Shown: piece after piece, positions 1-64,000 of the stretch
How the letters are laid out: the number at the start of each line of letters is the position of its first letter
How positions within the stretch are numbered: the stretch's first letter is position 1
DNA from: Muribaculaceae bacterium
GTDB lineage: Bacteria; Bacteroidota; Bacteroidia; Bacteroidales; Muribaculaceae
Direction: 5' to 3'
Length of the DNA stretch: 64,000 bases
NCBI GenBank assembly: GCA_029058745.1
Contig: JAIDXM010000049.1
Location: 109,069-173,068 of the forward strand
Translations under genes and position numbers: made by a program
The notes under the pieces: model-generated
Databases searched by the model: none
Told to the model about the DNA's origin: nothing
What the model saw: only the letters and a program-made list of their open reading frames with translations

Positions 1-48
1 GGCATGGAAGTGTCATACTCCGGGAAACGCGTGGAAGTGAAATTATGA
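1..48 (+). CDS. 3' end of an upstream gene cut by the window edge (product unknown)
   Basis: Frame 1 is open from nt 1 (GMEVSYSGKRVEVKL) to TGA at 46-48, 31 nt before the GH2 start. Too short to classify. Confidence 0.25.
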   Translation, partial: GMEVSYSGKRVEVKL

Positions 49-79
49 TTGTAAGAGTAAGTCAAAGTGAAATTACGGG

Positions 80-2599
80 ATGAGAATTGGCAATGATATA
101 AGATTGGTCTTCATGGCGATTGCTATGGTTCTGGTTTCGGCTGCGGAAGCCGGGGCCGGGACCGACAGTCGCGCCGTGTCGTTCGACAAAGGGTGGCGCT
201 TCACGCTCTCCGATTCAACGGAGATGCGGAATCCGGCTTACGACGATTCCTCATGGCGGAGCCTTGACCTTCCCCACGATTGGGCCATAGAAGGGAATTT
301 CAGTGAAGACAACCCTTCCGGCACGGGAGGAGGCGCTCTTCCCGGAGGTGTCGGATGGTACCGCAAGACATTCCGTCTTCCCCGGTCGATGGACGGGAAG
401 CAGGTATATGTGGATTTCGACGGGGCGTATATGAACGCCACTGTCTATATAAACGGCCATGAACTCGGCACACGCCCTTATGGTTATGCATCTTTCAGTT
501 ACGATATAACCCCCTGGCTTAATCCGGAAGGGGAGAATGTGCTGGCTGTCAGGGTTGACAACGCCGAACAGCCAAATTCAAGATGGTATAGCGGATGTGG
601 AATCTATCGCCATGTGTGGCTCCGGGCTCTCGACCCTGTGCATGTGGCCCTTTGGGGGGTGTTTGTGCGTCCGGATAGGGTTTCGGACAGCGAGGCTGTG
701 TTCACAGTGACCACTGACGTGGAGAACACCGGACGTAAAGGACGCAAGGTGGCCCTCTCCACAGAGGTGGTGTCGCCGGCCGGACTCGTGGTGGCGTCGG
801 CCATTTCTTTCCTGGATGTCAGGAGGGGAGAGACCGTCACAGCCGCGCAGCATATGTCTTTCCGGAATCCGGAGCTCTGGAGTGTGTCATCTCCCAATCT
901 CTACAAGGTGGTTAGCCGTGTGTCGGCTGATGGCCACACACTCGATGAATATGAGACAGTGACAGGATTCCGCAATCTGGAGTTTGATGCGGAGAAAGGG
1001 TTCTCTCTCAATGGAGAGAGGATGAAAATCAACGGGGTGTGCCTTCATCATGACGCGGGTGCCCTCGGGGCTGTAGTCAACAGGACAGCCATTGCCAGGC
1101 AGTTGCGCATACTAAAGGAAATGGGGGCCAATGCTGTGAGGAGTTCCCATAATCCACCGGCTCCCGACCTGCTCGAGCTCTGCGACTCAATGGGGATGAT
1201 GGTGATGGATGAGACATTCGACATGTGGCGCAAGAAGAAGACTTCACACGATTATGCCCGCTATTTTCCTCAGTGGCATGAGCGGGACCTTCGTGACCTT
1301 GTGGTGCGCGACCGCAACCATCCGTCGGTCATAATCTGGAGCATAGGCAACGAGGTGCTTGAGCAATGGAGCGACGCCCGTGCCGACACTCTCTCCCTCG
1401 AGCAGGCCAATCTGATTCTGAATTTCGGACATGGAAAGGATATGCTCGCCTCTGAGGGGGACTCCCTCTCCGTCAATTCCCTCCTCACTCGCAAACTTGC
1501 CGACATGACGCGGCAGCTTGACCCGACGCGTCCGGTGACAGCCGGATGTAACGAACCGGACCCCGGCAACCATCTGTTCCGTTCGGGCGCTCTCGACATC
1601 ATAGGTTTCAACTATCACGACGACTGGTTTAAGGATGTGCCTGTGAATTTTCCCGGAAAACCGTTCATAGTCACAGAGAGTGTCTCGGCCCTTCAGACGC
1701 GGGGATATTACCGTATGCCGTCCGACAGCATGTACATATGGCCGGAGAGGTGGGATAAACCTTTCCACGACCCGTCGTTTTCCTGTTCCTCCTATGACAA
1801 CTGCCACGTCCCTTGGGGCAACACACATGAGGGCACAATGCGCCATGTGGAGGAGAACGACTTCATAATGGGGCAGTTCGTATGGACCGGATTCGACTAT
1901 CTCGGAGAGCCGACTCCATTCGGATGGCCTGCGCGTAGCTCTTATTTCGGAATCGTGGATCTGGCTGGATTCCCGAAAGACTCATACTATATGTATCAGA
2001 GCCGCTGGCGGCCGGATAAGGATGTGCTCCATCTGTTCCCTCATTGGAACTGGAAAGAGGGTGAGGATGTGGATGTATGGGCATATTTCAACAATGCTGA
2101 CGAGGTTGAGCTCTTTCTCAACGGGAAGAGTCAGGGGACGCGCACACCCGACGGGAAGAGTTATCACGCCATGTGGCGTGTGCCATATTCGCCTGGAGAA
2201 CTCGTGGCGGTGAGCCGAAAGGAGGGACGCGAGGTGATGCGCGATACTGTCAGGACTGCCTCTGAGCCTTATGCAATAAGACTAACGCCCGACCGTTCTG
2301 AAATCAAGGCTGACGGCACTGACCTCAGCTATGTGGCTGTCGAGGTGGTTGACAAGGATGGCAACCTTTGTCCTCTCGCCGACAATGAAGTGACGTTCTC
2401 AGTGGCTGGGGCAGGATTCAATGCCGGAGTGGATAACGGGTCGCCGATATCGCTTGAGCCTTTCAAGTCAGAACGTAGGAAGGCGTTCTACGGGAAGGCA
2501 CTTCTCATAATCCAGAACAACGGTGACAAGGGGGATATTGCTGTGGAGGCGTCGTCTCCCGGACTTGAAACGGCAACAACTACTTTAAGAGCCTTATGA
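80..2599 (+). CDS. Glycoside hydrolase family 2 (beta-galactosidase-like), secreted
   Basis: 839-aa ORF with ATG at 80 and a signal peptide (MAIAMVLVSAAEA). GH2 hallmarks seen by eye: DWAIEGNF and NHPSVIIWSIGNE. The stop overlaps the next start (ATGA at 2596-2599). Confidence 0.9.
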   Translation: MRIGNDIRLVFMAIAMVLVSAAEAGAGTDSRAVSFDKGWRFTLSDSTEMRNPAYDDSSWRSLDLPHDWAIEGNFSEDNPSGTGGGALPGGVGWYRKTFRLPRSMDGKQVYVDFDGAYMNATVYINGHELGTRPYGYASFSYDITPWLNPEGENVLAVRVDNAEQPNSRWYSGCGIYRHVWLRALDPVHVALWGVFVRPDRVSDSEAVFTVTTDVENTGRKGRKVALSTEVVSPAGLVVASAISFLDVRRGETVTAAQHMSFRNPELWSVSSPNLYKVVSRVSADGHTLDEYETVTGFRNLEFDAEKGFSLNGERMKINGVCLHHDAGALGAVVNRTAIARQLRILKEMGANAVRSSHNPPAPDLLELCDSMGMMVMDETFDMWRKKKTSHDYARYFPQWHERDLRDLVVRDRNHPSVIIWSIGNEVLEQWSDARADTLSLEQANLILNFGHGKDMLASEGDSLSVNSLLTRKLADMTRQLDPTRPVTAGCNEPDPGNHLFRSGALDIIGFNYHDDWFKDVPVNFPGKPFIVTESVSALQTRGYYRMPSDSMYIWPERWDKPFHDPSFSCSSYDNCHVPWGNTHEGTMRHVEENDFIMGQFVWTGFDYLGEPTPFGWPARSSYFGIVDLAGFPKDSYYMYQSRWRPDKDVLHLFPHWNWKEGEDVDVWAYFNNADEVELFLNGKSQGTRTPDGKSYHAMWRVPYSPGELVAVSRKEGREVMRDTVRTASEPYAIRLTPDRSEIKADGTDLSYVAVEVVDKDGNLCPLADNEVTFSVAGAGFNAGVDNGSPISLEPFKSERRKAFYGKALLIIQNNGDKGDIAVEASSPGLETATTTLRAL

Positions 2600-4860
2600 A
2601 AAAGAATTTAACGAAACTATTGATGGCTGTTACAATGGCATGCGGCGTGACTGCCGCTCAGGCGCAGAAGCCTGTATATCTTGACCCCGATGCACCGCTT
2701 GAGAAGCGTGTGGAGGATGCGCTGTCGCGCATGACGCTTGAGGAGAAGGTGGCTCTCTGCCACGCGCAGAGCAAATTCTCCACCAAGGGAGTGGAACGTC
2801 TCGGAATCCCCGAACTCTGGATGAGCGACGGGCCTCATGGTGTCCGTGCCGAAATCAACTGGAACGACTGGGGATATGCCGGGTGGACCAACGATTCCAT
2901 CACCGCATTTCCGGCTCTGACGGCGCTCGCCGCCACCTGGAACCCGGAGATGTCGGCCCTCTATGGAAAGAGCATAGGGGAGGAGGCACGCTATCGCGAG
3001 AAGGACGTGCTCCTCGGCCCGGGGGTGAATATCTACCGAACTCCGCTTAACGGGCGTAATTTCGAGTATATGGGAGAAGACCCTTATCTCGCGGGTGAGA
3101 TGGTGGTGCCCTATGTGAAGGAACTCCAGAAAAACGGCGTGGCGGCGTGTGTGAAGCATTTCGCCCTCAACAACCAGGAGAAGTGGAGAGGAACTGTTGA
3201 CGTTGACCTGAGCGACCGTGCGCTATATGAAATCTATCTCCCGGCTTTCAAAAAGGCTGTGCAGGAGGGTGGAGCTTGGTCCATTATGGGCGCCTACAAT
3301 AAAATCTGGGGACAGCATTGCTGCCACAACCAGAGGTTGCTCAACGACATCCTGCGTGGCGAATGGGGATTCGACGGGGCTGTCATCACCGACTGGGGTG
3401 GCGCCCACGACACTAAGGAGGCCGCCTTGAATGGCCTTGACATAGAGATGGGGTCATACACTAACGGACTTACAAGCGAAAGCCAATTCGGATATGACGA
3501 CTATTACCTGGCCAATCCTTATCTTGAGATGATAAAGAACGGGGAGCTGGCGGAGAGCAATGTCGATGACAAGGCGCGAAACATATTGCGACTCATATTC
3601 CGTACGGCTATGGACACTGAGAAGCCGTTCGGGTCGAAGTGTACTCCGGAGCATTATGCCGCCGCCAAAGCCATTGGCGATGAGAGTATAATACTTCTCA
3701 AGAACAGCGGTATCCTTCCTCTCGATGGTGATAAGTATGGTTCTATCCTTGTGGTAGGCGACAATGCCACACGCCGTCTCACCGATGGGGGAGGGTCGTC
3801 GGAGTTGAAACCGAAGGATTACGTGTCGCCTCTTTCCGCATTGCAGGCTCTATATGGCGACAAGGTGAAGTTCGCGCAGGGTTATGCCTGCGGGCGTACC
3901 CTTTACGAGGCGGAAGACGTGATTCCCCAAAGTGTGCAGGACAGTCTCAGGGATGAGGCCGTGGCTATGGCAAGGGATGCCGATGTGGTGATATATATCG
4001 GTGGCCTTAACAAGAACTCATGGCAGGACTGCGAGAGCACCGACCGCCGCGAATATGAGCTTCCTTTCGGCCAGAATGAGCTTATAGAGGAGCTTCTGAA
4101 GGTGAATCCCAACGTTGTGGTGGCCAACATATCCGGCAACGCTTATGCGATGCCATGGGTGAAGAAAGTGCCGGCCATCCTGCATGCGTCTTATCTCGGC
4201 ACCATGGGGGGCGCGAGCATAGCCGATGTCATTTCCGGGAAAGTCAATCCGTCGGGAAAGCTCCCTTATTCGATACCGGTGCGCCTGGAAGACTGTGGGG
4301 CCAACTCTTTCGGGGCTGAGTCATATCCCGGCATAGAGGAAGATGTGGAAGATGTGGTGGCTATCCCTGGTTCGGTGATTGAGGGGGGCAGGAACCCAAA
4401 ACAGGTGTATAAGGAGGATATCCTTGTAGGTTATCGCTGGCATGACACGAAGAAGATTCCGGCCTTGTTCCCGTTTGGTCACGGACTGAGCTATACGGAG
4501 TTTGAATATGGAAAACCTGTTGTGTCCGGCGCGAAGATAAGCGGCGACGGGGAGATTGTCATTGAGGTGCCGGTCACTAACAAAGGGAGCCGTGAGGGCA
4601 GTGAGGTGGTGGAGATGTATATCTCCGACCTCAAGTCATCATTGCCTCGACCCGTGAAGGAACTCAAAGGTTTCGGAAAGGTTAGGCTTATGCCCGGAGA
4701 GACCGGGAACGTGAGGTTTGTAATCACGCCTGAGGCATTGAGCTATTTCGATGACAAGGCTCATCAGTGGGTTGTGGAACCCGGCAAATTCAAGGCATAT
4801 GTCGGTGCCTCGTCAACCGACATCCGCCACACCATCCCCTTCGAATATACCGCCGACTGA
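2596..4860 (+). CDS. Glycoside hydrolase family 3 (beta-glucosidase BglX-like), secreted
   Basis: 754-aa ORF with a signal peptide. GH3 motifs SDGPHGVR, KHFALNNQE and GAVITDWGG. Translationally coupled to the GH2 gene. Confidence 0.9.
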   Translation: MKKNLTKLLMAVTMACGVTAAQAQKPVYLDPDAPLEKRVEDALSRMTLEEKVALCHAQSKFSTKGVERLGIPELWMSDGPHGVRAEINWNDWGYAGWTNDSITAFPALTALAATWNPEMSALYGKSIGEEARYREKDVLLGPGVNIYRTPLNGRNFEYMGEDPYLAGEMVVPYVKELQKNGVAACVKHFALNNQEKWRGTVDVDLSDRALYEIYLPAFKKAVQEGGAWSIMGAYNKIWGQHCCHNQRLLNDILRGEWGFDGAVITDWGGAHDTKEAALNGLDIEMGSYTNGLTSESQFGYDDYYLANPYLEMIKNGELAESNVDDKARNILRLIFRTAMDTEKPFGSKCTPEHYAAAKAIGDESIILLKNSGILPLDGDKYGSILVVGDNATRRLTDGGGSSELKPKDYVSPLSALQALYGDKVKFAQGYACGRTLYEAEDVIPQSVQDSLRDEAVAMARDADVVIYIGGLNKNSWQDCESTDRREYELPFGQNELIEELLKVNPNVVVANISGNAYAMPWVKKVPAILHASYLGTMGGASIADVISGKVNPSGKLPYSIPVRLEDCGANSFGAESYPGIEEDVEDVVAIPGSVIEGGRNPKQVYKEDILVGYRWHDTKKIPALFPFGHGLSYTEFEYGKPVVSGAKISGDGEIVIEVPVTNKGSREGSEVVEMYISDLKSSLPRPVKELKGFGKVRLMPGETGNVRFVITPEALSYFDDKAHQWVVEPGKFKAYVGASSTDIRHTIPFEYTAD

Positions 4861-4934
4861 CTTAGGGGGTCGCAAAACCGATAGACATACAGAGACTATC
4901 GCCTCCGGCAATGTATGATTGCAAGTTATAGTCA

Positions 4935-5128
4935 ACACATAAAATAAATGAGCATTTTATATCTTTGTGAATACCGGAATATCAGTCGGGAACCCACTCC
5001 TACATGCCTTCGGCATGTGTCAAGGTTCCGGCCTGATATTCCGGTATTTGCAGAGCCGAAGCGCAGTCAAACATGCCAAAGGCATGTCCCTACCCTCAGA
5101 AATGCACAAATGCTTTCTGTTCCGACTA
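4935..5128 (+). repeat. Intergenic repeat element, copy 1 (carries a nested hairpin insertion)
   Basis: 5081-5128 aligns with 21538-21585 (7 mismatches in 48 nt by hand count). The 5' flank cacataaaataaatgagcattttat resembles cacaaaataaatgtgcaaattat at 21491. Same orientation in both copies. Confidence 0.6.
4970..5048. repeat. Long hairpin / MITE-like inverted repeat nested in repeat copy 1
   Basis: Perfect 16-nt arms aataccggaatatcag (4970-4985) and ctgatattccggtatt (5033-5048). Inner pairs ggaacc/ggttcc and acatgcc-ttc-ggcatgt (5002-5018). A second hairpin with the same stem, acatgcc-aaa-ggcatgt, sits at 5071-5087. Lies between convergent genes. Confidence 0.7.
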
Positions 5129-5184
5129 TAATCAGACATTGCCGGAGGCATTTACATATATCTAAATGAATTCAGGTTCTCTGA

Positions 5185-6906
5185 TTATTTAATGGAAATT
5201 TTTACTCTCATCTTTTCAGCTTCAGGACTGTCAATTCCGCATATATCAGCTTTTAAGTTGTGTTTGGCGATATACACGGCATTGACTGAGGTTTTTCCCA
5301 TCAGTAAGGCGATTGTTCTGTAGGAAAAACCTATGAATAGATAGGCTGCGAGTTTATACTGCTGCTCGTGAAGACCGGGAAAGGTTTTTCTAAACCTGAG
5401 CATCCATCCGTCGTAATTATGGTCGATGCTCTTCTCTATTTTCCGAGCAGTGTCGTCTGATTGAAATTGGCGGAGTATTTTTACGACTGAAGAATGGAAT
5501 TTCTTTGCATGTTCCTCATTCGCGGGAGCCTTATAGGAAAGTTCACACAATTCGTTGAGCATTTTCAGGTTTTTGCCGAGAAGGTCCCGGAGGTCTTTTT
5601 TTAACGCTTCCGCCTTCATGAAATCGTCGTCCTTCTTTTCCTCGACATGCTCTAAATCATCGTTTTTCTCTATTGGAATATTGCTTGCTGCCGACAAATC
5701 GTCATAAAGAGATTCAATCTGTGAGGCAAACCGTTCATTTTCTGCTTTGAGAAGTTTTAATTTTACACGATATATAATCGCAACGGAAATGAAAGCTATC
5801 GCCAACAGCAGGATGCCTGCGCCCAAGGTTGTCAGCGAGGCACGCAACTCTTTCTGTATTGCTTTTGCCTTACCGTCTTTTTCTTCAAGGAAGTCTGAGA
5901 GCGGAACTGTACCCGGGTTTATGATTTTTGAGTCGGCGTCTTGTGCCATCAGTTCTCCCCATTCCAGGGCTTTTTGGTAGGCTTCGGTAAAGTTGCCGTT
6001 TTGAGCTGTCAGTATTGCGTCGATTTTTAACACGTAAAGGGAGTCAAGTTTTGATATGGCATGCATTCTTGCCGAGTCGAGGGAGGAAGAGGCCGGTTGC
6101 GATTCTTTTTCCAATAGATAGGCTTCCGAGAGCTTACTCCATTGGCGGGAGGTCAAGTTTCTTCCCGAATCTATCAATTCACGGAAAATTGCGATTGCGG
6201 CTTTGGGGTCTTCTCTTATCACAGCCATGTCAGCTTTTGCACTCAACAGCTTTGTCTTGACAACGGGATTGTCAGCTTCGGGGGAGGAGCATAGCCTGTC
6301 ATATAGAGGTTGCGCCTCGGAGATTTGTCCATTCCATATCAGGGCGTTCAGTATGTCGAGTTGAGCCCAGAAGGAATGTATGGGCTTCCCTGCGGCATCA
6401 TAGTTCTCTTTCTCTTTCAATGCCCATTTAAGGCATTTGTCAGTTATAAGCATGTTGCCATAGATATTTGAAATTTCGCGAGCGCTCATCCCGGCATAAA
6501 AGTGGTCGTTGCTTTCTTTCGCCGAGTTATAGGCTTCTGTCAGGGGAATGAGAGCTTTTTCCTGATTTCCATTGTAGCTAAGGCATAATCCATAGTAAAA
6601 CAGCGACTGGGTGCGTAGTGAATCAGTATTGTTTTCGTAGAAATCCGCCATCTTTTCGAGGGTCTGTTCATCGGTATAGGTTTTATAGGCTTTGTCGGCG
6701 GCTTTTGCTGAGAATAGAGTCAACAGATTTCGGTTGGCATCATCGAGAGATGCAGGGTCTATCCTGCTGAGCAGTGAAAGCGCGGAATCTGGATTGGAAT
6801 CAATCAGGCGGTCTGCATCCGTAATGCGGCGGTCAGGGGTTCTCCCGCAGGAGATGGAAAGGAAAAGTAATAAAAATATTGCGTAGATGCAGTATCTGGA
6901 AACCAT
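5185..6906 (-). CDS. Membrane-spanning one-component regulator: lipoprotein signal, TPR-like extracytoplasmic domain, one TM helix, coiled coil, LuxR/GerE-like HTH
   Basis: 573-aa ORF. Lipobox LSISCG at the N-terminus, TM segment LTTLGAGILLLAIAFISVAIIY at about residue 360. C-terminal LHEQQYKLAAYLFIGFSYRTIALLMGKTSVNAVYIAKHNLKADI resembles a GerE-type HTH. Paralog of 53109-54764. Confidence 0.6.
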   Translation of the reverse strand: MVSRYCIYAIFLLLFLSISCGRTPDRRITDADRLIDSNPDSALSLLSRIDPASLDDANRNLLTLFSAKAADKAYKTYTDEQTLEKMADFYENNTDSLRTQSLFYYGLCLSYNGNQEKALIPLTEAYNSAKESNDHFYAGMSAREISNIYGNMLITDKCLKWALKEKENYDAAGKPIHSFWAQLDILNALIWNGQISEAQPLYDRLCSSPEADNPVVKTKLLSAKADMAVIREDPKAAIAIFRELIDSGRNLTSRQWSKLSEAYLLEKESQPASSSLDSARMHAISKLDSLYVLKIDAILTAQNGNFTEAYQKALEWGELMAQDADSKIINPGTVPLSDFLEEKDGKAKAIQKELRASLTTLGAGILLLAIAFISVAIIYRVKLKLLKAENERFASQIESLYDDLSAASNIPIEKNDDLEHVEEKKDDDFMKAEALKKDLRDLLGKNLKMLNELCELSYKAPANEEHAKKFHSSVVKILRQFQSDDTARKIEKSIDHNYDGWMLRFRKTFPGLHEQQYKLAAYLFIGFSYRTIALLMGKTSVNAVYIAKHNLKADICGIDSPEAEKMRVKISIK

Positions 6907-7030
6907 AAATTAAAATATGTCGGTTATGTCTAATAAAGAAATAGTTGCGCATTAATGTAGGGGCATGACTCCGGGCATGATTGATTCCATACGCATCGCC
7001 CATATATTGCATGCGCATTCTAATGCACTG

Positions 7031-7038
7031 CAAATATA
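7031..7038 (-). promoter_or_regulatory. Candidate Bacteroidota -7 box (TATATTTG)
   Basis: caaatata on + equals TAnnTTTG on the - strand, 125 nt upstream of the 6906 start. The long leader keeps confidence low. Confidence 0.3.
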
Positions 7039-7097
7039 GTGGTTTTAAATGAATTGTGAAAATAAGAGATTGGAATGTTTCTCTTTACCAAAACTTT

Positions 7098-9083
7098 TTA
7101 CCAAAACTTTTGTTCCCTTTTCTCGAAATCGTATTCGAAAATACGCTCTGAACGTCCCCTTGTATGGTTCTTCAGATAGTAGAGCGTGCCTTGTGGTGTC
7201 TGGAAGTCAACGGAGTCGGCGGTTGCCCTTTTTCGTCCCGCGCTGTTCCACCTGCAGGAGCCGAACCAGAACAGTTCGTATTCGTCGCCTTCCCTGACAT
7301 AGTTGTCGCGGTTGCGCGGCACGAACATCACCTTCCCCACCGATACGGGGTATCCGAGGTCGAGTGCCGCCCATCCCCCCGATTTCTCCTTATAATCGAA
7401 CGAGGTGAAGATGTCGCCGTCGAAGACCTTGCGGTAATCGTGAGCCGTGTCGCCGTCAACCGCACCGGGAGTGCCGAACACCCTTCCTCGCAGTGGTAGG
7501 CTGTCTGAGGTGTCCGCGTAGAGTCCTATCTCCGCGATGTTGCAGTTGCTCCCTTCCGCGCCATAGTAGCGGTAATACCTGTGGGGGCGCGATTGAGCCG
7601 GGAGCGTCACGTAGTTGACCCTTCTTTTTGCCAATCCGCTGATACGGAAGACGGTGTCTCGCACGCTGAAGGATGGTTCGTCCGAACCCTCAATCACACC
7701 GTCTATGCTGCGGTACACGAGTTCGCCATTCCTCTCGTTGAGCGGGAACTTTGAGTAGGCGGTGAGCATTCCTTCCGTGCCTCCGGGGCCAATCTTGCGT
7801 ATCACCCCTCCCTCTTCCACCACGAACGGCAGACATATGGGGGATAGGACGTTGTCTTCCATACGTGCTGCAACGAGCACCACACCTTGGGAGACATTAT
7901 GGAACACGGGACGGCTACTCCCCGTGTGGAATCCCACAGCCACCCATTCGTTGTTGCCCCACGAAGCCAGATACACCGTGCCACCTCCCTCGATGTCAGG
8001 CAGTTCTATGTCATGACTTCCAGAAGGCTTGTAAACCGCTGTCACGTCGGTCAGCTTCGGGATCCTCAAGAACTTCGGTCGCATAGACGTTTCGGAGGGC
8101 AACTCCGTATCCATACTGTCGTTTATTCCAAATTCCTCGCGGTAAATCTTCGCCGCCACGATGTCGAATTCCGGCGCAGGGACGAACGAGGGATTCTCGG
8201 TGCAGGTCACGTAGGTGCGTCCGTCCTTGCCGATTATGAATGGCCATGAGTGACCTGCACTGTTCTCCCCGCGCACAGGCACCATATCGATGCCTGAAGG
8301 TATTCCGGCCGCACGCATCAGATAAACCACTCCATGGGCGAACTCGCGGCATGTCCCCGCCTTGTCGGTGACGTTTGCGTAACCGAGGGCAGGTCCCGAA
8401 GGGAGTTGCCCGGTCCAACGGAATTCCTTGCGGTTCCAATGTTCCATTATGGCCTGGGCGGCTACCAGCGGGTCATCAACACCGGCTGCAACAAGGCTGT
8501 CGATCACTGGGGAAAACGCGAATAATACTGAATCGCGCCAACATGAAAGCTCTTCATCTCCAATGCGATACGGTAATACGTATCTAAAAAAATTATCCTT
8601 CTTAATATCCGCACACCAAGGGAGATTGTCCCGCATTTTAAAGGCAAGATTTATATCATGTAAAAGATACTGAGTTTTCATATGCCGCAAATCCTCATAT
8701 TTGGTAAGTGCCCTCACACTGAAGCCTTCATCCTTAACGAGAGAATCAATACGTGGGATAGCTTCCTTTCCAGTCTTCGAGAATAAATGATAATATCCTT
8801 GATATGATTTAAGCGCGTGTCCCCCCAAGGTATGGTTGCCTGGCATATTACCTATAAGCCATTCGACAGCTTCACTTTTCTCCTTGTCTCCCTCAAAATA
8901 TAAGATAGCTTCAAGCATCTCCGTGTGGTTGTCTCCGGCAATGCGCAGTGCCTTTTCAAGACTGTCGTTGCCGGAACACGAGACGGTTATTTGAATAAGT
9001 GTCAAAACAAAAGAGACGATTGTAATACCTCTAAAATTCATCGCATTAATTCTATGTAGATCATATATTTTTATGGCGTGCAT
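7098..9083 (-). CDS. Transglutaminase-fold (papain-like Cys-His-Asp) lipoprotein with C-terminal discoidin/galactose-binding-like domain (cassette A)
   Basis: 661-aa ORF; an alternative ATG at 9041 gives the lipobox signal MNFRGITIVSFVLTLIQITVSCSG. TGase core GTCREFAHGVVYLMRAAGIP ... AGHSWPFIIGKDG. The C-terminal about 150 aa (NIAEIGLY ... GGWAALDLG ... YELFWF) looks F5/8-type-C-like. Paralog of 16043-17884. Confidence 0.75.
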   Translation of the reverse strand: MHAIKIYDLHRINAMNFRGITIVSFVLTLIQITVSCSGNDSLEKALRIAGDNHTEMLEAILYFEGDKEKSEAVEWLIGNMPGNHTLGGHALKSYQGYYHLFSKTGKEAIPRIDSLVKDEGFSVRALTKYEDLRHMKTQYLLHDINLAFKMRDNLPWCADIKKDNFFRYVLPYRIGDEELSCWRDSVLFAFSPVIDSLVAAGVDDPLVAAQAIMEHWNRKEFRWTGQLPSGPALGYANVTDKAGTCREFAHGVVYLMRAAGIPSGIDMVPVRGENSAGHSWPFIIGKDGRTYVTCTENPSFVPAPEFDIVAAKIYREEFGINDSMDTELPSETSMRPKFLRIPKLTDVTAVYKPSGSHDIELPDIEGGGTVYLASWGNNEWVAVGFHTGSSRPVFHNVSQGVVLVAARMEDNVLSPICLPFVVEEGGVIRKIGPGGTEGMLTAYSKFPLNERNGELVYRSIDGVIEGSDEPSFSVRDTVFRISGLAKRRVNYVTLPAQSRPHRYYRYYGAEGSNCNIAEIGLYADTSDSLPLRGRVFGTPGAVDGDTAHDYRKVFDGDIFTSFDYKEKSGGWAALDLGYPVSVGKVMFVPRNRDNYVREGDEYELFWFGSCRWNSAGRKRATADSVDFQTPQGTLYYLKNHTRGRSERIFEYDFEKREQKFW

Positions 9084-9091
9084 CGCTCTTG

Positions 9092-9910
9092 TTAAGCATC
9101 CACTCCATCAATTACGAGCTGTAACGGGGAATTGACCGAATTTGTCAGAAGTGTAACTACACTTCGGTAGTTGCCTCGCTTCCGTCTGTCATAGGATATG
9201 GTCAGGTACACGGAGTCCCCCGGTTCTATACGGTTGGCTTCAAGATGCGTTCTTGTGCAGCTGCATGTACTTTCTGTCTCGAACACTATACCTGTCTTGT
9301 CGCCATAGTTGTGGATATAGACCGTGGTGTCAATATGTGGCCTTGAGGTTCGTATCATTACCGTGGACAACCTCAGGTCTGTCTGAACCGGGCAAATCCT
9401 TCGGTAAAAACGCCATCTGTCGGATGCGCTTGCGGGTTTGGCACTGTCAATCACGGTTCCTCCGGGGCCTACAAGGTATAACAAGGGGCGGAGGTTCCTT
9501 TTGCCATACAGTTTTGAAACCTTTCCTGTAATGATTTGTCCATCGAGTCCGTATATTCTGACATGACGCCGGCATTCCGTGGAGAGCGGGGCTTCAGTCA
9601 GGAAAAAATAATATTGCGCTTTCCCATATAGGGGGGATTCTTTACCCGCCATTTTATCTATCCACTCCACGATATGTCCGGAAATAAGGTCATCGCAACC
9701 AACGGGAGCGGCGACTATTTTATAGCCCCCGCCCGTCAGTTCGGTACACTTCGAGAGTTCGGACGCATATCCTACGCCGTGAGGATTCTCTCTCCCGGTG
9801 CTCCCACGGGATATGCATGATGACAGAATTATAATGCATACAATGAAAGAGAATACGGTAACAGAATACGTCCTAAGCCCATTGGATTTATATTTCAATG
9901 TTGCGGTCAT
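9092..9910 (-). CDS. DUF1573-type lipoprotein with degenerate thioredoxin-like N-domain lacking CxxC (cassette A)
   Basis: 272-aa ORF with lipobox ILSSCIS. The C-terminal GIVFETESTCSCTRTHLEANRIEPGDSVYLTISYD matches the DUF1573 pattern (SCxC). The middle PLLYLVGPGGTVID resembles a TlpA-like fold, but only a single Cys (STEC) sits where the paralogs have CxxC. Confidence 0.55.
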   Translation of the reverse strand: MTATLKYKSNGLRTYSVTVFSFIVCIIILSSCISRGSTGRENPHGVGYASELSKCTELTGGGYKIVAAPVGCDDLISGHIVEWIDKMAGKESPLYGKAQYYFFLTEAPLSTECRRHVRIYGLDGQIITGKVSKLYGKRNLRPLLYLVGPGGTVIDSAKPASASDRWRFYRRICPVQTDLRLSTVMIRTSRPHIDTTVYIHNYGDKTGIVFETESTCSCTRTHLEANRIEPGDSVYLTISYDRRKRGNYRSVVTLLTNSVNSPLQLVIDGVDA

Positions 9911-9928
9911 GCTTTGGATGATGTGTTG

Positions 9929-11053
9929 TCAATGCTTGAATCGGAATCGGGCGAGCACTATGTTGTCGTCATCATTGTGTGGAATCTCCCGGCCAGTAAT
10001 CCGCGAGAGAGTGGCAATTTCATCCGAAGGAATCTCGCATAGGGCGTAGTCGTTGCACACGAAAACAGGACGGAAACTTAGTCCCTCGCTGAAATTCCGG
10101 AATCTCTCTCCCTGCCTGTCCACTTTATCGTATATGGCCGTATGGTAGGCCCGTTCCCCATCTTTGTCCGACCACATGCATGCCATATAATAGCGCGGGG
10201 TCTGCCAGTTTTGGGAAAAAACATACGGCAACGAGCCGTCTTCAAGGTCTCGTGTTATTTTCTGTGTGATTTCCGGAGATTCCATCCCCTCAATTGATTT
10301 GACATAAGTGTGCCCGTCAATATTATCACCTCCGAAATCCCATGTATATGCAGCCTTGAGGGAGTCTCCCTCCATTTTATAGACAGTCATGTCGATAGGC
10401 GGGGTGAAATATAGCCTGTCCTCATATATGTTGAACGGAGACGATTGCAGGCCGTCTGTTATCCTCTCATGGAACCATGCGTCGAAAACGGACTTGCCGG
10501 CACCCGTGTCAATTACGGAGATGCCCGGTTCATCCTCTTCGACCTGTGACCACAGGGCGAGCCTCTCCCCATCAATCCATTCGCATCCAAAATAGTTCGG
10601 CTTGTCGAGGGTAAGTCTGTTGCGTCCCATGAAACGGTTGTCAAGAGTGTATTCTATGGTTTCACCGAACGGCGAAAGCATCGTCAGGAACCCTTTTTCC
10701 GGATTGAGAGAAATGTCATAAACCATGTTGTATTCCTCCGGCCCCTCGCCTCTCTTCCCAATCCTGGATATGAACTCTCCCTTATCGTTGAACATGAATA
10801 CCAAGTATCTCTTGTATTCATAAAGAATCATTGTATCACCGACGCATATCGCCTTTGAGATTTCCGACATCAGCGACGAGTCGGATGTTTCAAGTGCTAT
10901 TGGTTCTATCCCGCTGAAAAACTTTTTGTAGGAAGGTGCTTTTTTCGCGTAGCTCACTTTCAACACCTCTCCATCTTCTTGGTCAGCCTGCGGATGCCTT
11001 GTGCATCCACAGGCCGCCATCAGCAGGAGTGTGACCGGCATTATCCTCCTCAT
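9929..11053 (-). CDS. 6-bladed beta-propeller-type lipoprotein (BF3164-like family), cassette A
   Basis: The ORF track starts at a TTG (11074). The ATG at 11053 gives MRRIMPVTLLLMAACGC (lipobox). Family-typical GxGPxE motif IGKRGEGPEEY. Starts 5 nt after the peptide gene stop. Confidence 0.7.
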   Translation of the reverse strand: MRRIMPVTLLLMAACGCTRHPQADQEDGEVLKVSYAKKAPSYKKFFSGIEPIALETSDSSLMSEISKAICVGDTMILYEYKRYLVFMFNDKGEFISRIGKRGEGPEEYNMVYDISLNPEKGFLTMLSPFGETIEYTLDNRFMGRNRLTLDKPNYFGCEWIDGERLALWSQVEEDEPGISVIDTGAGKSVFDAWFHERITDGLQSSPFNIYEDRLYFTPPIDMTVYKMEGDSLKAAYTWDFGGDNIDGHTYVKSIEGMESPEITQKITRDLEDGSLPYVFSQNWQTPRYYMACMWSDKDGERAYHTAIYDKVDRQGERFRNFSEGLSFRPVFVCNDYALCEIPSDEIATLSRITGREIPHNDDDNIVLARFRFKH

Positions 11054-11058
11054 GGCAG

Positions 11059-11307
11059 TCACATCCTTATGCAATAATCCTTAAGATATCCTGAGAAGGC
11101 ACAGTCACGTTTTTGAGAATCCCAATCCCAGCAGGTGCCTTCCTTTGCGCCGCAGATCATGATGAACCCCTCTCCGTCGGATAGGGCGTCGATGTTTTCA
11201 AGCTGTGCTTCCGTCAGCTCACTTTCAGCCGACTGCTTGTTGGCGAATACGAAGCCGTTAACGGCAAGGGCCGCTACGGCGAGCCCTCCGAAAATCATTC
11301 TTTTCAT
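11059..11307 (-). CDS. NVEALA-type small Cys-rich precursor peptide A (82 aa)
   Basis: N-terminal hydrophobic segment MKRMIFGGLAVAALAVNGFVFA, leader helix AQLENIDALS, and the tail DGEGFIMICGAKEGTCWDWDSQKRDCAFSGYLKDYCIRM with 4 Cys. Confidence 0.7.
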   Translation of the reverse strand: MKRMIFGGLAVAALAVNGFVFANKQSAESELTEAQLENIDALSDGEGFIMICGAKEGTCWDWDSQKRDCAFSGYLKDYCIRM

Positions 11308-11332
11308 TAGTTTGATTAATTATAATTTATTA

Positions 11333-11562
11333 AAAAAGGGTTATTACTGTACCTGACACCTCGAAATCGATGTCAGGTCTATTCTCAAAATTGATTGTCA
11401 CACGCCGTAGAAAGTTCCCGGCGGTCGTGTCGGAGAACGATACTTTGCGTAGTAGGAGACGATTGTGAAGTCGGCATCCGGCTTCGCAATCATCCCGCCA
11501 TCCACAAGTCTTATGGAGTCCGGGAAGAGGATTTCCTTTCCGGTCCACTCGATGACAGCTTT
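11333..11562 (-). pseudogene. Internally deleted remnant of a thioredoxin-DUF1573 gene
   Basis: 11333-11440 encodes a diverged C-terminus (FLRRVTINFENRPDIDFEVSGTVITLF vs FLRSVMVYFENQTSPTLRFEVTGQVITN of 13081-13968). 11448-11562 matches 13743-13857 with 2 mismatches in about 115 nt. About 200 codons in between are missing. Confidence 0.75.
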
Positions 11563-11747
11563 CCCCACGAAGCCAGATACACCGTGCCGCCTCCCTCGAC
11601 CTCCTTCAACACTATGTCATGGTTTCCCGAAGGCTTGTAAACCGCTGTCACGTCGGTCAGCTTCGGGATCCTCAGAAACCGTGGGCGTATAGACGGGTCG
11701 GTGGGCAACTCCGTATCCATATCATCGTTAAATCCATAACGTCCCAT
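11563..11747 (-). pseudogene. Internal fragment of a transglutaminase-fold gene fused to the Trx remnant
   Basis: 11563-11735 aligns to 7957-8128 of the cassette-A TGase gene (about 27 mismatches in 173 nt by hand). Encodes DTELPTDPSIRPRFLRIPKLTDVTAVYKPSGNHD vs DTELPSETSMRPKFLRIPKLTDVTAVYKPSGSHD. Lacks both the N-terminus and the catalytic core. Confidence 0.75.
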
Positions 11748-11758
11748 AAAATCATAGT

Positions 11759-12700
11759 TTAAAACTGGAATGTATATAATCGGTCGTCGTTTGACGCCAT
11801 GATGACACGTTTGTTCTTTCTGTCATACGTGAACAGATACCCTACCATTCCCGTATCAATACATGACAGGGCATTACCATCATAGTCGAATCTCTTGATT
11901 TTACTGTTTCCTGTCCCCGTTTTGAAGTCAACGTCCTCCTGCGACAGCACAATAAACCCGTCATCAAGGCATACAACGCAAGAATATGCGAATTCATGAC
12001 CGTCAAGTCCACCTCTCAGTACCGTCAGATTTTTCATCGCTTCCTGTCCCAACCCGGCTATCAGTATTACATTGGATTTCAAAAAGGCCGCGACTATATG
12101 TTTGCCATTAGTGGACCAAAATAAGGGTGAGTCCTTTATGTCCGGGGAAATCTCGCTGCAGTCAATCGAATCCCAGGTCTTTTGATTCTCCATGTCGTAT
12201 ATCTTGAAAACATAGCCGTTCTCACCAAGAACAGTATAACCCAAGAGGGACCTGGAAATTTCACCGGCCATATTAATCACATCTGAACCATATTTTAAAG
12301 TGTCTTTCCCTTCGATTATATGGTGGCGCCAACAATCCGCCACCATCATACGATTTGAGAGCGGTACGACAAGTTCGGGTTCGAGATATTCACCCGGACC
12401 TTCCCCCCTCTTGCCCAATTTTTTCGTTTCTTTAAACGAGACCGGATCAAGCACATGGAACGCAAACGAATCAAGGTCGCTTACACAGATTACGCCACTG
12501 TCGGAATATACCAACTCCACTATGTCGAAATCATATTCCTCCTCTACCGGATTCATACGGACAATAGTGTCACTTACAGTCGCTTCCGGCATACTCCTTT
12601 CTGTGATCTTATGCCGATTTTTTGGGGGATGACCGCAGCTTATTGCAAAGGCAAGGAAAAATATTGCAATATATATATAATACAACCTACGTATCTTCAT
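11759..12700 (-). CDS. 6-bladed beta-propeller-type lipoprotein, cassette B
   Basis: 313-aa ORF with lipobox FAISCGH and motif LGKRGEGPGEY. Confidence 0.7.
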   Translation of the reverse strand: MKIRRLYYIYIAIFFLAFAISCGHPPKNRHKITERSMPEATVSDTIVRMNPVEEEYDFDIVELVYSDSGVICVSDLDSFAFHVLDPVSFKETKKLGKRGEGPGEYLEPELVVPLSNRMMVADCWRHHIIEGKDTLKYGSDVINMAGEISRSLLGYTVLGENGYVFKIYDMENQKTWDSIDCSEISPDIKDSPLFWSTNGKHIVAAFLKSNVILIAGLGQEAMKNLTVLRGGLDGHEFAYSCVVCLDDGFIVLSQEDVDFKTGTGNSKIKRFDYDGNALSCIDTGMVGYLFTYDRKNKRVIMASNDDRLYTFQF

Positions 12701-12714
12701 GTGTGCTTATTTTT

Positions 12715-12765
12715 ATTGGCCTGTGTCCAATCAGGTGTACCCACTGAATATTGACACATGCCAAT
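12715..12765 (-). terminator. Imperfect hairpin between peptide B and propeller B (attenuator/terminator candidate)
   Basis: Arms attggcctgtgtc (12715-12727) and gacacatgccaat (12753-12765) pair at 12 of 13 positions with a 25-nt loop. Confidence 0.35.
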
Positions 12766-12782
12766 TATGGATTTAGTTTCAC

Positions 12783-13073
12783 TTACTGTTGTGTACATCC
12801 GACAGGGTTGTATCCTGACTTTTCCTCGTAACAACAGTCACGGAATCTCGCTTTAGGGGTGGGTCCAACGCGGTTGACATCCCACTTTCTGTAACCGGAT
12901 GTATTGTTGCAGGGTCCGTTTAATTCCACTCCTTCCGTGAGAGCTTCGATGGTTTCCAACTGAAGCTTGCTCAAAGATTGGTCTGGCTGATTGGCTTTTG
13001 AACGCGCGAATCCGCCTGCTGCAAGAGCCACTATTGCGAGTCCCGCAAAGAAAAAGTTTTTCGTCTTTTTCAT
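12783..13073 (-). CDS. NVEALA-type small Cys-rich precursor peptide B (96 aa)
   Basis: MKKTKNFFFAGLAIVALAAGGFA, then the leader SKLQLETIEALT, then the tail EGVELNGPCNNTSGYRKWDVNRVGPTPKARFRDCCYEEKSGYNPVGCTQQ with 4 Cys. Confidence 0.7.
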   Translation of the reverse strand: MKKTKNFFFAGLAIVALAAGGFARSKANQPDQSLSKLQLETIEALTEGVELNGPCNNTSGYRKWDVNRVGPTPKARFRDCCYEEKSGYNPVGCTQQ

Positions 13074-13080
13074 GAGTTTA

Positions 13081-13968
13081 TTAATTGGTTATTACTTGTC
13101 CCGTTACTTCAAAACGAAGTGTCGGAGACGTTTGGTTTTCAAAATAGACCATGACGCTTCTTAGGAAGTTGTCAGGTATTGTGTCGCGGAATGAGACCTC
13201 GACCCTGTAAGGACTCCCTGGAGGAATGATTGTCGGGACGACCGTTCCTGCAGTGCACTCGCATGAGGAAATTACTTCCCTAACGCGGAGAGTATCGGAA
13301 CTCTTGTTCTTCAGGGAGAAGATATGGTATACCGATTCTCCAGGCTTTACATTACCGAAGTCATAGCTATATTCTATCCATTCCCCGTCATCTTCAATAT
13401 TGTTCTCTCTTTTTCCGATTAACGAAAGATAAAGATTGAAGGCACCCTTGCTTTGAACAGGATTTCCGAATGTGAGGACATGGTTGTCGCTGTCGAGAAG
13501 GAACGTCTGCATCAGCGGGTCTTCGGGGAATCCATTCAGTGAATTGATTGCATCACTTGAGTCCAATACCACCGGATAATTGAAATGATCACGCTTCCGC
13601 AGATAATCCAGTCCTTTTTCATCGTTCGAAAAAGCTATCATCAACAGGTTCACGGTTTTGTCTCCGCGCACGGAATCTACGCGTTGCATGAACTCGTTCC
13701 AGAATCTCAGCCTCATACGGCATCCCGTGCAACCGACGGAATCGTAGTAGGAGACGATTGTGAAGTCGGCATCCGGCTTCGCAATCATCCCGCCATCGAC
13801 AAGTCTCATGGAGTCCGGGAAGAGGATTTCCTTTCCGGTCCACTCGATGACAGCTTTCTCGTATGCCTTCCTCTTGCTGTCGCCACACGATGCCGTGATG
13901 CATAGAATGAAGATTGAGATGAATATAGGAAGTGTTGTCTTGACAAAATGTGGCAGTGCTGTACCCAT
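13081..13968 (-). CDS. Thioredoxin-like (CxxC) / DUF1573 fusion lipoprotein, cassette B
   Basis: 295-aa ORF with lipobox ITASCGD. TlpA-like region FTIVSYYDSVGCTGCRM ... TFLLDSDNHVLTFGNP. DUF1573 motif YDFGNVKPGESVYHIFSLKNKSSDTLRVREVISSCECT. Ends 7 nt before the start of the peptide B gene. Confidence 0.75.
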   Translation of the reverse strand: MGTALPHFVKTTLPIFISIFILCITASCGDSKRKAYEKAVIEWTGKEILFPDSMRLVDGGMIAKPDADFTIVSYYDSVGCTGCRMRLRFWNEFMQRVDSVRGDKTVNLLMIAFSNDEKGLDYLRKRDHFNYPVVLDSSDAINSLNGFPEDPLMQTFLLDSDNHVLTFGNPVQSKGAFNLYLSLIGKRENNIEDDGEWIEYSYDFGNVKPGESVYHIFSLKNKSSDTLRVREVISSCECTAGTVVPTIIPPGSPYRVEVSFRDTIPDNFLRSVMVYFENQTSPTLRFEVTGQVITN

Positions 13969-13983
13969 ACCGACACGTTAAGT

Positions 13984-14352
13984 TCAGATAACACCGGAGT
14001 AATACTCTCCGTCAATTGCGACGATGACCGACACGCTCTCCTCTCCATCGAATGTAAAGCTATATCCGTCGAGAAGGTTTGCCTGTTGCCGCATCACGAT
14101 AACTCCGCTTTTACTGCCAGAGGCGGTTATGACCCCTTCTGTGTCGTAGTCGCAATATACTGTGATTTCATTGCCGGTTACGATACAATAGACGGGCGAC
14201 CAGGCGGGCATCCTGGGGTAGTCATGAGTATTTGTGTTGTCTTTCTTTAGACGAATCTGCTCCGGATTTTTTTGTTCAGCGGAATTGGTTGCCACGGAAC
14301 AAACGAACGCCACCGCGAGCATGAGAATTGTCATGAATTTTCTCATTTGCAT
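13984..14352 (-). CDS. Small secreted protein, DUF3244-like
   Basis: 122-aa ORF with a signal peptide (MTILMLAVAFVCSVA). The C-terminal pattern VSVIVAIDGEYYSGVI resembles the DUF3244 family ending. Similar in kind to 55016-55411. A canonical -7 box lies upstream. Confidence 0.45.
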   Translation of the reverse strand: MQMRKFMTILMLAVAFVCSVATNSAEQKNPEQIRLKKDNTNTHDYPRMPAWSPVYCIVTGNEITVYCDYDTEGVITASGSKSGVIVMRQQANLLDGYSFTFDGEESVSVIVAIDGEYYSGVI

Positions 14353-14380
14353 GTTGATTTACGGGTTAATTTGAATGTTG

Positions 14381-14388
14381 CAAAGTTA
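14381..14388 (-). promoter_or_regulatory. Bacteroidota -7 box TAACTTTG
   Basis: caaagtta on + equals TAACTTTG on -, 29 nt upstream of the ATG at 14352. Confidence 0.5.
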
Positions 14389-14488
14389 TTGATTATTAGA
14401 AGAAAATGCAAGCTTTCCCGATATTAAATTTTCTTTCTGAAGAATTTTTTTAATGTGAGTTAAATATTGATTATTAATGAAATAAAGA

Positions 14489-14518
14489 GAGCGGAAGGAT
14501 TTTGAAATCTTTCCGCTC
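14489..14518 (-). terminator. Hairpin terminator after propeller C
   Basis: gagcggaagga / tctttccgctc stem (one G-U pair), followed on the - strand by the U-rich tctttatttcatt. Confidence 0.5.
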
Positions 14519-14623
14519 CCTTTCACCCTCTTTCCTCTCAAGGTATGTGATGAAATAGTGGTTGCGGGGTGGCGGATTCACCCTCCGGAGGGGAGCGTTC
14601 CCCACGGTTTAAGAATGCTGTGG

Positions 14624-15649
14624 TCAGTCGTCGAGCTGTATATATCCGAACTGAGGTTCACCGTCGGTGTGTATGAACAGACGGTTCGTGCCATGGTGAT
14701 ATGTCATGTCGTTCACTCTGGCCTCCAAATGTAATGTCTTTATGTATTTCCCGTCAAGATCCATCACAAAGATATCCTTGCCATACACAGAGTTGTCATT
14801 TCTTATATCAGAGCCGTTATAGCTTACGTACAGCCGGGCGCCTGCTATCACAGGGCTACTGAAATAATAGGAGACTCCATCATGTTTTTCTTTATAATCA
14901 GATCCGTAGATAGTCTTCTTGAGATTTCCGTCGGTATCAAAAATCTTGATTCGGTCGTGGGTGTATCCGGTGGATACGATAATATTCTGATTGATGTCAA
15001 CCGCAATCTGGCACTTCCCGACATCTCCGGAAGAAACGGTGTCAATAAAGGTTGCTGCACCTGAATCCGGATTGAAACGACCGAGACGGGATGAAAAACC
15101 GGATTCTCCCGGTCCATAGAGAGAACATAATACGGTGGTGTCGTTGACGTAATGGGGCGCGACGAAAAGAGTCATATAGTCACTATTGTCAAGCCTCACC
15201 TTATCGAATGCCTTGCATGTTGAGTCAGAGAGAGCCTTCTCCATATTTATTCCCTGCAATGTCATGCGTCCCGTGTTCAGTGCAAATATATTCCCACCTC
15301 GGTCGGCATATAATCCGCCGAGATATGACATCTCCCCGGGTCCGGTGCCGAATTTGCCGAATGAGCCGACATATCTTTCTGAGGCGATGTCATAGGCGGC
15401 GAACAGACGGTCGCGCTGTTGTCCGTCATAGATTATCAGCGTGTCTCCGGATATTATGAGATTGGAATTTGAATGCATCGGAGGTAGGGTGGAATCAATA
15501 GATATAAGTTGTACTGATTCCACGTTATCACGCTTTCCGGCAGTTTCCTCTATAGGATGGCCTGTAGAGGCGCGGCATGACCATAGCACAGGACACATAA
15601 TTAAGGAAATGACCGAAATTCCACACGTTCTGACTATATTTACTTGCAT
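14624..15649 (-). CDS. 6-bladed beta-propeller-type lipoprotein, cassette C
   Basis: 341-aa ORF with signal/lipobox CPVLWSCRA and motif FGKFGTGPGEM. The start overlaps the end of the peptide C gene by 10 nt. Confidence 0.7.
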   Translation of the reverse strand: MQVNIVRTCGISVISLIMCPVLWSCRASTGHPIEETAGKRDNVESVQLISIDSTLPPMHSNSNLIISGDTLIIYDGQQRDRLFAAYDIASERYVGSFGKFGTGPGEMSYLGGLYADRGGNIFALNTGRMTLQGINMEKALSDSTCKAFDKVRLDNSDYMTLFVAPHYVNDTTVLCSLYGPGESGFSSRLGRFNPDSGAATFIDTVSSGDVGKCQIAVDINQNIIVSTGYTHDRIKIFDTDGNLKKTIYGSDYKEKHDGVSYYFSSPVIAGARLYVSYNGSDIRNDNSVYGKDIFVMDLDGKYIKTLHLEARVNDMTYHHGTNRLFIHTDGEPQFGYIQLDD

Positions 15650-15885
15650 GGTACAGGTGTGGAATTTGGGATGGCCGCAGAACTACTTAACAGACAATAA
15701 TCATCGCCGGATGCGAGGCAACATTGGTCATACTCAGACTCAATCCACCATTCCTTGTCGGTTAGGGCGTCCAGGTTTTCGAGTTGCGAAGGAGAGAGTT
15801 CCGTGTGCGACTCCATCTTGGCTGTTGTGAAGCCTGCCGTTGCGAGGACTGCGATTCCGATGCCGAAAAAAATACGTTTCTTCAT
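15640..15885 (-). CDS. NVEALA-type small Cys-rich precursor peptide C (81 aa)
   Basis: MKKRIFFGIGIAVLATAGFTTA, then the leader SQLENLDALT, then the tail DKEWWIESEYDQCCLASGDDYCLLSSSAAIPNSTPVPCK with 4 Cys. Confidence 0.7.
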   Translation of the reverse strand: MKKRIFFGIGIAVLATAGFTTAKMESHTELSPSQLENLDALTDKEWWIESEYDQCCLASGDDYCLLSSSAAIPNSTPVPCK

Positions 15886-16042
15886 GTCAAATAAAATTTT
15901 ATGGTTATTATTAGAGTTGGTTTATTTCTCCTTAAATCTCGAAACGGGATTCCGGAAGGTTGTTTTCGAATTAGAAAGGCTTTGCGCGTAAAATCGCATT
16001 ACACAATCTCAAACCATTTGCAGTTCCCATGGAATAGTGGAA

Positions 16043-17884
16043 TCACCACCATATCTGCCTGCCATTTTTAAGTGTGAATGGACGCTCCTCTTTCCCTTTT
16101 GTAAGGTCATGAAGCAGAAGCAAAGCTCCCTCCGGGATGTTGTCATATATCAGTTCATATCCATCGCTGAGTTGTCTGCCGAGTGATCGCCATTTCTCTC
16201 CGTCCCACCATGTCAGTTCGTATTCGTCTCCGGGTTCAATGAAGTTGCCGTCATGCCGAGGATAGTAGTCTATCCGCGAAATCTCCACAAGTCTGCCGAA
16301 ATCAAGATTTCGCTTACCCGTTGATTCTATGACTTTGCCGTCAGGCCCGTATGCCGCAAGACTGTCGATGTAATGTCGTGCGGGATGGTCTGTCTCTGCC
16401 CATAGGCATCGGTAACGTCCGGACTGTTTAATGTATGCGGTGTTATGGAATATGGGCACATCAGTGATTGTGTATAGAGTCACCGGATTACGGAACCCTG
16501 AATCGGTTGCCGCCATAATTCTTGTGCCGGGCATCTGTGCATAGCCGTTTAGTTTTCCTGGGCTTATAGGATATTTCCGCGTCAGTGTGGCTGAGACTTT
16601 TCTTGAAGTGTCGGCGGTAATCTCTATCTTCATACCACGGCTGATGTAAAACGGATTTCCGACAGCTTCCGGCCTACCGTCTCTCAACGTCATAGGTAGA
16701 AGCATAACGGAGTCTCCTATGTTAGTGAAAATGGCTTTTCCATTGTCGGTCGAGGCATAAGCCTGGGCAATCCATCCGGAAGAGAGGGAGTGTGTGCAGA
16801 GCCACACGTATTCTACCTCATTCCCGGCATCGACCGTAACTTCCCCGGTCAGCCCGTATTCTGCCGAAACATCAATACTTCTATGATGGTTAATCCATGC
16901 AGAATTCCCGAAATGTGGCGCGTCTTTTGCAGGATTTACGTGGAAGGTGGAACGCCACACCTTGACGACCCTCTTGCGGAAATCGCCGTCGTAGGGATAA
17001 CCCTCCGGCATCGGTTGCTTGAGCACGTATCCGCTCGCGTCAATCTTATTGTGCTTCCTTGCCACAGAGTCATCGTCAACGATAGTGTAAGTGCCACCGG
17101 GCAACACAAGCGACACCCATGAATGGACGTTGTCGCTGTAGTTGGCCCATCGCCCGCAGTTGTCGTATGCTACAGGCAGTCCCATGGCGCGGCATACCCC
17201 CGCGAGATAGATGCAGCGTTCCTTGCATATAGTGGAGAAATAGTTGCGGTAAGCCACCACATCCATAAGGTGCGGATATTTCAGGGCTTTTGTCTTCTTC
17301 TGTGAGAATATCTCACTGTGGATTATCTCGAATGCCCTGCGCGGGTCTTTAATCCCCTTTAGCAATGGATGGAACTTTACTTTAATAGAGTCACGCCAAC
17401 CGGAGCGCAGAGGTTCATCGGCAATCCTGTATGGAAGGATATGACATAGGAAGCTGTCGAAGTCCACGCTGTCTCGCCATGGACTCTCTCTCCATGTCCT
17501 GAATGCACCGTCGATATTGTCGATGAGCAATCCGGAGGACATGGATGAGAGGTCGGTACGCCTTTCCGGTCTGGGTATATTCTGGGATATTGCCATCCAC
17601 AGGGAGTCTGCCTCCGCCTTTGTCATGGCCTTTGCGGCAATGGAATCGGAGAAAGTGCGGACAGCTTCGCCATAGACAGCGTAATGACCGGGCATGTTGA
17701 CAATGAGCCATTCCGCCGCCTGTAGTTTCTCCGGCTCGCTCGAATAATGTTCCAGAACCTTTTCCAGTTCAGCACGGTTTTCTCCTGCATGGTCAAGCGT
17801 CGCCGTGAGATTTCCGTTGCGCGAACAGGAAATAAGACTCATGACTGCAATGAAGATTAGAAATATTCTATGCCAAGTCTCCAT
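16043..17884 (-). CDS. Transglutaminase-fold lipoprotein with C-terminal discoidin-like domain (cassette D)
   Basis: 613-aa ORF with lipobox MSLISCS. Core KERCIYLAGVCRAMGLP ... NVHSWVSL ... DDD. The C-terminus GDEYELTWWDGEKW parallels GDEYELFWFGSCRW of 7098-9083. Confidence 0.75.
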   Translation of the reverse strand: METWHRIFLIFIAVMSLISCSRNGNLTATLDHAGENRAELEKVLEHYSSEPEKLQAAEWLIVNMPGHYAVYGEAVRTFSDSIAAKAMTKAEADSLWMAISQNIPRPERRTDLSSMSSGLLIDNIDGAFRTWRESPWRDSVDFDSFLCHILPYRIADEPLRSGWRDSIKVKFHPLLKGIKDPRRAFEIIHSEIFSQKKTKALKYPHLMDVVAYRNYFSTICKERCIYLAGVCRAMGLPVAYDNCGRWANYSDNVHSWVSLVLPGGTYTIVDDDSVARKHNKIDASGYVLKQPMPEGYPYDGDFRKRVVKVWRSTFHVNPAKDAPHFGNSAWINHHRSIDVSAEYGLTGEVTVDAGNEVEYVWLCTHSLSSGWIAQAYASTDNGKAIFTNIGDSVMLLPMTLRDGRPEAVGNPFYISRGMKIEITADTSRKVSATLTRKYPISPGKLNGYAQMPGTRIMAATDSGFRNPVTLYTITDVPIFHNTAYIKQSGRYRCLWAETDHPARHYIDSLAAYGPDGKVIESTGKRNLDFGRLVEISRIDYYPRHDGNFIEPGDEYELTWWDGEKWRSLGRQLSDGYELIYDNIPEGALLLLHDLTKGKEERPFTLKNGRQIWW

Positions 17885-17910
17885 GAAAAATCAGGTTTAA
17901 TTATGCCGGT

Positions 17911-17949
17911 TCAGTCGTCGAGCTGTATGTAGCCGAACTGAGGTTCGCC
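17911..17949 (-). pseudogene. Orphan 3' end (last 12 codons plus stop) of a cassette-C-type propeller gene
   Basis: 17911-17949 matches 14624-14662 with 3 mismatches in 39 nt (encodes GEPQFGYIQLDD-stop). Sits between propeller D and TGase D. Confidence 0.6.
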
Positions 17950-17977
17950 AAGATATGTCAAACTAATTGTGTAAAGT

Positions 17978-19066
17978 TTAGTATTGCATTTTGATAGGTA
18001 CCGAAATCATGATTGAGCGTTTCTCGTCAGACTCCTTTCCGAAAGCTATGATTTTGCCAGTATCTGTAATTGTTGCGGGTGGATAAATATCCTTATCCGG
18101 CATCAATGTGCGTTCAAGCGTTCCTTTCTTGTCATAGATTTCAAAATAGAGCCGATTGTAATCTTCGGATTTTTTATATCTGCGGGCGGCTATTATCTTG
18201 TCCTTGTATTTAAAAGCACTCCATACACCACCTCCGAATCCTTCCTTGATTCTTGTGGTGGCGGACCGTGTTGCCGTTTCGTCATTGTAATCATATTGAT
18301 AAGGAGCAATCATCCTTTCGTCAACAAGAGAATATGTCTCGCCATTTCGTTCATATACACTAATCACATATGAGCTGAACACGACAAGGCTTTCATCGTC
18401 ATTCATAACAATTGAATTTGTCTGATGGAAATTCCCGAGTATTCCGATTGAAAGATCTTTCTCCTTCTCCCATAGTCTTGGGAATGTTCCGAAGCGATTT
18501 TTGATATTTCCGACACTGTCAAGCAATATAAAACGATACTCCTGGTCATTTTTTTCCATAGAACCAAATGGCATAACAGAAACAACATATTCTCCATTAG
18601 GCATTGCAAAGACATTTGAACTCTCTCCGGGGAGCATAAAAAGCTTTTGAGATTTACTCCCGTCCAGTTTTTCGGAAAATAATGTCATAAGAGGGCGTGA
18701 GTAAATCAGGATACTGTCCGGTTTTAGATAAAAACTGATTGGACGTATCATTTCTCCCGGTCCGTTCCCTACCGCTACCATGTTTTTTAGAGTCTTTCCG
18801 TCTTCAAGCCTTAGCACTTTTATTATACTGTCGCCATAATGATCGGCTACATATATATACTTATCCATACATTGCATTTCTGCCGGGTATCCTATACTTT
18901 CATTGGCAACAAGCTCCTGAAATATAATTTGTTCCGGAGAGTCTTGTTGAGAGGCGTTGTTTCTATTGCAAGATAGAGTTGTCAAACAGCTTGCTATGAC
19001 GGCTAATACGGCAATCCTTATTTCTATTTTTTCCTTTTTCATAAAATATAGGTTTGTATAAAGCAT
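17978..19066 (-). CDS. 6-bladed beta-propeller-type lipoprotein, cassette D
   Basis: 362-aa ORF; the alternative ATG at 19042 gives MKKEKIEIRIAVLAVIASCLTTLSCN (lipobox). Motif VAVGNGPGEM. Confidence 0.7.
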   Translation of the reverse strand: MLYTNLYFMKKEKIEIRIAVLAVIASCLTTLSCNRNNASQQDSPEQIIFQELVANESIGYPAEMQCMDKYIYVADHYGDSIIKVLRLEDGKTLKNMVAVGNGPGEMIRPISFYLKPDSILIYSRPLMTLFSEKLDGSKSQKLFMLPGESSNVFAMPNGEYVVSVMPFGSMEKNDQEYRFILLDSVGNIKNRFGTFPRLWEKEKDLSIGILGNFHQTNSIVMNDDESLVVFSSYVISVYERNGETYSLVDERMIAPYQYDYNDETATRSATTRIKEGFGGGVWSAFKYKDKIIAARRYKKSEDYNRLYFEIYDKKGTLERTLMPDKDIYPPATITDTGKIIAFGKESDEKRSIMISVPIKMQY

Positions 19067-19082
19067 ATGTTAATTATGTGTT

Positions 19083-19090
19083 CAAAATTA
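19083..19090 (-). promoter_or_regulatory. Candidate internal -7 box TAATTTTG ahead of propeller D
   Basis: caaaatta on + equals TAATTTTG on -, 17 nt upstream of the ATG at 19066 and 41 nt upstream of the ATG at 19042. Confidence 0.4.
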
Positions 19091-19275
19091 GTTAATGCAT
19101 AGCTTCATAAAATCTGAGGCGAACTTTCAAATCCGGATTCAGTTACAATGTCCCCCCTTTGCGCCATCATCCGAATCCAAAGTTTAATCCGCATATTTCA
19201 TAATCTATACGATACTTAATTTAGCATACATACTTATGAAATTATCTTCATAGTTCAAAGGTTATTAGTAAATCA

Positions 19276-19306
19276 GTCTTGAAGTACGGATACCGTACTT
19301 CAAGAC
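19276..19306 (-). terminator. Perfect 14-bp hairpin downstream of peptide D (terminator/attenuator)
   Basis: gtcttgaagtacgg - ata - ccgtacttcaagac, a perfect 14-bp stem starting 33 nt after the peptide stop. No U-tract follows. Confidence 0.6.
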
Positions 19307-19338
19307 AACTTCCATACATAAATTGTGGAGAGGGATCT

Positions 19339-19578
19339 TCAGTGTTTGGGCATATAAAAGATATGAATGGTATTGCCCTGAGATATCCTGTGGCACTCCG
19401 TTTCTGCCGGTAGTGGGCATTCTGTAACAGGAGCATTTTCCTGGTCTGTAAGAGCCTCAATTGTTTCGAGTTGTAAGGCAGAAAGCTGTGTCTGATTGGC
19501 GTTGGAATACGCGAATCCTCCTGTCGCGAGTGCTATTATCGCAAGCCCCACGTAGAAAAAGTTTTTCGTCATTTTCAT
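19339..19578 (-). CDS. NVEALA-type small precursor peptide D (79 aa)
   Basis: MKMTKNFFYVGLAIIALATGGFA, then the leader SALQLETIEALT, then the tail DQENAPVTECPLPAETECHRISQGNTIHIFYMPKH with 2 Cys. Confidence 0.65.
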   Translation of the reverse strand: MKMTKNFFYVGLAIIALATGGFAYSNANQTQLSALQLETIEALTDQENAPVTECPLPAETECHRISQGNTIHIFYMPKH

Positions 19579-19589
19579 GATTTTATTGA

Positions 19590-20489
19590 TTAATTGGTTG
19601 TTACTTGTCCCGTTACTTCAAAACGAAGTAGCGGAGACGTTTGGTTTTCAAAATAGACCATGACGCTTCTTAGGAAGGAGTCAGGTATTGTTTCGCGGAA
19701 TGAGACCTCGACTCTGTAAGGACTCCCTGGAGGAATGATTGTCGGGATGACAGTTCCTTCAGTGCATTCGCATGAGGAAATTACTTCCCTAACGCGGAGA
19801 GTATCGGAACTCTCGTTTTTCATGGAGAAGGTATGGGATACCGATTCTCCAGACTTTACATTACCGAAGTCATAGCTATATTCTATCCATTCCCTGTCAT
19901 TTTCAATATTGTTCTCACTTTTTCCGATTATAGAAAGATAGAGATTGAATAATCTTTTATTTTGAATTGGATTACCGAATGTTAAAACCTTATTGTTTTT
20001 ATCAATAAGAAATGTTCGCATAGAGTCATCAACTGGAAATAAATTCAAGGAATTAATATGGTCTTTAGGGTCGTATATTATATTGTATTTGAAATCATCA
20101 TATTTTTGAATCCGTTCCAAATCTTTTTCAAATACAGAAGCTGCAATCATCATGAGATTTACGGTTTTGTCACCGCGCACGGAATCTACGCGCTGCATGA
20201 ACTCGTTCCAGAATTGAAGCTTCATGCGGCATTCAGAGCACCCGATGGAATCGTAGTATGATACGATTGTAAAGTCAGCTTCCGGTTTAGTGATTATTTC
20301 ACCTCCTACAAGTCTCATGGAGTCCGGGAATAGGATTCTCTTCCCCGTCCACTCTACGACGGCTTTCTCGTATGCCTTTCTCTTGCTGTCTCCACACGAT
20401 GCGACCGTCAGAAGGCCAAATGCCGTTAGGACATACGGTAGAATGCGCCTGATGGAAGAGGCTGCGTTTTTTCCGATATTAGTATTCAT
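19590..20489 (-). CDS. Thioredoxin-like (CxxC) / DUF1573 fusion lipoprotein, cassette D
   Basis: The ORF track starts at 20555, which overlaps the -7 box. The ATG at 20489 gives MNTNIGKNAASSIRRILPYVLTAFGLLTVASCGD, a proper lipoprotein signal. CxxC is GCSEC. DUF1573 motif YDFGNVKSGESVSHTFSMKNESSDTLRVREVISSCECT. Confidence 0.75.
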   Translation of the reverse strand: MNTNIGKNAASSIRRILPYVLTAFGLLTVASCGDSKRKAYEKAVVEWTGKRILFPDSMRLVGGEIITKPEADFTIVSYYDSIGCSECRMKLQFWNEFMQRVDSVRGDKTVNLMMIAASVFEKDLERIQKYDDFKYNIIYDPKDHINSLNLFPVDDSMRTFLIDKNNKVLTFGNPIQNKRLFNLYLSIIGKSENNIENDREWIEYSYDFGNVKSGESVSHTFSMKNESSDTLRVREVISSCECTEGTVIPTIIPPGSPYRVEVSFRETIPDSFLRSVMVYFENQTSPLLRFEVTGQVTTN

Positions 20490-20552
20490 AAACCGGAAAT
20501 TGCGATGGCATGTCTTTAGGTATATTTTCATGGTGACAAGGTTATCGTTTTG

Positions 20553-20560
20553 CAAATATA
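20553..20560 (-). promoter_or_regulatory. Candidate -7 box TATATTTG heading the array
   Basis: caaatata on + equals TATATTTG on -. Sits just downstream (on the - strand) of the SGNH-gene terminator. Confidence 0.45.
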
Positions 20561-20723
20561 ATGATTTTTAAATTATTATCAAAAAGATGAGAATAAAAGT
20601 TTAAAAAAATAAAAGTGGAAAGGAATTTTTCCAATTCGATGGAAAATGTATTCCGGCCAATAGCCGAGGTTTGTTTGTCAGAGTGCAAAGGTTTGTCAAG
20701 TCCTCATAATACGGTGGCACACA

Positions 20724-20759
20724 ACAAAAAAGGGAACCATCCGCAAAGACAGTTCCCTT
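20724..20759 (-). terminator. Intrinsic terminator of the SGNH hydrolase gene
   Basis: aagggaac / gttccctt 8-bp stem (20730-20759), followed on the - strand by ttttttg. Confidence 0.6.
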
Positions 20760-20775
20760 GTCATGTTGTGCTTGA

Positions 20776-21453
20776 TTATTTGAGGGCCTTGGTGAGCTGG
20801 TCTGCAATCTGCCGCATTCCGTTGACATTGGGATGTCCGGCGGTCTTGTCGATATCGTGGAGCTGTACGTATGGGATTCCGTAGTGGGTGCATGCTTCCA
20901 CGATAGAAGACGTTATGCTCTCCTTTAGTCCATCGTTGATGAGATATATAATCTCAGTGTTGGGGTGGCGGTCTTTAAGATGTGAGAGCATATAGCAAAG
21001 AGCCGGGCGGAATGATTTGAAATCGCCCTGAGAGTTGCCGCTCCAGTCAAATTCTCCGAGCGGAGAACCTGCCCAAGAGTCGTTGGTGGCTCCGAAAATG
21101 ATAATCATGTCGGGACTTCCGAGATTGTCCATCCTGGTTATGAAAGAGCGGGCGGTGTAGTCGTTGCCCTGATAGCCTGTTGTGGAGACAGTAGAGCCGG
21201 AATACGAGTTGTTTTTCTCCAGTCGGTAGCCGTTCTCCTTTATGAACAGATGCCACCAGGTCTGCTTGACATCGTTGACATCGGTTTGTTTCTGTTTCGG
21301 ACGGGCATAATACCAAAGTTCGTTTGTGGCAGGTTCCACAAATCCCTCGAAAGTGGAATAAGAGTCACCGAGCACAGACACACTTTTACGTGACTGAGCC
21401 GCCAGGGGGAGCAGCATTAAGAATGCCGCCATGAATAAGAAAAGCCTTTTCAT
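20776..21453 (-). CDS. SGNH/GDSL-family hydrolase, secreted
   Basis: 225-aa ORF with a signal peptide. Block I VLGDSYS, block III GATNDSW, block V DKTAGHPN. Confidence 0.8.
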   Translation of the reverse strand: MKRLFLFMAAFLMLLPLAAQSRKSVSVLGDSYSTFEGFVEPATNELWYYARPKQKQTDVNDVKQTWWHLFIKENGYRLEKNNSYSGSTVSTTGYQGNDYTARSFITRMDNLGSPDMIIIFGATNDSWAGSPLGEFDWSGNSQGDFKSFRPALCYMLSHLKDRHPNTEIIYLINDGLKESITSSIVEACTHYGIPYVQLHDIDKTAGHPNVNGMRQIADQLTKALK

Positions 21454-21490
21454 GATAAATGTGTTATATCAGTTATTTCTATAGCCAGCG

Positions 21491-21585
21491 CACAAAATAA
21501 ATGTGCAAATTATGCCTGTGCGAGCCTACATGGCAGAGGTATGTCCCTACACTCATAAATGCGCAAATACTTTCTGTTTTGACTA
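21491..21585 (+). repeat. Intergenic repeat element, copy 2 (without the nested hairpin)
   Basis: See copy 1. 21538-21585 is ggtatgtccctacactcataaatgcgcaaatactttctgttttgacta. Confidence 0.6.
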
Positions 21586-21689
21586 AGGGTATGTTTCATT
21601 GCCATGCGATGTCATGCGGGATTTCCGGAATGATAGGCGGGCAATGACAACTACTGTGCAGAAGTAGTCTAAAAAAGTGGCTTAATCAA

Positions 21690-21722
21690 GAAAAACAGGC
21701 GCATCCGGATGGAAGCGCCTGT
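21690..21722 (-). terminator. Intrinsic terminator of fabF
   Basis: acaggcgc / gcgcctgt 8-bp stem, followed on the - strand by a T run (aaaaa at 21691-21695 on +). Confidence 0.6.
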
Positions 21723-21747
21723 CGGATATAAAGAGACTTTCAGAAGA

Positions 21748-23013
21748 TTATTCTTTATATTTCTTGAGGATGATGGCAGCGTTGTGACCGCCGAATCCGA
21801 AGGTGTTTGAAAGCACGGCGTTTATGTCGCGTTTCTGAGCCTCGTTGAAAGTGAAGTTGAGATCGTAGTCAACTTCGGGGTCGTTGTCGCCATCCTCATG
21901 GTTGATTGTCGGAGGCACGATGCCGTCGGTGATAGCTTTCACGCTGAACAGGGCCTCAAGCGCGCCTGCGGCGCCGAGAAGGTGTCCGGTCATAGACTTT
22001 GTGGAGCTGAGGTTGATTTTGTATGCGTGGTCGCCAAACACTTCCTTGATAGCTTTCGCCTCGCTGATGTCACCCACGGGAGTGGAAGTGCCGTGCAGGT
22101 TGATGTAGTCAATCTCCTCCGGTTTCATTCCGGCATCGCGGAGAGCGTTCTCCATCACGAGTTTGGCTCCAAGACCCTCGGGATGAGTCGCGGTGATGTG
22201 ATATGCGTCGGCGCTCATGCCACCGCCAACCACCTCCGCATAGATATGCGCGCCACGAGCCTTTGCGTGCTCAAGTTCCTCAAGCACGAGGGCGGCGGCA
22301 CCCTCACCGATCACGAACCCGTCGCGGCTTCCTGAGAATGGGCGGGATGCGCCCTTGGGGTCGTCGTTGCGGGTAGAGAGAGCCTTCATTGAATTGAAAC
22401 CACCGACACCGGCAGGATAGATGGCGGCTTCGGCGCCACCTGTCACAATTGCGTCGGCCATGCCGAGACGCACATAGTTGAATGCGTCGATGAGCGCGTT
22501 GTTGGAAGATGCGCAGGCAGACACGGTGCCGAAGTTCGGTCCGCGGAAACTATGCTCGATAGAGATGTGTCCAGCGGCAATGTCGGCAATCATCTTAGGA
22601 ATGAAGAAAGGGTTGTATTTCGGGCCTTGCTCCTCTCCATGAAGAGCGAAATATCCGGCCTCCTCCTCGAAAGTGTGGAGACCGCCGATACCGGCTGCGA
22701 AAATCACTCCTACGCGGTTTTTATCAACATTCTCATTTTCAAGACCTGCATCGTTGATTGCCTCATCGGCGGCAACGAGCGCATACATCGCGTAAAGGTC
22801 GAGCTGACGGGCTTTCTTGCGGTCGAAGTGGTCGGCCGGGTTGAAGTCTTTCACCTCGCAGGCGAATTGAGTCTTGAAGTTCGACGCATCGAAATGCGTG
22901 ATGGGCCCCGCTCCGCTTACGCCGTTGACAGCATTGTCCCATGTTGTCTTGACGTCATTGCCAATAGGAGTGAGCGCACCGAGTCCGGTTACTACAACTC
23001 TTTTTAATTCCAT
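21748..23013 (-). CDS. fabF: Beta-ketoacyl-ACP synthase II
   Basis: 421 aa. Active-site region VSACASS, His motifs HGTSTPVGD and GHLLGAAG. Adjacent to acpP. Confidence 0.95.
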   Translation of the reverse strand: MELKRVVVTGLGALTPIGNDVKTTWDNAVNGVSGAGPITHFDASNFKTQFACEVKDFNPADHFDRKKARQLDLYAMYALVAADEAINDAGLENENVDKNRVGVIFAAGIGGLHTFEEEAGYFALHGEEQGPKYNPFFIPKMIADIAAGHISIEHSFRGPNFGTVSACASSNNALIDAFNYVRLGMADAIVTGGAEAAIYPAGVGGFNSMKALSTRNDDPKGASRPFSGSRDGFVIGEGAAALVLEELEHAKARGAHIYAEVVGGGMSADAYHITATHPEGLGAKLVMENALRDAGMKPEEIDYINLHGTSTPVGDISEAKAIKEVFGDHAYKINLSSTKSMTGHLLGAAGALEALFSVKAITDGIVPPTINHEDGDNDPEVDYDLNFTFNEAQKRDINAVLSNTFGFGGHNAAIILKKYKE

Positions 23014-23046
23014 ATCGGGAAATTGGTGTGGGATAGGGGTTTGATA

Positions 23047-23283
23047 TTAGTTCTGGTGCTCCTCGATGTATGTGATGGCGTCACCTACAGTGGTGATTTT
23101 CTCAGCGTCCTCGTCGGGGATTGTGATTCCGAATTCCTTCTCGAACTCCATGATGAGCTCTACGGTGTCGAGAGAATCTGCGCCGAGGTCTTTGCTGAAC
23201 TCAGCAGCGGGAGTAACTTCGTTTTCGTCAACTGTGAGTTTGTCAACGATGATAGCTTTTACTCTTGATGCAATATCTGCCAT
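23047..23283 (-). CDS. acpP: Acyl carrier protein
   Basis: 78 aa with the phosphopantetheine site motif [11 protein letters not shown]. Confidence 0.95.
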
Positions 23284-23491
23284 AACGTTTTAATTTTGTG
23301 TTGTTAAATAATTTTTTTACGTAATTTCAGGGTGCAAAGTAAACGAAAAAAATCCAATTGAGGAAATTTTTCAGTAAAAATTGCACGGAAAATTGACTTT
23401 TGTGCAAAAAAAGATGTGGGTTGGAGGCGACAATGCCTTCAACCCACGGAAACGTTTGATTAATCGGGTGTCCCTGTTGACGGTGGAGCAA

Positions 23492-24514
23492 TCACACTGT
23501 CCAGGTCTCGGCTGTCTTGACAATCATGTCGCGCAGGGAACCGAATCCTTTCTTTTCCTTCACTTCCTTCACCTGTGCCTCCACATCAGCCTCATAGCTG
23601 GGGCCTTCCACGTCGCGGATTACTCCGAGGGCGAGGGGGAGTGAGTGGCCGTCCATGAGGGCGAGCTGGCGGTGGAGAATATCGTCTTGTGTGTGGGCGT
23701 CGTGCACGAGCACGTCATCGATGGTGTAGCCGTCTTCTCCTAATGTGATAGCCTTGAGGTTGAAACCATCGCGCACAAGACCTTTCCGGTTGTCTTTGCC
23801 GAATAGCATCTTCTCTCCCTGGCGGAGGGTGATGGTGCGGTCGGCGCGTACCTCCTTGTCGGAGAGCCATGTGTGGATTCCATGATTGAAAATCACGCAG
23901 TTCTGCAATATCTCCACAACTGCTGCTCCTTTATGACGGGCTGCCGCCACCATAATCTCGCGGGTTGTGTCGAGCGATATGTCGAAACCTCTCGCAAAGA
24001 ATCTCCCTCTTGCCCCAAACACGAGTTCAGCGGGGATGAAGGGGTCTTCGGTTGTGCCGTAGGGAGATGATTTCGATACGAAGCCACGGTCGGAAGTAGG
24101 GGAATATTGTCCTTTTGTGAGCCCGTATATCTTATTGTTGAACAGGAGTATGTTGATGTCGATGTTGCGCCGCAGGGCATGTATGAAATGGTTTCCTCCG
24201 ATGGCGAGTCCGTCACCGTCGCCGGACACCTGCCACACGGTAAGGTCGGGACGCGCTGTCTTCACTCCGGTGGCGATGGCTGCGGCCCGGCCATGGATTG
24301 TGTGCATCCCGTAGGTATTCATATAATAAGGGAGACGCGAGGAGCATCCGATTCCGGAGATGACAGCTGTGTCTTTAGGGGCCACGCCCAGTTCCGCCAT
24401 AGCCTTGTGGAGCACGTTGAGGATGGCATGGTCGCCACATCCGGGGCACCACCGTGCAGTCTGCTGGTTCTTGAAGTCGGCCGCCACGTATGTTTGTGTC
24501 TTGTTCTCTTCCAT
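23492..24514 (-). CDS. korB: 2-oxoglutarate/2-oxoacid:ferredoxin oxidoreductase, beta (TPP-binding) subunit
   Basis: 340 aa. N-terminal WCPGCGDH and TPP motif GDGDGLAIGGNH. Starts 5 nt after the alpha-subunit stop. Confidence 0.9.
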   Translation of the reverse strand: MEENKTQTYVAADFKNQQTARWCPGCGDHAILNVLHKAMAELGVAPKDTAVISGIGCSSRLPYYMNTYGMHTIHGRAAAIATGVKTARPDLTVWQVSGDGDGLAIGGNHFIHALRRNIDINILLFNNKIYGLTKGQYSPTSDRGFVSKSSPYGTTEDPFIPAELVFGARGRFFARGFDISLDTTREIMVAAARHKGAAVVEILQNCVIFNHGIHTWLSDKEVRADRTITLRQGEKMLFGKDNRKGLVRDGFNLKAITLGEDGYTIDDVLVHDAHTQDDILHRQLALMDGHSLPLALGVIRDVEGPSYEADVEAQVKEVKEKKGFGSLRDMIVKTAETWTV

Positions 24515-24518
24515 AAGG

Positions 24519-26372
24519 TTATGCTTTGGATAAGTGATTAATGACTCCGTCTTTTATCTCTTTCACGAGGAATGGCTGCCCCTCCACCTTGTTGATGCGC
24601 ATGATTTCCTTGCCGGGAAGGTGCATCTGCAGATAGTCGGCAAACATTCCGGTGTTGAGTTCCGCCACAATTATGTTCTTGAACCTCTTGAGTTCGTCGA
24701 GAGCGTTCTTAGGCAGCGGGTTGATGTATCTGAAGTGGGCCAATGCCACGGGAGTGCCTTCCGCGTTGAGTTCTGTGGCGGCGGTTAGGACATGTCCGAA
24801 TGTGCCTCCCCATCCCACGAGTACGGTGTCGGCGTCCTTGTCGCCACGTATGTCGAGCTCCGGGATGTCGTCGGCTATGCGTGCTATTTTCTCGCGACGC
24901 ACATTCACCATCCTTTCATGGTTGGGGCCGTCGGTGGAAATCACGGAAGTGTTGAAGTCTTTCTCAAGGCCACCCACGCGATGCATGGCGCCTTCTGTGC
25001 CGGGGATTGCCCAGAAACGTGCGAAGGTCTCAGGGTCACGGTCAAACGGCTTCCAACCGTTTTCGAGCTGTTCTGCGGAAACGAAATTCGGTTTAATTTC
25101 CGGGTAGTCATCCTCTTCGGGAATTCTCCATGCCGAAGAGCCGTTGGCGATGAACGCGTCTGTGAGCAGAATCACCGGTGTCATGTGCTCGATGGCGATA
25201 CGGGCCGCCTCGAAAGCCATGGTGAAGCAGTCGGTTGGACTTGCGGCGGCCAGCACGCAAAGGGGACTCTCTCCGTTTCTGCCGTAGAGGGCCTGCATGA
25301 GGTCGGTCTGTTCCGTCTTTGTGGGGAGTCCTGTGGATGGACCGCCACGCTGCACGTCGATAATCACGAGAGGGAGCTCTGCCATAACCGCGAGACCGAT
25401 TCCCTCGCTTTTGAGGGCGAGTCCTGGTCCTGAGGTGGTGGTCACAGCGAGGTGTCCGGCATATGACGCCCCTATCGCGGAGCAAACACCGGCGATTTCA
25501 TCCTCCATCTGGCATGCTTTCACGCCGAGGTCTTTTCGTTTGGCGAGTTCGTGGAGGATGTCGGTGGCCGGGGTGATGGGATATGAGCCCAGGAACAGCG
25601 GCCGTCCGCTTTTCTCCGAGGCGAGGATTAGTCCCCAGGCGGTGGCTGTGTTGCCGTTGACGTCGGTATATGTGCCGGGCACGGCGGCTTCAGTCTCTAT
25701 GCGGTAGGTGGGCATGGAGGCATGGGTGTTGTGGCCGTAATCCCATCCGGCCCTTATCACTTTCTCGTTGGCCTCATATATGGCGGGTTTCTTGGCGAAC
25801 TTCGCTTTAAGTTTATCGAGCACCTTCTCCACCGGGCGGTCGAGGAGCCAGCATATCAGGCCGAGAGCCAGCATATTCTTGCATTTCATGATGGCCTTGA
25901 CATCCATGCCTGAATCCTCGAGAGTGTGCTTGAGGAGTGTGGTCATGGGCACGAGCATGAGTTTCTCTGGGTTGATGCCAAGTTCCGATACCGGGTCGTC
26001 AGTGGCGTAGAGCGCTTTCTTGAGGTTGGCTGGAGTGAATGAGTCGCCGTCGCAGATGATGATTCCTTCAGGTTTCAGATACTTGAGGTTGGTCTTCAAG
26101 GCGGCGGGATTCATGGCAACGAGCACATCTGCGCGGTCGCCCGGTGTGTGCACGTCTTTGCCGACGCTTACCTGATAGCCTGATACTCCACTCAGGGAGC
26201 CTTGCGGGGCACGAATCTCGGCGGGGTAGTCCGGGAAAGTTGAAATCAGGTTGCCTTCGCCTGCTGACACGTTCGAGAAGATGTTGCCTGCAAGCTGCAT
26301 TCCGTCGCCGGAGTCACCCGAAAAACGGACCACAACCTTGTCGATGGTCTTGACATTAGTGGACTGTAGCAT
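24519..26372 (-). CDS. korA: 2-oxoglutarate/2-oxoacid:ferredoxin oxidoreductase, alpha subunit (fused gamma-alpha)
   Basis: 617 aa. N-terminal gamma-like domain (GDSGDGMQLAG) plus a pyrimidine-binding domain. Operon with korB. Confidence 0.9.
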   Translation of the reverse strand: MLQSTNVKTIDKVVVRFSGDSGDGMQLAGNIFSNVSAGEGNLISTFPDYPAEIRAPQGSLSGVSGYQVSVGKDVHTPGDRADVLVAMNPAALKTNLKYLKPEGIIICDGDSFTPANLKKALYATDDPVSELGINPEKLMLVPMTTLLKHTLEDSGMDVKAIMKCKNMLALGLICWLLDRPVEKVLDKLKAKFAKKPAIYEANEKVIRAGWDYGHNTHASMPTYRIETEAAVPGTYTDVNGNTATAWGLILASEKSGRPLFLGSYPITPATDILHELAKRKDLGVKACQMEDEIAGVCSAIGASYAGHLAVTTTSGPGLALKSEGIGLAVMAELPLVIIDVQRGGPSTGLPTKTEQTDLMQALYGRNGESPLCVLAAASPTDCFTMAFEAARIAIEHMTPVILLTDAFIANGSSAWRIPEEDDYPEIKPNFVSAEQLENGWKPFDRDPETFARFWAIPGTEGAMHRVGGLEKDFNTSVISTDGPNHERMVNVRREKIARIADDIPELDIRGDKDADTVLVGWGGTFGHVLTAATELNAEGTPVALAHFRYINPLPKNALDELKRFKNIIVAELNTGMFADYLQMHLPGKEIMRINKVEGQPFLVKEIKDGVINHLSKA

Positions 26373-26537
26373 GATGTTTTAAGATTGTGTTTAGAAACCC
26401 TTCATCTGAGGGGCTTTTGTCGGTGGCAAAGTTACAAAAAAGTTTTAAAGATGATGTTTAAAAGTGGAATAAAGTTGATGTTAAATTGGCGTATGGGACC
26501 TGATTGTGAATAAGTATTCATTTTGTCCCCATTCTCC

Positions 26538-28082
26538 TCAGAATGCTTTCCCGTAGTTTCCCCTGTCGAGCGACCTGTAGCCGATAGCCTCGGCTATGTG
26601 CCGGGCGAGCACGTTGTCGGCCCCGTCAAGGTCGGCGATGGTGCGTGCCACACGCAGTATGCGGTCAAAGGCGCGTGCGCTCATGTTGAGTTTGGTCATC
26701 CGCTCTTTGAGTTTCGCGAGTCCTTCAGCGTCCGGCCACGCGTATTTGTGGATTAGGCGGGAGTTCATCTGGGCGTTGCAATGGATTCCACGCTCCCCTT
26801 GGAATCTGAGCTGTTGCAAGGATCGGGCTTTGATTACCCTTTCGCGTATAGCTTCGCTGCTTTCAGCCGGAGAGGTGTCGGCCATGTCGTCGAACGACAC
26901 AGGCTGTATCTCCACCTGCAGGTCTATCCTGTCGAGAAGGGGGCCTGAAATCCTGTTCATATATCTTGTGACGGCTCCGGGGGAACAGGTGCATGCCTTG
27001 GTAGGGTGTCCGTAATATCCGCATGGGCATGGGTTCATTGAGGCGACAAGCATGAACGACGCGGGATAGTTGACCGTATATTTGGCTCTTGCCACAGTGA
27101 TTGTCCTGTCTTCGATCGGTTGCCTCAACACTTCCAGCACCTGCCTGGGGAATTCCGGGAACTCATCCAGGAAGAGCACGCCATTGTGGGCCAGTGATAT
27201 TTCGCCGGGCATGGGGCTCGAGCCTCCTCCGACAAGGGCCACAGGGGAGAGCGTGTGATGCGGTGTGCGGAAGGGGCGGCGTGCCATAAGCATGGAGCCT
27301 CGCGACAGTTTGCCTGCCACGGAGTGAATCTTGGTGGTCTCAAGGGCCTCCGCCAGGCTGAGAGGGGGAAGAATCGAAGGGATACGTTTGGCCATCATGG
27401 ATTTTCCGGCTCCCGGAGGACCGATCATAAGGAGGTTGTGTCCCCCGGCGCATGCCACTTCGAATGCGCGTTTCACGCTGTCCTGCCCTTTCACCTCGGA
27501 GAAGTCGAGTCCGGAGTTCTCAGCCTCCATCGCGAAAATCTCACGTGTGTTTATCACTGTGGGTTCAAGTGTTGAGGTTCCGCTCACCAAGGCTATGGCA
27601 TCGGCGAGGCATGCCACGCCATACACTTCGATTTTGTTTACCACGGCGGCTTCGGTGACATTCGCCTCCGGGACTATGAGTTTCTTGAATCCGAGTTCGC
27701 GGGCTTTCACCGCCATGGGAAGGGCTCCTTTCACGGGTAGCACCGAACCGTCGAGCGAGAGCTCGCCCATAATCATAAAATCCGCGAGATTGTCGGCGCA
27801 GACGGTCCCGCACGCTGTCAGCACACCGATGGCCATCGGAAGGTCGAAGGCGGCGCCTTCCTTCTTGATGTCTGCCGGCGCGAGGTTGATGGTGATGCCC
27901 TTCCTGGGGAATTTCACCCCGCTGTGGGTTATGGCCGACATCATCCGTTGGTGGCTTTCCTTGACGGCGGTGTCAGGGAGTCCTACTATGGAGAAGAGTG
28001 CGCCGGAACAACCGTCGGTTTCGATTGTGACGGGAAACGCGTCGATTCCCTGTATGGAAGCTGAGTAGATTTTGGTTAACAT
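26538..28082 (-). CDS. comM: YifB/ComM-family Mg-chelatase-like AAA+ ATPase
   Basis: 514 aa. Lon-protease-like N-domain, Walker A GPPGAGKS, and the typical VLFLDEFPEF. Confidence 0.9.
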   Translation of the reverse strand: MLTKIYSASIQGIDAFPVTIETDGCSGALFSIVGLPDTAVKESHQRMMSAITHSGVKFPRKGITINLAPADIKKEGAAFDLPMAIGVLTACGTVCADNLADFMIMGELSLDGSVLPVKGALPMAVKARELGFKKLIVPEANVTEAAVVNKIEVYGVACLADAIALVSGTSTLEPTVINTREIFAMEAENSGLDFSEVKGQDSVKRAFEVACAGGHNLLMIGPPGAGKSMMAKRIPSILPPLSLAEALETTKIHSVAGKLSRGSMLMARRPFRTPHHTLSPVALVGGGSSPMPGEISLAHNGVLFLDEFPEFPRQVLEVLRQPIEDRTITVARAKYTVNYPASFMLVASMNPCPCGYYGHPTKACTCSPGAVTRYMNRISGPLLDRIDLQVEIQPVSFDDMADTSPAESSEAIRERVIKARSLQQLRFQGERGIHCNAQMNSRLIHKYAWPDAEGLAKLKERMTKLNMSARAFDRILRVARTIADLDGADNVLARHIAEAIGYRSLDRGNYGKAF

Positions 28083-28104
28083 CTGGCGGAACTGGCTGGG
28101 GTGA

Positions 28105-29145
28105 TTATTCTTTACTGATAATTTCTCGGAATGCGGATAAGGCTTCTCCGGTGTCGTCTCCGCGATAGCGTTGGTGTCCGTCCTGGGAGAATACTATATA
28201 GAAAGGAGAGCGAGTCACCGCAAGCTGTATGAGCCGGCGGTCGGCAAGTCCGGCAGGCATCCACAGTCTTGTCACATTTGACAGGGAGTCGGAGCGCAGG
28301 GGCGACCTCCACACGATTGAGTCGGGATCGAGACACACGTCGGCTATTATACGGCGTGCCGAGTCGGGGAATTCTTTAGAGAGTGCGCGGATGGAGTCGA
28401 TGCGCTGTTTGCGGTCGGCGAGTCCGTTATGCCAGAAGAATAGGATGGTGGCTTCCGCAGAGTCGGGACGGATAGTGTCGGTTCCGTTTCCGAGAGAGCG
28501 CACTGTCATGCTTCTCAGTTTCCCCGGGGTCGGGGCTTTCCCGGCGGGAATGTCGGCTCTTGCGGCGAGTTCGGTCCATCTCCTGTCGGCGGCCTCCCCC
28601 TTCAGAGATAACCACAGTCTTCTGAAAAGAGTCTCGTTGTCGATTCGGGAGAATGAAGTGAGCAGAAGTATAGTTGCCACCGGCGATTCCGGGTTGGCTG
28701 TCACAAACGAGGCTATGGCTCTGTTTTTTTCCGCCGTGTCGTTGCCGGAAAGTATTTTCGCGTTGCTGTTTCTCCAAGCCGACAGCTCCTTGTTGATTTC
28801 ATTCCCTTCGGCAGTCCAGGAATAGGGGTCGGCCGACTGTCCCGTTATCCGGATGTCGTTGCCGCGTTCTGCGTACAGCGCGAGAGGTGATGTCTGTGAC
28901 GACCCCGTGTAGAGGTATATCAGCGAGGGATTTCGTGCCGGGCACTTGAGGTTGCCTTTTCCGTTTGTGACCACGGCCACAGTCTCCAAGGTGATGCCAC
29001 CTTTCTTGTCGGAAGCGTAATACACTATCCTGAAAGTGGCATTGACATCGGTTGGAAGTTCGAACTCAATCTTGAAGCTGTTTCCGGCACATCCGGATAG
29101 GGCCAGCAGCATGATTGCGGCTAAAATGCGTATAATATTAATCAT
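28105..29145 (-). CDS. Lipoprotein of unknown function (thioredoxin-fold-like C-terminal half without CxxC)
   Basis: The track start at 29151 is a TTG. The ATG at 29145 gives MINIIRILAAIMLLALSGCAG (lipobox). No catalytic motif recognised. Confidence 0.5.
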   Translation of the reverse strand: MINIIRILAAIMLLALSGCAGNSFKIEFELPTDVNATFRIVYYASDKKGGITLETVAVVTNGKGNLKCPARNPSLIYLYTGSSQTSPLALYAERGNDIRITGQSADPYSWTAEGNEINKELSAWRNSNAKILSGNDTAEKNRAIASFVTANPESPVATILLLTSFSRIDNETLFRRLWLSLKGEAADRRWTELAARADIPAGKAPTPGKLRSMTVRSLGNGTDTIRPDSAEATILFFWHNGLADRKQRIDSIRALSKEFPDSARRIIADVCLDPDSIVWRSPLRSDSLSNVTRLWMPAGLADRRLIQLAVTRSPFYIVFSQDGHQRYRGDDTGEALSAFREIISKE

Positions 29146-29263
29146 ACGCAAAATTAATCCAAAAAAACAGAAGAATCAAATAAAAAAGCGACATAAAAAA
29201 GCGACCGAGTCCGCCATGGTGAGTTCGGAATCAGTCGCTTGTGAAGAGTCATCGCGTCTTCGC

Positions 29264-30205
29264 TTATTCATGCGCGGTGGAGACGGAGGATTCGAGATGC
29301 CTGGTGTATCGTTCCGCCATCGCTCTCACTTTCTCTCCAATGCTTTCTCTGAGAGATTCTGGATATACCACCTCAGTGTCGGTGCCATGAGAGAGGATTG
29401 TGGTCTGGAATGTTTCCGAAGGCACGAGATAGAACTCGAAGAGGGAGTATTCTCCATTTGTCATCACCTCTTTTTGGGAATTATGGAGCGGGAGGGTGCG
29501 CACCTCGTCGCGTGTGCGGCCGCTGATTTTGAGTCTCACCACTTCCGGAATCTGCATCGCGTTGACATCCATTCCGTAGAAATCGCGGAAGAAGACCTCG
29601 GGAGAGAAATCTTTCGGGAAATCAAAGTGAGTCTCGGTGAGTTGTATGTCGAGTACACGGTCGAAGTTGAAAGCGTGGAGCATATCAGTCTCAGTGTCTT
29701 TTCCGAGGATGAACCATTGTCCTCTCCAGTATCTGAGGCAATAAGGGGCAATCATCAGATTGGTTTTGCCGTCGGAGGTGGGTATCGCGCATATCAGTCT
29801 GATGAGGGTGTTCTTCTGTATGGCCTCAATTATTGAAGAGAGCCCGTATCTTTCCTCAGGCGGGAGGTCGAGAATAATCCTGTGTCTCACAGGGTCGGAG
29901 TCTTCATCGAGGTCGGAGAACGAGAGTTTCTGCAACATCCATACTTTGAGTTTGGTTGCGTTCCCTTCAGGCCAGTCAGCGATGAAATATCTGTTATGGT
30001 CGCTACGGTCGCAAGTGATGCGAATGCCGAAAAGGCTTTCGATGGCGTGGCGGTGGTTGTGGAAAGTCCGAAGCGCGAGTTGTGAATGGTCGGCATTGAG
30101 AGGCGATTTCAACCATCTCTCTGCAATATCCTCGAAAGGTAGCTTCTTTGCGTGTCGGACCGTGTCGATTAGCCAGACGTATCTTCGGAAGAGGTCGCGT
30201 TTCAT
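29264..30205 (-). CDS. WYL-domain putative transcriptional regulator (paralog 1)
   Basis: 313 aa. N-terminal wHTH-like RRYVWLIDTV, WYL-like core RYWRGQWFILGKDTETDMLHAFNFDRV. Paralog of 35596-36516. Confidence 0.65.
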   Translation of the reverse strand: MKRDLFRRYVWLIDTVRHAKKLPFEDIAERWLKSPLNADHSQLALRTFHNHRHAIESLFGIRITCDRSDHNRYFIADWPEGNATKLKVWMLQKLSFSDLDEDSDPVRHRIILDLPPEERYGLSSIIEAIQKNTLIRLICAIPTSDGKTNLMIAPYCLRYWRGQWFILGKDTETDMLHAFNFDRVLDIQLTETHFDFPKDFSPEVFFRDFYGMDVNAMQIPEVVRLKISGRTRDEVRTLPLHNSQKEVMTNGEYSLFEFYLVPSETFQTTILSHGTDTEVVYPESLRESIGEKVRAMAERYTRHLESSVSTAHE

Positions 30206-30364
30206 TTCGTAATAAAACTGATTGGTGGTTCTATTGATATGAAAAAAATAACTGCTTTAAACGGTGCAAATATAATCAAAAAAAATCAGTGCCGCAACCT
30301 CGGGGCACTGATTTTTTAGGTAATGTGTTGATGAAAACGTTTTAAAAATAACGTAGTTCGCTTG

Positions 30365-31450
30365 CTATACGAATCTGTCGCCGAAAGTTGCCTTGATTTC
30401 GTTTACCACTTGTCTCACCTTTTGTTCATCGGCTCTCGGACATATCAGTAAGGCGTTTCCGTTGTCGGCCACGATATAGTCTTTTAGTCCGGCGGCCACG
30501 ATGATTTTGTCGCCGTTGACGGCGAACATGGTGCCATTGCAGTCAGATGTGAGCACCTTGCAGTTCTGAGTCACATTCCCGTCGGCATTTTTCGGAGACG
30601 CCTCATACAGTGCGCTCCATGTGCCGAGATCGCTCCATCCGAGATCTACGGTTTCGACATATACGTTGTCGGCTTTTTCCATTATCGCATAGTCGATTGA
30701 GATACTTGGCGACAGCGGAAATGAATCTTCGATAAACTCGGCCTCCTTGTCGGTGGCATACACCGGTTCCGGAGCGTCAAATAGTTGCGCGATGTCGGGG
30801 GAATATTTTTCGAAAGCGTCGAGGATGCTTTTCGCCGACCATAGGAATATGCCGGCGTTCCAGAAGAACTCACCGCTCGACAGGAACATCTTCGCCATCT
30901 CGACATCCGGCTTCTCAGTAAATGACTTCACTTTTCTGATTCCGTCGTAATCCTGTGCCGGGGAGCCTTGCTGTATATATCCGTATCCGGTGTTGGGATT
31001 TGTAGGGTTTATCCCGAGGGTCAGGAGCCGATTGCCGTTTTCCACGAAATCGAGTCCTTTCTCTATCGCTTGCCGGAAAGCGTCTTCCTTGAGCACGAGA
31101 TGGTCGGAGGGTAGTGTCACGATGGAAGCCTCAGGGTCGAGGGCTTGTATATGATGTGCGGCCCAGCAGATGCAAGGGGCTGTGTTGCGTCTTGCCGGCT
31201 CAAGGAGGATATTCGATTCCTTCACTTGAGGGAGTTGCTGACGGATTATATCGGCATACTGGCGGTTGGTGACGAGAATGATATTGTCGGGACCCACGAC
31301 GGGCAGTATCCTGTCAACGGTGAGCTGGAGCAGGCTTTTGCCTGTCCCGAAGAAGTCAAGAAACTGTTTCGGCTTGTCATTACGGCTGAAGGGCCAGAAA
31401 CGGGAACCGACACCTCCACACATTATGACACAATAGCGATGTGAATTCAT
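30365..31450 (-). CDS. manC: Mannose-1-phosphate guanylyltransferase
   Basis: 361 aa. N-terminal nucleotide-binding CGGVGSRFWPFSR, and length and layout typical of the family. Confidence 0.85.
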   Translation of the reverse strand: MNSHRYCVIMCGGVGSRFWPFSRNDKPKQFLDFFGTGKSLLQLTVDRILPVVGPDNIILVTNRQYADIIRQQLPQVKESNILLEPARRNTAPCICWAAHHIQALDPEASIVTLPSDHLVLKEDAFRQAIEKGLDFVENGNRLLTLGINPTNPNTGYGYIQQGSPAQDYDGIRKVKSFTEKPDVEMAKMFLSSGEFFWNAGIFLWSAKSILDAFEKYSPDIAQLFDAPEPVYATDKEAEFIEDSFPLSPSISIDYAIMEKADNVYVETVDLGWSDLGTWSALYEASPKNADGNVTQNCKVLTSDCNGTMFAVNGDKIIVAAGLKDYIVADNGNALLICPRADEQKVRQVVNEIKATFGDRFV

Positions 31451-31566
31451 ATATCTTGATTTTGGTATGATGTAATAAGATATTTAGAGATAAAAAAGAG
31501 TTTAGCGTTAAGGCCGGAGAAAGGGGTATGTCCTGTTCGGCAATATCGGTATGATCGTCTGACGAG

Positions 31567-33387
31567 TCAGAAGGATTCGGTGGCCGGGTGGAACTGGTGT
31601 TTCACACCTTCCACAACATTCAGCATATAGTCTCCGAGCTTTTCGGCCTCGCTTATGAGGTCCATGAAGAAGATTCCTTGCTGGTAGCCGTATTCCTTGG
31701 AATTGATATTGTAGATGTTGGAGTCGCGGAGGCTGTTGCGGAGATTGTTGATTTCCCTCTCCTTGTTGTAGGCTTTTATGATGAGAGATTCCTCCGGGGT
31801 CTCCATCTCTTTCAGTATTCCGAGCATGTTTGCCATTGCATCTTCCACAAGCACATACATCGTGTCGATTTCCTTGAGCACGGCGTCATCAAATTCCACA
31901 TGGTTGGAATGTTGCCGGGCGAGAGTCTTTGCCACGTTGAAGCATCCGTCGGCTATGGACTCAATCTCGCTGATTACTCTGAGCATTCCGGCTATCCTCA
32001 TCTTTCCTTCCGGACTGAGTCTTCCTTCGGCCACATGGTTGAGGTAGTTTCCGATTTCTATTTCCATCCTGTCGGATATTTCCTCATATTTCTCAAGTCG
32101 GTTGTAGGTCGAGGAGTATTCGGCATCCTTTTCCGGGAGATGTATCAGACGGTGAGCCATCTTCAGCATACGTTCCACTCTCTCTCCGTACACGGCGATT
32201 TCCTTCTGAGCCTGTGTTATGTTAAGCTCAGAGGCAGACAGCATTCCTCTGCCGATGAATTTGAGCGTGAATTCCTCTTCGGTGTCTTTATGGCGAGCCG
32301 GCATAATCCAGCATACGGCTGTCACATATAGTTTGGTGAACCAAATCATTATCATGAGGTTGCACGCGTTGAACACCGTCGGGAACATTGCGAGGCCAAA
32401 CGCCACAGCACTTTGGGCCTTGGCGGTGAGTCCTCCTTCAGGATTCAGCAGCGTGGAGTCGGCCATGCCGTTTTCCATCGCGCTTGTCAGATGTGCGGGG
32501 TTTGTGCCTATGCATACCTTTGTGATGTCGGCCACAAGGTTCATGAAAGGATAGAATATGCAGAGCACTATCACAGAGCCTATGACATTGAAGAGCACAT
32601 GTCCCATCGCGGTGCGTCTCGCGGCAAGGTTTCCGCTCAGTGAAGCGAGAATCGGTGTTATGGTGGTTCCGATGTTCCCGCCCAGGATAATCGCGCATCC
32701 GAGGTCAAACGATATCCAACCCTGAGAACACATTATCAATGTGATGGCGAAAGTGGCGGCGGAACTTTGTGCCACCATGGTGAGTATTATTCCGAACATG
32801 AAGAAAATCAGCACCGAGCCATATCCGAGGGTGGCGTAATCGGTCACGAATTTCAGCATCTCCGGATTGGCCTGAAGGTCAGGCACATATTTGCTGATGA
32901 GGTCGAGCCCCATAAAGAGGAAACAGAATCCGATCAGGAATTCTCCGAAAGATTTGTAGGTGCTTTTTTTCATGAACAGCATAGGCACGCCTGCGGCAAG
33001 CAGGAGTATGCTGTAGTCGGAGATATTGACTTCGAAAGAGAAAGCGGAGATTATCCAGGTGGTGACAGTAGTGCCTACGTTCGCCCCGAAAATCACCGCC
33101 ATTGACTGTGCGAGGCTCATAAGGCCGGCGTTGACAAAACTCACGACCATCACAGTGGATGCGCTCGAGCTCTGTATGAGGGCCGTAATGACGATTCCTG
33201 TGAGCACTCCGGTGACCCGGTTTTTAGTCATTATCCCGAGGATGTTGCGCAGGCGGTCGCCGGCGACTTTCTGAAGGCCTTCGCTCATCACTTTCATGCC
33301 GTAGAGAAACAGGCATACAGCGCCAAGAAGGCTGATGAAGTCAATGATGGTATAGTCCATTGGTGGAGTTGTTGGTTTGCGTCTCAT
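31567..33387 (-). CDS. Na+/phosphate cotransporter family protein with C-terminal PhoU-like repeats
   Basis: 606 aa, polytopic. LFLYGMKVMSEGLQ near the N-terminus. The alternative ATG at 33360 (MDYTIIDF) is plausible. Confidence 0.85.
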   Translation of the reverse strand: MRRKPTTPPMDYTIIDFISLLGAVCLFLYGMKVMSEGLQKVAGDRLRNILGIMTKNRVTGVLTGIVITALIQSSSASTVMVVSFVNAGLMSLAQSMAVIFGANVGTTVTTWIISAFSFEVNISDYSILLLAAGVPMLFMKKSTYKSFGEFLIGFCFLFMGLDLISKYVPDLQANPEMLKFVTDYATLGYGSVLIFFMFGIILTMVAQSSAATFAITLIMCSQGWISFDLGCAIILGGNIGTTITPILASLSGNLAARRTAMGHVLFNVIGSVIVLCIFYPFMNLVADITKVCIGTNPAHLTSAMENGMADSTLLNPEGGLTAKAQSAVAFGLAMFPTVFNACNLMIMIWFTKLYVTAVCWIMPARHKDTEEEFTLKFIGRGMLSASELNITQAQKEIAVYGERVERMLKMAHRLIHLPEKDAEYSSTYNRLEKYEEISDRMEIEIGNYLNHVAEGRLSPEGKMRIAGMLRVISEIESIADGCFNVAKTLARQHSNHVEFDDAVLKEIDTMYVLVEDAMANMLGILKEMETPEESLIIKAYNKEREINNLRNSLRDSNIYNINSKEYGYQQGIFFMDLISEAEKLGDYMLNVVEGVKHQFHPATESF

Positions 33388-33704
33388 CGGAGACGTTGCA
33401 TTGGCAAAATTAATGAAAAATCTGAAACACTACAAATGAACATAAAGCAACTTTCCCTGAAATGGTTGTTTTTTTATGGAGAGTCTTCGGCAAATGGTGG
33501 AAATCCGCAGGGGGAAAGAGTTTGGAAATATGACACAGATGGCTTATCTTTGCAGACACAACGGAATGCAGTGGTGACTGAAAGTCCTGATAACCAATTT
33601 AGGATGTGTGCATCTGCGGCAGTGTGGCTATTCTCTCATTCCATGTAGCTTCCGGTTTTCTTTTTAATAACAAGGATTTTAACAGCTACTTACTGTACTG
33701 GAAT

Positions 33705-34217
33705 ATGGATGTTAACATGATAGTGGCGGCGGGCGATGACGGGGCCATCGGACGAAAAGGCGACCTGATATGGCATATCTCCTCCGATTTGCGCCGTTTC
33801 AAAGCCCTGACCATGGGCCACCCCGTGATTATGGGACGAAAGACCTGGGAGTCGTTGCCTAAGAAGCCGCTGCCGGGAAGACTCAACATAGTGATGACCC
33901 GTAATGCCGGATATGTGGCGGAGGGGGCGGCTGTTGCCGCGAGTCCTGAGGAGGCGTTGCGCCTGGCCTGTGAGTGGGTGTCTCCCTCGGGTAATCCGAC
34001 GGCTCCGTTCGTGATGGGGGGTGCGCAGATTTATAATGAGTTCATGCCGTTGGTGAATCGTATTTTTCTCACCAGGGTGCATGCCCTGTGTCATGATGCC
34101 GACGCGCTCCTCCCGAAAGTGTGGGAGGGCGACGAATGGGAAATAGAGGATGCCACACAGCCCCAACTCACTCCGGACGGGGTAGAGTATGATTACGTCA
34201 CATATCGGAAGAGGTGA
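33705..34217 (+). CDS. folA: Dihydrofolate reductase
   Basis: IVAAGDDGAIGRKGDLIWHISSDLRRFKALTMGHPVIMGRKTWESLP. The start is trimmed from the track's 33606 to the ATG at 33705 (33717 is also possible). Confidence 0.9.
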   Translation: MDVNMIVAAGDDGAIGRKGDLIWHISSDLRRFKALTMGHPVIMGRKTWESLPKKPLPGRLNIVMTRNAGYVAEGAAVAASPEEALRLACEWVSPSGNPTAPFVMGGAQIYNEFMPLVNRIFLTRVHALCHDADALLPKVWEGDEWEIEDATQPQLTPDGVEYDYVTYRKR

Positions 34218-35542
34218 GAATAGTCATTGTCAATAAGAGTGATTCCACCGGAGGGGCGGCGGTTGTGAGCCGGCGGCTTATGGAGGCGCTTCGCGAAGCG
34301 GGCGCCGATGCCCGTATGCTCGTGGTGGAAAAGCTTACGGATTCCCCTTACGTGGAATTGGCCGCTTCGAAGCGGAAAGCTATGGTGCCGTTTCTTATGG
34401 AACGTCTGAAGATTTTCTTTCATCTGCGTTTTTCGCGCCGTAATCTCTTCAAGGTGGATACGGCTTCCGACGGGTTGCCCCTGTGGCGCCATCCCCTCGT
34501 GAAAGAAGCCGACGCGATTCTTCTCAACTGGGTAAATCAGGGTATGCTGTCGCTCAAGGGGGTGGGGAGGCTGCTGAGGCTTGGAAAACCTGTGGTCTGG
34601 ACCATGCACGACATGTGGTGCATGACAGGGATATGCCATCATGCCGACGCCTGCGAAGGATATGAGCGGGTGGGGCATATCTGTGGAGGATGTCCATTCC
34701 TGTCGAGGGTTTCCGGATCCGGTGATGGCTCCGGCGACATTTCGCATAAAGTGGCGATGAGGAAAAAAGAACTGTATGGCATGACGGAGCGTATGCGCTT
34801 TGTGGCAGTAAGCAACTGGCTTGCCGGCAGGGCACGCCGTAGTGTCCTTCTTGCACGACAGGAAGTGGAGGTTATCCCTAACGCGTTCCATATCTTTGGC
34901 TCAGAGGGGCGTGCCAGACACCCTAAGCGCGAAGGAGACAGGATACGGATTCTGTTTGGGGCGGCACGTCTTGACGACCCTATAAAAGGGCTTCCCACGC
35001 TTGTGGCTCTCACGCGACTTCTGCGCATCGAGTGCCCGGAGATTGCCGACAACATTGAGGTGGCCACGTATGGGGGGGTGAAGGACCCCGCGTCGCTGTC
35101 GGGATTCGGAGTCCGGCATGTCCATATGGGCGTGATAAAAGGGGAAGACTCAATCAGGAAGGTGTATGAAGAGTCAGACATCCTTGTGTCTGCGTCAAGT
35201 TATGAGACACTTCCCGGCACTCTTGTGGAGGCACAGGCATACGGTTGCATCCCGGTGGCGTTTCGTCGTGGCGGACAGGAAGACATAGTGGATCATCTCA
35301 CCACCGGTTATCTCGCTGAATTTCCGGCAGGCGATGGCATTGACGGGACGGATACCACCGAAGAGGCGGCAAGGAGCCTCATGAGAGGGGTGTTGTGGGC
35401 GGTGGCGCGAGTCATGGATGGCGAGGGGTATGGCGACATGGTGGGGATGATGAGGGAGAATGTCGAGAGGCGTTTCTCCGCCGGAGCCGTGGCACGCCGT
35501 TACCTTGAGATGCTTTCCTCCATGAAAGATCATACGCGCTGA
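34214..35542 (+). CDS. Glycosyltransferase (GT-B, family 4/group 1-like)
   Basis: 442 aa. The GTG start overlaps the folA stop (GTGA). C-terminal E-x7-E-like region YETLPGTLVEAQAYGCIPVA. Confidence 0.8.
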   Translation: MRIVIVNKSDSTGGAAVVSRRLMEALREAGADARMLVVEKLTDSPYVELAASKRKAMVPFLMERLKIFFHLRFSRRNLFKVDTASDGLPLWRHPLVKEADAILLNWVNQGMLSLKGVGRLLRLGKPVVWTMHDMWCMTGICHHADACEGYERVGHICGGCPFLSRVSGSGDGSGDISHKVAMRKKELYGMTERMRFVAVSNWLAGRARRSVLLARQEVEVIPNAFHIFGSEGRARHPKREGDRIRILFGAARLDDPIKGLPTLVALTRLLRIECPEIADNIEVATYGGVKDPASLSGFGVRHVHMGVIKGEDSIRKVYEESDILVSASSYETLPGTLVEAQAYGCIPVAFRRGGQEDIVDHLTTGYLAEFPAGDGIDGTDTTEEAARSLMRGVLWAVARVMDGEGYGDMVGMMRENVERRFSAGAVARRYLEMLSSMKDHTR

Positions 35543-35568
35543 AAATTTCGTGTATCGATTTAATTCAT

Positions 35569-35576
35569 TAACTTTG
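35569..35576 (+). promoter_or_regulatory. -7 box TAACTTTG
   Basis: Exact TAnnTTTG 20 nt upstream of the ATG at 35596. Confidence 0.4.
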
Positions 35577-35595
35577 CGCAATAAACCCTGTTCCT

Positions 35596-36516
35596 ATGCC
35601 ACGTGACCAGATAAGCCGTTATGTATGGATTGTGGATACGCTCACCCGTTATGGGCGACTCACAAGACAGCAACTCAACAATCTATGGATGCGCTCCCAG
35701 TTTTCAGAGGGAGAGCCGATGCCGGAACGCACGTTCTATCACTACCGCCGTGCCATAGAGGAGATTTTCCAGATAGACATAGCCTGCGACACCCGTGGCA
35801 ATTACTATATCGCCGGCGACAATTCGCGACAGAGCCGGGCATTCACCAACTGGATGCTTGATTCCTATGCCGTGAGCAATGCCATAAAGGGTGGGGACGC
35901 TCCTATGGACCGTGTTGATATCGAGGATGTGCCGTCGGCGCGTGAGTTCCTCCCCACGGTGCTCGACGCGATACGCAACAGCCATAAGATTGTGTTCACG
36001 TATGCCGGATTCAACCGTTCGCGGGCGGAGAAGGATATAAGATATGAGCCATATTTCCTGAAACGCTATAAGCAACGGTGGTATATGATAGGGCTGAAGG
36101 AGAAAGGGAACGGGATACGCACCTATGCGCTTGACCGCGTCAAGGAGATGAAGATACTTGACGAACCGTTTGTCAAGCCGGAGCATATCGAGCTTGACGA
36201 CCTTTTCGGCAACATCGTCGGAGTCACCACCTCGAAGGCCGATGTCAGGACCGTACGCCTCCAGGCCACCCCGACTCAAGCCAAGTATTTCCGTGCCCTC
36301 CCTCTGCATTCGAGTCAGGAAGAGACGATACATGACCTTTATTCGGTGTTCACCTATCGGCTGAAGCTCAATTATGAGCTCGCCCATGAGATTATGGGAT
36401 TCGGTGGCGCGGTGAAGGTGCTTGACCCTCCCGAACTCAGGGCAATGGTGGTGACAGAGCTGAGGCAGACCCTGCAGCAGTATGACGGCGGAGAGGTGAA
36501 GAGGGATTTTATATGA
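35596..36516 (+). CDS. WYL-domain putative transcriptional regulator (paralog 2)
   Basis: 306 aa. SRYVWIVDTL N-terminus and WYL-like KQRWYMIGLKEKGNGIRTYALDRV. Confidence 0.65.
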   Translation: MPRDQISRYVWIVDTLTRYGRLTRQQLNNLWMRSQFSEGEPMPERTFYHYRRAIEEIFQIDIACDTRGNYYIAGDNSRQSRAFTNWMLDSYAVSNAIKGGDAPMDRVDIEDVPSAREFLPTVLDAIRNSHKIVFTYAGFNRSRAEKDIRYEPYFLKRYKQRWYMIGLKEKGNGIRTYALDRVKEMKILDEPFVKPEHIELDDLFGNIVGVTTSKADVRTVRLQATPTQAKYFRALPLHSSQEETIHDLYSVFTYRLKLNYELAHEIMGFGGAVKVLDPPELRAMVVTELRQTLQQYDGGEVKRDFI

Positions 36517-36538
36517 AACGCAAAAAAACTATGTCCGG

Positions 36539-37621
36539 ATGGGGGATAAAGAAATGAAAGATATCGCAACAGGACGCGCCGCCGAGTTGCTTCGGCGGCA
36601 TTCCATATCCACGGAGGCTACGGTGCGTGATGCCCTTGTGGCACTCAACTCCCTGTCGGGAGAGTCGATGACATTGTTTGCCGTCGATGCCGACGGCATG
36701 CTCGCCGGGACAGTGACAGACGGCGATATCCGCAGGGCCTTGATTGGCGGGTGTTCGCTTGGCGACAAGGTGAGCATGGCTATGCATCCCGATTATCTTG
36801 CGGCAGTACCCGGCGACAACCTGTGTCTCTCCGTCGCGGAAGGGAGACGCCGCAGGATTGACCTTCTCCCGGTGATGGAAGGCCGGCGGATTGTCGGGAT
36901 GCTCGACCTCCGCAAGATGAAGACCAAGCTTCCCATCGACGCCGTTCTGATGGCGGGAGGGAGAGGCGAGAGGCTCAGGCCATTGACCGATAACGTCCCG
37001 AAACCATTGTTGCCGGTTGGTGGAAAACCGATTATCGACTATAATGTGGATGAGCTTGAGGCATGTGGCGTGGAGCGGATATTCGTCACTGTGAATTATC
37101 TGGCCGACTGTATAGAGAGCCATTTCAGCCACAGGGAGGGGAATGCGTCCGTGACATGCGTCAGGGAGCCGAAGCGTCTCGGCACCATTGGAAGCCTCGC
37201 CCTGATTGACGGTATTGAGAGCGACAATGTGCTTGTGATGAATTCCGACCTTCTCACTACCATAGATTTCGAGGCTCTCTATATGCAGCACGTAAGGGAG
37301 GGGTCTGACATCACTGTGGCGGCGGTGCCTTACAATGTGTCGGTGCCATATGCGCTTATGCGCATGGACGGCGGGAAGGTGAAAGGCCTTGATGAGAAAC
37401 CTACCTACAACTATTTTGCCAACGCAGGCGTTTATCTGATGAGAAGGTGTCTGCTGTCGCGGCTGAAGAGAGGGGAGTATCTTGACGCTCCCGATTTCAT
37501 ATCGTCAGTGATAGCGGATGGCGGCGACGTGGGTTGCTACCCGATAGAGGGAACCTGGATTGACATCGGTTCCCATGACGACTACCGGTATGCCAACGAA
37601 CTTATGAACCGTTGGAAATGA
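36539..37621 (+). CDS. Sugar-phosphate nucleotidyltransferase with N-terminal CBS pair
   Basis: 360 aa. CBS-like N-terminal about 120 aa, then LMAGGRGERLRPLTDNVPKPLLPVGGKPII (the GxGxRL signature). Confidence 0.8.
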   Translation: MGDKEMKDIATGRAAELLRRHSISTEATVRDALVALNSLSGESMTLFAVDADGMLAGTVTDGDIRRALIGGCSLGDKVSMAMHPDYLAAVPGDNLCLSVAEGRRRRIDLLPVMEGRRIVGMLDLRKMKTKLPIDAVLMAGGRGERLRPLTDNVPKPLLPVGGKPIIDYNVDELEACGVERIFVTVNYLADCIESHFSHREGNASVTCVREPKRLGTIGSLALIDGIESDNVLVMNSDLLTTIDFEALYMQHVREGSDITVAAVPYNVSVPYALMRMDGGKVKGLDEKPTYNYFANAGVYLMRRCLLSRLKRGEYLDAPDFISSVIADGGDVGCYPIEGTWIDIGSHDDYRYANELMNRWK

Positions 37622-37716
37622 ACCGTGACGTGAATTTAACCCGACAGGATTAGACCTGAGTCGGGACATCTGTTTTTTAAGATGCTTAACAAATAGAATA
37701 ACCCAGAAGAAAGACT

Positions 37717-38883
37717 ATGGCTGAATCAAACTTCATAGATTATGTAAAGATACTCTGCCGCTCCGGAAAAGGAGGGGCGGGAAGCCGCCATTTCCATAGG
37801 GCCAAATATGTACCCAAGGGAGGCCCTGACGGGGGTGACGGTGGCCGTGGAGGCCATATAATACTGAGAGGAAACCGTCATATGTGGACTCTTCTTCCGC
37901 TTCGCTATCAGCGTCATGTCTTCGCTACAGACGGAGAGAGCGGCGGCGCCGGGCGTTCGTTCGGGAAGGATGGAGAGGACAGGATTATTGAGGTGCCCGT
38001 GGGTACGGCTGTCTTCGATGCCGACACTGGCGCGTTCCTGTGTGAAATTACGAAAGACTGCGAGGAGGTGAAGCTTCTGCGCGGAGGGAAAGGAGGACTT
38101 GGCAACTGGCATTTCGCCACTTCCACCAACCGTGCTCCGCGTTACGCTCAACCGGGTCAGCCTGCAATCGAGAAGGCGGTGGTGCTTGAACTCAAGCTCC
38201 TCGGTGATGTGGGTCTCGTGGGATTCCCCAACGCCGGCAAGTCAACGCTTCTGTCGGCCATATCGGCCGCCAAGCCGAAAATCGGCGACTATCCATTCAC
38301 CACTATGGAGCCAAGTCTTGGAATCGTCAACTACCGTGGCGACAAGTCTTTTGTCATGGCAGACATACCTGGAATCATCGAAGGAGCCAGTGAAGGGAAG
38401 GGACTCGGACTCCGTTTTCTTCGCCATATAGAGCGCAATGCGGTGTTGCTGTTCCTTATTCCGGCCGACAGCGACGATATAAAGCGGGACTATAAGATAC
38501 TTCTCAATGAGCTTACGGAATTCAATCCTGAACTCGCCGACAAGAGCCGTGTGCTTGCCATCTCCAAGTCGGACATGCTCGATGACGAGCTTCGCGAGGA
38601 GATGTCGGCCGAATTGCCGGAGGGTGTGCCTTCGGTGTTCATATCGGCTGTCACAGGGCAGGGGCTCACGGAGCTGAAAGACCTTCTGTGGCGCGAGATT
38701 AATTCAGAGGAGAACCAGGTGAAACAGACGATGACCCACCGCGACCTCGACGTGCGTCATCGTGTGGAGGAGGAAGATGAGTTCATATTCCATCAGGACG
38801 ACGATGAACAGGAACTTCCGGAGATGACCGACCAGGACTGGGAGGACGAGTTCTGGGACGAGGAAGACAGCGTCAACAACTGA
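37717..38883 (+). CDS. obg: GTPase Obg/CgtA
   Basis: 388 aa. Gly-rich Obg fold ([12 protein letters not shown]), G1 [10 protein letters not shown]3 DIPGII, and an acidic C-terminal tail. Confidence 0.95.
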
Positions 38884-38896
38884 CCGGCACCGACAT

Positions 38897-39748
38897 ATGA
38901 CTGAACAGAAAAAAGATACGTCAATACACGGGAATCCTATGGAAATCGACCTCCATAGGATTCTGCGTGAAAGATTGCCGGAGAAGTATGGGAGGGTTAT
39001 CCCTGGATTTGTTATTTCGTTGCTGGAGAGGATTATACACCAGAAGGAACTGAATGAGATGCTTCGTGTGGGATGGCCGGCGCGAGGGTCTGAGTTCGCA
39101 ACACGCATCCTTGATTATCTCGGGGTGACGCTGGATGTGGAAGGGCTTGACAGGCTTCCTGACAGGCGACTGATGTTTGCCGGCAATCATCCGTTGGGAG
39201 GGCTTGACGGGATAGCCTTGATTTCTGTGCTCGGGAGAAAGTATGGCGACGAGTGGGTGCGTTTCCTGGTCAACGATATGCTTATGAATGTGGAGCCATT
39301 GCGCGATGTTTTCCTGCCGGTCAACAAGTATGGAAGCCAAGGCCGGGCCGCGGCTTTGGCCATCAATGAGGCCCTCGCCTCCGGGAAGCAGATTTTCCAG
39401 TTTCCGGCCGGACTTGTGTCGCGCCTTCACGACGACGGTAAAGTGGCCGACCTCGAATGGCAGAAAGCGTTCGTGGCCAAGGCAATAGAATATGAACGAG
39501 ACATTGTGCCGGTAAGGTTTGAGGCGCTTAACAGGATGCGTTTCTATCGTCTTGCTCGATTGCGTAAGAAAGCCGGGATTAAAGTGAATGTCGAGCAGGT
39601 GATGCTTCCGGCGGAGGTGTGTGCCTGTCGCGACCGCCGCTTCCGCATAGTGTTTGGTTCCCCTGTTGGTTGGCGAGACTTGCGCGATTCGGGGGAATCC
39701 CCGCAGAGGCTGGCTGCGCGTCTTCGTGAAGAGGTGTATTCCATATGA
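38897..39748 (+). CDS. PlsC-family lysophospholipid/lipid acyltransferase
   Basis: 283 aa. Acyltransferase motifs GNHPLGGLDG and FPAGLVSR. Substrate not assignable. Confidence 0.7.
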   Translation: MTEQKKDTSIHGNPMEIDLHRILRERLPEKYGRVIPGFVISLLERIIHQKELNEMLRVGWPARGSEFATRILDYLGVTLDVEGLDRLPDRRLMFAGNHPLGGLDGIALISVLGRKYGDEWVRFLVNDMLMNVEPLRDVFLPVNKYGSQGRAAALAINEALASGKQIFQFPAGLVSRLHDDGKVADLEWQKAFVAKAIEYERDIVPVRFEALNRMRFYRLARLRKKAGIKVNVEQVMLPAEVCACRDRRFRIVFGSPVGWRDLRDSGESPQRLAARLREEVYSI

Positions 39749-39886
39749 CGCTGAGGGGTATCAGCCGCAGGTGGTGTGAGATAGTGTCGGGTGTGGTAAA
39801 AAAGTATGTTAAAACTACTGCACTCTCGCTATTTATGATTAATTTTGTGGATTGAAAAATAAAAAAAACAACAATAACGGAAAGAA

Positions 39887-41983
39887 ATGGATAAAAATAC
39901 CGTCATCGGATTGCTGCTAATGGCGGCAGTGTTTTTCGGTTTTATGTGGCTTTCTCCCAAAAAGGCCCCTTCTGAGGCTCCTGACGCGACAGAGTCGGTG
40001 TCATCATCGGCCATGTCAGCTTCGGGTATAGACTCGTTGAGTGCGACCGAGAAGGAGTGGCTCGTCAAGAATATAATGGAACACGGGGAGGCGGTAGTGC
40101 TCTCCGACAGCACCCGCGCCTCAAGACTTAACGACGGGGCCATCAGCCTGACGGCTGTGGGTGATTCTGTTGTCGGGACTGTCACTGTGGATGGCGTGTC
40201 CCTGAACTGGCGCGATGTGCAGCGTGCGGATATGAAGAAGATGACGGTGCAGCAGCAGCGCAAGGCTGTGGAGGCAGTGAGAAACGCTTCTCTTTCCATG
40301 GGACGTTATGGGAAATTCTCCCGCTTCCTTTCCGGCTCCGACAGTGTGGTGCGCATAGAGAATGATGTCCTGAAACTTGAGCTCAGCGCGAAGTCAGGGT
40401 CCATAACCCGTGCGGAGCTTAAGAAATATGACACGGAATATACCCCCGATGAGAGTAAGGAACGTAAGGAAAAGGTGGTGATTTTCGGCGATGGCACCAA
40501 CACTTTCGATTTTGAGTTGCCCCTTCCGCAGGCTGTCAATACCTCCGACCTTTATTTCACCCCCACCGTGGTAAATGACTCCACGGTGCTCATGTCGTTG
40601 CCTTTAGGCGATGGTGCCTATTGGGGCATCGAATACACTCTTCCACGCGGCGACAGCTATGTGGTGGGGATGCGTGTGGTGCAGAAAAACCTTTCAGGAG
40701 TCATCGAGAGCAACAACCGTAACCTGGGCATCAACTGGAGCCAGAAACTGATGCGACAGGAGAAGGGGAAGATGTTTGAGGAGCGTAATTCCGCCCTCTA
40801 TTACAAATATGCCGGTGGTTCTGTGGAGAATCTTTCCGAGAGCAAGAACGACAGCGAGGAACGTAAGGCTAAAATCCGCTGGATAGGGTTCAAGAACCAG
40901 TTCTTCTCTACCGTGCTTGTCTCCGAGCGTCCGTTCAATACCGCCGATTTCAAGTCGTCTGTTCTCAAGAATGAGCCTTATTTTCTCAAGAATTTCAATA
41001 CCCGCGCAGTGGTCAACGACTATGACTGGAGCAAGGAGGAGGCCGCCCGGTTCTCACTCTTCATCGGCCCGAATCTGTATCCGCTCCTGTCGTCGCTCGA
41101 CCGTCAGACCGTCTCAGACGAGGATCTCAGCCTCACGCGCCTCATTCCGCTCGGATGGTCGGTGTTCCGATGGATTAATACCGGAATTATCATCCCGATA
41201 TTCAACTTCCTTGGCTCGTTTATATCAAACTATGGTATAATCATACTGATTATGACCATCTTCATAAAGCTCGTGCTGTTCCCGCTCACCTATAAGAGCT
41301 ACAAGAGCCAGGCCAAGATGAGGATTCTTGCCCCGGACATCAAGGAAATCAATGAGAAGTATCCCGGCAATGAGAATGCCATGATTCGTCAGCAGAAGAC
41401 AATGGCCCTCTACAGCAAGGCCGGCGCGAATCCCATGTCAGGCTGTCTGCCGATGCTTCTCCAGATGCCCATCCTGTTCGCCATGTTCTCGTTCTTCCCG
41501 TCGGCCATAGAGCTTCGCGGCGAGAGCTTCCTGTGGGCCAAGGACCTCGCGGCACCTGACGCCATCATCTCCTGGAGCGGCAACATACCTCTTGTGACGG
41601 AGTATTTCGGCAACCACATCTCGCTGTTCTGTCTCCTGATGACTGTCACCAACATCCTCTACACCCGGGTCAACATGCAGAATTCACCCGGCCAGATGCC
41701 CGGCATGAAGTGGATGATGTATCTGATGCCGGTGTTCTTCATGATTTTCTTCAACAATTACGCCGCCGGCCTGTCATACTATTATTTCCTGTCGCTCCTC
41801 ATCACCATAGCACAGACCTATGCGTTCCGATTCATCATCAAGGAGGAAGACGTGAGACGCACCATGGCTGAGAATGCCAAGAAGCCCAAGAAGAAGAGTG
41901 GTTTCATGGCACGCCTCGAAGAGATGCAGAAGCAACAGCAGGCCATGCTCCGCGAGCAGCAGAAACAGCAGCGGAAGAGGTGA
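39887..41983 (+). CDS. yidC: Membrane protein insertase YidC (long Bacteroidota form)
   Basis: 698 aa. N-terminal TM, large periplasmic domain, C-terminal 5-TM core (KMRILAPDIKEINEKYPGN ... GCLPMLLQMPILFAMF), and a basic tail. Confidence 0.9.
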   Translation: MDKNTVIGLLLMAAVFFGFMWLSPKKAPSEAPDATESVSSSAMSASGIDSLSATEKEWLVKNIMEHGEAVVLSDSTRASRLNDGAISLTAVGDSVVGTVTVDGVSLNWRDVQRADMKKMTVQQQRKAVEAVRNASLSMGRYGKFSRFLSGSDSVVRIENDVLKLELSAKSGSITRAELKKYDTEYTPDESKERKEKVVIFGDGTNTFDFELPLPQAVNTSDLYFTPTVVNDSTVLMSLPLGDGAYWGIEYTLPRGDSYVVGMRVVQKNLSGVIESNNRNLGINWSQKLMRQEKGKMFEERNSALYYKYAGGSVENLSESKNDSEERKAKIRWIGFKNQFFSTVLVSERPFNTADFKSSVLKNEPYFLKNFNTRAVVNDYDWSKEEAARFSLFIGPNLYPLLSSLDRQTVSDEDLSLTRLIPLGWSVFRWINTGIIIPIFNFLGSFISNYGIIILIMTIFIKLVLFPLTYKSYKSQAKMRILAPDIKEINEKYPGNENAMIRQQKTMALYSKAGANPMSGCLPMLLQMPILFAMFSFFPSAIELRGESFLWAKDLAAPDAIISWSGNIPLVTEYFGNHISLFCLLMTVTNILYTRVNMQNSPGQMPGMKWMMYLMPVFFMIFFNNYAAGLSYYYFLSLLITIAQTYAFRFIIKEEDVRRTMAENAKKPKKKSGFMARLEEMQKQQQAMLREQQKQQRKR

Positions 41984-41993
41984 GCTTACCCAT

Positions 41994-42818
41994 ATGAAAG
42001 GGCTCCGGACAATAAGGATAATCCTTGCCGCATCATTTTTTGTGGCGTCGGTGGCTTATCTTGTGATAAGTCCCGTGGGAATCCGCGCTGTCCGTGTGGC
42101 GGCCAACGCCCAGATTGTCCCTTCGGCGATAGCCACCGCCATGGGGTCTATACTTTTCTGGCTGATTGTGTCTTTCCTTTTGGGAAGGGTGTATTGTTCC
42201 ACCGTGTGTCCTATAGGGACATTGCAGGATATTTTCATACGCGGACGCCGTCTGATACGTCGGTTCAATGTCCCGTTCACATACAAGCGCCCTACGCAGG
42301 TGCGCTATCACGTGCTCGCCATCTACCTTGTGTGCCTTGTGGCCGGGGTGATGGCGGTGCCGTATTGGCTCGAACCTTGGAACATCATGCGCAACATCTG
42401 TTCCGTGGCCCGTCCGGATGCCGACGGCGCCACTTGGGTGACGCTCGGAATTGGCATGGGCGCCGGGGTGGCATCGGGGATAGTGTCGCTGCTCCTTCTG
42501 GCGTTGTGCTCCCTATTCACCGGTCGCGGATTCTGCACCGACATATGCCCGATAGGCACCATCCTCGGATGTTTCCACGACTATACGCTTTTCCATATCG
42601 AGATAGACCCGGACAAGTGTGTCAGTTGCATGAAATGTGAGGAGGTCTGCAAATCGCAGTGCGTGAAGGTGGCGGGACGGTATGTCGATAACTCGCGGTG
42701 TGTGCGTTGTTTCGATTGCATCGGCGTGTGTCCCAACGATGCCATACGTTTTCAGATGAACCGCAACCGCAGAGGCACCCCGTTGCTCCGCAAAGTGGGG
42801 CGTGATGCGGCAAAATAA
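41994..42818 (+). CDS. Membrane-bound 4Fe-4S (polyferredoxin-like) protein
   Basis: Start trimmed to the ATG at 41994 (MKGLRTIRIILAASFF). Several TM helices. Cys motifs CSTVCPIG and CTDICPIG, plus the ferredoxin motifs CVSCMKCEEVC and CVRCFDCIGVCP. Confidence 0.75.
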   Translation: MKGLRTIRIILAASFFVASVAYLVISPVGIRAVRVAANAQIVPSAIATAMGSILFWLIVSFLLGRVYCSTVCPIGTLQDIFIRGRRLIRRFNVPFTYKRPTQVRYHVLAIYLVCLVAGVMAVPYWLEPWNIMRNICSVARPDADGATWVTLGIGMGAGVASGIVSLLLLALCSLFTGRGFCTDICPIGTILGCFHDYTLFHIEIDPDKCVSCMKCEEVCKSQCVKVAGRYVDNSRCVRCFDCIGVCPNDAIRFQMNRNRRGTPLLRKVGRDAAK

Positions 42819-42928
42819 CCTGCTTCAAAACCACTTCGGAAAGGGATTGTGTGGAATAAGATAAATAAAGCAAATAGTAACTGTGGTTTTATTAATAATT
42901 TTACCGAAAGAAACAAACAATACTGCTC

Positions 42929-43723
42929 ATGAAGCAATATCTCGACCTTTTAAGGCATATTTTGGAAAACGGACATGAGAAAGGCGACCGCACCGGCACC
43001 GGCACCATATCCACGTTCGGCTATCAGATGCGTTTCAACCTTGCAGACGGTTTCCCTCTTCTCACCACCAAGAAGGTGCATCTGAAGAGTGTGATATATG
43101 AGTTGCTGTGGTTTCTTGCCGGCGACACCAACGTGAAATATCTTCAGGACCATGGAGTGAGGATATGGAACGAATGGGCGGACCCTGACGGCAGTCTTGG
43201 GCATATCTATGGATTCCAATGGCGGTCATGGCCCGGATATGACGGTGGTTTTATCGACCAGATTTCAGAGGCTGTGCGCACCATAAAGGAGAATCCGGAT
43301 TCGCGACGTATCATCGTAAGCAGCTGGAATGTGGCTGATCTGGACAATATGAATCTTCCTCCGTGCCATTCTCTGTTCCAGTTCTATGTCAACGACGGAA
43401 AGCTTTCACTGCAGCTATATCAGCGCAGTGCCGACTCGTTTCTCGGAGTCCCTTTCAATATAGCGAGCTACGCCTTGCTCACGATGATGGTGGCTCAGGT
43501 GTGCGGTCTCAAGCCTGGAGAATTTATCCACACGCTTGGCGATGTGCATATCTATCTTAACCATCTTGAACAGGTGAGGACGCAGCTCGGACGAGAGCCA
43601 CGGACTTTGCCGGTGATGAGGCTTAACCCGGAAGTCACCGACCTCTTTAAGTTCCGTTATGAGGATTTCACGCTTGAGGGTTATGATCCATGGCCTGCCA
43701 TCAAAGGGACGGTGAGCGTATGA
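42929..43723 (+). CDS. thyA: Thymidylate synthase
   Basis: 264 aa with DRTGTGT and the active-site [12 protein letters not shown]. Confidence 0.95.
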
Positions 43724-43771
43724 GGAAAGAATGATTAATTAAATATAAATGGTTTAAAATCTTAAAACTGA

Positions 43772-46135
43772 ATGACCATGATAAGAAAGATTGTATCGGC
43801 GTGTTGCCTGGTGGCCATTCTCGCCTCCGGGTGTTCTTCCGACCGTGGCGGGAAGCCTGCTCCCGCGATTGCTCCCGACGAGACCATAGAGTCTGCCATA
43901 AAGGAGAAACTCGGGAAAATGAGTCTCGAAGAGAAGGTGGGGCAGATGACCCAAATCACAATCGATGTCGTGACAGATATGCCCGCGAGCTGGAGCACCG
44001 GCAAGTTTACCCTGTCGCAGGGAAAACTCGACACGATCATCGGAATCCACAAGGTGGGTTCACTTCTGAACGTGCCCATGAGCGTGGCCCAGACCCGCGA
44101 GACCTACCACGACATGATGGTGAAGGTGCAGGAGATGTCGATGAAGGAGATCGGGATTCCATGTATATTCGGGCTCGACCAGATTCATGGTGTCACCTAT
44201 GTGCTTGGAGGCACTCTCTTCCCACAGAACATCAACATAGCCGCTTCCTTCAATCCGGCTCATGCCCGGAAGGCTGGTGAGATTACGGCTTACGAGACAA
44301 GGGCGGCCTCTGTGCCCTGGTCTTTCTCTCCGGTGGTGGATCTCGGACGCGACCCTCGCTGGAGCCGTCAGTGGGAAAATTTCGGGGAAGACCCGCTGAT
44401 GAACAGTGTGTTCGGAACAGAGGCGGTGCTGGGAATGCAGGGAAATGACCCGAATCATGTTGACCAGAAGCATATCGCCGCCTGCGTGAAGCATTTCATG
44501 GGTTATGGAGTGCCGCGTTCCGGCAAGGACAGGACCCCCTCTGCAATCTCCGAGGCGGAGATGCGAGAGAAGCACTTCGCGCCTTATGTCAGCGCCATCC
44601 GCAACGGGGCTCTCTCGGTGATGGTAAACTCCGCCAACAATAACGGCGTGCCGTTCCATGCCAACAAGGAGCTGCTGACAGACTGGCTCAAGGAAGGACT
44701 GAACTGGGATGGCCTGATCGTGACCGACTGGGCCGACATCAACAACCTCTATACCCGCGATCACGTGGCGGCCGACCAGAAGGAAGCCATCGAGATGGCC
44801 ATAAACGCCGGGATTGACATGAGCATGGTTCCTTACGACACAAGTTTCTGCACCGACCTTATAGAGCTCGTCAATGAGGGACGGGTGCCGATGAGCCGTA
44901 TCGATGACGCCGTGGCGAGGGTGTTGCGTCTGAAATATCGTCTCGACCTTTTCGAGCATCCTTATCAGGAAATCTCCGAGTATCCGGAGTTCGGCTCGGA
45001 GGCATTCGCGGCCGCCGCTCTTGAGGCTGCGGTGGAGAGTGAGGTGCTTCTGAAGAATGAGGGTAATCTGTTGCCTCTCAAGGAGGGCACCCGTATTCTT
45101 GTGGCCGGCCCTAACGCCAACTCCATGCGTGCTCTCAACGGGGGGTGGAGCTATAGCTGGCAGGGAGACAAGGCCGATGCCTGCGCATCCGGCTATAATA
45201 CTATCTATGAGGCTTTGTGCGAGGAGTTTGGTAAAGGGAATGTGACTCTCTGCCAGGGCGTGGAGTATGCCACAGGCGACGGCTCCGACTGGCAGGCTGA
45301 TTCCGACACAGGCATCTCCGCCGCTGTGGCGGCTGCTTCACGGGCAGATGTGATTGTGGCGTGTGTGGGCGAGAACTCATATTGCGAGACTCCGGGTAAT
45401 ATGGACGACCTTTCTCTGTCGCCCAATCAGACGGAACTTGTGAAGCGTCTTGCCGCCACCGGAAAACCGGTCGTGTTGGTGCTCAACGAGGGTCGTCCGC
45501 GCATAGTGCGCGACCTTGTGCCGCTCTGCAAGGCCGTGGTTGATATACTGCTCCCCGGCAACTATGGAGGCGACGCTCTGGCTCTCCTGCTTGCGGGGAA
45601 GGCTAATTTCAGCGCCAAACTGCCCATCACATATCCTAAATATGTGAACGCGCTCTATACCTACGACCATAAGCCGGCCGAAAACATAGGTGAGGCCATG
45701 GAAGGGAACTACAACTATGACGCGAAGATGAATATCCAGTGGCCGTTCGGTTATGGCCTTAGCTACACTGATTACGAATACTCCAATATCGCGATAGACA
45801 AGAAAGAATTCGGTCCGGAAGATGAGCTGACCATCACCGTGGATGTGGCCAACAAAGGGAATGTGGCTGGAAAAGAACCGGTATTGCTTTTCTCGCGTGA
45901 TGTGGTGGCTTCTGTATCGCCCGACAATATCCGTCTCAGAGGTTTCGACAAGATAGGATTGCAGCCTGGAGAGAAGAAAACCGTCACCTTCCGTATTCCT
46001 GCGTCCGACCTTGCCTTTGTCGGCTCCGACAACAAGTGGCGCATAGAGAAAGGGGATTTCCGTTTCCGCGTAGGCAACCAGTGGGTTGAGGCCCGGTGTC
46101 TCGACACGAAGGTGTTCGACACTCCCGACAAATGA
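43772..46135 (+). CDS. Glycoside hydrolase family 3 lipoprotein (beta-glucosidase-like)
   Basis: 787 aa. Lipobox ILASGCSS, with CVKHFMGYG and [10 protein letters not shown]. Confidence 0.9.
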
Positions 46136-46154
46136 GGATATTAGTTATAAGGAT

Positions 46155-46187
46155 TGTGGCCGGCTCGTCATCCCGACGTGCCGGCCA
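46155..46187 (+). terminator. Hairpin terminator after the GH3 gene
   Basis: gtggccggc / gccggccac perfect 9-bp stem, 20 nt after the stop. Confidence 0.5.
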
Positions 46188-46441
46188 CTTGCGCTTTAAT
46201 AATTGATTTTATCAGTTCCCTAATTTTATTTACACCTAATTATCCATTTATTTTTCTGAGTCAGTAGCCCACAAATCGCGACCTTGGAGAGAAGGCTCTC
46301 CGATTAGAGACACTGCTTTAAGCGAGAGTTCAGAGAGGAGGAAAACCCAAAATGGTAAAGGGGTTTTTCTTATTTGTAGTGCAAAGTTATAATTGAAACA
46401 AAATTTTTGCAAATTTTTTTGGTAAAAAAATTGTACGTGAA

Positions 46442-46463
46442 ATTTTTCAAACGTTTGAAAAAT
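46442..46463. promoter_or_regulatory. Perfect 22-bp palindrome with CG centre (LacI-family operator candidate)
   Basis: atttttcaaacgtttgaaaaat is its own reverse complement. gcaaacg half-site-like motifs recur at 46466-46472 and 46534-46540. Confidence 0.5.
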
Positions 46464-46526
46464 CTGCAAACGTTGTAAGATTGAAAATTAATGTGCTAAA
46501 TATTTGCATTAAGTAAAAAAGGTGAT

Positions 46527-46534
46527 TAACTTTG
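46527..46534 (+). promoter_or_regulatory. -7 box TAACTTTG
   Basis: Exact TAnnTTTG 68 nt upstream of the ATG at 46602. Confidence 0.45.
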
Positions 46535-46601
46535 CAAACGAAAAGAAGCTTATATCTGTCTTCAAACCAATGCAAAAACTCTCCAAATAACCTCTCTGCC
46601 T

Positions 46602-47195
46602 ATGAAAAGGGTAACAATAACAGATATTGCCAGACATCTTAGGTTGTCGCCATCAACTGTGTCACGGGCATTGTCGGGCGACAAGAACATACGCCAGGAA
46701 ACGAAAGACATCATCTTCAAGGCCGCCGACAGCCTTGGATATCGGCGAAATCGCCTTGCGGTGAGTCTTCGTAGCGGCAAAACCAATATCGTGGGAGTGG
46801 TCGTCAATCAGATGGTCGCGTCCTCCACTCTTCATATCCTTGCCGGAGCAGAGAAGACACTTCATGCTGAGGGCATCAACATGATGGTGGCCAACTCCGA
46901 GGGGGATGCAGAGCGGGAGAGGTCGAATATAAGGATGATGGAAGATATCAATGTCGATGGATTGATAATAGAGGCGTGTGCTCATGAAATGAACGTTACC
47001 GAATATCTGAAACTTAAAAACATCGGGGTGCCGATGGTGTTTGTGCATTCCGTTCCGACAGGGGTGATAGTCTCGAGTGTGGGATACAAGGAGGGTGGCG
47101 AAGCCGAGCCTTATCTGCTTGGAGAGAAGGCCGCGGAGCTGTTGCTCGACATCATGAACAACCGCATACAGTTTCCGGAGCGTATTCTCATCTGA
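46602..47195 (+). CDS. LacI-family regulator, abnormally short (197 aa; likely degenerate)
   Basis: HTH ITDIARHLRLSPSTVSRAL is intact. The effector-binding part jumps from VPMVFVHSVPTG to the C-terminal-like GEKAAELLLDIM. Typical family members are about 330-350 aa. Confidence 0.6.
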   Translation: MKRVTITDIARHLRLSPSTVSRALSGDKNIRQETKDIIFKAADSLGYRRNRLAVSLRSGKTNIVGVVVNQMVASSTLHILAGAEKTLHAEGINMMVANSEGDAERERSNIRMMEDINVDGLIIEACAHEMNVTEYLKLKNIGVPMVFVHSVPTGVIVSSVGYKEGGEAEPYLLGEKAAELLLDIMNNRIQFPERILI

Positions 47196-47293
47196 GATTC
47201 CCGGAGACCCGGATGAAGAACTTCGGGATTGCTGGATTCCACAAATTTCCACAAATTTTTAACGGAAGGTTGGTTTTATTGGGATAATTGTAT

Positions 47294-47301
47294 TAAATTT
47301 G
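47294..47301 (+). promoter_or_regulatory. -7 box TAAATTTG ahead of the riboswitch
   Basis: Exact TAnnTTTG about 10-25 nt upstream of the inferred riboswitch 5' end. Confidence 0.4.
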
Positions 47302-47309
47302 CAGGGAGG

Positions 47310-47520
47310 TTCGCAGGGAACCTCATTGATTCGGTGGGCTGACGGAGAGCGGAAAACTCTCCGGAGTCCTTAAACGGGAACCGGGTGTGAATCCCGGGCA
47401 GTCCCGCTGCTGTAAGTTTCATGCAACCGAGGCCATATTATGTCACTGGGAGCCGCAAGACGGAATCCCGGGAAGGCGTGGCCAAAGGGAAACGAGCCAG
47501 AATACCGGCCGGGTCAATAT
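47310..47520 (+). promoter_or_regulatory. Cobalamin (B12) riboswitch aptamer
   Basis: Core aaacGGGAAccgGGTGtGAAtCCcgggCaGtCCCGCtGCTGTAAg (47373-47416), B12-box-like gtCACTGGgag ... GGGAAGGC (47441-47478), and closing GAGCCAGAAtACCgGCC (47493-47510). All in consensus order on the + strand. Confidence 0.8.
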
Positions 47521-47862
47521 TGTCTGTTCGAAGGCTTGCGAGGACAGGTTTACGACAAGGCTATGACCGGGAGTTTCCCAGATATGATATAGAAATCCAT
47601 TGCGACGCAGAGGGTGCGGGGTGATGGAGTAACGGCTCGATATGATTTTGATTGAACCGGTCAAGCCTGTACGTTCTGTCCTCCGGCCTTTTTTATCTCA
47701 GTCCGCATTATCGGATTGCAGACACTTCCCATTCCCTTACTACACCCCTGATGGATATCATTTGCATTCCATTTGGATATGCCCTTTGTGACGTTTCGTA
47801 ATTGAAGCGGCATGAGATTATGTATATTTTTTAGAAATGTTTGCAGTTTAATTGATTTTTAT

Positions 47863-47870
47863 TAATTTTG
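47863..47870 (+). promoter_or_regulatory. -7 box TAATTTTG for the thr operon
   Basis: Exact TAnnTTTG 65 nt upstream of the ATG at 47935. Confidence 0.45.
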
Positions 47871-47934
47871 GCAGGCGTTTCGGCGTACTTGTGTAAAAAC
47901 TCGATAAGACGAATAATATAGATTGACGGCAAAG

Positions 47935-50370
47935 ATGAAGGTAATGAAATTCGGAGGTACTTCCGTAGGCACGGTCGATAGTCTCTCCAATGTGAAAAAG
48001 ATAGTGGAGGAAACTCCAGGACGCAAGGTGGTGGTGGTGTCCGCGCTCAGTGGCATCACAGACCTGCTGATTTCTACGGCAAGGCTCGCGGTGGCTGACG
48101 ACATCAGCTATCTGGAATCGTATGCCCGGATAGTGGAGCGTCATCTCGCGGTAATCAACGGGGTTGTGCCTGCCGCGAAGAGGGAATCTACGGAATCGGT
48201 GGTAAGGATGATGCTCGACGAGCTTTCAAATATCTACAAGGGAGTGTTACTGCTGCGCGACCTTTCGCCACGCGCCCTGAATATGATTGTAAGCTATGGC
48301 GAACGCCTCTCAAGCATAATAGTGGCCAACACCATCAAGGGGGCCACCCATTTCGATTCCAGGGCTTTCATACGCACCAAGAGATTGGCAAACGGGGCGG
48401 ATGTGCTTGATTCGGAGCTCACCAACCGTCTCATAGTCGAGAATCTCAATGCCTACGGGTGGGAGACCGCCGTTGTCGGAGGATTCATAGCGTCCGACAC
48501 GGGAGGGGAGGTGACAAATCTCGGACGTGGAGGCAGCGATTACACCGCCTCTGTAATGGCGGCGGCCCTCGATGCCGACTCCCTTGAGATATGGACAGAC
48601 GTGGATGGGTTCATGACAGCCGATCCTAAGGTGATTGACAACGCATACGTGATTGACGAGCTGACATTCACCGAGGCCATGGAGCTGTGTAATTTCGGGG
48701 CGAAGGTGATTTATCCCCCTACTATATATCCGGTGTATCATAAGAATATACCGATTCTTGTCAAGAACACATTCAATCCTGAAGCCCGAGGCACCCGTAT
48801 AAGCTCTACGGCACATCATGGCGGGAAGCCTATCAAAGGGATATCCTCAATCAACGACACATGCCTGGTCACAATCACGAGTCTATGTATGGTGGGGGTG
48901 ATAGGGGTGAATTCAAGGATATTCAACGCGCTCACGGCCAAGGGGGTGAGCGTGTTCCTCGTGTCGCAGGCGGCCAGCGAGAACAACACCACCATTGCAG
49001 TGCGCAACGCCGACGCCGACCTTGCCGTGGAGACTCTCCGCGAGGAGTTTGCCGCCGAGCTGGAGTCCGGGATGTTCAATGACATAGTGCCGGAAAGGAA
49101 CCTCGCCACAGTGGCCGTGGTGGGGGAGAACATGAAACACACCACCGGTCTGGCCGGAAAACTCTTCAACACTGTGGGGCGCAACGGCATAAACGTCATA
49201 GCCTGCGCGCAAGGCGCGTCGGAGACCAACATCTCCTTCGTGATAGAGAAGAAGAGCCTGCGTAAGGCCCTTAACGTGATTCATGATTCATTCTTCCTGT
49301 CGGAGAGCCAGGTGCTCAACGTGTTTCTTGTGGGCATCGGCAATGTCGGGAGCAGTCTTCTGAGCCAGATTCGCAAACAGCAGGAGAAGCTGCAGAAGGA
49401 GAAGAGCCTGAAATTGAATGTGGTGGGTATCGCCTCAAGCCGGAAGGCGGTCTTCAGCAGCGACGGGATTGACATAACACGCTGTCATGAGCTGCTCGAC
49501 ACGGAGGGAATCGACGCCACCCCGGAGATTATCCGACGCGAGATTCTGAAGATGAATATATTCAATCCGGTGTTTGTGGATTGCACAGCCTCCGCCGACA
49601 TCGCGGCTCTCTATCAGGAGCTCCTGGAACACAACGTCAACGTCGTCGCGGCCAACAAAATCGCCGCCTCGTCCGACTATCCGTCCTATCTGCGGCTAAA
49701 GGAGACGGCACGCCGCAAAGACGTGAAATATCTTTTCGAGACGAATGTTGGCGCGGGACTTCCAATCATCAACACCATCAATTCCCTGATTAACTCAGGC
49801 GACAAGATATTGAAAATCGAAGCCGTGGTGTCGGGCACACTCAACTACATCTTCAACGTGCTCGCGTCCGACGTGCCGCTAAGCCGTGCCGTGGAGATGG
49901 CTAAGGAGGCGGGATATTCCGAGCCGGACCCGCGCATCGACCTTTCCGGGAAGGATGTGGTGCGTAAGCTTGTGATTCTTGCCCGCGAAGCCGGATATGA
50001 GGTGGAGCAGGAAGACGTGGAAAAGCGTCTTTTCGTGCCTGAGGAGTATTTCGAAGGGGATGCCGCCGGTTTTATAGACCGTCTGCGCGGACTCGACCCT
50101 GAATTCGAGAAGAAGAGGGCGGAGGCCGACGCTAACGGCGAGCATTTCCGTTTTGTAGCCTCTCTTGACAATGGCAAAGTGTCGGTGGGATTGCGTAGGG
50201 TTGACTCTTCGCATCCTTTCTACAATCTGGCCGGAAGCAACAACGTGATATTGCTCACCACCGAACGCTACAAGGAGTTTCCGATGGTTATAAAGGGATA
50301 TGGAGCCGGCGCGGAGGTGACAGCGGCCGGTGTGTTTGCCGATATTATAAGTATAGCCAACATCCGTTGA
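47935..50370 (+). CDS. thrA: Bifunctional aspartokinase / homoserine dehydrogenase
   Basis: The track start at 47923 is a TTG; the ATG at 47935 gives MKVMKFGGTSVG (kinase N-terminus). ACT region, then the HSDH half (VFLVGIGNVGSSLL). Confidence 0.9.
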   Translation: MKVMKFGGTSVGTVDSLSNVKKIVEETPGRKVVVVSALSGITDLLISTARLAVADDISYLESYARIVERHLAVINGVVPAAKRESTESVVRMMLDELSNIYKGVLLLRDLSPRALNMIVSYGERLSSIIVANTIKGATHFDSRAFIRTKRLANGADVLDSELTNRLIVENLNAYGWETAVVGGFIASDTGGEVTNLGRGGSDYTASVMAAALDADSLEIWTDVDGFMTADPKVIDNAYVIDELTFTEAMELCNFGAKVIYPPTIYPVYHKNIPILVKNTFNPEARGTRISSTAHHGGKPIKGISSINDTCLVTITSLCMVGVIGVNSRIFNALTAKGVSVFLVSQAASENNTTIAVRNADADLAVETLREEFAAELESGMFNDIVPERNLATVAVVGENMKHTTGLAGKLFNTVGRNGINVIACAQGASETNISFVIEKKSLRKALNVIHDSFFLSESQVLNVFLVGIGNVGSSLLSQIRKQQEKLQKEKSLKLNVVGIASSRKAVFSSDGIDITRCHELLDTEGIDATPEIIRREILKMNIFNPVFVDCTASADIAALYQELLEHNVNVVAANKIAASSDYPSYLRLKETARRKDVKYLFETNVGAGLPIINTINSLINSGDKILKIEAVVSGTLNYIFNVLASDVPLSRAVEMAKEAGYSEPDPRIDLSGKDVVRKLVILAREAGYEVEQEDVEKRLFVPEEYFEGDAAGFIDRLRGLDPEFEKKRAEADANGEHFRFVASLDNGKVSVGLRRVDSSHPFYNLAGSNNVILLTTERYKEFPMVIKGYGAGAEVTAAGVFADIISIANIR

Positions 50371-50398
50371 GCGAAGCTCTGCGGAAAAGACTTTAATT

Positions 50399-51622
50399 AT
50401 GATGAAACATATAATAATTCTTGGCGACGGCATGGCCGACCGTCCATGCACCGCCTTGGGAGGCCTGACCCCTCTGGAGGCCGCCCATACCCCCGCGCTC
50501 GATGCCCTGGCGGCTCGTGGCCGTTCCGGATTGCTTGCCACTGTGCCGGAGGGATTCTCTCCGGGGAGCGAAATAGCCCATCTGTCGCTTCTTGGCTACG
50601 ACCTGCCCTTGGTGTTCGAGGGGAGAGGGGTGCTTGAGGCGGCGAGCATGGGTGTCTCGATAGAACCTTCGGAGATGGCCATGAGGTGTAATCTCATATG
50701 CATTGCCTCCGACGGGACCATAAAGAACCATTCGGCAGGACATATCTCAAGCGGAGAGGCTTCCGAGCTGATTGATTTCCTCAACCGCGAACTTGGCGAC
50801 GGAGCAGCTCGTTTCTATCCGGGTGTGAGCTACCGTCATCTGCTGAAGGTGAGGGGTGGCGACAAGCGCATAGCGTGCACCCCGCCTCACGATGTGCCCG
50901 GACACCTTGCCGACAGTGAGATGGTGCGCCCACTTTCTCCGGAAGCCGAAGCCACGGCGGAATACATCAACAGGCTCATAAAACGCTCGCAGGAGATTCT
51001 TCCCTCTCATCCTGTCAATGTCAGGAGAGTGGCAGAAGGGAAAGACCCTGCCAACAGCATATGGCCCTGGAGTCCCGGCTACAAACCGGCCATGAGAACC
51101 ATGGGTGAGCTTTTCGGAATCCGGAAAGGGTATGTGATATCCGCCGTTGACCTGATTATGGGCATTGGGGTATATGCCGGACTCGAACCGATAGTGGTGG
51201 AAGGGGCCACTGGTCTCTACGACACCAACTATGAGGGGAAACTGCAGGCCGCACTCGACGCAATGCGCGGAGGGGCGGATTTTGTGTTCCTGCATATCGA
51301 GGCGAGCGACGAGGCGGGGCATGAGGGGGATGTGATGCTCAAGAAACGCACCATAGAGAATCTCGACCACAGGATTGTGGGTCCGCTGATGGAGGCTCTG
51401 AAGGATTTCGACGAGGAGGTGGCAGTGGCGGTGCTTCCCGACCATCCTACCCCTTGCGACATCAGGACCCACACCTCCGATCCGGTGCCGTTCATCATCA
51501 GTCGCAGCGATGTCGAGCCTGACAGCGTGACGTGCTATTCAGAACGTGCCGCCTCTGAGGGAGGCTACGGTCTGTTGCAAGGCGACGGGTTTATCCGTGA
51601 ATTCCTGAGAGAAGGATTCTGA
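50399..51622 (+). CDS. Cofactor-independent phosphoglycerate mutase (ApgM)-like protein embedded in the thr operon
   Basis: 407 aa. ILGDGMADRP N-terminus and HIEASDEAGHEGD metal-site region typical of the ApgM/alkaline-phosphatase superfamily. Sits between thrA and thrC. Confidence 0.8.
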   Translation: MMKHIIILGDGMADRPCTALGGLTPLEAAHTPALDALAARGRSGLLATVPEGFSPGSEIAHLSLLGYDLPLVFEGRGVLEAASMGVSIEPSEMAMRCNLICIASDGTIKNHSAGHISSGEASELIDFLNRELGDGAARFYPGVSYRHLLKVRGGDKRIACTPPHDVPGHLADSEMVRPLSPEAEATAEYINRLIKRSQEILPSHPVNVRRVAEGKDPANSIWPWSPGYKPAMRTMGELFGIRKGYVISAVDLIMGIGVYAGLEPIVVEGATGLYDTNYEGKLQAALDAMRGGADFVFLHIEASDEAGHEGDVMLKKRTIENLDHRIVGPLMEALKDFDEEVAVAVLPDHPTPCDIRTHTSDPVPFIISRSDVEPDSVTCYSERAASEGGYGLLQGDGFIREFLREGF

Positions 51623-51666
51623 TTCCAATTATCTTCCTGCCACTTAACAGATAAAAACATACAGAT

Positions 51667-52974
51667 ATGATATACAGAAGTACTGCGGGCAAGAGTCCCG
51701 ACGTCTCCCTGGAGGAGGCTGTAGTCAAGGGTCTCGCTCCAGACCGGGGACTATACATGCCGGAGCGTATTCCGGAAATGCCGAAAGAGTTTTTCGACCG
51801 CCTTCCGGGCATGACACTTGTGGAGATGGCCTCGGAAGTGGCCACCGCGCTCTTTGGCGATGACATCGAAGCCGGAAATTTGAAAGCTATCACGGAGGAG
51901 ACACTGAATTTCCCGGTTCCTCTCGTGAAGGTGGCCGACGGCAGGTACTCGCTCGAACTGTTCCATGGCCCTACACTCGCATTCAAGGATGTTGGCGCCA
52001 GATTCATGGCACGTGTCTTGGGCTATTTCAACCGCGACAATAAGGACCGTGTGGTCAACGTGCTTGTGGCCACCTCCGGCGACACCGGAAGCGCCGTTGC
52101 CAACGGATTCCTCGGAGTGGAGGGGGTGCGCGTCTTCGTGCTCTATCCCAAGGGGAAGGTGAGCCCCATCCAGGAGTCGCAGTTCACGACTCTCGGACGC
52201 AACATAGAGGCTATTGAGGTTGACGGCACGTTCGACGACTGCCAGGCGCTTGTGAAGCAGGCGTTCCTTGACAGTGAACTCAACGACGCCATGATGCTGA
52301 CATCGGCGAATTCCATCAATGTGGCGCGTTTCCTCCCCCAGATGTTCTACTATTTCCATGCGTGGGCACAGCTTGCCGCCACAGGGGCAGACATGTCGCA
52401 AGTGGTGGTGTGTGTGCCGAGCGGGAATTTCGGAAATATCACTGCGGGACTTATAGCGAAGCGGATGGGACTCCCCATAAAGCGGTTCATCGCCGCCAAC
52501 AATGCCAACGATGTCTTTTTTGAATATCTGAATACCGGTGAATACCGTCCGCGCCATTCCGTTCAGACAATCGCCAACGCCATGGATGTAGGCGACCCGA
52601 GTAACTTCGCCCGAATCCTTGATCTCTATGGCAATAGCCATGACGCCATCTCTGGCGAGATAAGCGGTTGTACATATACCGACCTGGAGATAGCCGCGAC
52701 AGTAAAGGAGACGCTTGAAAGGGAGGGGTATCAGCTCGACCCGCATGGAGCCGTGGCTTACAGGGCTTTGACTGAGATGCTTGCGCCAGGAGAGACCGGG
52801 ATATTCCTGGAGACGGCTCATCCTGCAAAATTCAAGGAGACTGTAGAGGGGATTACCGGCGAGCCTGTTTTGGTGCCGGAAAGACTTGCCGCTTTCATGC
52901 GAGGTGAGAGGAAGGTAGCTCCGCTAAGTGCCGATTTCGCGGCATTCAAGAGCTTCCTGCTGGGAAAGGCTTAG
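51667..52974 (+). CDS. thrC: Threonine synthase
   Basis: 435 aa. PLP-Lys region HGPTLAFKDVGARF and ATSGDTGSA. Confidence 0.95.
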   Translation: MIYRSTAGKSPDVSLEEAVVKGLAPDRGLYMPERIPEMPKEFFDRLPGMTLVEMASEVATALFGDDIEAGNLKAITEETLNFPVPLVKVADGRYSLELFHGPTLAFKDVGARFMARVLGYFNRDNKDRVVNVLVATSGDTGSAVANGFLGVEGVRVFVLYPKGKVSPIQESQFTTLGRNIEAIEVDGTFDDCQALVKQAFLDSELNDAMMLTSANSINVARFLPQMFYYFHAWAQLAATGADMSQVVVCVPSGNFGNITAGLIAKRMGLPIKRFIAANNANDVFFEYLNTGEYRPRHSVQTIANAMDVGDPSNFARILDLYGNSHDAISGEISGCTYTDLEIAATVKETLEREGYQLDPHGAVAYRALTEMLAPGETGIFLETAHPAKFKETVEGITGEPVLVPERLAAFMRGERKVAPLSADFAAFKSFLLGKA

Positions 52975-53108
52975 GATTATTTTTTTAGGCCATAGCCCAT
53001 AGGGGTTATATGGTAATATTGGGACAATACCATAGAGCCATAGAGTTGTGGTGTCGCTACACCATGATTCTATGACACTATGGTTGTCCAATTTTACTTA
53101 CAATAGAA

Positions 53109-64000: not shown

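Follow-up and report, generated by a model that had tools for sequence, protein, structure and literature searches.

Gene content of the array

The window, here the whole 64,000-nucleotide stretch of Muribaculaceae DNA that was analysed, contains an array of minus-strand genes from position 7098 to 20560, with no unrelated gene between its members. All 14 open reading frames (ORFs) listed for it in an earlier note were recovered at the same coordinates and on the same strand. The note described a four-fold iterated cassette. Four pairs of a peptide gene and a propeller gene are present, but the array is irregular and its other genes are not four-fold. It holds two thioredoxin (Trx)-DUF1573 genes, one gene for a DUF1573 protein whose Trx domain is degenerate, and two transglutaminase-fold (TGase) genes with one fragment. 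Pfam bore out the family calls for DUF1573, DUF5128/TolB-like, and Transglut_core, whereas the NVEALA matches of the window peptides lie below the gathering score. A regulator gene (REG) and orf122 were overlooked, and both recur with cassettes in other loci. The four tandem cassettes share envelope redox proteins, TGase-fold proteins, and a membrane regulator, while each peptide has its own matching propeller lipoprotein.

The peptides are pep_A (11059..11307, 82 aa, NVEALA match at 2e-4), pep_B (12783..13073, 96 aa, 5e-3), pep_C (15640..15885, 81 aa, 0.014), and pep_D (19339..19578, 79 aa, 4e-5). The tail has four Cys in the first three and two in pep_D. In descending order, the four scores are 23.6, 21.4, 17.0, and 15.5 bits against a gathering score of 27. 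Some peptides of relatives score above this threshold, and of 26 related peptides, drawn from the window and from other loci, 20 match NVEALA (PF14055) at E ≤ 0.01 (best 9e-12). As the note had described, all have an N-terminal hydrophobic segment, a conserved helix, and unrelated Cys-rich tails. The helix is amphipathic with the consensus L-(S/T)-x-x-Q-L-E-(N/T)-(I/L)-(D/E)-A-L-(S/T), and the tails are hypervariable and 30 to 50 aa in length. That the small ORFs are real is supported by the retention of each tail type among orthologues. The pep_A framework, C..C..GxCW..C.F.G..YC, is kept in L015, L025, and L020/21; pep_C has orthologues P0006, P0008, P0011, and P0012, and pep_D has P0007, P0009, P0010, and one in L023. 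The products are predicted to be extracytoplasmic and disulfide-rich from their signal peptides and lipoboxes and from an even number of tail Cys in 15 of 16 families (binomial p about 3e-4), the exception being one family with five.

Each propeller is encoded after its partner peptide. prop_A (9929..11053) is a 6-bladed NHL/DUF5128 propeller lipoprotein with a DUF5128 match of 4e-35, scored on ORF 9929-11074. It matches PDB 4raa at 7e-9 and also TRIM NHL repeats. Only 8 homologues were found, and its orthologues always follow A-type peptides (L007, L009, L015, and L038). prop_B (11759..12700) is a probable propeller lipoprotein (TolB_like 0.017) that occupies the same position as the other propellers and carries a KRGEGPGEY (GxGPGE) motif; hhalign gives 99.7% for it against a propeller alignment that includes prop_B itself. 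prop_C (14624..15649) is a TolB-like 6-bladed propeller lipoprotein (TolB_like 9.6e-13), with a start that is overlapped for 10 nt by the 3' end of pep_C and with orthologues after C-type peptides in L003 and L012. prop_D (17978..19066) is a TolB-like/DUF5128 propeller lipoprotein and matches TolB_like at 7.5e-12 and DUF5128 at 1e-7.

Trx_B (13081..13968) and Trx_D (19590..20531, likely start codon 20531 or 20489) are lipoproteins with an N-terminal Trx domain and a DUF1573 Ig domain with a CEC motif. The Trx domain of Trx_B is TlpA/ResA-like with CTGC (StoA_CxxC match 1e-4), and that of Trx_D has CSEC. The DUF1573 matches are 2.6e-16 for Trx_B and, scored on ORF 19590-20555, 2.6e-17 for Trx_D. 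DUF_A (9092..9910, DUF1573 3e-11) is an Ig-like DUF1573 lipoprotein that carries a CxC (C-S-C) and whose N-terminal domain is degenerate and has no CxxC; a homologue occupies the same position in L015. No variation is seen in the CxxC, the putative cis-Pro, or the DUF1573 CxC (25 homologues for CxxC and CxC). An AlphaFold2 model of Trx_D (pLDDT 80.6) has as its top Foldseek matches ResA/DsbE/StoA-type thiol-disulfide oxidoreductases, peroxiredoxin-type Trx folds, and the HYDIN PapD-like domain. The Trx domain is thus modelled as a member of the TlpA/ResA/DsbE/StoA class, in which characterised cases usually reduce or isomerise and do not oxidise. The redox step may therefore run in either direction, and the oxidative folding that the note had assigned to Trx is one possibility. 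The DUF1573 CxC was marked as redox-active because DUF1573 has selenocysteine (UGC) members (PMC9312934).

TG_A (7098..9083) is a 661-aa lipoprotein with a Transglut_core match of 8e-7, which is above the cut-off. It is composed of a helical domain at the N-terminus, a core of transglutaminase/papain-like type (Cys245, His278), beta-sandwich domains, and a discoidin/CBM62-like domain (profile E 3e-22 against CBM62, 2yb7). Its AlphaFold2 model (pLDDT 92.1, pTM 0.88) matches animal transglutaminases at E 2e-4 in Foldseek, and also the Cytophaga TGase-like protease 3isr. The putative catalytic pair, C245 and H278, is invariant in 52 sequences, and the family contains 780 clusters at E ≤ 1e-30. 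TG_D (16043..17884) is a 613-aa TGase-fold lipoprotein that belongs to a divergent subfamily and in which the discoidin region is shortened. Its Transglut_core match is sub-threshold (0.038), but the invariant Cys and His are kept; it is 24.5% identical to TG_A over 664 aa (E 4e-41) and has orthologues in L012 and L014. Lipoprotein signals of the large partners, as claimed earlier, were evident by inspection and from an invariant or near-invariant lipobox Cys in the family alignments.

REG (5185..6906, minus strand) encodes a predicted one-component transmembrane regulator with a lipoprotein signal (LSISC), an extracytoplasmic TPR domain, one TM helix, a coiled coil, and a C-terminal HTH. Profile comparison with the PDB gives robust support for the TPR domain, and its natural matches include Rap/NprR-type TPR sensors. 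The sigma-70 region 4/LuxR-like HTH is weak: of 11 family members, 3 match sigma-70 region 4 (best 0.0011) and 2 match GerE, and the best PDB matches are to ECF sigma region 4 at E 0.05-0.2. REG homologues adjoin cassettes in L004, L007, L013/14, L015, L016, L018, L022, L023, L024, L029, L031, L033/34, L036, and L041. A family member also lies beside an unrelated lipoprotein/OMP locus in the window. The second overlooked gene, orf122 (13984..14352, minus strand), encodes a small secreted beta-rich, DUF3244-like protein. The window protein has no Pfam match; homologues are found immediately upstream of Trx in L002, L004, L013/14, and L022, and the protein at the same position has a DUF3244 match in L018 (precomputed) and a weak one in L016.

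The Bacteroidetes-type promoter consensus occurs 9 times in the window, where 0.79 matches would be expected. A full TTTG-N19-TAnnTTTG (20553..20583) precedes Trx_D and marks the start of the array. TAnnTTTG motifs precede REG (7038-7031) and orf122 (14388-14381, its own promoter), and prop_D also has its own promoter motif (19090-19083). A hairpin with a perfect 14-bp stem (19276..19306) lies 32 nt beyond the stop codon of pep_D with a folding energy of −24.9 kcal/mol (z −6.1; 0 of 200 shuffles fold as well), and is a candidate attenuator or 3' stabiliser. The stem-loop after pep_B, in 12701-12782, has a value of −22.3 kcal/mol (z −2.8). All these motifs and stem-loops are on the minus strand.

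Conservation and turnover of the cassettes

The four gene types co-occur far above chance, as one conserved unit in many Bacteroidales loci. The order REG, orf122 (DUF3244-like), Trx-DUF1573, NVEALA peptide, propeller(s), and TGase is found in about 17 independent loci, from Muribaculaceae, 'Porphyromonadaceae', Bacteroides sp., Tannerellaceae, and other Bacteroidales. The peptide directly follows Trx in about 17 of the 20 Trx-anchored places with downstream sequence. The note's view of the four types as one unit therefore holds, but it missed that in other genomes the set is joined by genes for an S26 peptidase, a Wzy_C/TPR protein, and an RND pump. Five related loci contain embedded S26 peptidase genes, and RND or HlyD pumps adjoin the unit in four. 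The window itself contains no exporter or lysis gene and no outer-membrane route, with RND, HlyD, and OMP genes present in some other loci only. No radical-SAM, Lan, YcaO, or ABC/C39 family, nor any other known RiPP or bacteriocin enzyme family, was seen, in agreement with the note, among the ORFs scanned across the window, which were all but a few larger ones outside the array. The two TGase-family members that were looked up in Proteiniphilum and another Bacteroidales MAG (L042 and L045) have no NVEALA peptides nearby, and the family is therefore not exclusive to NVEALA. No paper on this conserved gene set as a system was found in the literature.

The note also missed that the array site, after acpP-fabF, is a conserved chromosomal hotspot, variable between strains, with strain-level cassette shuffling. 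Relatives carry single cassettes here in place of four, and a near-identical strain has a different cassette order, with scars. One such recombination scar is at 11330..11747 (minus strand), where the fragments reported in the note are, by translation matches to TG_A and Trx_B, genuine remnants of the middle of a TGase gene, the N-terminus of a Trx, and the C-terminus of a DUF1573 protein. In strain L007, an intact 649-aa TGase gene follows prop_B. The paralogues within the array are ancient, with propellers barely alignable and the TGase pair as distant as given above, except for a Trx/leader block that was recently homogenised. Cassettes B and D share 88-98% DNA identity from the DUF1573 domain over the intergenic spacer into the start of the peptide gene; identity decays through the leader and reaches background level in the tail.

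A propeller gene lies within 400 bp after most non-redundant peptides with enough downstream sequence by local family search, and most of the remainder have a downstream propeller-family gene visible by Pfam only. Orphan propellers without a peptide also exist. The propellers diverge very fast. Conservation across 27 aligned propellers is confined to the lipobox Cys, a single Gly in the GPGE motif, and a single Tyr. Within one genome, leaders are 75-90% identical, tails 14-32%, and propellers 23-25%. Tail and propeller identities co-vary across genomes with the leader controlled (partial Mantel r = 0.33, p = 2e-4), with common descent of entire cassettes as a partial confounder. Propeller divergence tracks the tail and not the leader, which directly supports the note's proposal that the propeller is a peptide-specific partner. 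Antagonism-like features at the population level include the variable hotspot, cassette shuffling with scars, orphan propellers, and fast propeller divergence.

Possible roles of the array

The array most likely represents a peptide system of a new kind, for antagonism or for signalling. The reading we favour, held at somewhat less than even confidence, is a four-cassette envelope system of polymorphic peptide/cognate-binder pairs, toxin/immunity-like, with leader-guided processing and a role in competition between related Bacteroidales. For each array protein, we infer a role within it. Sec would export the precursor and the signal peptide would be removed, possibly by the locus's own S26 peptidase in some relatives. 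The conserved helix may act in the periplasm as a leader-like common docking element for the shared machinery. Trx-DUF1573 would set or shuffle tail disulfides, and the TGase-fold Cys-His enzyme would cut or transamidate at the helix/tail junction. The cognate propeller lipoprotein would bind the mature tail and retain or neutralise it in the producer, while the TPR regulator would sense a periplasmic product and control transcription. Release may occur via vesicles, or via RND-type pumps in genomes with such pumps next door. The TGase step had been given in the note as leader removal or cross-linking, a tentative assignment from the invariant Cys and His; the glycan-binding discoidin/CBM62-like domain was overlooked and calls for an explanation. 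That domain suggests a glycan-related role, which the proposed model does not use.

The covariation of peptide and propeller fits ligand-receptor pairs equally well. A rather unlikely alternative is signalling, in which processed peptides or the freed leader helix are autoinducer-like, the propeller is a specific receptor or co-receptor, the TPR-TM-HTH protein relays the signal through the inner membrane and so controls transcription, and the cassettes are pherotypes. The extracytoplasmic-TPR regulator belongs to the conserved unit and has the Rap/NprR-type matches, the tails are small, anionic, and not toxin-like, and the window lacks an exporter or lysis gene. However, the regulator is 97% and 76% identical in relatives in which tails and propellers are swapped, and therefore cannot read the variable tail directly. 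Four unrelated signals into one regulator would be unusual, it is hard to see why signalling should call for a TGase-fold enzyme that carries a glycan-binding domain, and the family member beside the lipoprotein/OMP locus suggests a generic envelope regulator.

The hydrophobic stretch of the peptides is about 17 residues, which is borderline between a signal peptide and an anchor. Were it an uncleaved inner-membrane anchor, each NVEALA peptide could form a stable heterodimer with its propeller lipoprotein, with the pairs as paralogous ligand-binding or protective modules and Trx-DUF1573 and the TGase-fold protein as assembly factors. The 1:1 pairing, with genes that overlap or nearly abut (pep_A/prop_A and pep_C/prop_C), a lipobox-like Cys in some homologues that would hold peptides on the membrane, and the missing outer-membrane route are compatible with such complexes. 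They are nonetheless improbable: small residues at −3/−1 of the putative cleavage site (GFA, VFA, TTA) are consistent with signal peptidase I, related loci are accompanied by S26 peptidase genes and RND/HlyD pumps, and released peptides typically have a leader with a hypervariable tail, and stem-loops behind their genes, as seen here.

Some 6-bladed NHL-type propellers are enzymes, such as peptidyl-hydroxyglycine lyase. A propeller that is a tail-specific modifying enzyme (e.g., an NHL-type lyase or cyclase), with the TGase-fold/discoidin protein in a separate glycan or cell-wall function, would make this a true extracytoplasmic RiPP pathway in which every substrate has an enzyme of its own. 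The strict one-to-one pairing with covariation and the 5-Cys tail family, which hints at chemistry beyond disulfides, are in its favour, but it is very improbable, as the few residues conserved among the 27 propellers argue against a shared catalytic site and orphan propellers lack peptides. Known RiPP enzymes, moreover, are themselves conserved and bind a conserved leader, the reverse of what is seen here.

The charge of the tails speaks against the favoured reading of peptide/cognate-binder pairs. The net charges of the tails, counted from charged residues, are −2, +1, −5, and −3 in the four window peptides, mostly anionic and unlike typical membrane-active bacteriocins.

Gene content of the array

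All ORFs that the earlier note had placed in the array are present on the minus strand, each where it had been located. The interval from 7098 to 20560 contains no unrelated genes, as had been claimed, and includes one ORF that had not been listed (orf122, 13984-14352). This ORF and a regulator gene (REG, 5185-6906) are conserved components that the list of parts had missed. The array had also been described as a four-fold iteration. This holds for the peptide and propeller genes, which form four pairs (cassettes A to D, from the lowest to the highest coordinates), and fails for the Trx and TGase genes, which are irregular in number. There are two intact Trx-DUF1573 genes, and a further DUF1573 protein no longer has the CxxC in its N-terminal domain. 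The TGase-fold genes also number two, and a scar at 11330-11747 is composed of pieces of TGase, Trx, and DUF1573 genes.

The family assignments are borne out by Pfam for three DUF1573 proteins, for three of the four propellers, and for Transglut_core in the 661-aa protein. The fourth propeller, the 613-aa protein, and the NVEALA peptides score below the cut-off. A search of the array proteins against NCBIfam gave no informative family, returning only the OS_HP2 seleno-domain, which is related to DUF1573, and a weak StoA CxxC match. The paralogues are strongly diverged. The TGases are 24.5% identical, the propellers are hardly alignable, and the peptides are similar only over their first ~45 residues. 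Elsewhere in the window, the scanned ORFs encode housekeeping functions and glycoside hydrolases, and the nearest named relatives of the window are Muribaculaceae MAGs. A mobile element or phage origin was rejected on the basis of the housekeeping flanks and the conserved site. Nothing in the domain content suggests an anti-phage defence system.

The four peptides score 23.6, 21.4, 17.0, and 15.5 bits against the Pfam NVEALA family (PF14055, gathering score 27). A Muribaculaceae relative (L005:9950-10186; L-numbers denote related loci from other Bacteroidales contigs and MAGs, with coordinates internal to the locus) scores 27.3 bits, above the gathering score. NVEALA is matched at E ≤ 0.01 by 20 of the 26 related peptides, with a best value of 9e-12. 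On these scores, the window peptides and their relatives appear to form a divergent NVEALA subfamily. A profile scan of genome contigs with the peptide alignment identified only 4 loci. A word-indexed search recovered only 16 peptide relatives and 8 relatives of the cassette A propeller (prop_A), a low yield that is explained by fast divergence.

Each peptide can be divided into three parts. The N-terminus is basic and is followed by a hydrophobic stretch of ~17 residues ending in small residues (GFA, VFA, TTA). The middle part is a conserved amphipathic helix with the pattern L-(S/T)-x-x-Q-L-E-(N/T)-(I/L)-(D/E)-A-L-(S/T). The third part is a tail of 30-50 residues. The tails belong to many unrelated families, each of which is kept among orthologues, and this conservation indicates that the peptide ORFs are under selection. 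Tail cysteines are even in number (2, 4, or 6) in all but one of the 16 tail families, which is the pattern of all-disulfide extracytoplasmic domains. The exception is the family at L013:9915-10178 and L031:10811-11065, whose five conserved cysteines may point to an unpaired thiol, a disulfide between molecules, or another type of cross-link. By a count of charged residues, the four window peptides have neutral to acidic tails. In its spacing, L-S-x-x-Q-L-x-x-I-x-A-L, the helix resembles the double-glycine leader consensus LSxxELxxIxGG, with A-L replacing G-G. This likeness is a lead only.

The hydrophobic segment ends in GGFA in the window peptides and in a cysteine (AAGGC, VVTC) in three homologues (L016:9895-10143, L025:1274-1513, and L023:5460-5690). 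The position of this cysteine is lipobox-like, and some family members may be lipid-anchored.

PF07610 (DUF1573) matches three array proteins with 43.6, 59.9, and 63.1 bits against a cut-off of 26.1 (E 3e-11 to 3e-17). Among 25 Trx-DUF1573 homologues, the invariant positions are C98-x-x-C101, G186-N-P188 (a probable cis-Pro), and C254/C256 of the CxC in the Ig domain. An AlphaFold2 model of the cassette D protein (Trx_D, 19590-20531) has a pLDDT of 80.6. By Foldseek, its N-terminal domain matches ResA, DsbE, StoA, and Bacteroides thiol-disulfide oxidoreductases, and also Trx folds of the peroxiredoxin type. The target-normalised TM values for 4nmu, 3gl3, 4grf, and 1su9 (ResA) are 0.69-0.76, with E ~1e-7. 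The C-terminal domain has a HYDIN PapD-like fold. The protein thus combines the fold, CxxC, putative cis-Pro loop, and lipobox of the extracytoplasmic TlpA/ResA/DsbE-like Trx proteins. Selenoprotein members of DUF1573 carry U-G-C at the CxC motif, which argues that this motif is redox-active (PMC9312934). The Trx-DUF1573 protein therefore has two predicted thiol-redox centres and could act as an oxidant, shuffler, or reductant of the tail cysteines.

The 661-aa TGase-fold protein (TG_A, 7098-9083) matches Transglut_core with 29.7 bits against a cut-off of 23 (E 8e-7). The 613-aa protein (TG_D, 16043-17884) reaches 14.7 bits and has no significant Pfam match. It is a clear homologue of TG_A (E 4e-41) and retains the conserved Cys and His. 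In 52 diverse sequences, Cys245 and His278 are invariant. With respect to the Asp of a Cys-His-Asp catalytic triad, D287 is variable and D346 is invariant. The family comprises 3453 library representatives at E ≤ 1e-3, of which 780 remain at E ≤ 1e-30, and most of the 150 best-scoring ones listed are ~650 aa in length. Hosts include Tannerellaceae, Proteiniphilum, and other Bacteroidales, and members are annotated just as hypothetical, transglutaminase-like, or discoidin proteins. A structural model, predicted with sequences of library representatives, has a pLDDT of 92.1 and a pTM of 0.88. Its core matches animal transglutaminases (TG2, factor XIII) and 3isr, a TGase-like putative cysteine protease of Cytophaga. 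A global fold search with the model returned no full-length structural relative, and the core alone was matched. The C-terminal part is homologous to the galactose-binding module CBM62 (E 3e-22).

Regulator, small secreted protein, and transcription signals

REG (5185-6906) encodes a protein of 573 aa. It combines a lipoprotein signal, a robust TPR domain, one TM helix, and a coiled coil, and its C-terminal region has weak matches to HTH domains of the sigma-70 region 4/LuxR type. Homologues flank cassettes in at least 14 loci. They are mostly upstream, and are downstream in the closest relatives of the window. The product of orf122 (13984-14352) is a small secreted protein. Its homologues lie directly upstream of Trx in L002, L004, L013/14, and L022, and its positional counterparts in L016 and L018 are DUF3244-like.

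A scan for promoters of the sigma-70 type and for terminators was uninformative (38 sites against 27.7 expected and 17 against 14.5 expected), and the Bacteroidetes motif was used for this reason. The full Bacteroidetes consensus occurs at nine sites in the window, against 0.8 expected, and one of these (20583-20553) precedes Trx_D. The -7 motif alone is also present before the cassette D propeller (prop_D), orf122, and REG. The predicted transcription units would begin near 20546, 19076, 14374, and 7024. A perfect hairpin follows the cassette D peptide (-24.9 kcal/mol, z -6.1), and a weaker one follows the cassette B peptide (z -2.8). Hairpins located after precursor genes are a common arrangement.

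A second member of the REG family is located in a patch at 53109-57443 on the plus strand, where the GC content is low (~37%). It is 551 aa in length and has a lipoprotein signal, TPR, a TM helix, and an HTH-like region. Downstream of it are a full Bacteroidetes promoter (54956-54987) and a secreted protein of 131 aa, which is DUF3244-like by eye and has no Pfam match. These are followed by a 349-aa lipoprotein that belongs to no family and a 213-aa OMP beta-barrel. As this second regulator and small protein adjoin other envelope genes, the pair looks like a generic module controlling differing envelope cargo.

Two other places in the window are worth recording. A 493-aa lipoprotein (57568-59049, minus strand) contains the sequence KYGTHFISRASAGL, which resembles the MACPF signature Y/W-G-T/S-H-F/Y-x6-G-G, and its gene adjoins that of the small OMP beta-barrel just described. 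In Bacteroidales toxins of the BSAP type, the toxin gene is located beside a resistant copy of the OMP target, and the layout found here recalls them. The lipoprotein has no match in Pfam or PDB sequences, and a MACPF identity is a lead at the level of the motif only. A few kb from the array are a 346-aa protein with an N-terminal DUF4369 (28105-29145, minus strand) and a WYL/WCX-domain protein (29264-30205, minus strand). No link between these two and the array was found.

Recurrence, recombination, and tail-propeller pairing

Related loci were collected using the peptides, Trx-DUF1573, a propeller, and the TGase-fold protein as anchors, and were annotated by local profile searches and Pfam. 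The co-occurrence of the gene types extends beyond the window, and the same gene order recurs. This order is regulator, small DUF3244-like protein, Trx-DUF1573, peptide, propeller, and TGase-fold protein, often with a second peptide and propeller before the TGase-fold gene. The peptide gene begins within a few bases 3' of Trx in ~17 of the 20 Trx-anchored places that have downstream sequence. By the local family search, a propeller is next in most of the non-redundant peptides with enough downstream sequence. In most of the remainder, the next gene is assigned to a propeller family by Pfam alone (for example, TolB_like in L016 and DUF4221 in L020).

Other genes join the set in loci that are more distant. 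An S26 signal peptidase and a Wzy_C/TPR membrane protein are present in L005 (11615-19698), L020 (11606-13626), L043 (4042-5557 and 12817-13698), and L045 (11773-19632), and Wzy_C alone is present in L016 (13581-15176). RND or HlyD efflux genes are present in L005, L018 (1-4407), L042 (1042-9937), and L045, and OMP efflux genes also occur. None of the S26, Wzy_C/TPR, or RND/HlyD/OMP efflux genes is located beside the array in the window. These genes are candidates for signal or leader cleavage, glycosylation, and outer-membrane export. L045, from a Bacteroidales MAG, has the same layout (4138-9561) with Cys-rich small secreted proteins that do not contain the NVEALA helix. Here a small protein, a propeller, and a membrane-anchored CxxC protein (195 and 199 aa) occur twice in that order and are followed by the TGase fold, S26, and RND. 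The class of systems is therefore wider than the NVEALA family.

Several other Muribaculaceae-type contigs contain a single cassette right after acpP-fabF (and a GDSL lipase), where the window has four. In the strain of L007 (1-7069, compared with 7098-13968 in the window), the peptides, propellers, and regulator are 96-99% identical to those of the window. Cassettes A and B are in reverse order, an intact TGase gene follows the cassette B propeller (prop_B), and the scars and gene fragments differ. The L007 contig breaks within the array, probably due to repeats. The occupancy of this hotspot and the L007 rearrangement therefore point to recombination between the shared parts of cassettes, by which these are acquired, deleted, and rearranged.

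A probable trace of recombination is present within the array. The Trx-DUF1573 proteins of cassettes B (Trx_B, 13081-13968) and D are 73% identical, and a DNA block of ~350 bp (13056-13401 and 19561-19910) is 88-98% identical. The block runs from the last part of the DUF1573 domain across the intergenic spacer into the beginning of the peptide gene. Beyond it, identity decays within the leader (74%, then ~55%) and is at background (32-44%) in the tail. Because identity is much lower on either side, the block looks like the product of recent gene conversion or recombination whose boundary falls in the leader. Recent tandem duplication was rejected as the origin of the array, the paralogues being ancient with the exception of this Trx/leader block.

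DUF5128 or TolB_like is above the cut-off in three of the four window propellers (E 4e-35 to 1e-12), with 122 bits for prop_A, 48.5 for the cassette C propeller (prop_C), and 45.6 for prop_D. Prop_B (11759-12700) is below the cut-off, with 14.9 bits against 29.2 (TolB_like, E 0.017), and contains the GxGPGE motif. Its support from hhalign is partly circular in that the template alignment contains prop_B. Among 27 cassette propellers, DUF5128 is found in 17, TolB_like in 11, and DUF4221 in 2. Across the 27, conservation is almost confined to the lipobox Cys and a single Gly in the GPGE motif, which argues for the propeller as a binder and not a common enzyme.

The identities of leader, tail, and propeller were compared in 21 peptide-propeller pairs. 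Pairs from the same genome have leaders that are 75-90% identical, tails that are 14-32% identical, and unrelated propellers (23-25%). This contrast is seen in cassettes B and D of the window, in both L019 pairs, and in L020/L021. Across genomes, a tail type pairs with the same propeller type despite a diverged leader. Cassette A of the window and L015, for example, share 39% identity in the leader, 51% in the tail, and 41% in the propeller. Tail and propeller identities are correlated when the leader is controlled for (partial Mantel r = 0.33, p = 2e-4), a value to which shared ancestry of whole cassettes contributes. The same-genome contrast and the DNA mosaic of cassettes B and D agree in direction with this covariation. 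Judged from these identities, the leader appears to belong with the shared conserved machinery, and the tail with its own propeller.

Most peptides with enough downstream sequence in their locus have a propeller, and orphan propellers without a peptide occur in five loci (L015, L016, L018, L020, and L029). A variable module directly followed by a co-varying gene, with orphans of the latter, is the arrangement of polymorphic toxin-immunity systems, and it is found here in the adjacency, the covariation, and the orphan propellers.

Proposed function and comparison with known systems

The earlier note had read the array as an extracytoplasmic maturation system for disulfide-rich secreted peptides. 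The observation itself is confirmed, and the interpretation is partly supported and is extended here. In the proposed mechanism, Sec would export the precursor and the signal peptide would be taken off. The conserved helix would serve as a periplasmic leader that docks the shared proteins. Trx-DUF1573 would make or correct disulfides, and the TGase-fold Cys-His enzyme would cleave or transamidate around the junction of helix and tail. The mature tail would be held by its cognate propeller lipoprotein, and the TPR regulator would watch a periplasmic product.

A role in antagonism, with the propeller as an immunity-like binder, is favoured because of the polymorphic-cassette pattern (the hotspot, shuffled cassettes, scars, propellers without a peptide, and the extreme divergence of propellers). 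A role in signalling is a serious rival. It is consistent with the TPR sensor-regulator belonging to the conserved unit, and with tails that are not cationic. It is less likely that peptide and propeller form membrane-anchored complexes, or that the propeller is an enzyme specific to its tail.

The system is conserved, uncharacterised, and open to direct testing. It would belong to a broad kind that is already known, a peptide and cognate partner with dedicated maturation proteins. That it is a genuinely new, wholly extracytoplasmic (periplasmic) class of peptide maturation in Gram-negative bacteria is possible and, on balance, rather unlikely. Under that reading, the NVEALA helix would be a second, "periplasmic leader" on Sec-exported precursors, and may stem from double-glycine leaders. 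It would recruit a lipoprotein machine composed of a TlpA-like/CxC oxidoreductase and a Cys-His processing enzyme of the TGase fold that also carries a lectin-like domain, joined in some genomes by an RND pump, a Wzy_C/TPR protein that is a putative glycosylase, and a dedicated S26 peptidase. Each disulfide-rich product would have its own propeller lipoprotein as an immunity protein or receptor. If true, this would be the first peptide maturation pathway made wholly of periplasmic lipoproteins, and its products would form a new class of peptide weapons or signals, widespread among gut Bacteroidales (780 clusters in the TGase-fold family alone). It would also amount to a natural library in which every small disulfide-rich peptide comes with a matched binding protein.

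Bacteroidales dominate the mammalian gut, and competition at the strain level shapes community composition. Well-understood examples of their antagonism systems are few (T6SS, BSAPs, bacteroidetocins, and BcpT). NVEALA, DUF5128/TolB-like, DUF1573, and ~650-aa TGase-fold/discoidin genes are common "hypothetical" annotations in Bacteroidales genomes. Their assignment to one system that is conserved, regulated, and modular provides hundreds of such orphan genes with a function that can be tested. The acpP-fabF hotspot is a possible marker of strain identity and competition in Muribaculaceae.

No description of this gene set was recovered in the literature searched, in which NVEALA is likewise unmentioned. 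A paper on RiPP mining in Bacteroidales makes no mention of propellers, transglutaminase, thioredoxin, or lipoproteins (PMC10352776). [quoted passage not shown] Their spacing suggests a related locus in this genetically tractable species.

A conserved leader with a variable core, as in RiPPs, is present both in the conservation of leader against tail and in the identity block that ends inside the leader. No class-defining modification enzyme (rSAM, LanB/C/M, YcaO, etc.) was found among the window ORFs scanned, and the absence of rSAM, Lan, YcaO, and ABC/C39 genes had been stated in the earlier note. Disulfide formation alone does not make a strict-sense RiPP. Bacteroidetocins have a short double-glycine leader and no Sec signal, and are exported by a C39-ABC transporter. 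The array differs in its Sec-type signal and "EAL(S/T)" helix, the lack of an ABC/C39 gene among the window ORFs scanned, its lipoprotein partners, and its anionic tails. Like the array peptides, bacteroidetocins are small ribosomal Bacteroidales peptides with an N-terminal leader and disulfides, and they are strain-variable and act against relatives, an activity that is putative for the array (PMC6671954, PMC8546649). The array helix ends in A-L and not in the G-G of double-glycine bacteriocins, no C39/ABC gene is among the window ORFs scanned, and the array proteins match no bacteriocin family in Pfam or NCBIfam.

Glycocins such as sublancin (sunA-sunT-bdbA-sunS-bdbB) have a leader, a tail with nested disulfides, and thiol-disulfide oxidoreductases within the cluster. 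They come from Gram-positive bacteria, where a C39-ABC exporter cuts the GG leader and the glycosyltransferase is cytoplasmic. The array shares the leader/tail precursor and encodes proteins like thiol-disulfide oxidoreductases, but its partners are all extracytoplasmic lipoproteins. A possible counterpart of the glycosyltransferase (Wzy_C/TPR) is present only in some related loci and not in the window.

LapG-type BTLCP proteins are periplasmic proteases with a TGase/papain-like fold that cut an exported protein at a short conserved motif. This periplasmic processing is a precedent for the proposed leader cleavage. No sequence match of the TG proteins to the LapG/BTLCP family was found, and they are three times larger and contain discoidin/CBM62-like and beta-sandwich domains. 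NHLRC2-type proteins combine thioredoxin, an NHL propeller, and a beta-stranded domain in one chain. The Trx-like CxxC, 6-bladed NHL propeller, and Ig-like beta domain have possible counterparts in the array, where they are split over two adjacent genes; NHLRC2 is absent from the top 50 fold matches of the Trx_D model.

Polymorphic toxin-immunity arrays include the CDI cdiA-CT/cdiI orphans, Rhs, and the acquired immunity islands of Bacteroides. They share with this array a conserved N-terminal part and a hypervariable C-terminal part that are split at a conserved motif, and an adjacent, fast-evolving cognate gene. Further common traits are the arrangement in tandem, orphan genes that look like immunity genes, scars left by recombination, and a fixed locus whose content varies between strains. 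Polymorphic toxins are large enzymes that rely on T5SS, T6SS, or Rhs machinery for delivery, whereas the variable parts here are Cys-rich, Sec-exported tails of 30-50 aa with shared redox and TGase-fold partners and putative toxicity.

In the Rap-Phr/RNPP systems of Firmicutes, too, pro-peptides leave the cell by Sec and are processed externally, a genome has several divergent cassettes, and a TPR protein takes part in the circuit; RapH, RapJ, and NprR are among the TPR matches of REG. RNPP receptors are cytoplasmic, each with its own peptide. In the array, one conserved membrane regulator carries the TPR domain outside the cytoplasm, and the partner that varies is a propeller lipoprotein. The array departs from what defines each of these systems, since it has no GG motif, C39/ABC exporter, or known RiPP enzyme among the window ORFs scanned, and its TPR protein is not a cytoplasmic receptor. 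In its logic, it resembles leader-guided bacteriocins with disulfide enzymes, polymorphic toxin-immunity arrays, and Rap-Phr.

Follow-up and report, generated by a model that had tools for sequence, protein, structure and literature searches.

In this study, four small open reading frames (peptides A–D) in the window, a 64,000-nucleotide stretch of Muribaculaceae DNA, were found to join a conserved leader to mutually unrelated tails, and each is accompanied by a propeller lipoprotein gene whose class follows the class of the tail and not the leader. Our tentatively preferred explanation is that they represent Sec-exported, disulfide-bonded pre-pro-peptides with cognate binding lipoproteins, arranged as polymorphic toxin/immunity cassettes. 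The likeliest role would be in competition among gut Bacteroidales, where a secreted, polymorphic peptide of microcin-like type would be paired with its cognate immunity or sequestering lipoprotein.

Leaders, tails and family membership

The four ORFs are present on the minus strand (Table 1), and the leader strings given in the preliminary description match the sequence exactly, as do its tail cysteine counts of 4, 4, 4 and 2 for A, B, C and D. Common to all are a signal-like N-terminus and a LSxxQLExIEAL[T/S] helix, after which the sequences diverge; these shared features are far beyond chance. The N-terminus contains an uncharged stretch of 18–21 residues and shows Sec-type signal features, namely a basic n-region, a hydrophobic stretch of about 18 residues and small residues at −3/−1. 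B and D are 77% identical across 44 leader codons and 14% identical in the tail, while their DNA is 80–95% identical in the upstream gene and on into the leader, homology ending a few codons past ALT. An AF2 model of peptide D was of low confidence (pLDDT 57) and contained helices at residues 8–18 and 34–43 and a hairpin at 63–74.

Table 1. Features of the peptide locus (positions in the window)
Feature	Positions	Strand	Description
Regulator candidate	5185-6906	-	Lipoprotein-type signal, periplasmic TPR-like domain, one TM helix, coiled coil, C-terminal HTH-like region
Transglutaminase-like lipoprotein	7098-9083	-	GTCREFA...HSW; Transglut_core E=8.2e-7; CBM6/discoidin-like C-terminal domain (CBM6 structure 2yb7, E=3e-9); cluster 2
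DUF1573 lipoprotein	9092-9910	-	CxxC decayed (VGCDDL); Pfam DUF1573 E=3e-11
Propeller A	9929-11074	-	DUF5128 six-bladed lipoprotein; Pfam DUF5128 E=4e-35
Peptide A	11059-11307	-	82 aa; leader ...LTEAQLENIDALS; NVEALA 21.4 bits; 4-Cys tail, class GFIMICGAxxGTCW...RxCxFSGxLxDYC
Recombination scars	11330-11747	-	Fragments of thioredoxin-DUF1573 gene and transglutaminase-like gene; upstream of peptide A
Propeller B	11759-12700	-	Very divergent propeller-like lipoprotein; GKRGEGPGEY NHL-type motif; cognate to B-type tail
Peptide B	12783-13073	-	96 aa; leader ...LSKLQLETIEALT; NVEALA 17.0 bits; 4-Cys tail, class PCNNxSGY...FRDCCYEEKxGYxPxGC
Thioredoxin-like (CTGC) + DUF1573 lipoprotein	13081-13968	-	StoA_CxxC E=1.2e-4; upstream of peptide B
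122-aa secreted protein	13984-14352	-	No family assignment; weak similarity only
Propeller C	14624-15649	-	Six-bladed NHL-type lipoprotein; Pfam TolB_like E=9.6e-13
Peptide C	15640-15885	-	81 aa; leader ...SPSQLENLDALT; 4-Cys tail
Transglutaminase-like Cys-His lipoprotein	16043-17884	-	Cluster 2 member; weak Transglut_core match E=0.038
Propeller D	17978-19066	-	Six-bladed TolB_like/DUF5128 lipoprotein (Pfam); cognate to D-type tail
Peptide D	19339-19578	-	79 aa; signal-like N-terminus; LSALQLETIEALT helix; NVEALA 23.6 bits; 2-Cys tail, widespread class ECPxPxxxECxRIxxGNTIHIFY
Thioredoxin-DUF1573 lipoprotein	19590-20555	-	TlpA/StoA-like thioredoxin domain (CSEC), DUF1573 Ig-like domain (SCEC); Pfam DUF1573 E=2.6e-17; N-terminal-domain profile matches StoA 3erw, E=1.9e-4; upstream of peptide D

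Searches with A–D returned 16 close homologues and 205 representative clusters at E<=1e-3. The peptides are divergent members of the Pfam NVEALA family (PF14055); A, B and D matched it below the gathering threshold of 27 bits, peptide C gave no match, and a profile made from the window peptides recovered canonical members. NVEALA proteins are likewise of about 70–95 aa with a basic/hydrophobic N-terminus and a Cys-rich tail, carry the motif LSxLxLxN[VI]EAL[A/T/S] where the window peptides have QLE[NT][IL][ED]AL[TS], and are encoded directly upstream of DUF5128, TolB_like or DUF4221 propellers. Pfam lists PF14055 as uncharacterised small Bacteroidota proteins and gives it no function, and our literature search found no paper on the family or on this peptide system. 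Peptides A–D are part of a large catalogued, unstudied system whose role may lie in bacterial competition or recognition.

A drop in conservation after A-L-(S/T), proposed earlier as a check on homologs, was present in 284 unique relatives numbered from the AL[T/S] boundary, and the leader/core architecture holds for the whole family. Information content was 2–4 bits from −13 to −1, 3.2 bits at +3 (Glu) and below 0.7 bits past +4, with A at −3 in 94%, A/T/S/G at −1 in 98% and E at +3 in 84% of the relatives. The conserved block runs three residues further than first described, to the Glu, and C-type peptides also conserve about 11 residues past ALT (DKEWWIESEYD). The tails have a median length of 39 aa and a mean pairwise identity of 17%, against 16% in shuffled tails, while the leaders form one cluster. 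For the most part the tails are hydrophilic (GRAVY −0.54) and anionic, 76% having a net negative charge. The cysteine count was even for 236 of the 284 tails and, taken by tail class, for 80 of 97, where 50% would be expected (p=2e-11). The parity seen in four tails holds throughout the family, and the presence of CxxC oxidoreductases in the locus is consistent with the proposed disulfides.

The description of the core as hypervariable had to be replaced: about 100 discrete tail classes can be distinguished, and purifying selection acts within each of them (pN/pS 0.2–0.4). The classes are kept across distant lineages and reused with different leaders. The core can even exceed the leader in conservation, as between peptide D and its L010 counterpart (core 68% identical, leader 44%). 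For the B and D leaders, pS was 0.67 and pN/pS 0.30. Tail diversity is attributed to recombination and module exchange, not to fast mutation. Peptide C and its L003 relative form a mosaic: between −75 nt and a point some 13 codons beyond ALT their DNA is about 99% identical, after which identity falls to about 45%, pS being 0.03 in the leader and 0.75 in the core. The order of cassettes varies between strains, and the scars upstream of peptide A include 11448-11563, which is 98% identical to 13743-13858, and 11560-11736, which is 84% identical to 7954-8130.

Propeller partners and accessory genes

The preliminary description recognised the leader and core and missed the decisive feature, a co-varying six-bladed propeller lipoprotein beside every peptide. 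Among the 189 peptides having a downstream gene, 168 (89%) have a same-strand propeller gene in that place; a median of 74 nt separates the two genes, and overlaps are frequent, as for peptide C, whose final 10 nt lie within the propeller C gene. The propellers of 422 pairs with leaders at least 70% and tails less than 30% identical had a median identity of 0, while 16 pairs with tails at least 50% and leaders less than 50% identical gave 44%.

Each of the four window classes agrees individually. Propeller A, which probably starts at the ATG at 11053, 6 nt past the peptide A stop, is 98% identical to the 374-aa partner in L001 and matches PDB 4raa and NHL domains. Propeller B had no Pfam match and only 2 homologues in a word-indexed search; the genes after P0035 and P0060, peptides that carry B-type tails on leaders differing from that of B, are 37–41% identical to it (E=1e-42 to 1e-75). 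Propeller C shares 74% identity with the propeller that accompanies a C-type peptide in L005. Propeller D is 76% identical to the propellers adjoining D-type peptides in L006 and L009, and 35% identical (E=2e-73) to that of L010 despite the different leader there. The AF2 model of propeller C (pLDDT 86.7, pTM 0.84) retrieved NHL domains (Thin, TRIM71, Brat) best in Foldseek, then Drp35, G-beta, BamB and the DUF4221 structure 3s9j, and on this model the propeller is confidently predicted to be an NHL-type ligand-binding scaffold. Propellers of different classes are less than 25% identical and have only structural NHL residues in common, which counts against a common catalytic role. Most carry a lipoprotein signal without an acidic surface-export signal, and about one quarter have no adjacent peptide.

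The thioredoxin-DUF1573 lipoproteins keep CxxC and CxC in 43 homologues; the 3' 300 nt of the gene at 13081-13968 are 94% identical to 19586-19885. The transglutaminase-like family (cluster 2) has 70 members in 46 loci, bears a discoidin/F5-8C-type C-terminal domain and retains C220 and H254 in 51/51 sequences. The regulator candidate, whose TPR matches are weak, is homologous to genes beside L009, L010 and L011 and is also kept beside the locus in L001. Small proteins weakly similar to the 122-aa secreted protein recur beside regulator or oxidoreductase genes in related loci.

Related loci encode two to seven different peptides each and add a signal peptidase I paralogue (S26), a Wzy_C protein and an RND pump. 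The 19 long related loci contained thioredoxin-DUF1573 (16), transglutaminase-like (16), S26 (12), Wzy_C (11), MFP (8) and RND (6) genes, and 15 of 19 long canonical loci a ToxR-like membrane regulator. S26, the transglutaminase-like protein and the CxxC domain have all kept their catalytic residues. The window locus itself contains neither an exporter nor any S26, Wzy_C, MFP or RND gene.

Proposed pathway and comparison with known systems

Peptides A–D appear to be cassette-arranged pre-pro-peptides of a divergent NVEALA branch. Each would consist of a Sec-type signal, a conserved amphipathic pro-helix (LSxxQLExIEAL[T/S], then x-x-E) whose end resembles an A-x-A signal-peptidase-type site, and a core of 35–50 residues with paired cysteines. 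After export, the CxxC thioredoxin-DUF1573 lipoproteins of the locus would oxidise the core in the periplasm. The pro-region could be removed by the signal peptidase I paralogue, which most related loci have and this one lacks, or alternatively by the conserved transglutaminase-like Cys-His lipoprotein, of which there are two copies here. The propeller encoded immediately downstream would then bind the folded core specifically, core and propeller being inherited and exchanged jointly as one module. We propose two reasons for the constancy of the leader: it serves the export and processing machinery common to all cassettes, and it provides a homology arm for recombination. Several points count against this reading. 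AL[A/T/S] lies about 20 residues past the hydrophobic segment, beyond the normal signal peptidase I distance, and the site ends in T or S, not A, in the window peptides. The window locus is without S26, Wzy_C, MFP and RND genes, the propellers standing without a peptide do not fit well, and the model of peptide D is of low confidence. The anionic tails are unlike cationic membrane-active class II bacteriocins, and a lipoprotein of 310–380 aa is large as the immunity protein for a 4-kDa peptide. Gram-negative class II microcins have a composition similar to these tails (Gly/Ser-rich, non-cationic).

The earlier suggestion of polymorphic-effector logic, with a conserved N-terminus, a swapped C-terminus and a cognate downstream gene, agrees with the comparative data. 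CDI (CdiA-CT/CdiI), Rhs and orphan toxin-immunity modules share the sharp junction between conserved N-terminal and variable C-terminal parts, co-variation of the variable part with the next gene, arrays, scars and strain-dependent order. Unlike these, the window peptides are only about 80 aa in total without a delivery domain or recognisable toxin fold, and the partner is a periplasmic lipoprotein. LanI-type immunity lipoproteins (NisI, SpaI) are membrane-tethered and bind and sequester their secreted peptide. The propeller may by analogy do likewise, although it has an NHL fold in a Gram-negative periplasm and there is no lanthionine chemistry here. In the precursors of E. coli STa/STb, of about 70 aa, a Sec signal and a pro-region precede the mature peptide, which is small and Cys-rich, is oxidised in the periplasm and then crosses the outer membrane via a TolC-dependent pump. 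They offer a pre-pro-peptide model without sequence relationship; STa/STb have no cognate partner protein, are not polymorphic and target the host.

Bacteroidetocins and other double-glycine-leader class II bacteriocins and microcins (pneumococcal blp; class IIa microcins V and L) also combine a short conserved leader with mature peptides that are diverse, some 40 aa long and equipped with 2 or 4 Cys, and their loci likewise hold several strain-variable peptides on one leader. Bacteroidetocin loci, like the window locus, encode a dedicated thiol oxidoreductase, because Bacteroides lack a general disulfide-forming machinery (PMC6671954). In contrast to double-glycine bacteriocins, the window peptides have a Sec-type hydrophobic N-terminal signal and the system lacks a GG/GA/GS cleavage motif and a C39-peptidase ABC transporter; the partner is a large propeller lipoprotein instead of a small membrane immunity protein, and the export candidates of related loci are the signal peptidase I paralogue and an RND/MFP pump.

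Alternative explanations

Rather unlikely, in our judgement, is an obligate two-subunit envelope complex, in which the small protein, held by its signal anchor or free in the periplasm, would dock its disulfide-bonded domain permanently on the propeller as a stable subunit, and diversity would mirror many ligand-binding or surface specificities. Close coupling of the genes and deep tail-propeller co-variation are the behaviour of obligate partners, the hydrophilic, anionic tails resemble small folded domains, the uncharged N-terminal stretch is long enough as an anchor, the propeller is an NHL-type binding scaffold for which Foldseek also returns G-beta, and the window lacks an exporter. Possible analogues are G-beta/gamma and methylamine dehydrogenase, where MauA is a small disulfide-rich exported subunit, MauB a beta-propeller large subunit and MauD a thioredoxin-like accessory needed by the small subunit, the same three elements as here. 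No homology to MauA/MauB/MauD was found, however; that propeller is seven-bladed and not six-bladed, and its single conserved small subunit bears a cofactor and shows no polymorphism, while the tails here have no cofactor-type conserved residue. Such a complex also leaves unexplained the conserved pro-helix with its small-x-small end and Glu, the dedicated signal peptidase I paralogue and RND/MFP genes of related loci, strain-level cassette swapping at the leader and the propellers without a peptide.

It is distinctly improbable that the pairs serve polymorphic signalling or kin recognition, the processed peptides being secreted cues of strain-specific communication with Phr/Rap pherotype logic, sensed by the cognate propeller and/or the periplasmic TPR domain of the membrane-bound HTH regulator. 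The pre-pro architecture, co-diversification of the pairs, the TPR-TM-HTH regulator adjoining the window locus, L001, L009 and L010/L011, and the ToxR-like regulators of long loci would fit. However, the propellers have no output domain, several different peptides per locus are excessive, a single regulator would face many unrelated cores, and peptides of 35–50 residues held by two disulfides would make large pheromones.

A RiPP-type product, with a leader recruiting a tailoring enzyme that modifies the core before leader removal, seems more doubtful still. The preliminary description had seen a RiPP/bacteriocin-precursor hallmark, of which the leader/core logic stands family-wide, while the locus lacks a RiPP tailoring enzyme (radical SAM, YcaO, LanB/C/M or RRE-type), a GG motif and a C39 ABC transporter. 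Candidate modifying enzymes would be the transglutaminase-like protein (cross-linking), favoured by its invariant Cys/His pair, the propeller, or the O-antigen-ligase-like Wzy_C protein of related loci; all are exported lipoproteins and none is cytoplasmic, and the even Cys count indicates plain disulfides.

Finally, B and D share duplicated DNA from the upstream gene into the leader, but the idea that the small ORFs are non-functional by-products of segmental duplication of that gene's 3' end, with the leader as duplicated DNA, is effectively refuted by hundreds of homologues with conserved synteny, purifying selection on leader and core, and the conservation of tail classes in distant lineages.

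Peptide family and the boundary between leader and core

Four small peptide ORFs were found on the minus strand, and the leader strings cited in the preliminary description matched their translations exactly. When the four peptides were aligned, M1, K2, a hydrophobic stretch rich in G, L and A, a G-F pair and the pattern L..QLE..AL were common to all, and past AL[T/S] the alignment consisted essentially of gaps. The tails contained 4, 4, 4 and 2 Cys in A, B, C and D, respectively. B and D shared 77% identity across the leader, against 14% across the tail. At the DNA level the B and D cassettes aligned at 80-95% across the upstream gene and the leader, the alignment stopping a few codons after ALT, and a repeat finder returned the same blocks (13077-13376 vs 19586-19885, 94%; 12975-13086 vs 19480-19591, 78%). 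A duplication artefact as the source of the small ORFs was ruled out by selection and synteny.

Peptide ORFs and gene groups of the cassette cluster, the groups numbered in order of transcription
Feature	Position	Strand	Order
Peptide A	11059-11307	minus	
Peptide B	12783-13073	minus	
Peptide C	15640-15885	minus	
Peptide D	19339-19578	minus	
CxxC thioredoxin-like lipoproteins	13081-13968 and 19590-20555	minus	
Thioredoxin-DUF1573 lipoprotein, peptide D, propeller D		minus	1
Transglutaminase-like lipoprotein, peptide C, propeller C		minus	2
122-aa protein	13984-14352	minus	3
Thioredoxin-DUF1573 lipoprotein, peptide B, propeller B		minus	4
Gene fragments, peptide A, propeller A		minus	5
DUF1573 lipoprotein (CxxC lost), transglutaminase-like lipoprotein, TPR-TM-HTH regulator		minus	6

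The Pfam NVEALA HMM (PF14055) scored peptides A, B and D at 21.4, 17.0 and 23.6 bits (E = 4e-5 to 5e-3), all below the gathering threshold of 27, and peptide C did not match it. The window motifs ENIDALS, ETIEALT, ENLDALT and ETIEALT are of the N-[VI]-E-A-L-A type and, as in NVEALA peptides, follow a hydrophobic N-terminus. A profile built from the four peptides found 16 close homologues, and an exhaustive profile search yielded 205 representative clusters at E ≤ 1e-3, nearly all of 70-110 aa. Proteins with precomputed PF14055 matches (P0036, P0052 and neighbours) were recovered by the window-peptide profile, and the window peptides thus make up a divergent branch of the NVEALA family. Neither the peptides nor the propellers had a matching family in NCBIfam, the tails had no Pfam or PDB match, and sequence and profile searches of the PDB with the peptides were empty. 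The scan of genome contigs gave one locus only (L009, from a MAG of an uncultured Porphyromonadaceae), and that of viral contigs 1 match in 2.9 million; the peptide system is therefore not phage-borne. Both the peptide and the propeller families are already catalogued as domains of unknown function, and the NVEALA entry in Pfam carries no function. No functional study was found in the literature on NVEALA/PF14055, DUF5128, PF17170, BF3164, DUF1573, DUF4221 and PF15869, and rows of a transcriptome table mentioned searched families incidentally (PMC10434189). No description of how the two families pair, of the exchange of modules or of the set of accessory genes was found in searchable literature and databases.

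The cluster representatives were pooled with 203 peptide ORFs from 95 sequence sources, giving 284 unique motif-bearing sequences. Numbered from the junction, with -1 the last residue of AL[A/T/S], the logo of these sequences read S(-12) D L x L x N(-6, 90%) [VIL] E(-4, 89%) A(-3, 94%) L(-2, 95%), then A 60%, T 22%, S 13% or G 3% at -1 (together 98%), then x x E(+3, 84%). Per-site conservation in a homologue alignment, the check suggested by the preliminary description, collapsed after +3, from 2-4 bits at -13 to -1 and 3.2 bits at +3 to <0.7 bits beyond. The sharp drop claimed there is thus real, but it does not fall right after ALT, since the conserved block runs on to the Glu at +3. Clustering at 35% identity placed 269 of 271 leaders in one cluster and the tails in 107 clusters; mean tail identity was 17%, compared with 16% in a shuffled control, and peptides of the same locus shared 60% identity in the leader and 18% in the tail (median tail length 39 aa). 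The break between conserved leader and divergent tail therefore holds family-wide, and so does the rule of even cysteine counts, observed in 236 of the 284 tails and, counted by tail class, in 80 of 97, where 50% would be expected (p = 2e-11).

The cores had also been described as hypervariable, a view that has to be given up: the tails fall into discrete conserved classes, each of which reappears behind various leaders. Thus the D-type core ECPxPxxxECxRIxxGNTIHIFY was found behind at least 8 leader variants, cores of the A, B and C types likewise stood behind different leaders, and one leader was common to several unrelated cores (P0067, P0072, P0073, P0099 and P0108). Orthologues gave pN/pS of 0.2-0.4 in leader and core alike. 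Peptide D and its relative at locus L010 were 68% identical in the core and only 44% in the leader. For peptide C and its counterpart at locus L003, pS was 0.03 in the leader and 0.75 in the core; their DNA was ~99% identical from 75 nt upstream of the ATG to ~13 codons past ALT, and ~45% identical through the remaining core and into the next gene. Class recurrence, pN/pS and this mosaic argue that modules exchanged at the conserved leader, rather than accelerated mutation, generate the tail diversity. The cassettes are a clean natural example of leader-anchored recombination shuffling peptide cores together with their partners.

Propeller lipoproteins as partners of the cores

Each window peptide was followed by a lipoprotein of 313-381 aa at a gap of -10 to +272 nt. 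Propeller A matched DUF5128 (E = 4e-35), PDB 4raa by sequence, and NHL repeats; propellers C and D matched TolB_like (E about 1e-12). Propeller B had no Pfam match, carried the GxGPGE motif and clustered with the partners of B-type peptides. Cys-containing lipoboxes were present, and the partners have the features of six-bladed NHL/TolB-like lipoproteins, propeller B without an HMM match. The AF2 model of propeller C was a six-bladed propeller (pLDDT 86.7, pTM 0.84) whose best structural neighbours were NHL domains (Thin, TRIM71, Brat), then Drp35, G-beta, BamB and the Bacteroides DUF4221 structure 3s9j; the model of peptide D was of low confidence (pLDDT 57) and was left out of the fold search. 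A role of the propellers as enzymes (lactonase-, amidating-lyase- or glutaminyl-cyclase-like) was set aside, as residues common to the classes are limited to the structural ones of the NHL fold and the closest structures in the fold search are binding scaffolds.

With its listed start, a TTG, propeller A (9929-11074) overlaps peptide A by 16 nt; an alternative ATG at 11053 gives 374 aa, as in the orthologue at locus L001, and begins 6 nt after the peptide A stop. The overlap between peptide C and propeller C is genuine; it measures 10 nt in the window and 4 nt at locus L005. Among the C-class propellers, some homologues of 512-532 aa (P0179-P0183) had in addition an acidic linker and, at the C-terminus, a further domain of ~130 aa that matched nothing in Pfam.

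Over all sources, a same-strand propeller came next after 168 of the 189 peptides having a downstream gene (89%), a gene neighbourhood that the window peptides have in common with canonical NVEALA members. The four window propellers were barely alignable with one another, and each was 74-99% identical to the neighbour propeller of the same tail class in other contigs. Propellers from distant organisms with the same tail class and different leaders were still 35-41% identical (E = 1e-42 to 1e-75). Co-variation was measured over 113 unique peptide-propeller pairs: median propeller identity was 0 where leaders were similar and tails different (n = 422), and 44% where tails were similar and leaders different (n = 16). 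Propeller class tracks tail class. As in polymorphic toxin-immunity systems, a variable C-terminal module co-varies with the downstream gene, and recombination falls at a conserved junction.

Locus organization and accessory genes

The cassette cluster occupies 5185-20555, on the minus strand throughout. A strong terminator-like hairpin (20759-20730, minus strand; 13 pairs followed by a T-run) lies between a GDSL-lipase gene and the first gene of the locus and marks its upstream edge; it was the only element returned by a scan for sigma-70 promoters and terminators, whose promoter models do not cover Bacteroidota. Among 26-43 homologues of the thioredoxin-like domain, at least 80-90% kept the CxxC. 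The profile of this domain matched StoA (3erw, E = 1.9e-4 over 112 residues), and NCBIfam gave the family StoA_CxxC (E = 1.2e-4); thioredoxin fold and CxxC active site place it with the TlpA/ResA/StoA-type oxidoreductases, on sequence support that is weak but consistent. The CxC motif was kept in the DUF1573 domain of the thioredoxin-DUF1573 lipoproteins. In the DUF1573 lipoprotein at 9092-9910, which may be a redox-inactive paralogue, the DUF1573 CxC was kept and the second Cys of CxxC was gone (VGCDDL). The transglutaminase-like proteins had an invariant Cys and His in 51 of 51 sequences, plus the lipoprotein Cys. Most propellers, oxidoreductases and transglutaminase-like proteins had lipoboxes without the acidic surface-export signal, which suggests that they face the periplasm.

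Between propeller B and peptide A, the region 11330-11747 contained one piece 98% identical to part of a thioredoxin-DUF1573 gene (13743-13858) and another 84% identical to part of a transglutaminase-like gene (7954-8130); these fragments are scars of an earlier rearrangement in the cassette array. Compared with positions 5185-13968 of the window, locus L001 (an ERZ14208416 contig) has the A and B cassettes in a different order with partners 98-99% identical, and in this sister strain a degenerate second copy of peptide B (ALP for ALT, altered C-terminus) lay upstream of peptide A.

Unbiased clustering was applied to the ORFs around 78 metagenomic loci, for which the canonical ...EALA leader had been the seed. 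The typical order was a divergent ToxR-like regulator, then peptide-propeller, thioredoxin-DUF1573 and peptide-propeller units, followed by transglutaminase-like, Peptidase_S26, Wzy_C/TPR, MFP and RND genes. In the 19 loci of at least 14 kb, propellers were present in all 19, thioredoxin-DUF1573 and transglutaminase-like genes in 16 each, the ToxR-like regulator in 15, Peptidase_S26 in 12, Wzy_C in 11, MFP in 8 and RND in 6, with 2-7 peptides and 2-11 propellers per locus. Both catalytic boxes of signal peptidase I, Ser and Lys, were intact in the S26 proteins of these related loci, and the thioredoxin-like, transglutaminase-like and S26 proteins look functional. None of the S26, Wzy_C, MFP and RND genes was found within 5185-20555 of the window.

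Elsewhere in the window, a 493-aa lipoprotein (57568-59049, minus strand) has a KYGTHF...G motif suggestive of MACPF/BSAP toxins, an idea that Pfam did not support (no match at E ≤ 0.01). A low-GC island (53109-57443, 35-41% GC), free of NVEALA-like peptides and propellers, held a second TPR-TM-HTH regulator paralogue (53109-54764), a secreted protein of 131 aa (55016-55411) that looks like the 122-aa one of the cassette cluster, and then a 349-aa lipoprotein without family and an OMP beta-barrel.

Proposed processing and possible function

It is very probable that the loci encode exported leader-core peptides with cognate, co-inherited propeller partners, and this layer is much firmer than any toxin function. 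By inspection, the N-terminus of peptide B consists of MKKTK, NFFFAGLAIVALAA and GGFA-RS (hyphen at the candidate cut); candidate signal cuts are ...LAAGGFA-RS in B, ...GFVFA-NK in A and ...GFTTA-KM in C, with no lipobox Cys; for the uncharged stretch, 18-21 residues long, a membrane anchor is another possible role. In the proposed pathway the N-terminus would act as a Sec signal; the pro-helix after it closes with A-L-[A/T/S], in keeping with the -3/-1 small-residue rule of signal peptidase I. This fit and the dedicated S26 paralogue in related loci suggest a pre-pro-peptide whose pro-helix is cut off at or near A-L-[A/T/S]; the alternative protease would be the transglutaminase-like Cys-His enzyme, the only protease candidate in the window. 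The CxxC lipoproteins would form the core disulfides. Such a role was argued for the oxidoreductase of bacteroidetocin loci, Bacteroides being without general disulfide machinery (Coyne et al., PMC6671954). The folded core would then bind its cognate propeller, and in full loci the RND/MFP pump could export it from the periplasm as a free peptide.

The reading ranked first, tentatively, is that of a microcin-like toxin and an immunity lipoprotein that sequesters it, because module exchange at the conserved junction, multi-cassette arrays, scars, the reordering in L001 and propellers without a peptide are typical of polymorphic toxin-immunity loci. Against a toxin stand the mostly anionic, hydrophilic tails (76% net negative), a partner large for an immunity protein, a putative cleavage site ~20 residues beyond the hydrophobic segment and a window locus without exporter. 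An obligate complex of small subunit and propeller would account for the tail-propeller co-variation equally well, and its overall likelihood is low; signalling via the TPR or ToxR-like regulators is improbable. Tailoring of the RiPP type is more improbable still: the precursor logic proposed earlier survives in the leader-core architecture shared with RiPPs (2-4 bits falling to <0.7 after +3), but the annotated genes of the locus include no radical SAM, YcaO, lanthipeptide synthetase, RRE or other tailoring enzyme, and neither a GG motif nor a C39 transporter is present. Double-glycine-leader bacteriocins, bacteroidetocins and class II microcins have leaders ending in GG, GA or GS, whereas the window leaders end in AL[T/S] without a GG-type motif; annotation of every ORF from 150 aa upwards in 5185-20555 gave no ABC transporter and no C39 peptidase, the exporter of that group, and neither occurred among the recurrent ORF clusters of 95 loci. 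Like the window, bacteroidetocin loci combine paired cysteines with a thiol oxidoreductase of their own (PMC6671954).

It is possible but doubtful that polymorphic peptides found across the Bacteroidales, exported through Sec, disulfide-bonded and falling into more than 100 core classes, make up a new interbacterial toxin/immunity or kin-recognition ligand/receptor system in the human gut, together with a matching propeller for each core and with dedicated oxidoreductase, transglutaminase-like, S26 and RND genes. Gut Bacteroidales genomes carry many so far unexplained copies of six-bladed propeller lipoprotein and small NVEALA genes; the analysis puts these genes into matched sets of peptide and partner that are exchanged as modules and have genes for folding, processing and export of their own, so that two large groups of unknown function become one testable system. 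The modules could be a new family of peptide toxins of narrow spectrum, paired with immunity proteins, or a code for strain recognition; in either role they would matter for how strains compete and for colonisation resistance in the human gut. In B. fragilis, divergent propeller genes next to ubb have been mentioned incidentally (PMC5705921), and genes of this variable region may belong to the same propeller families.
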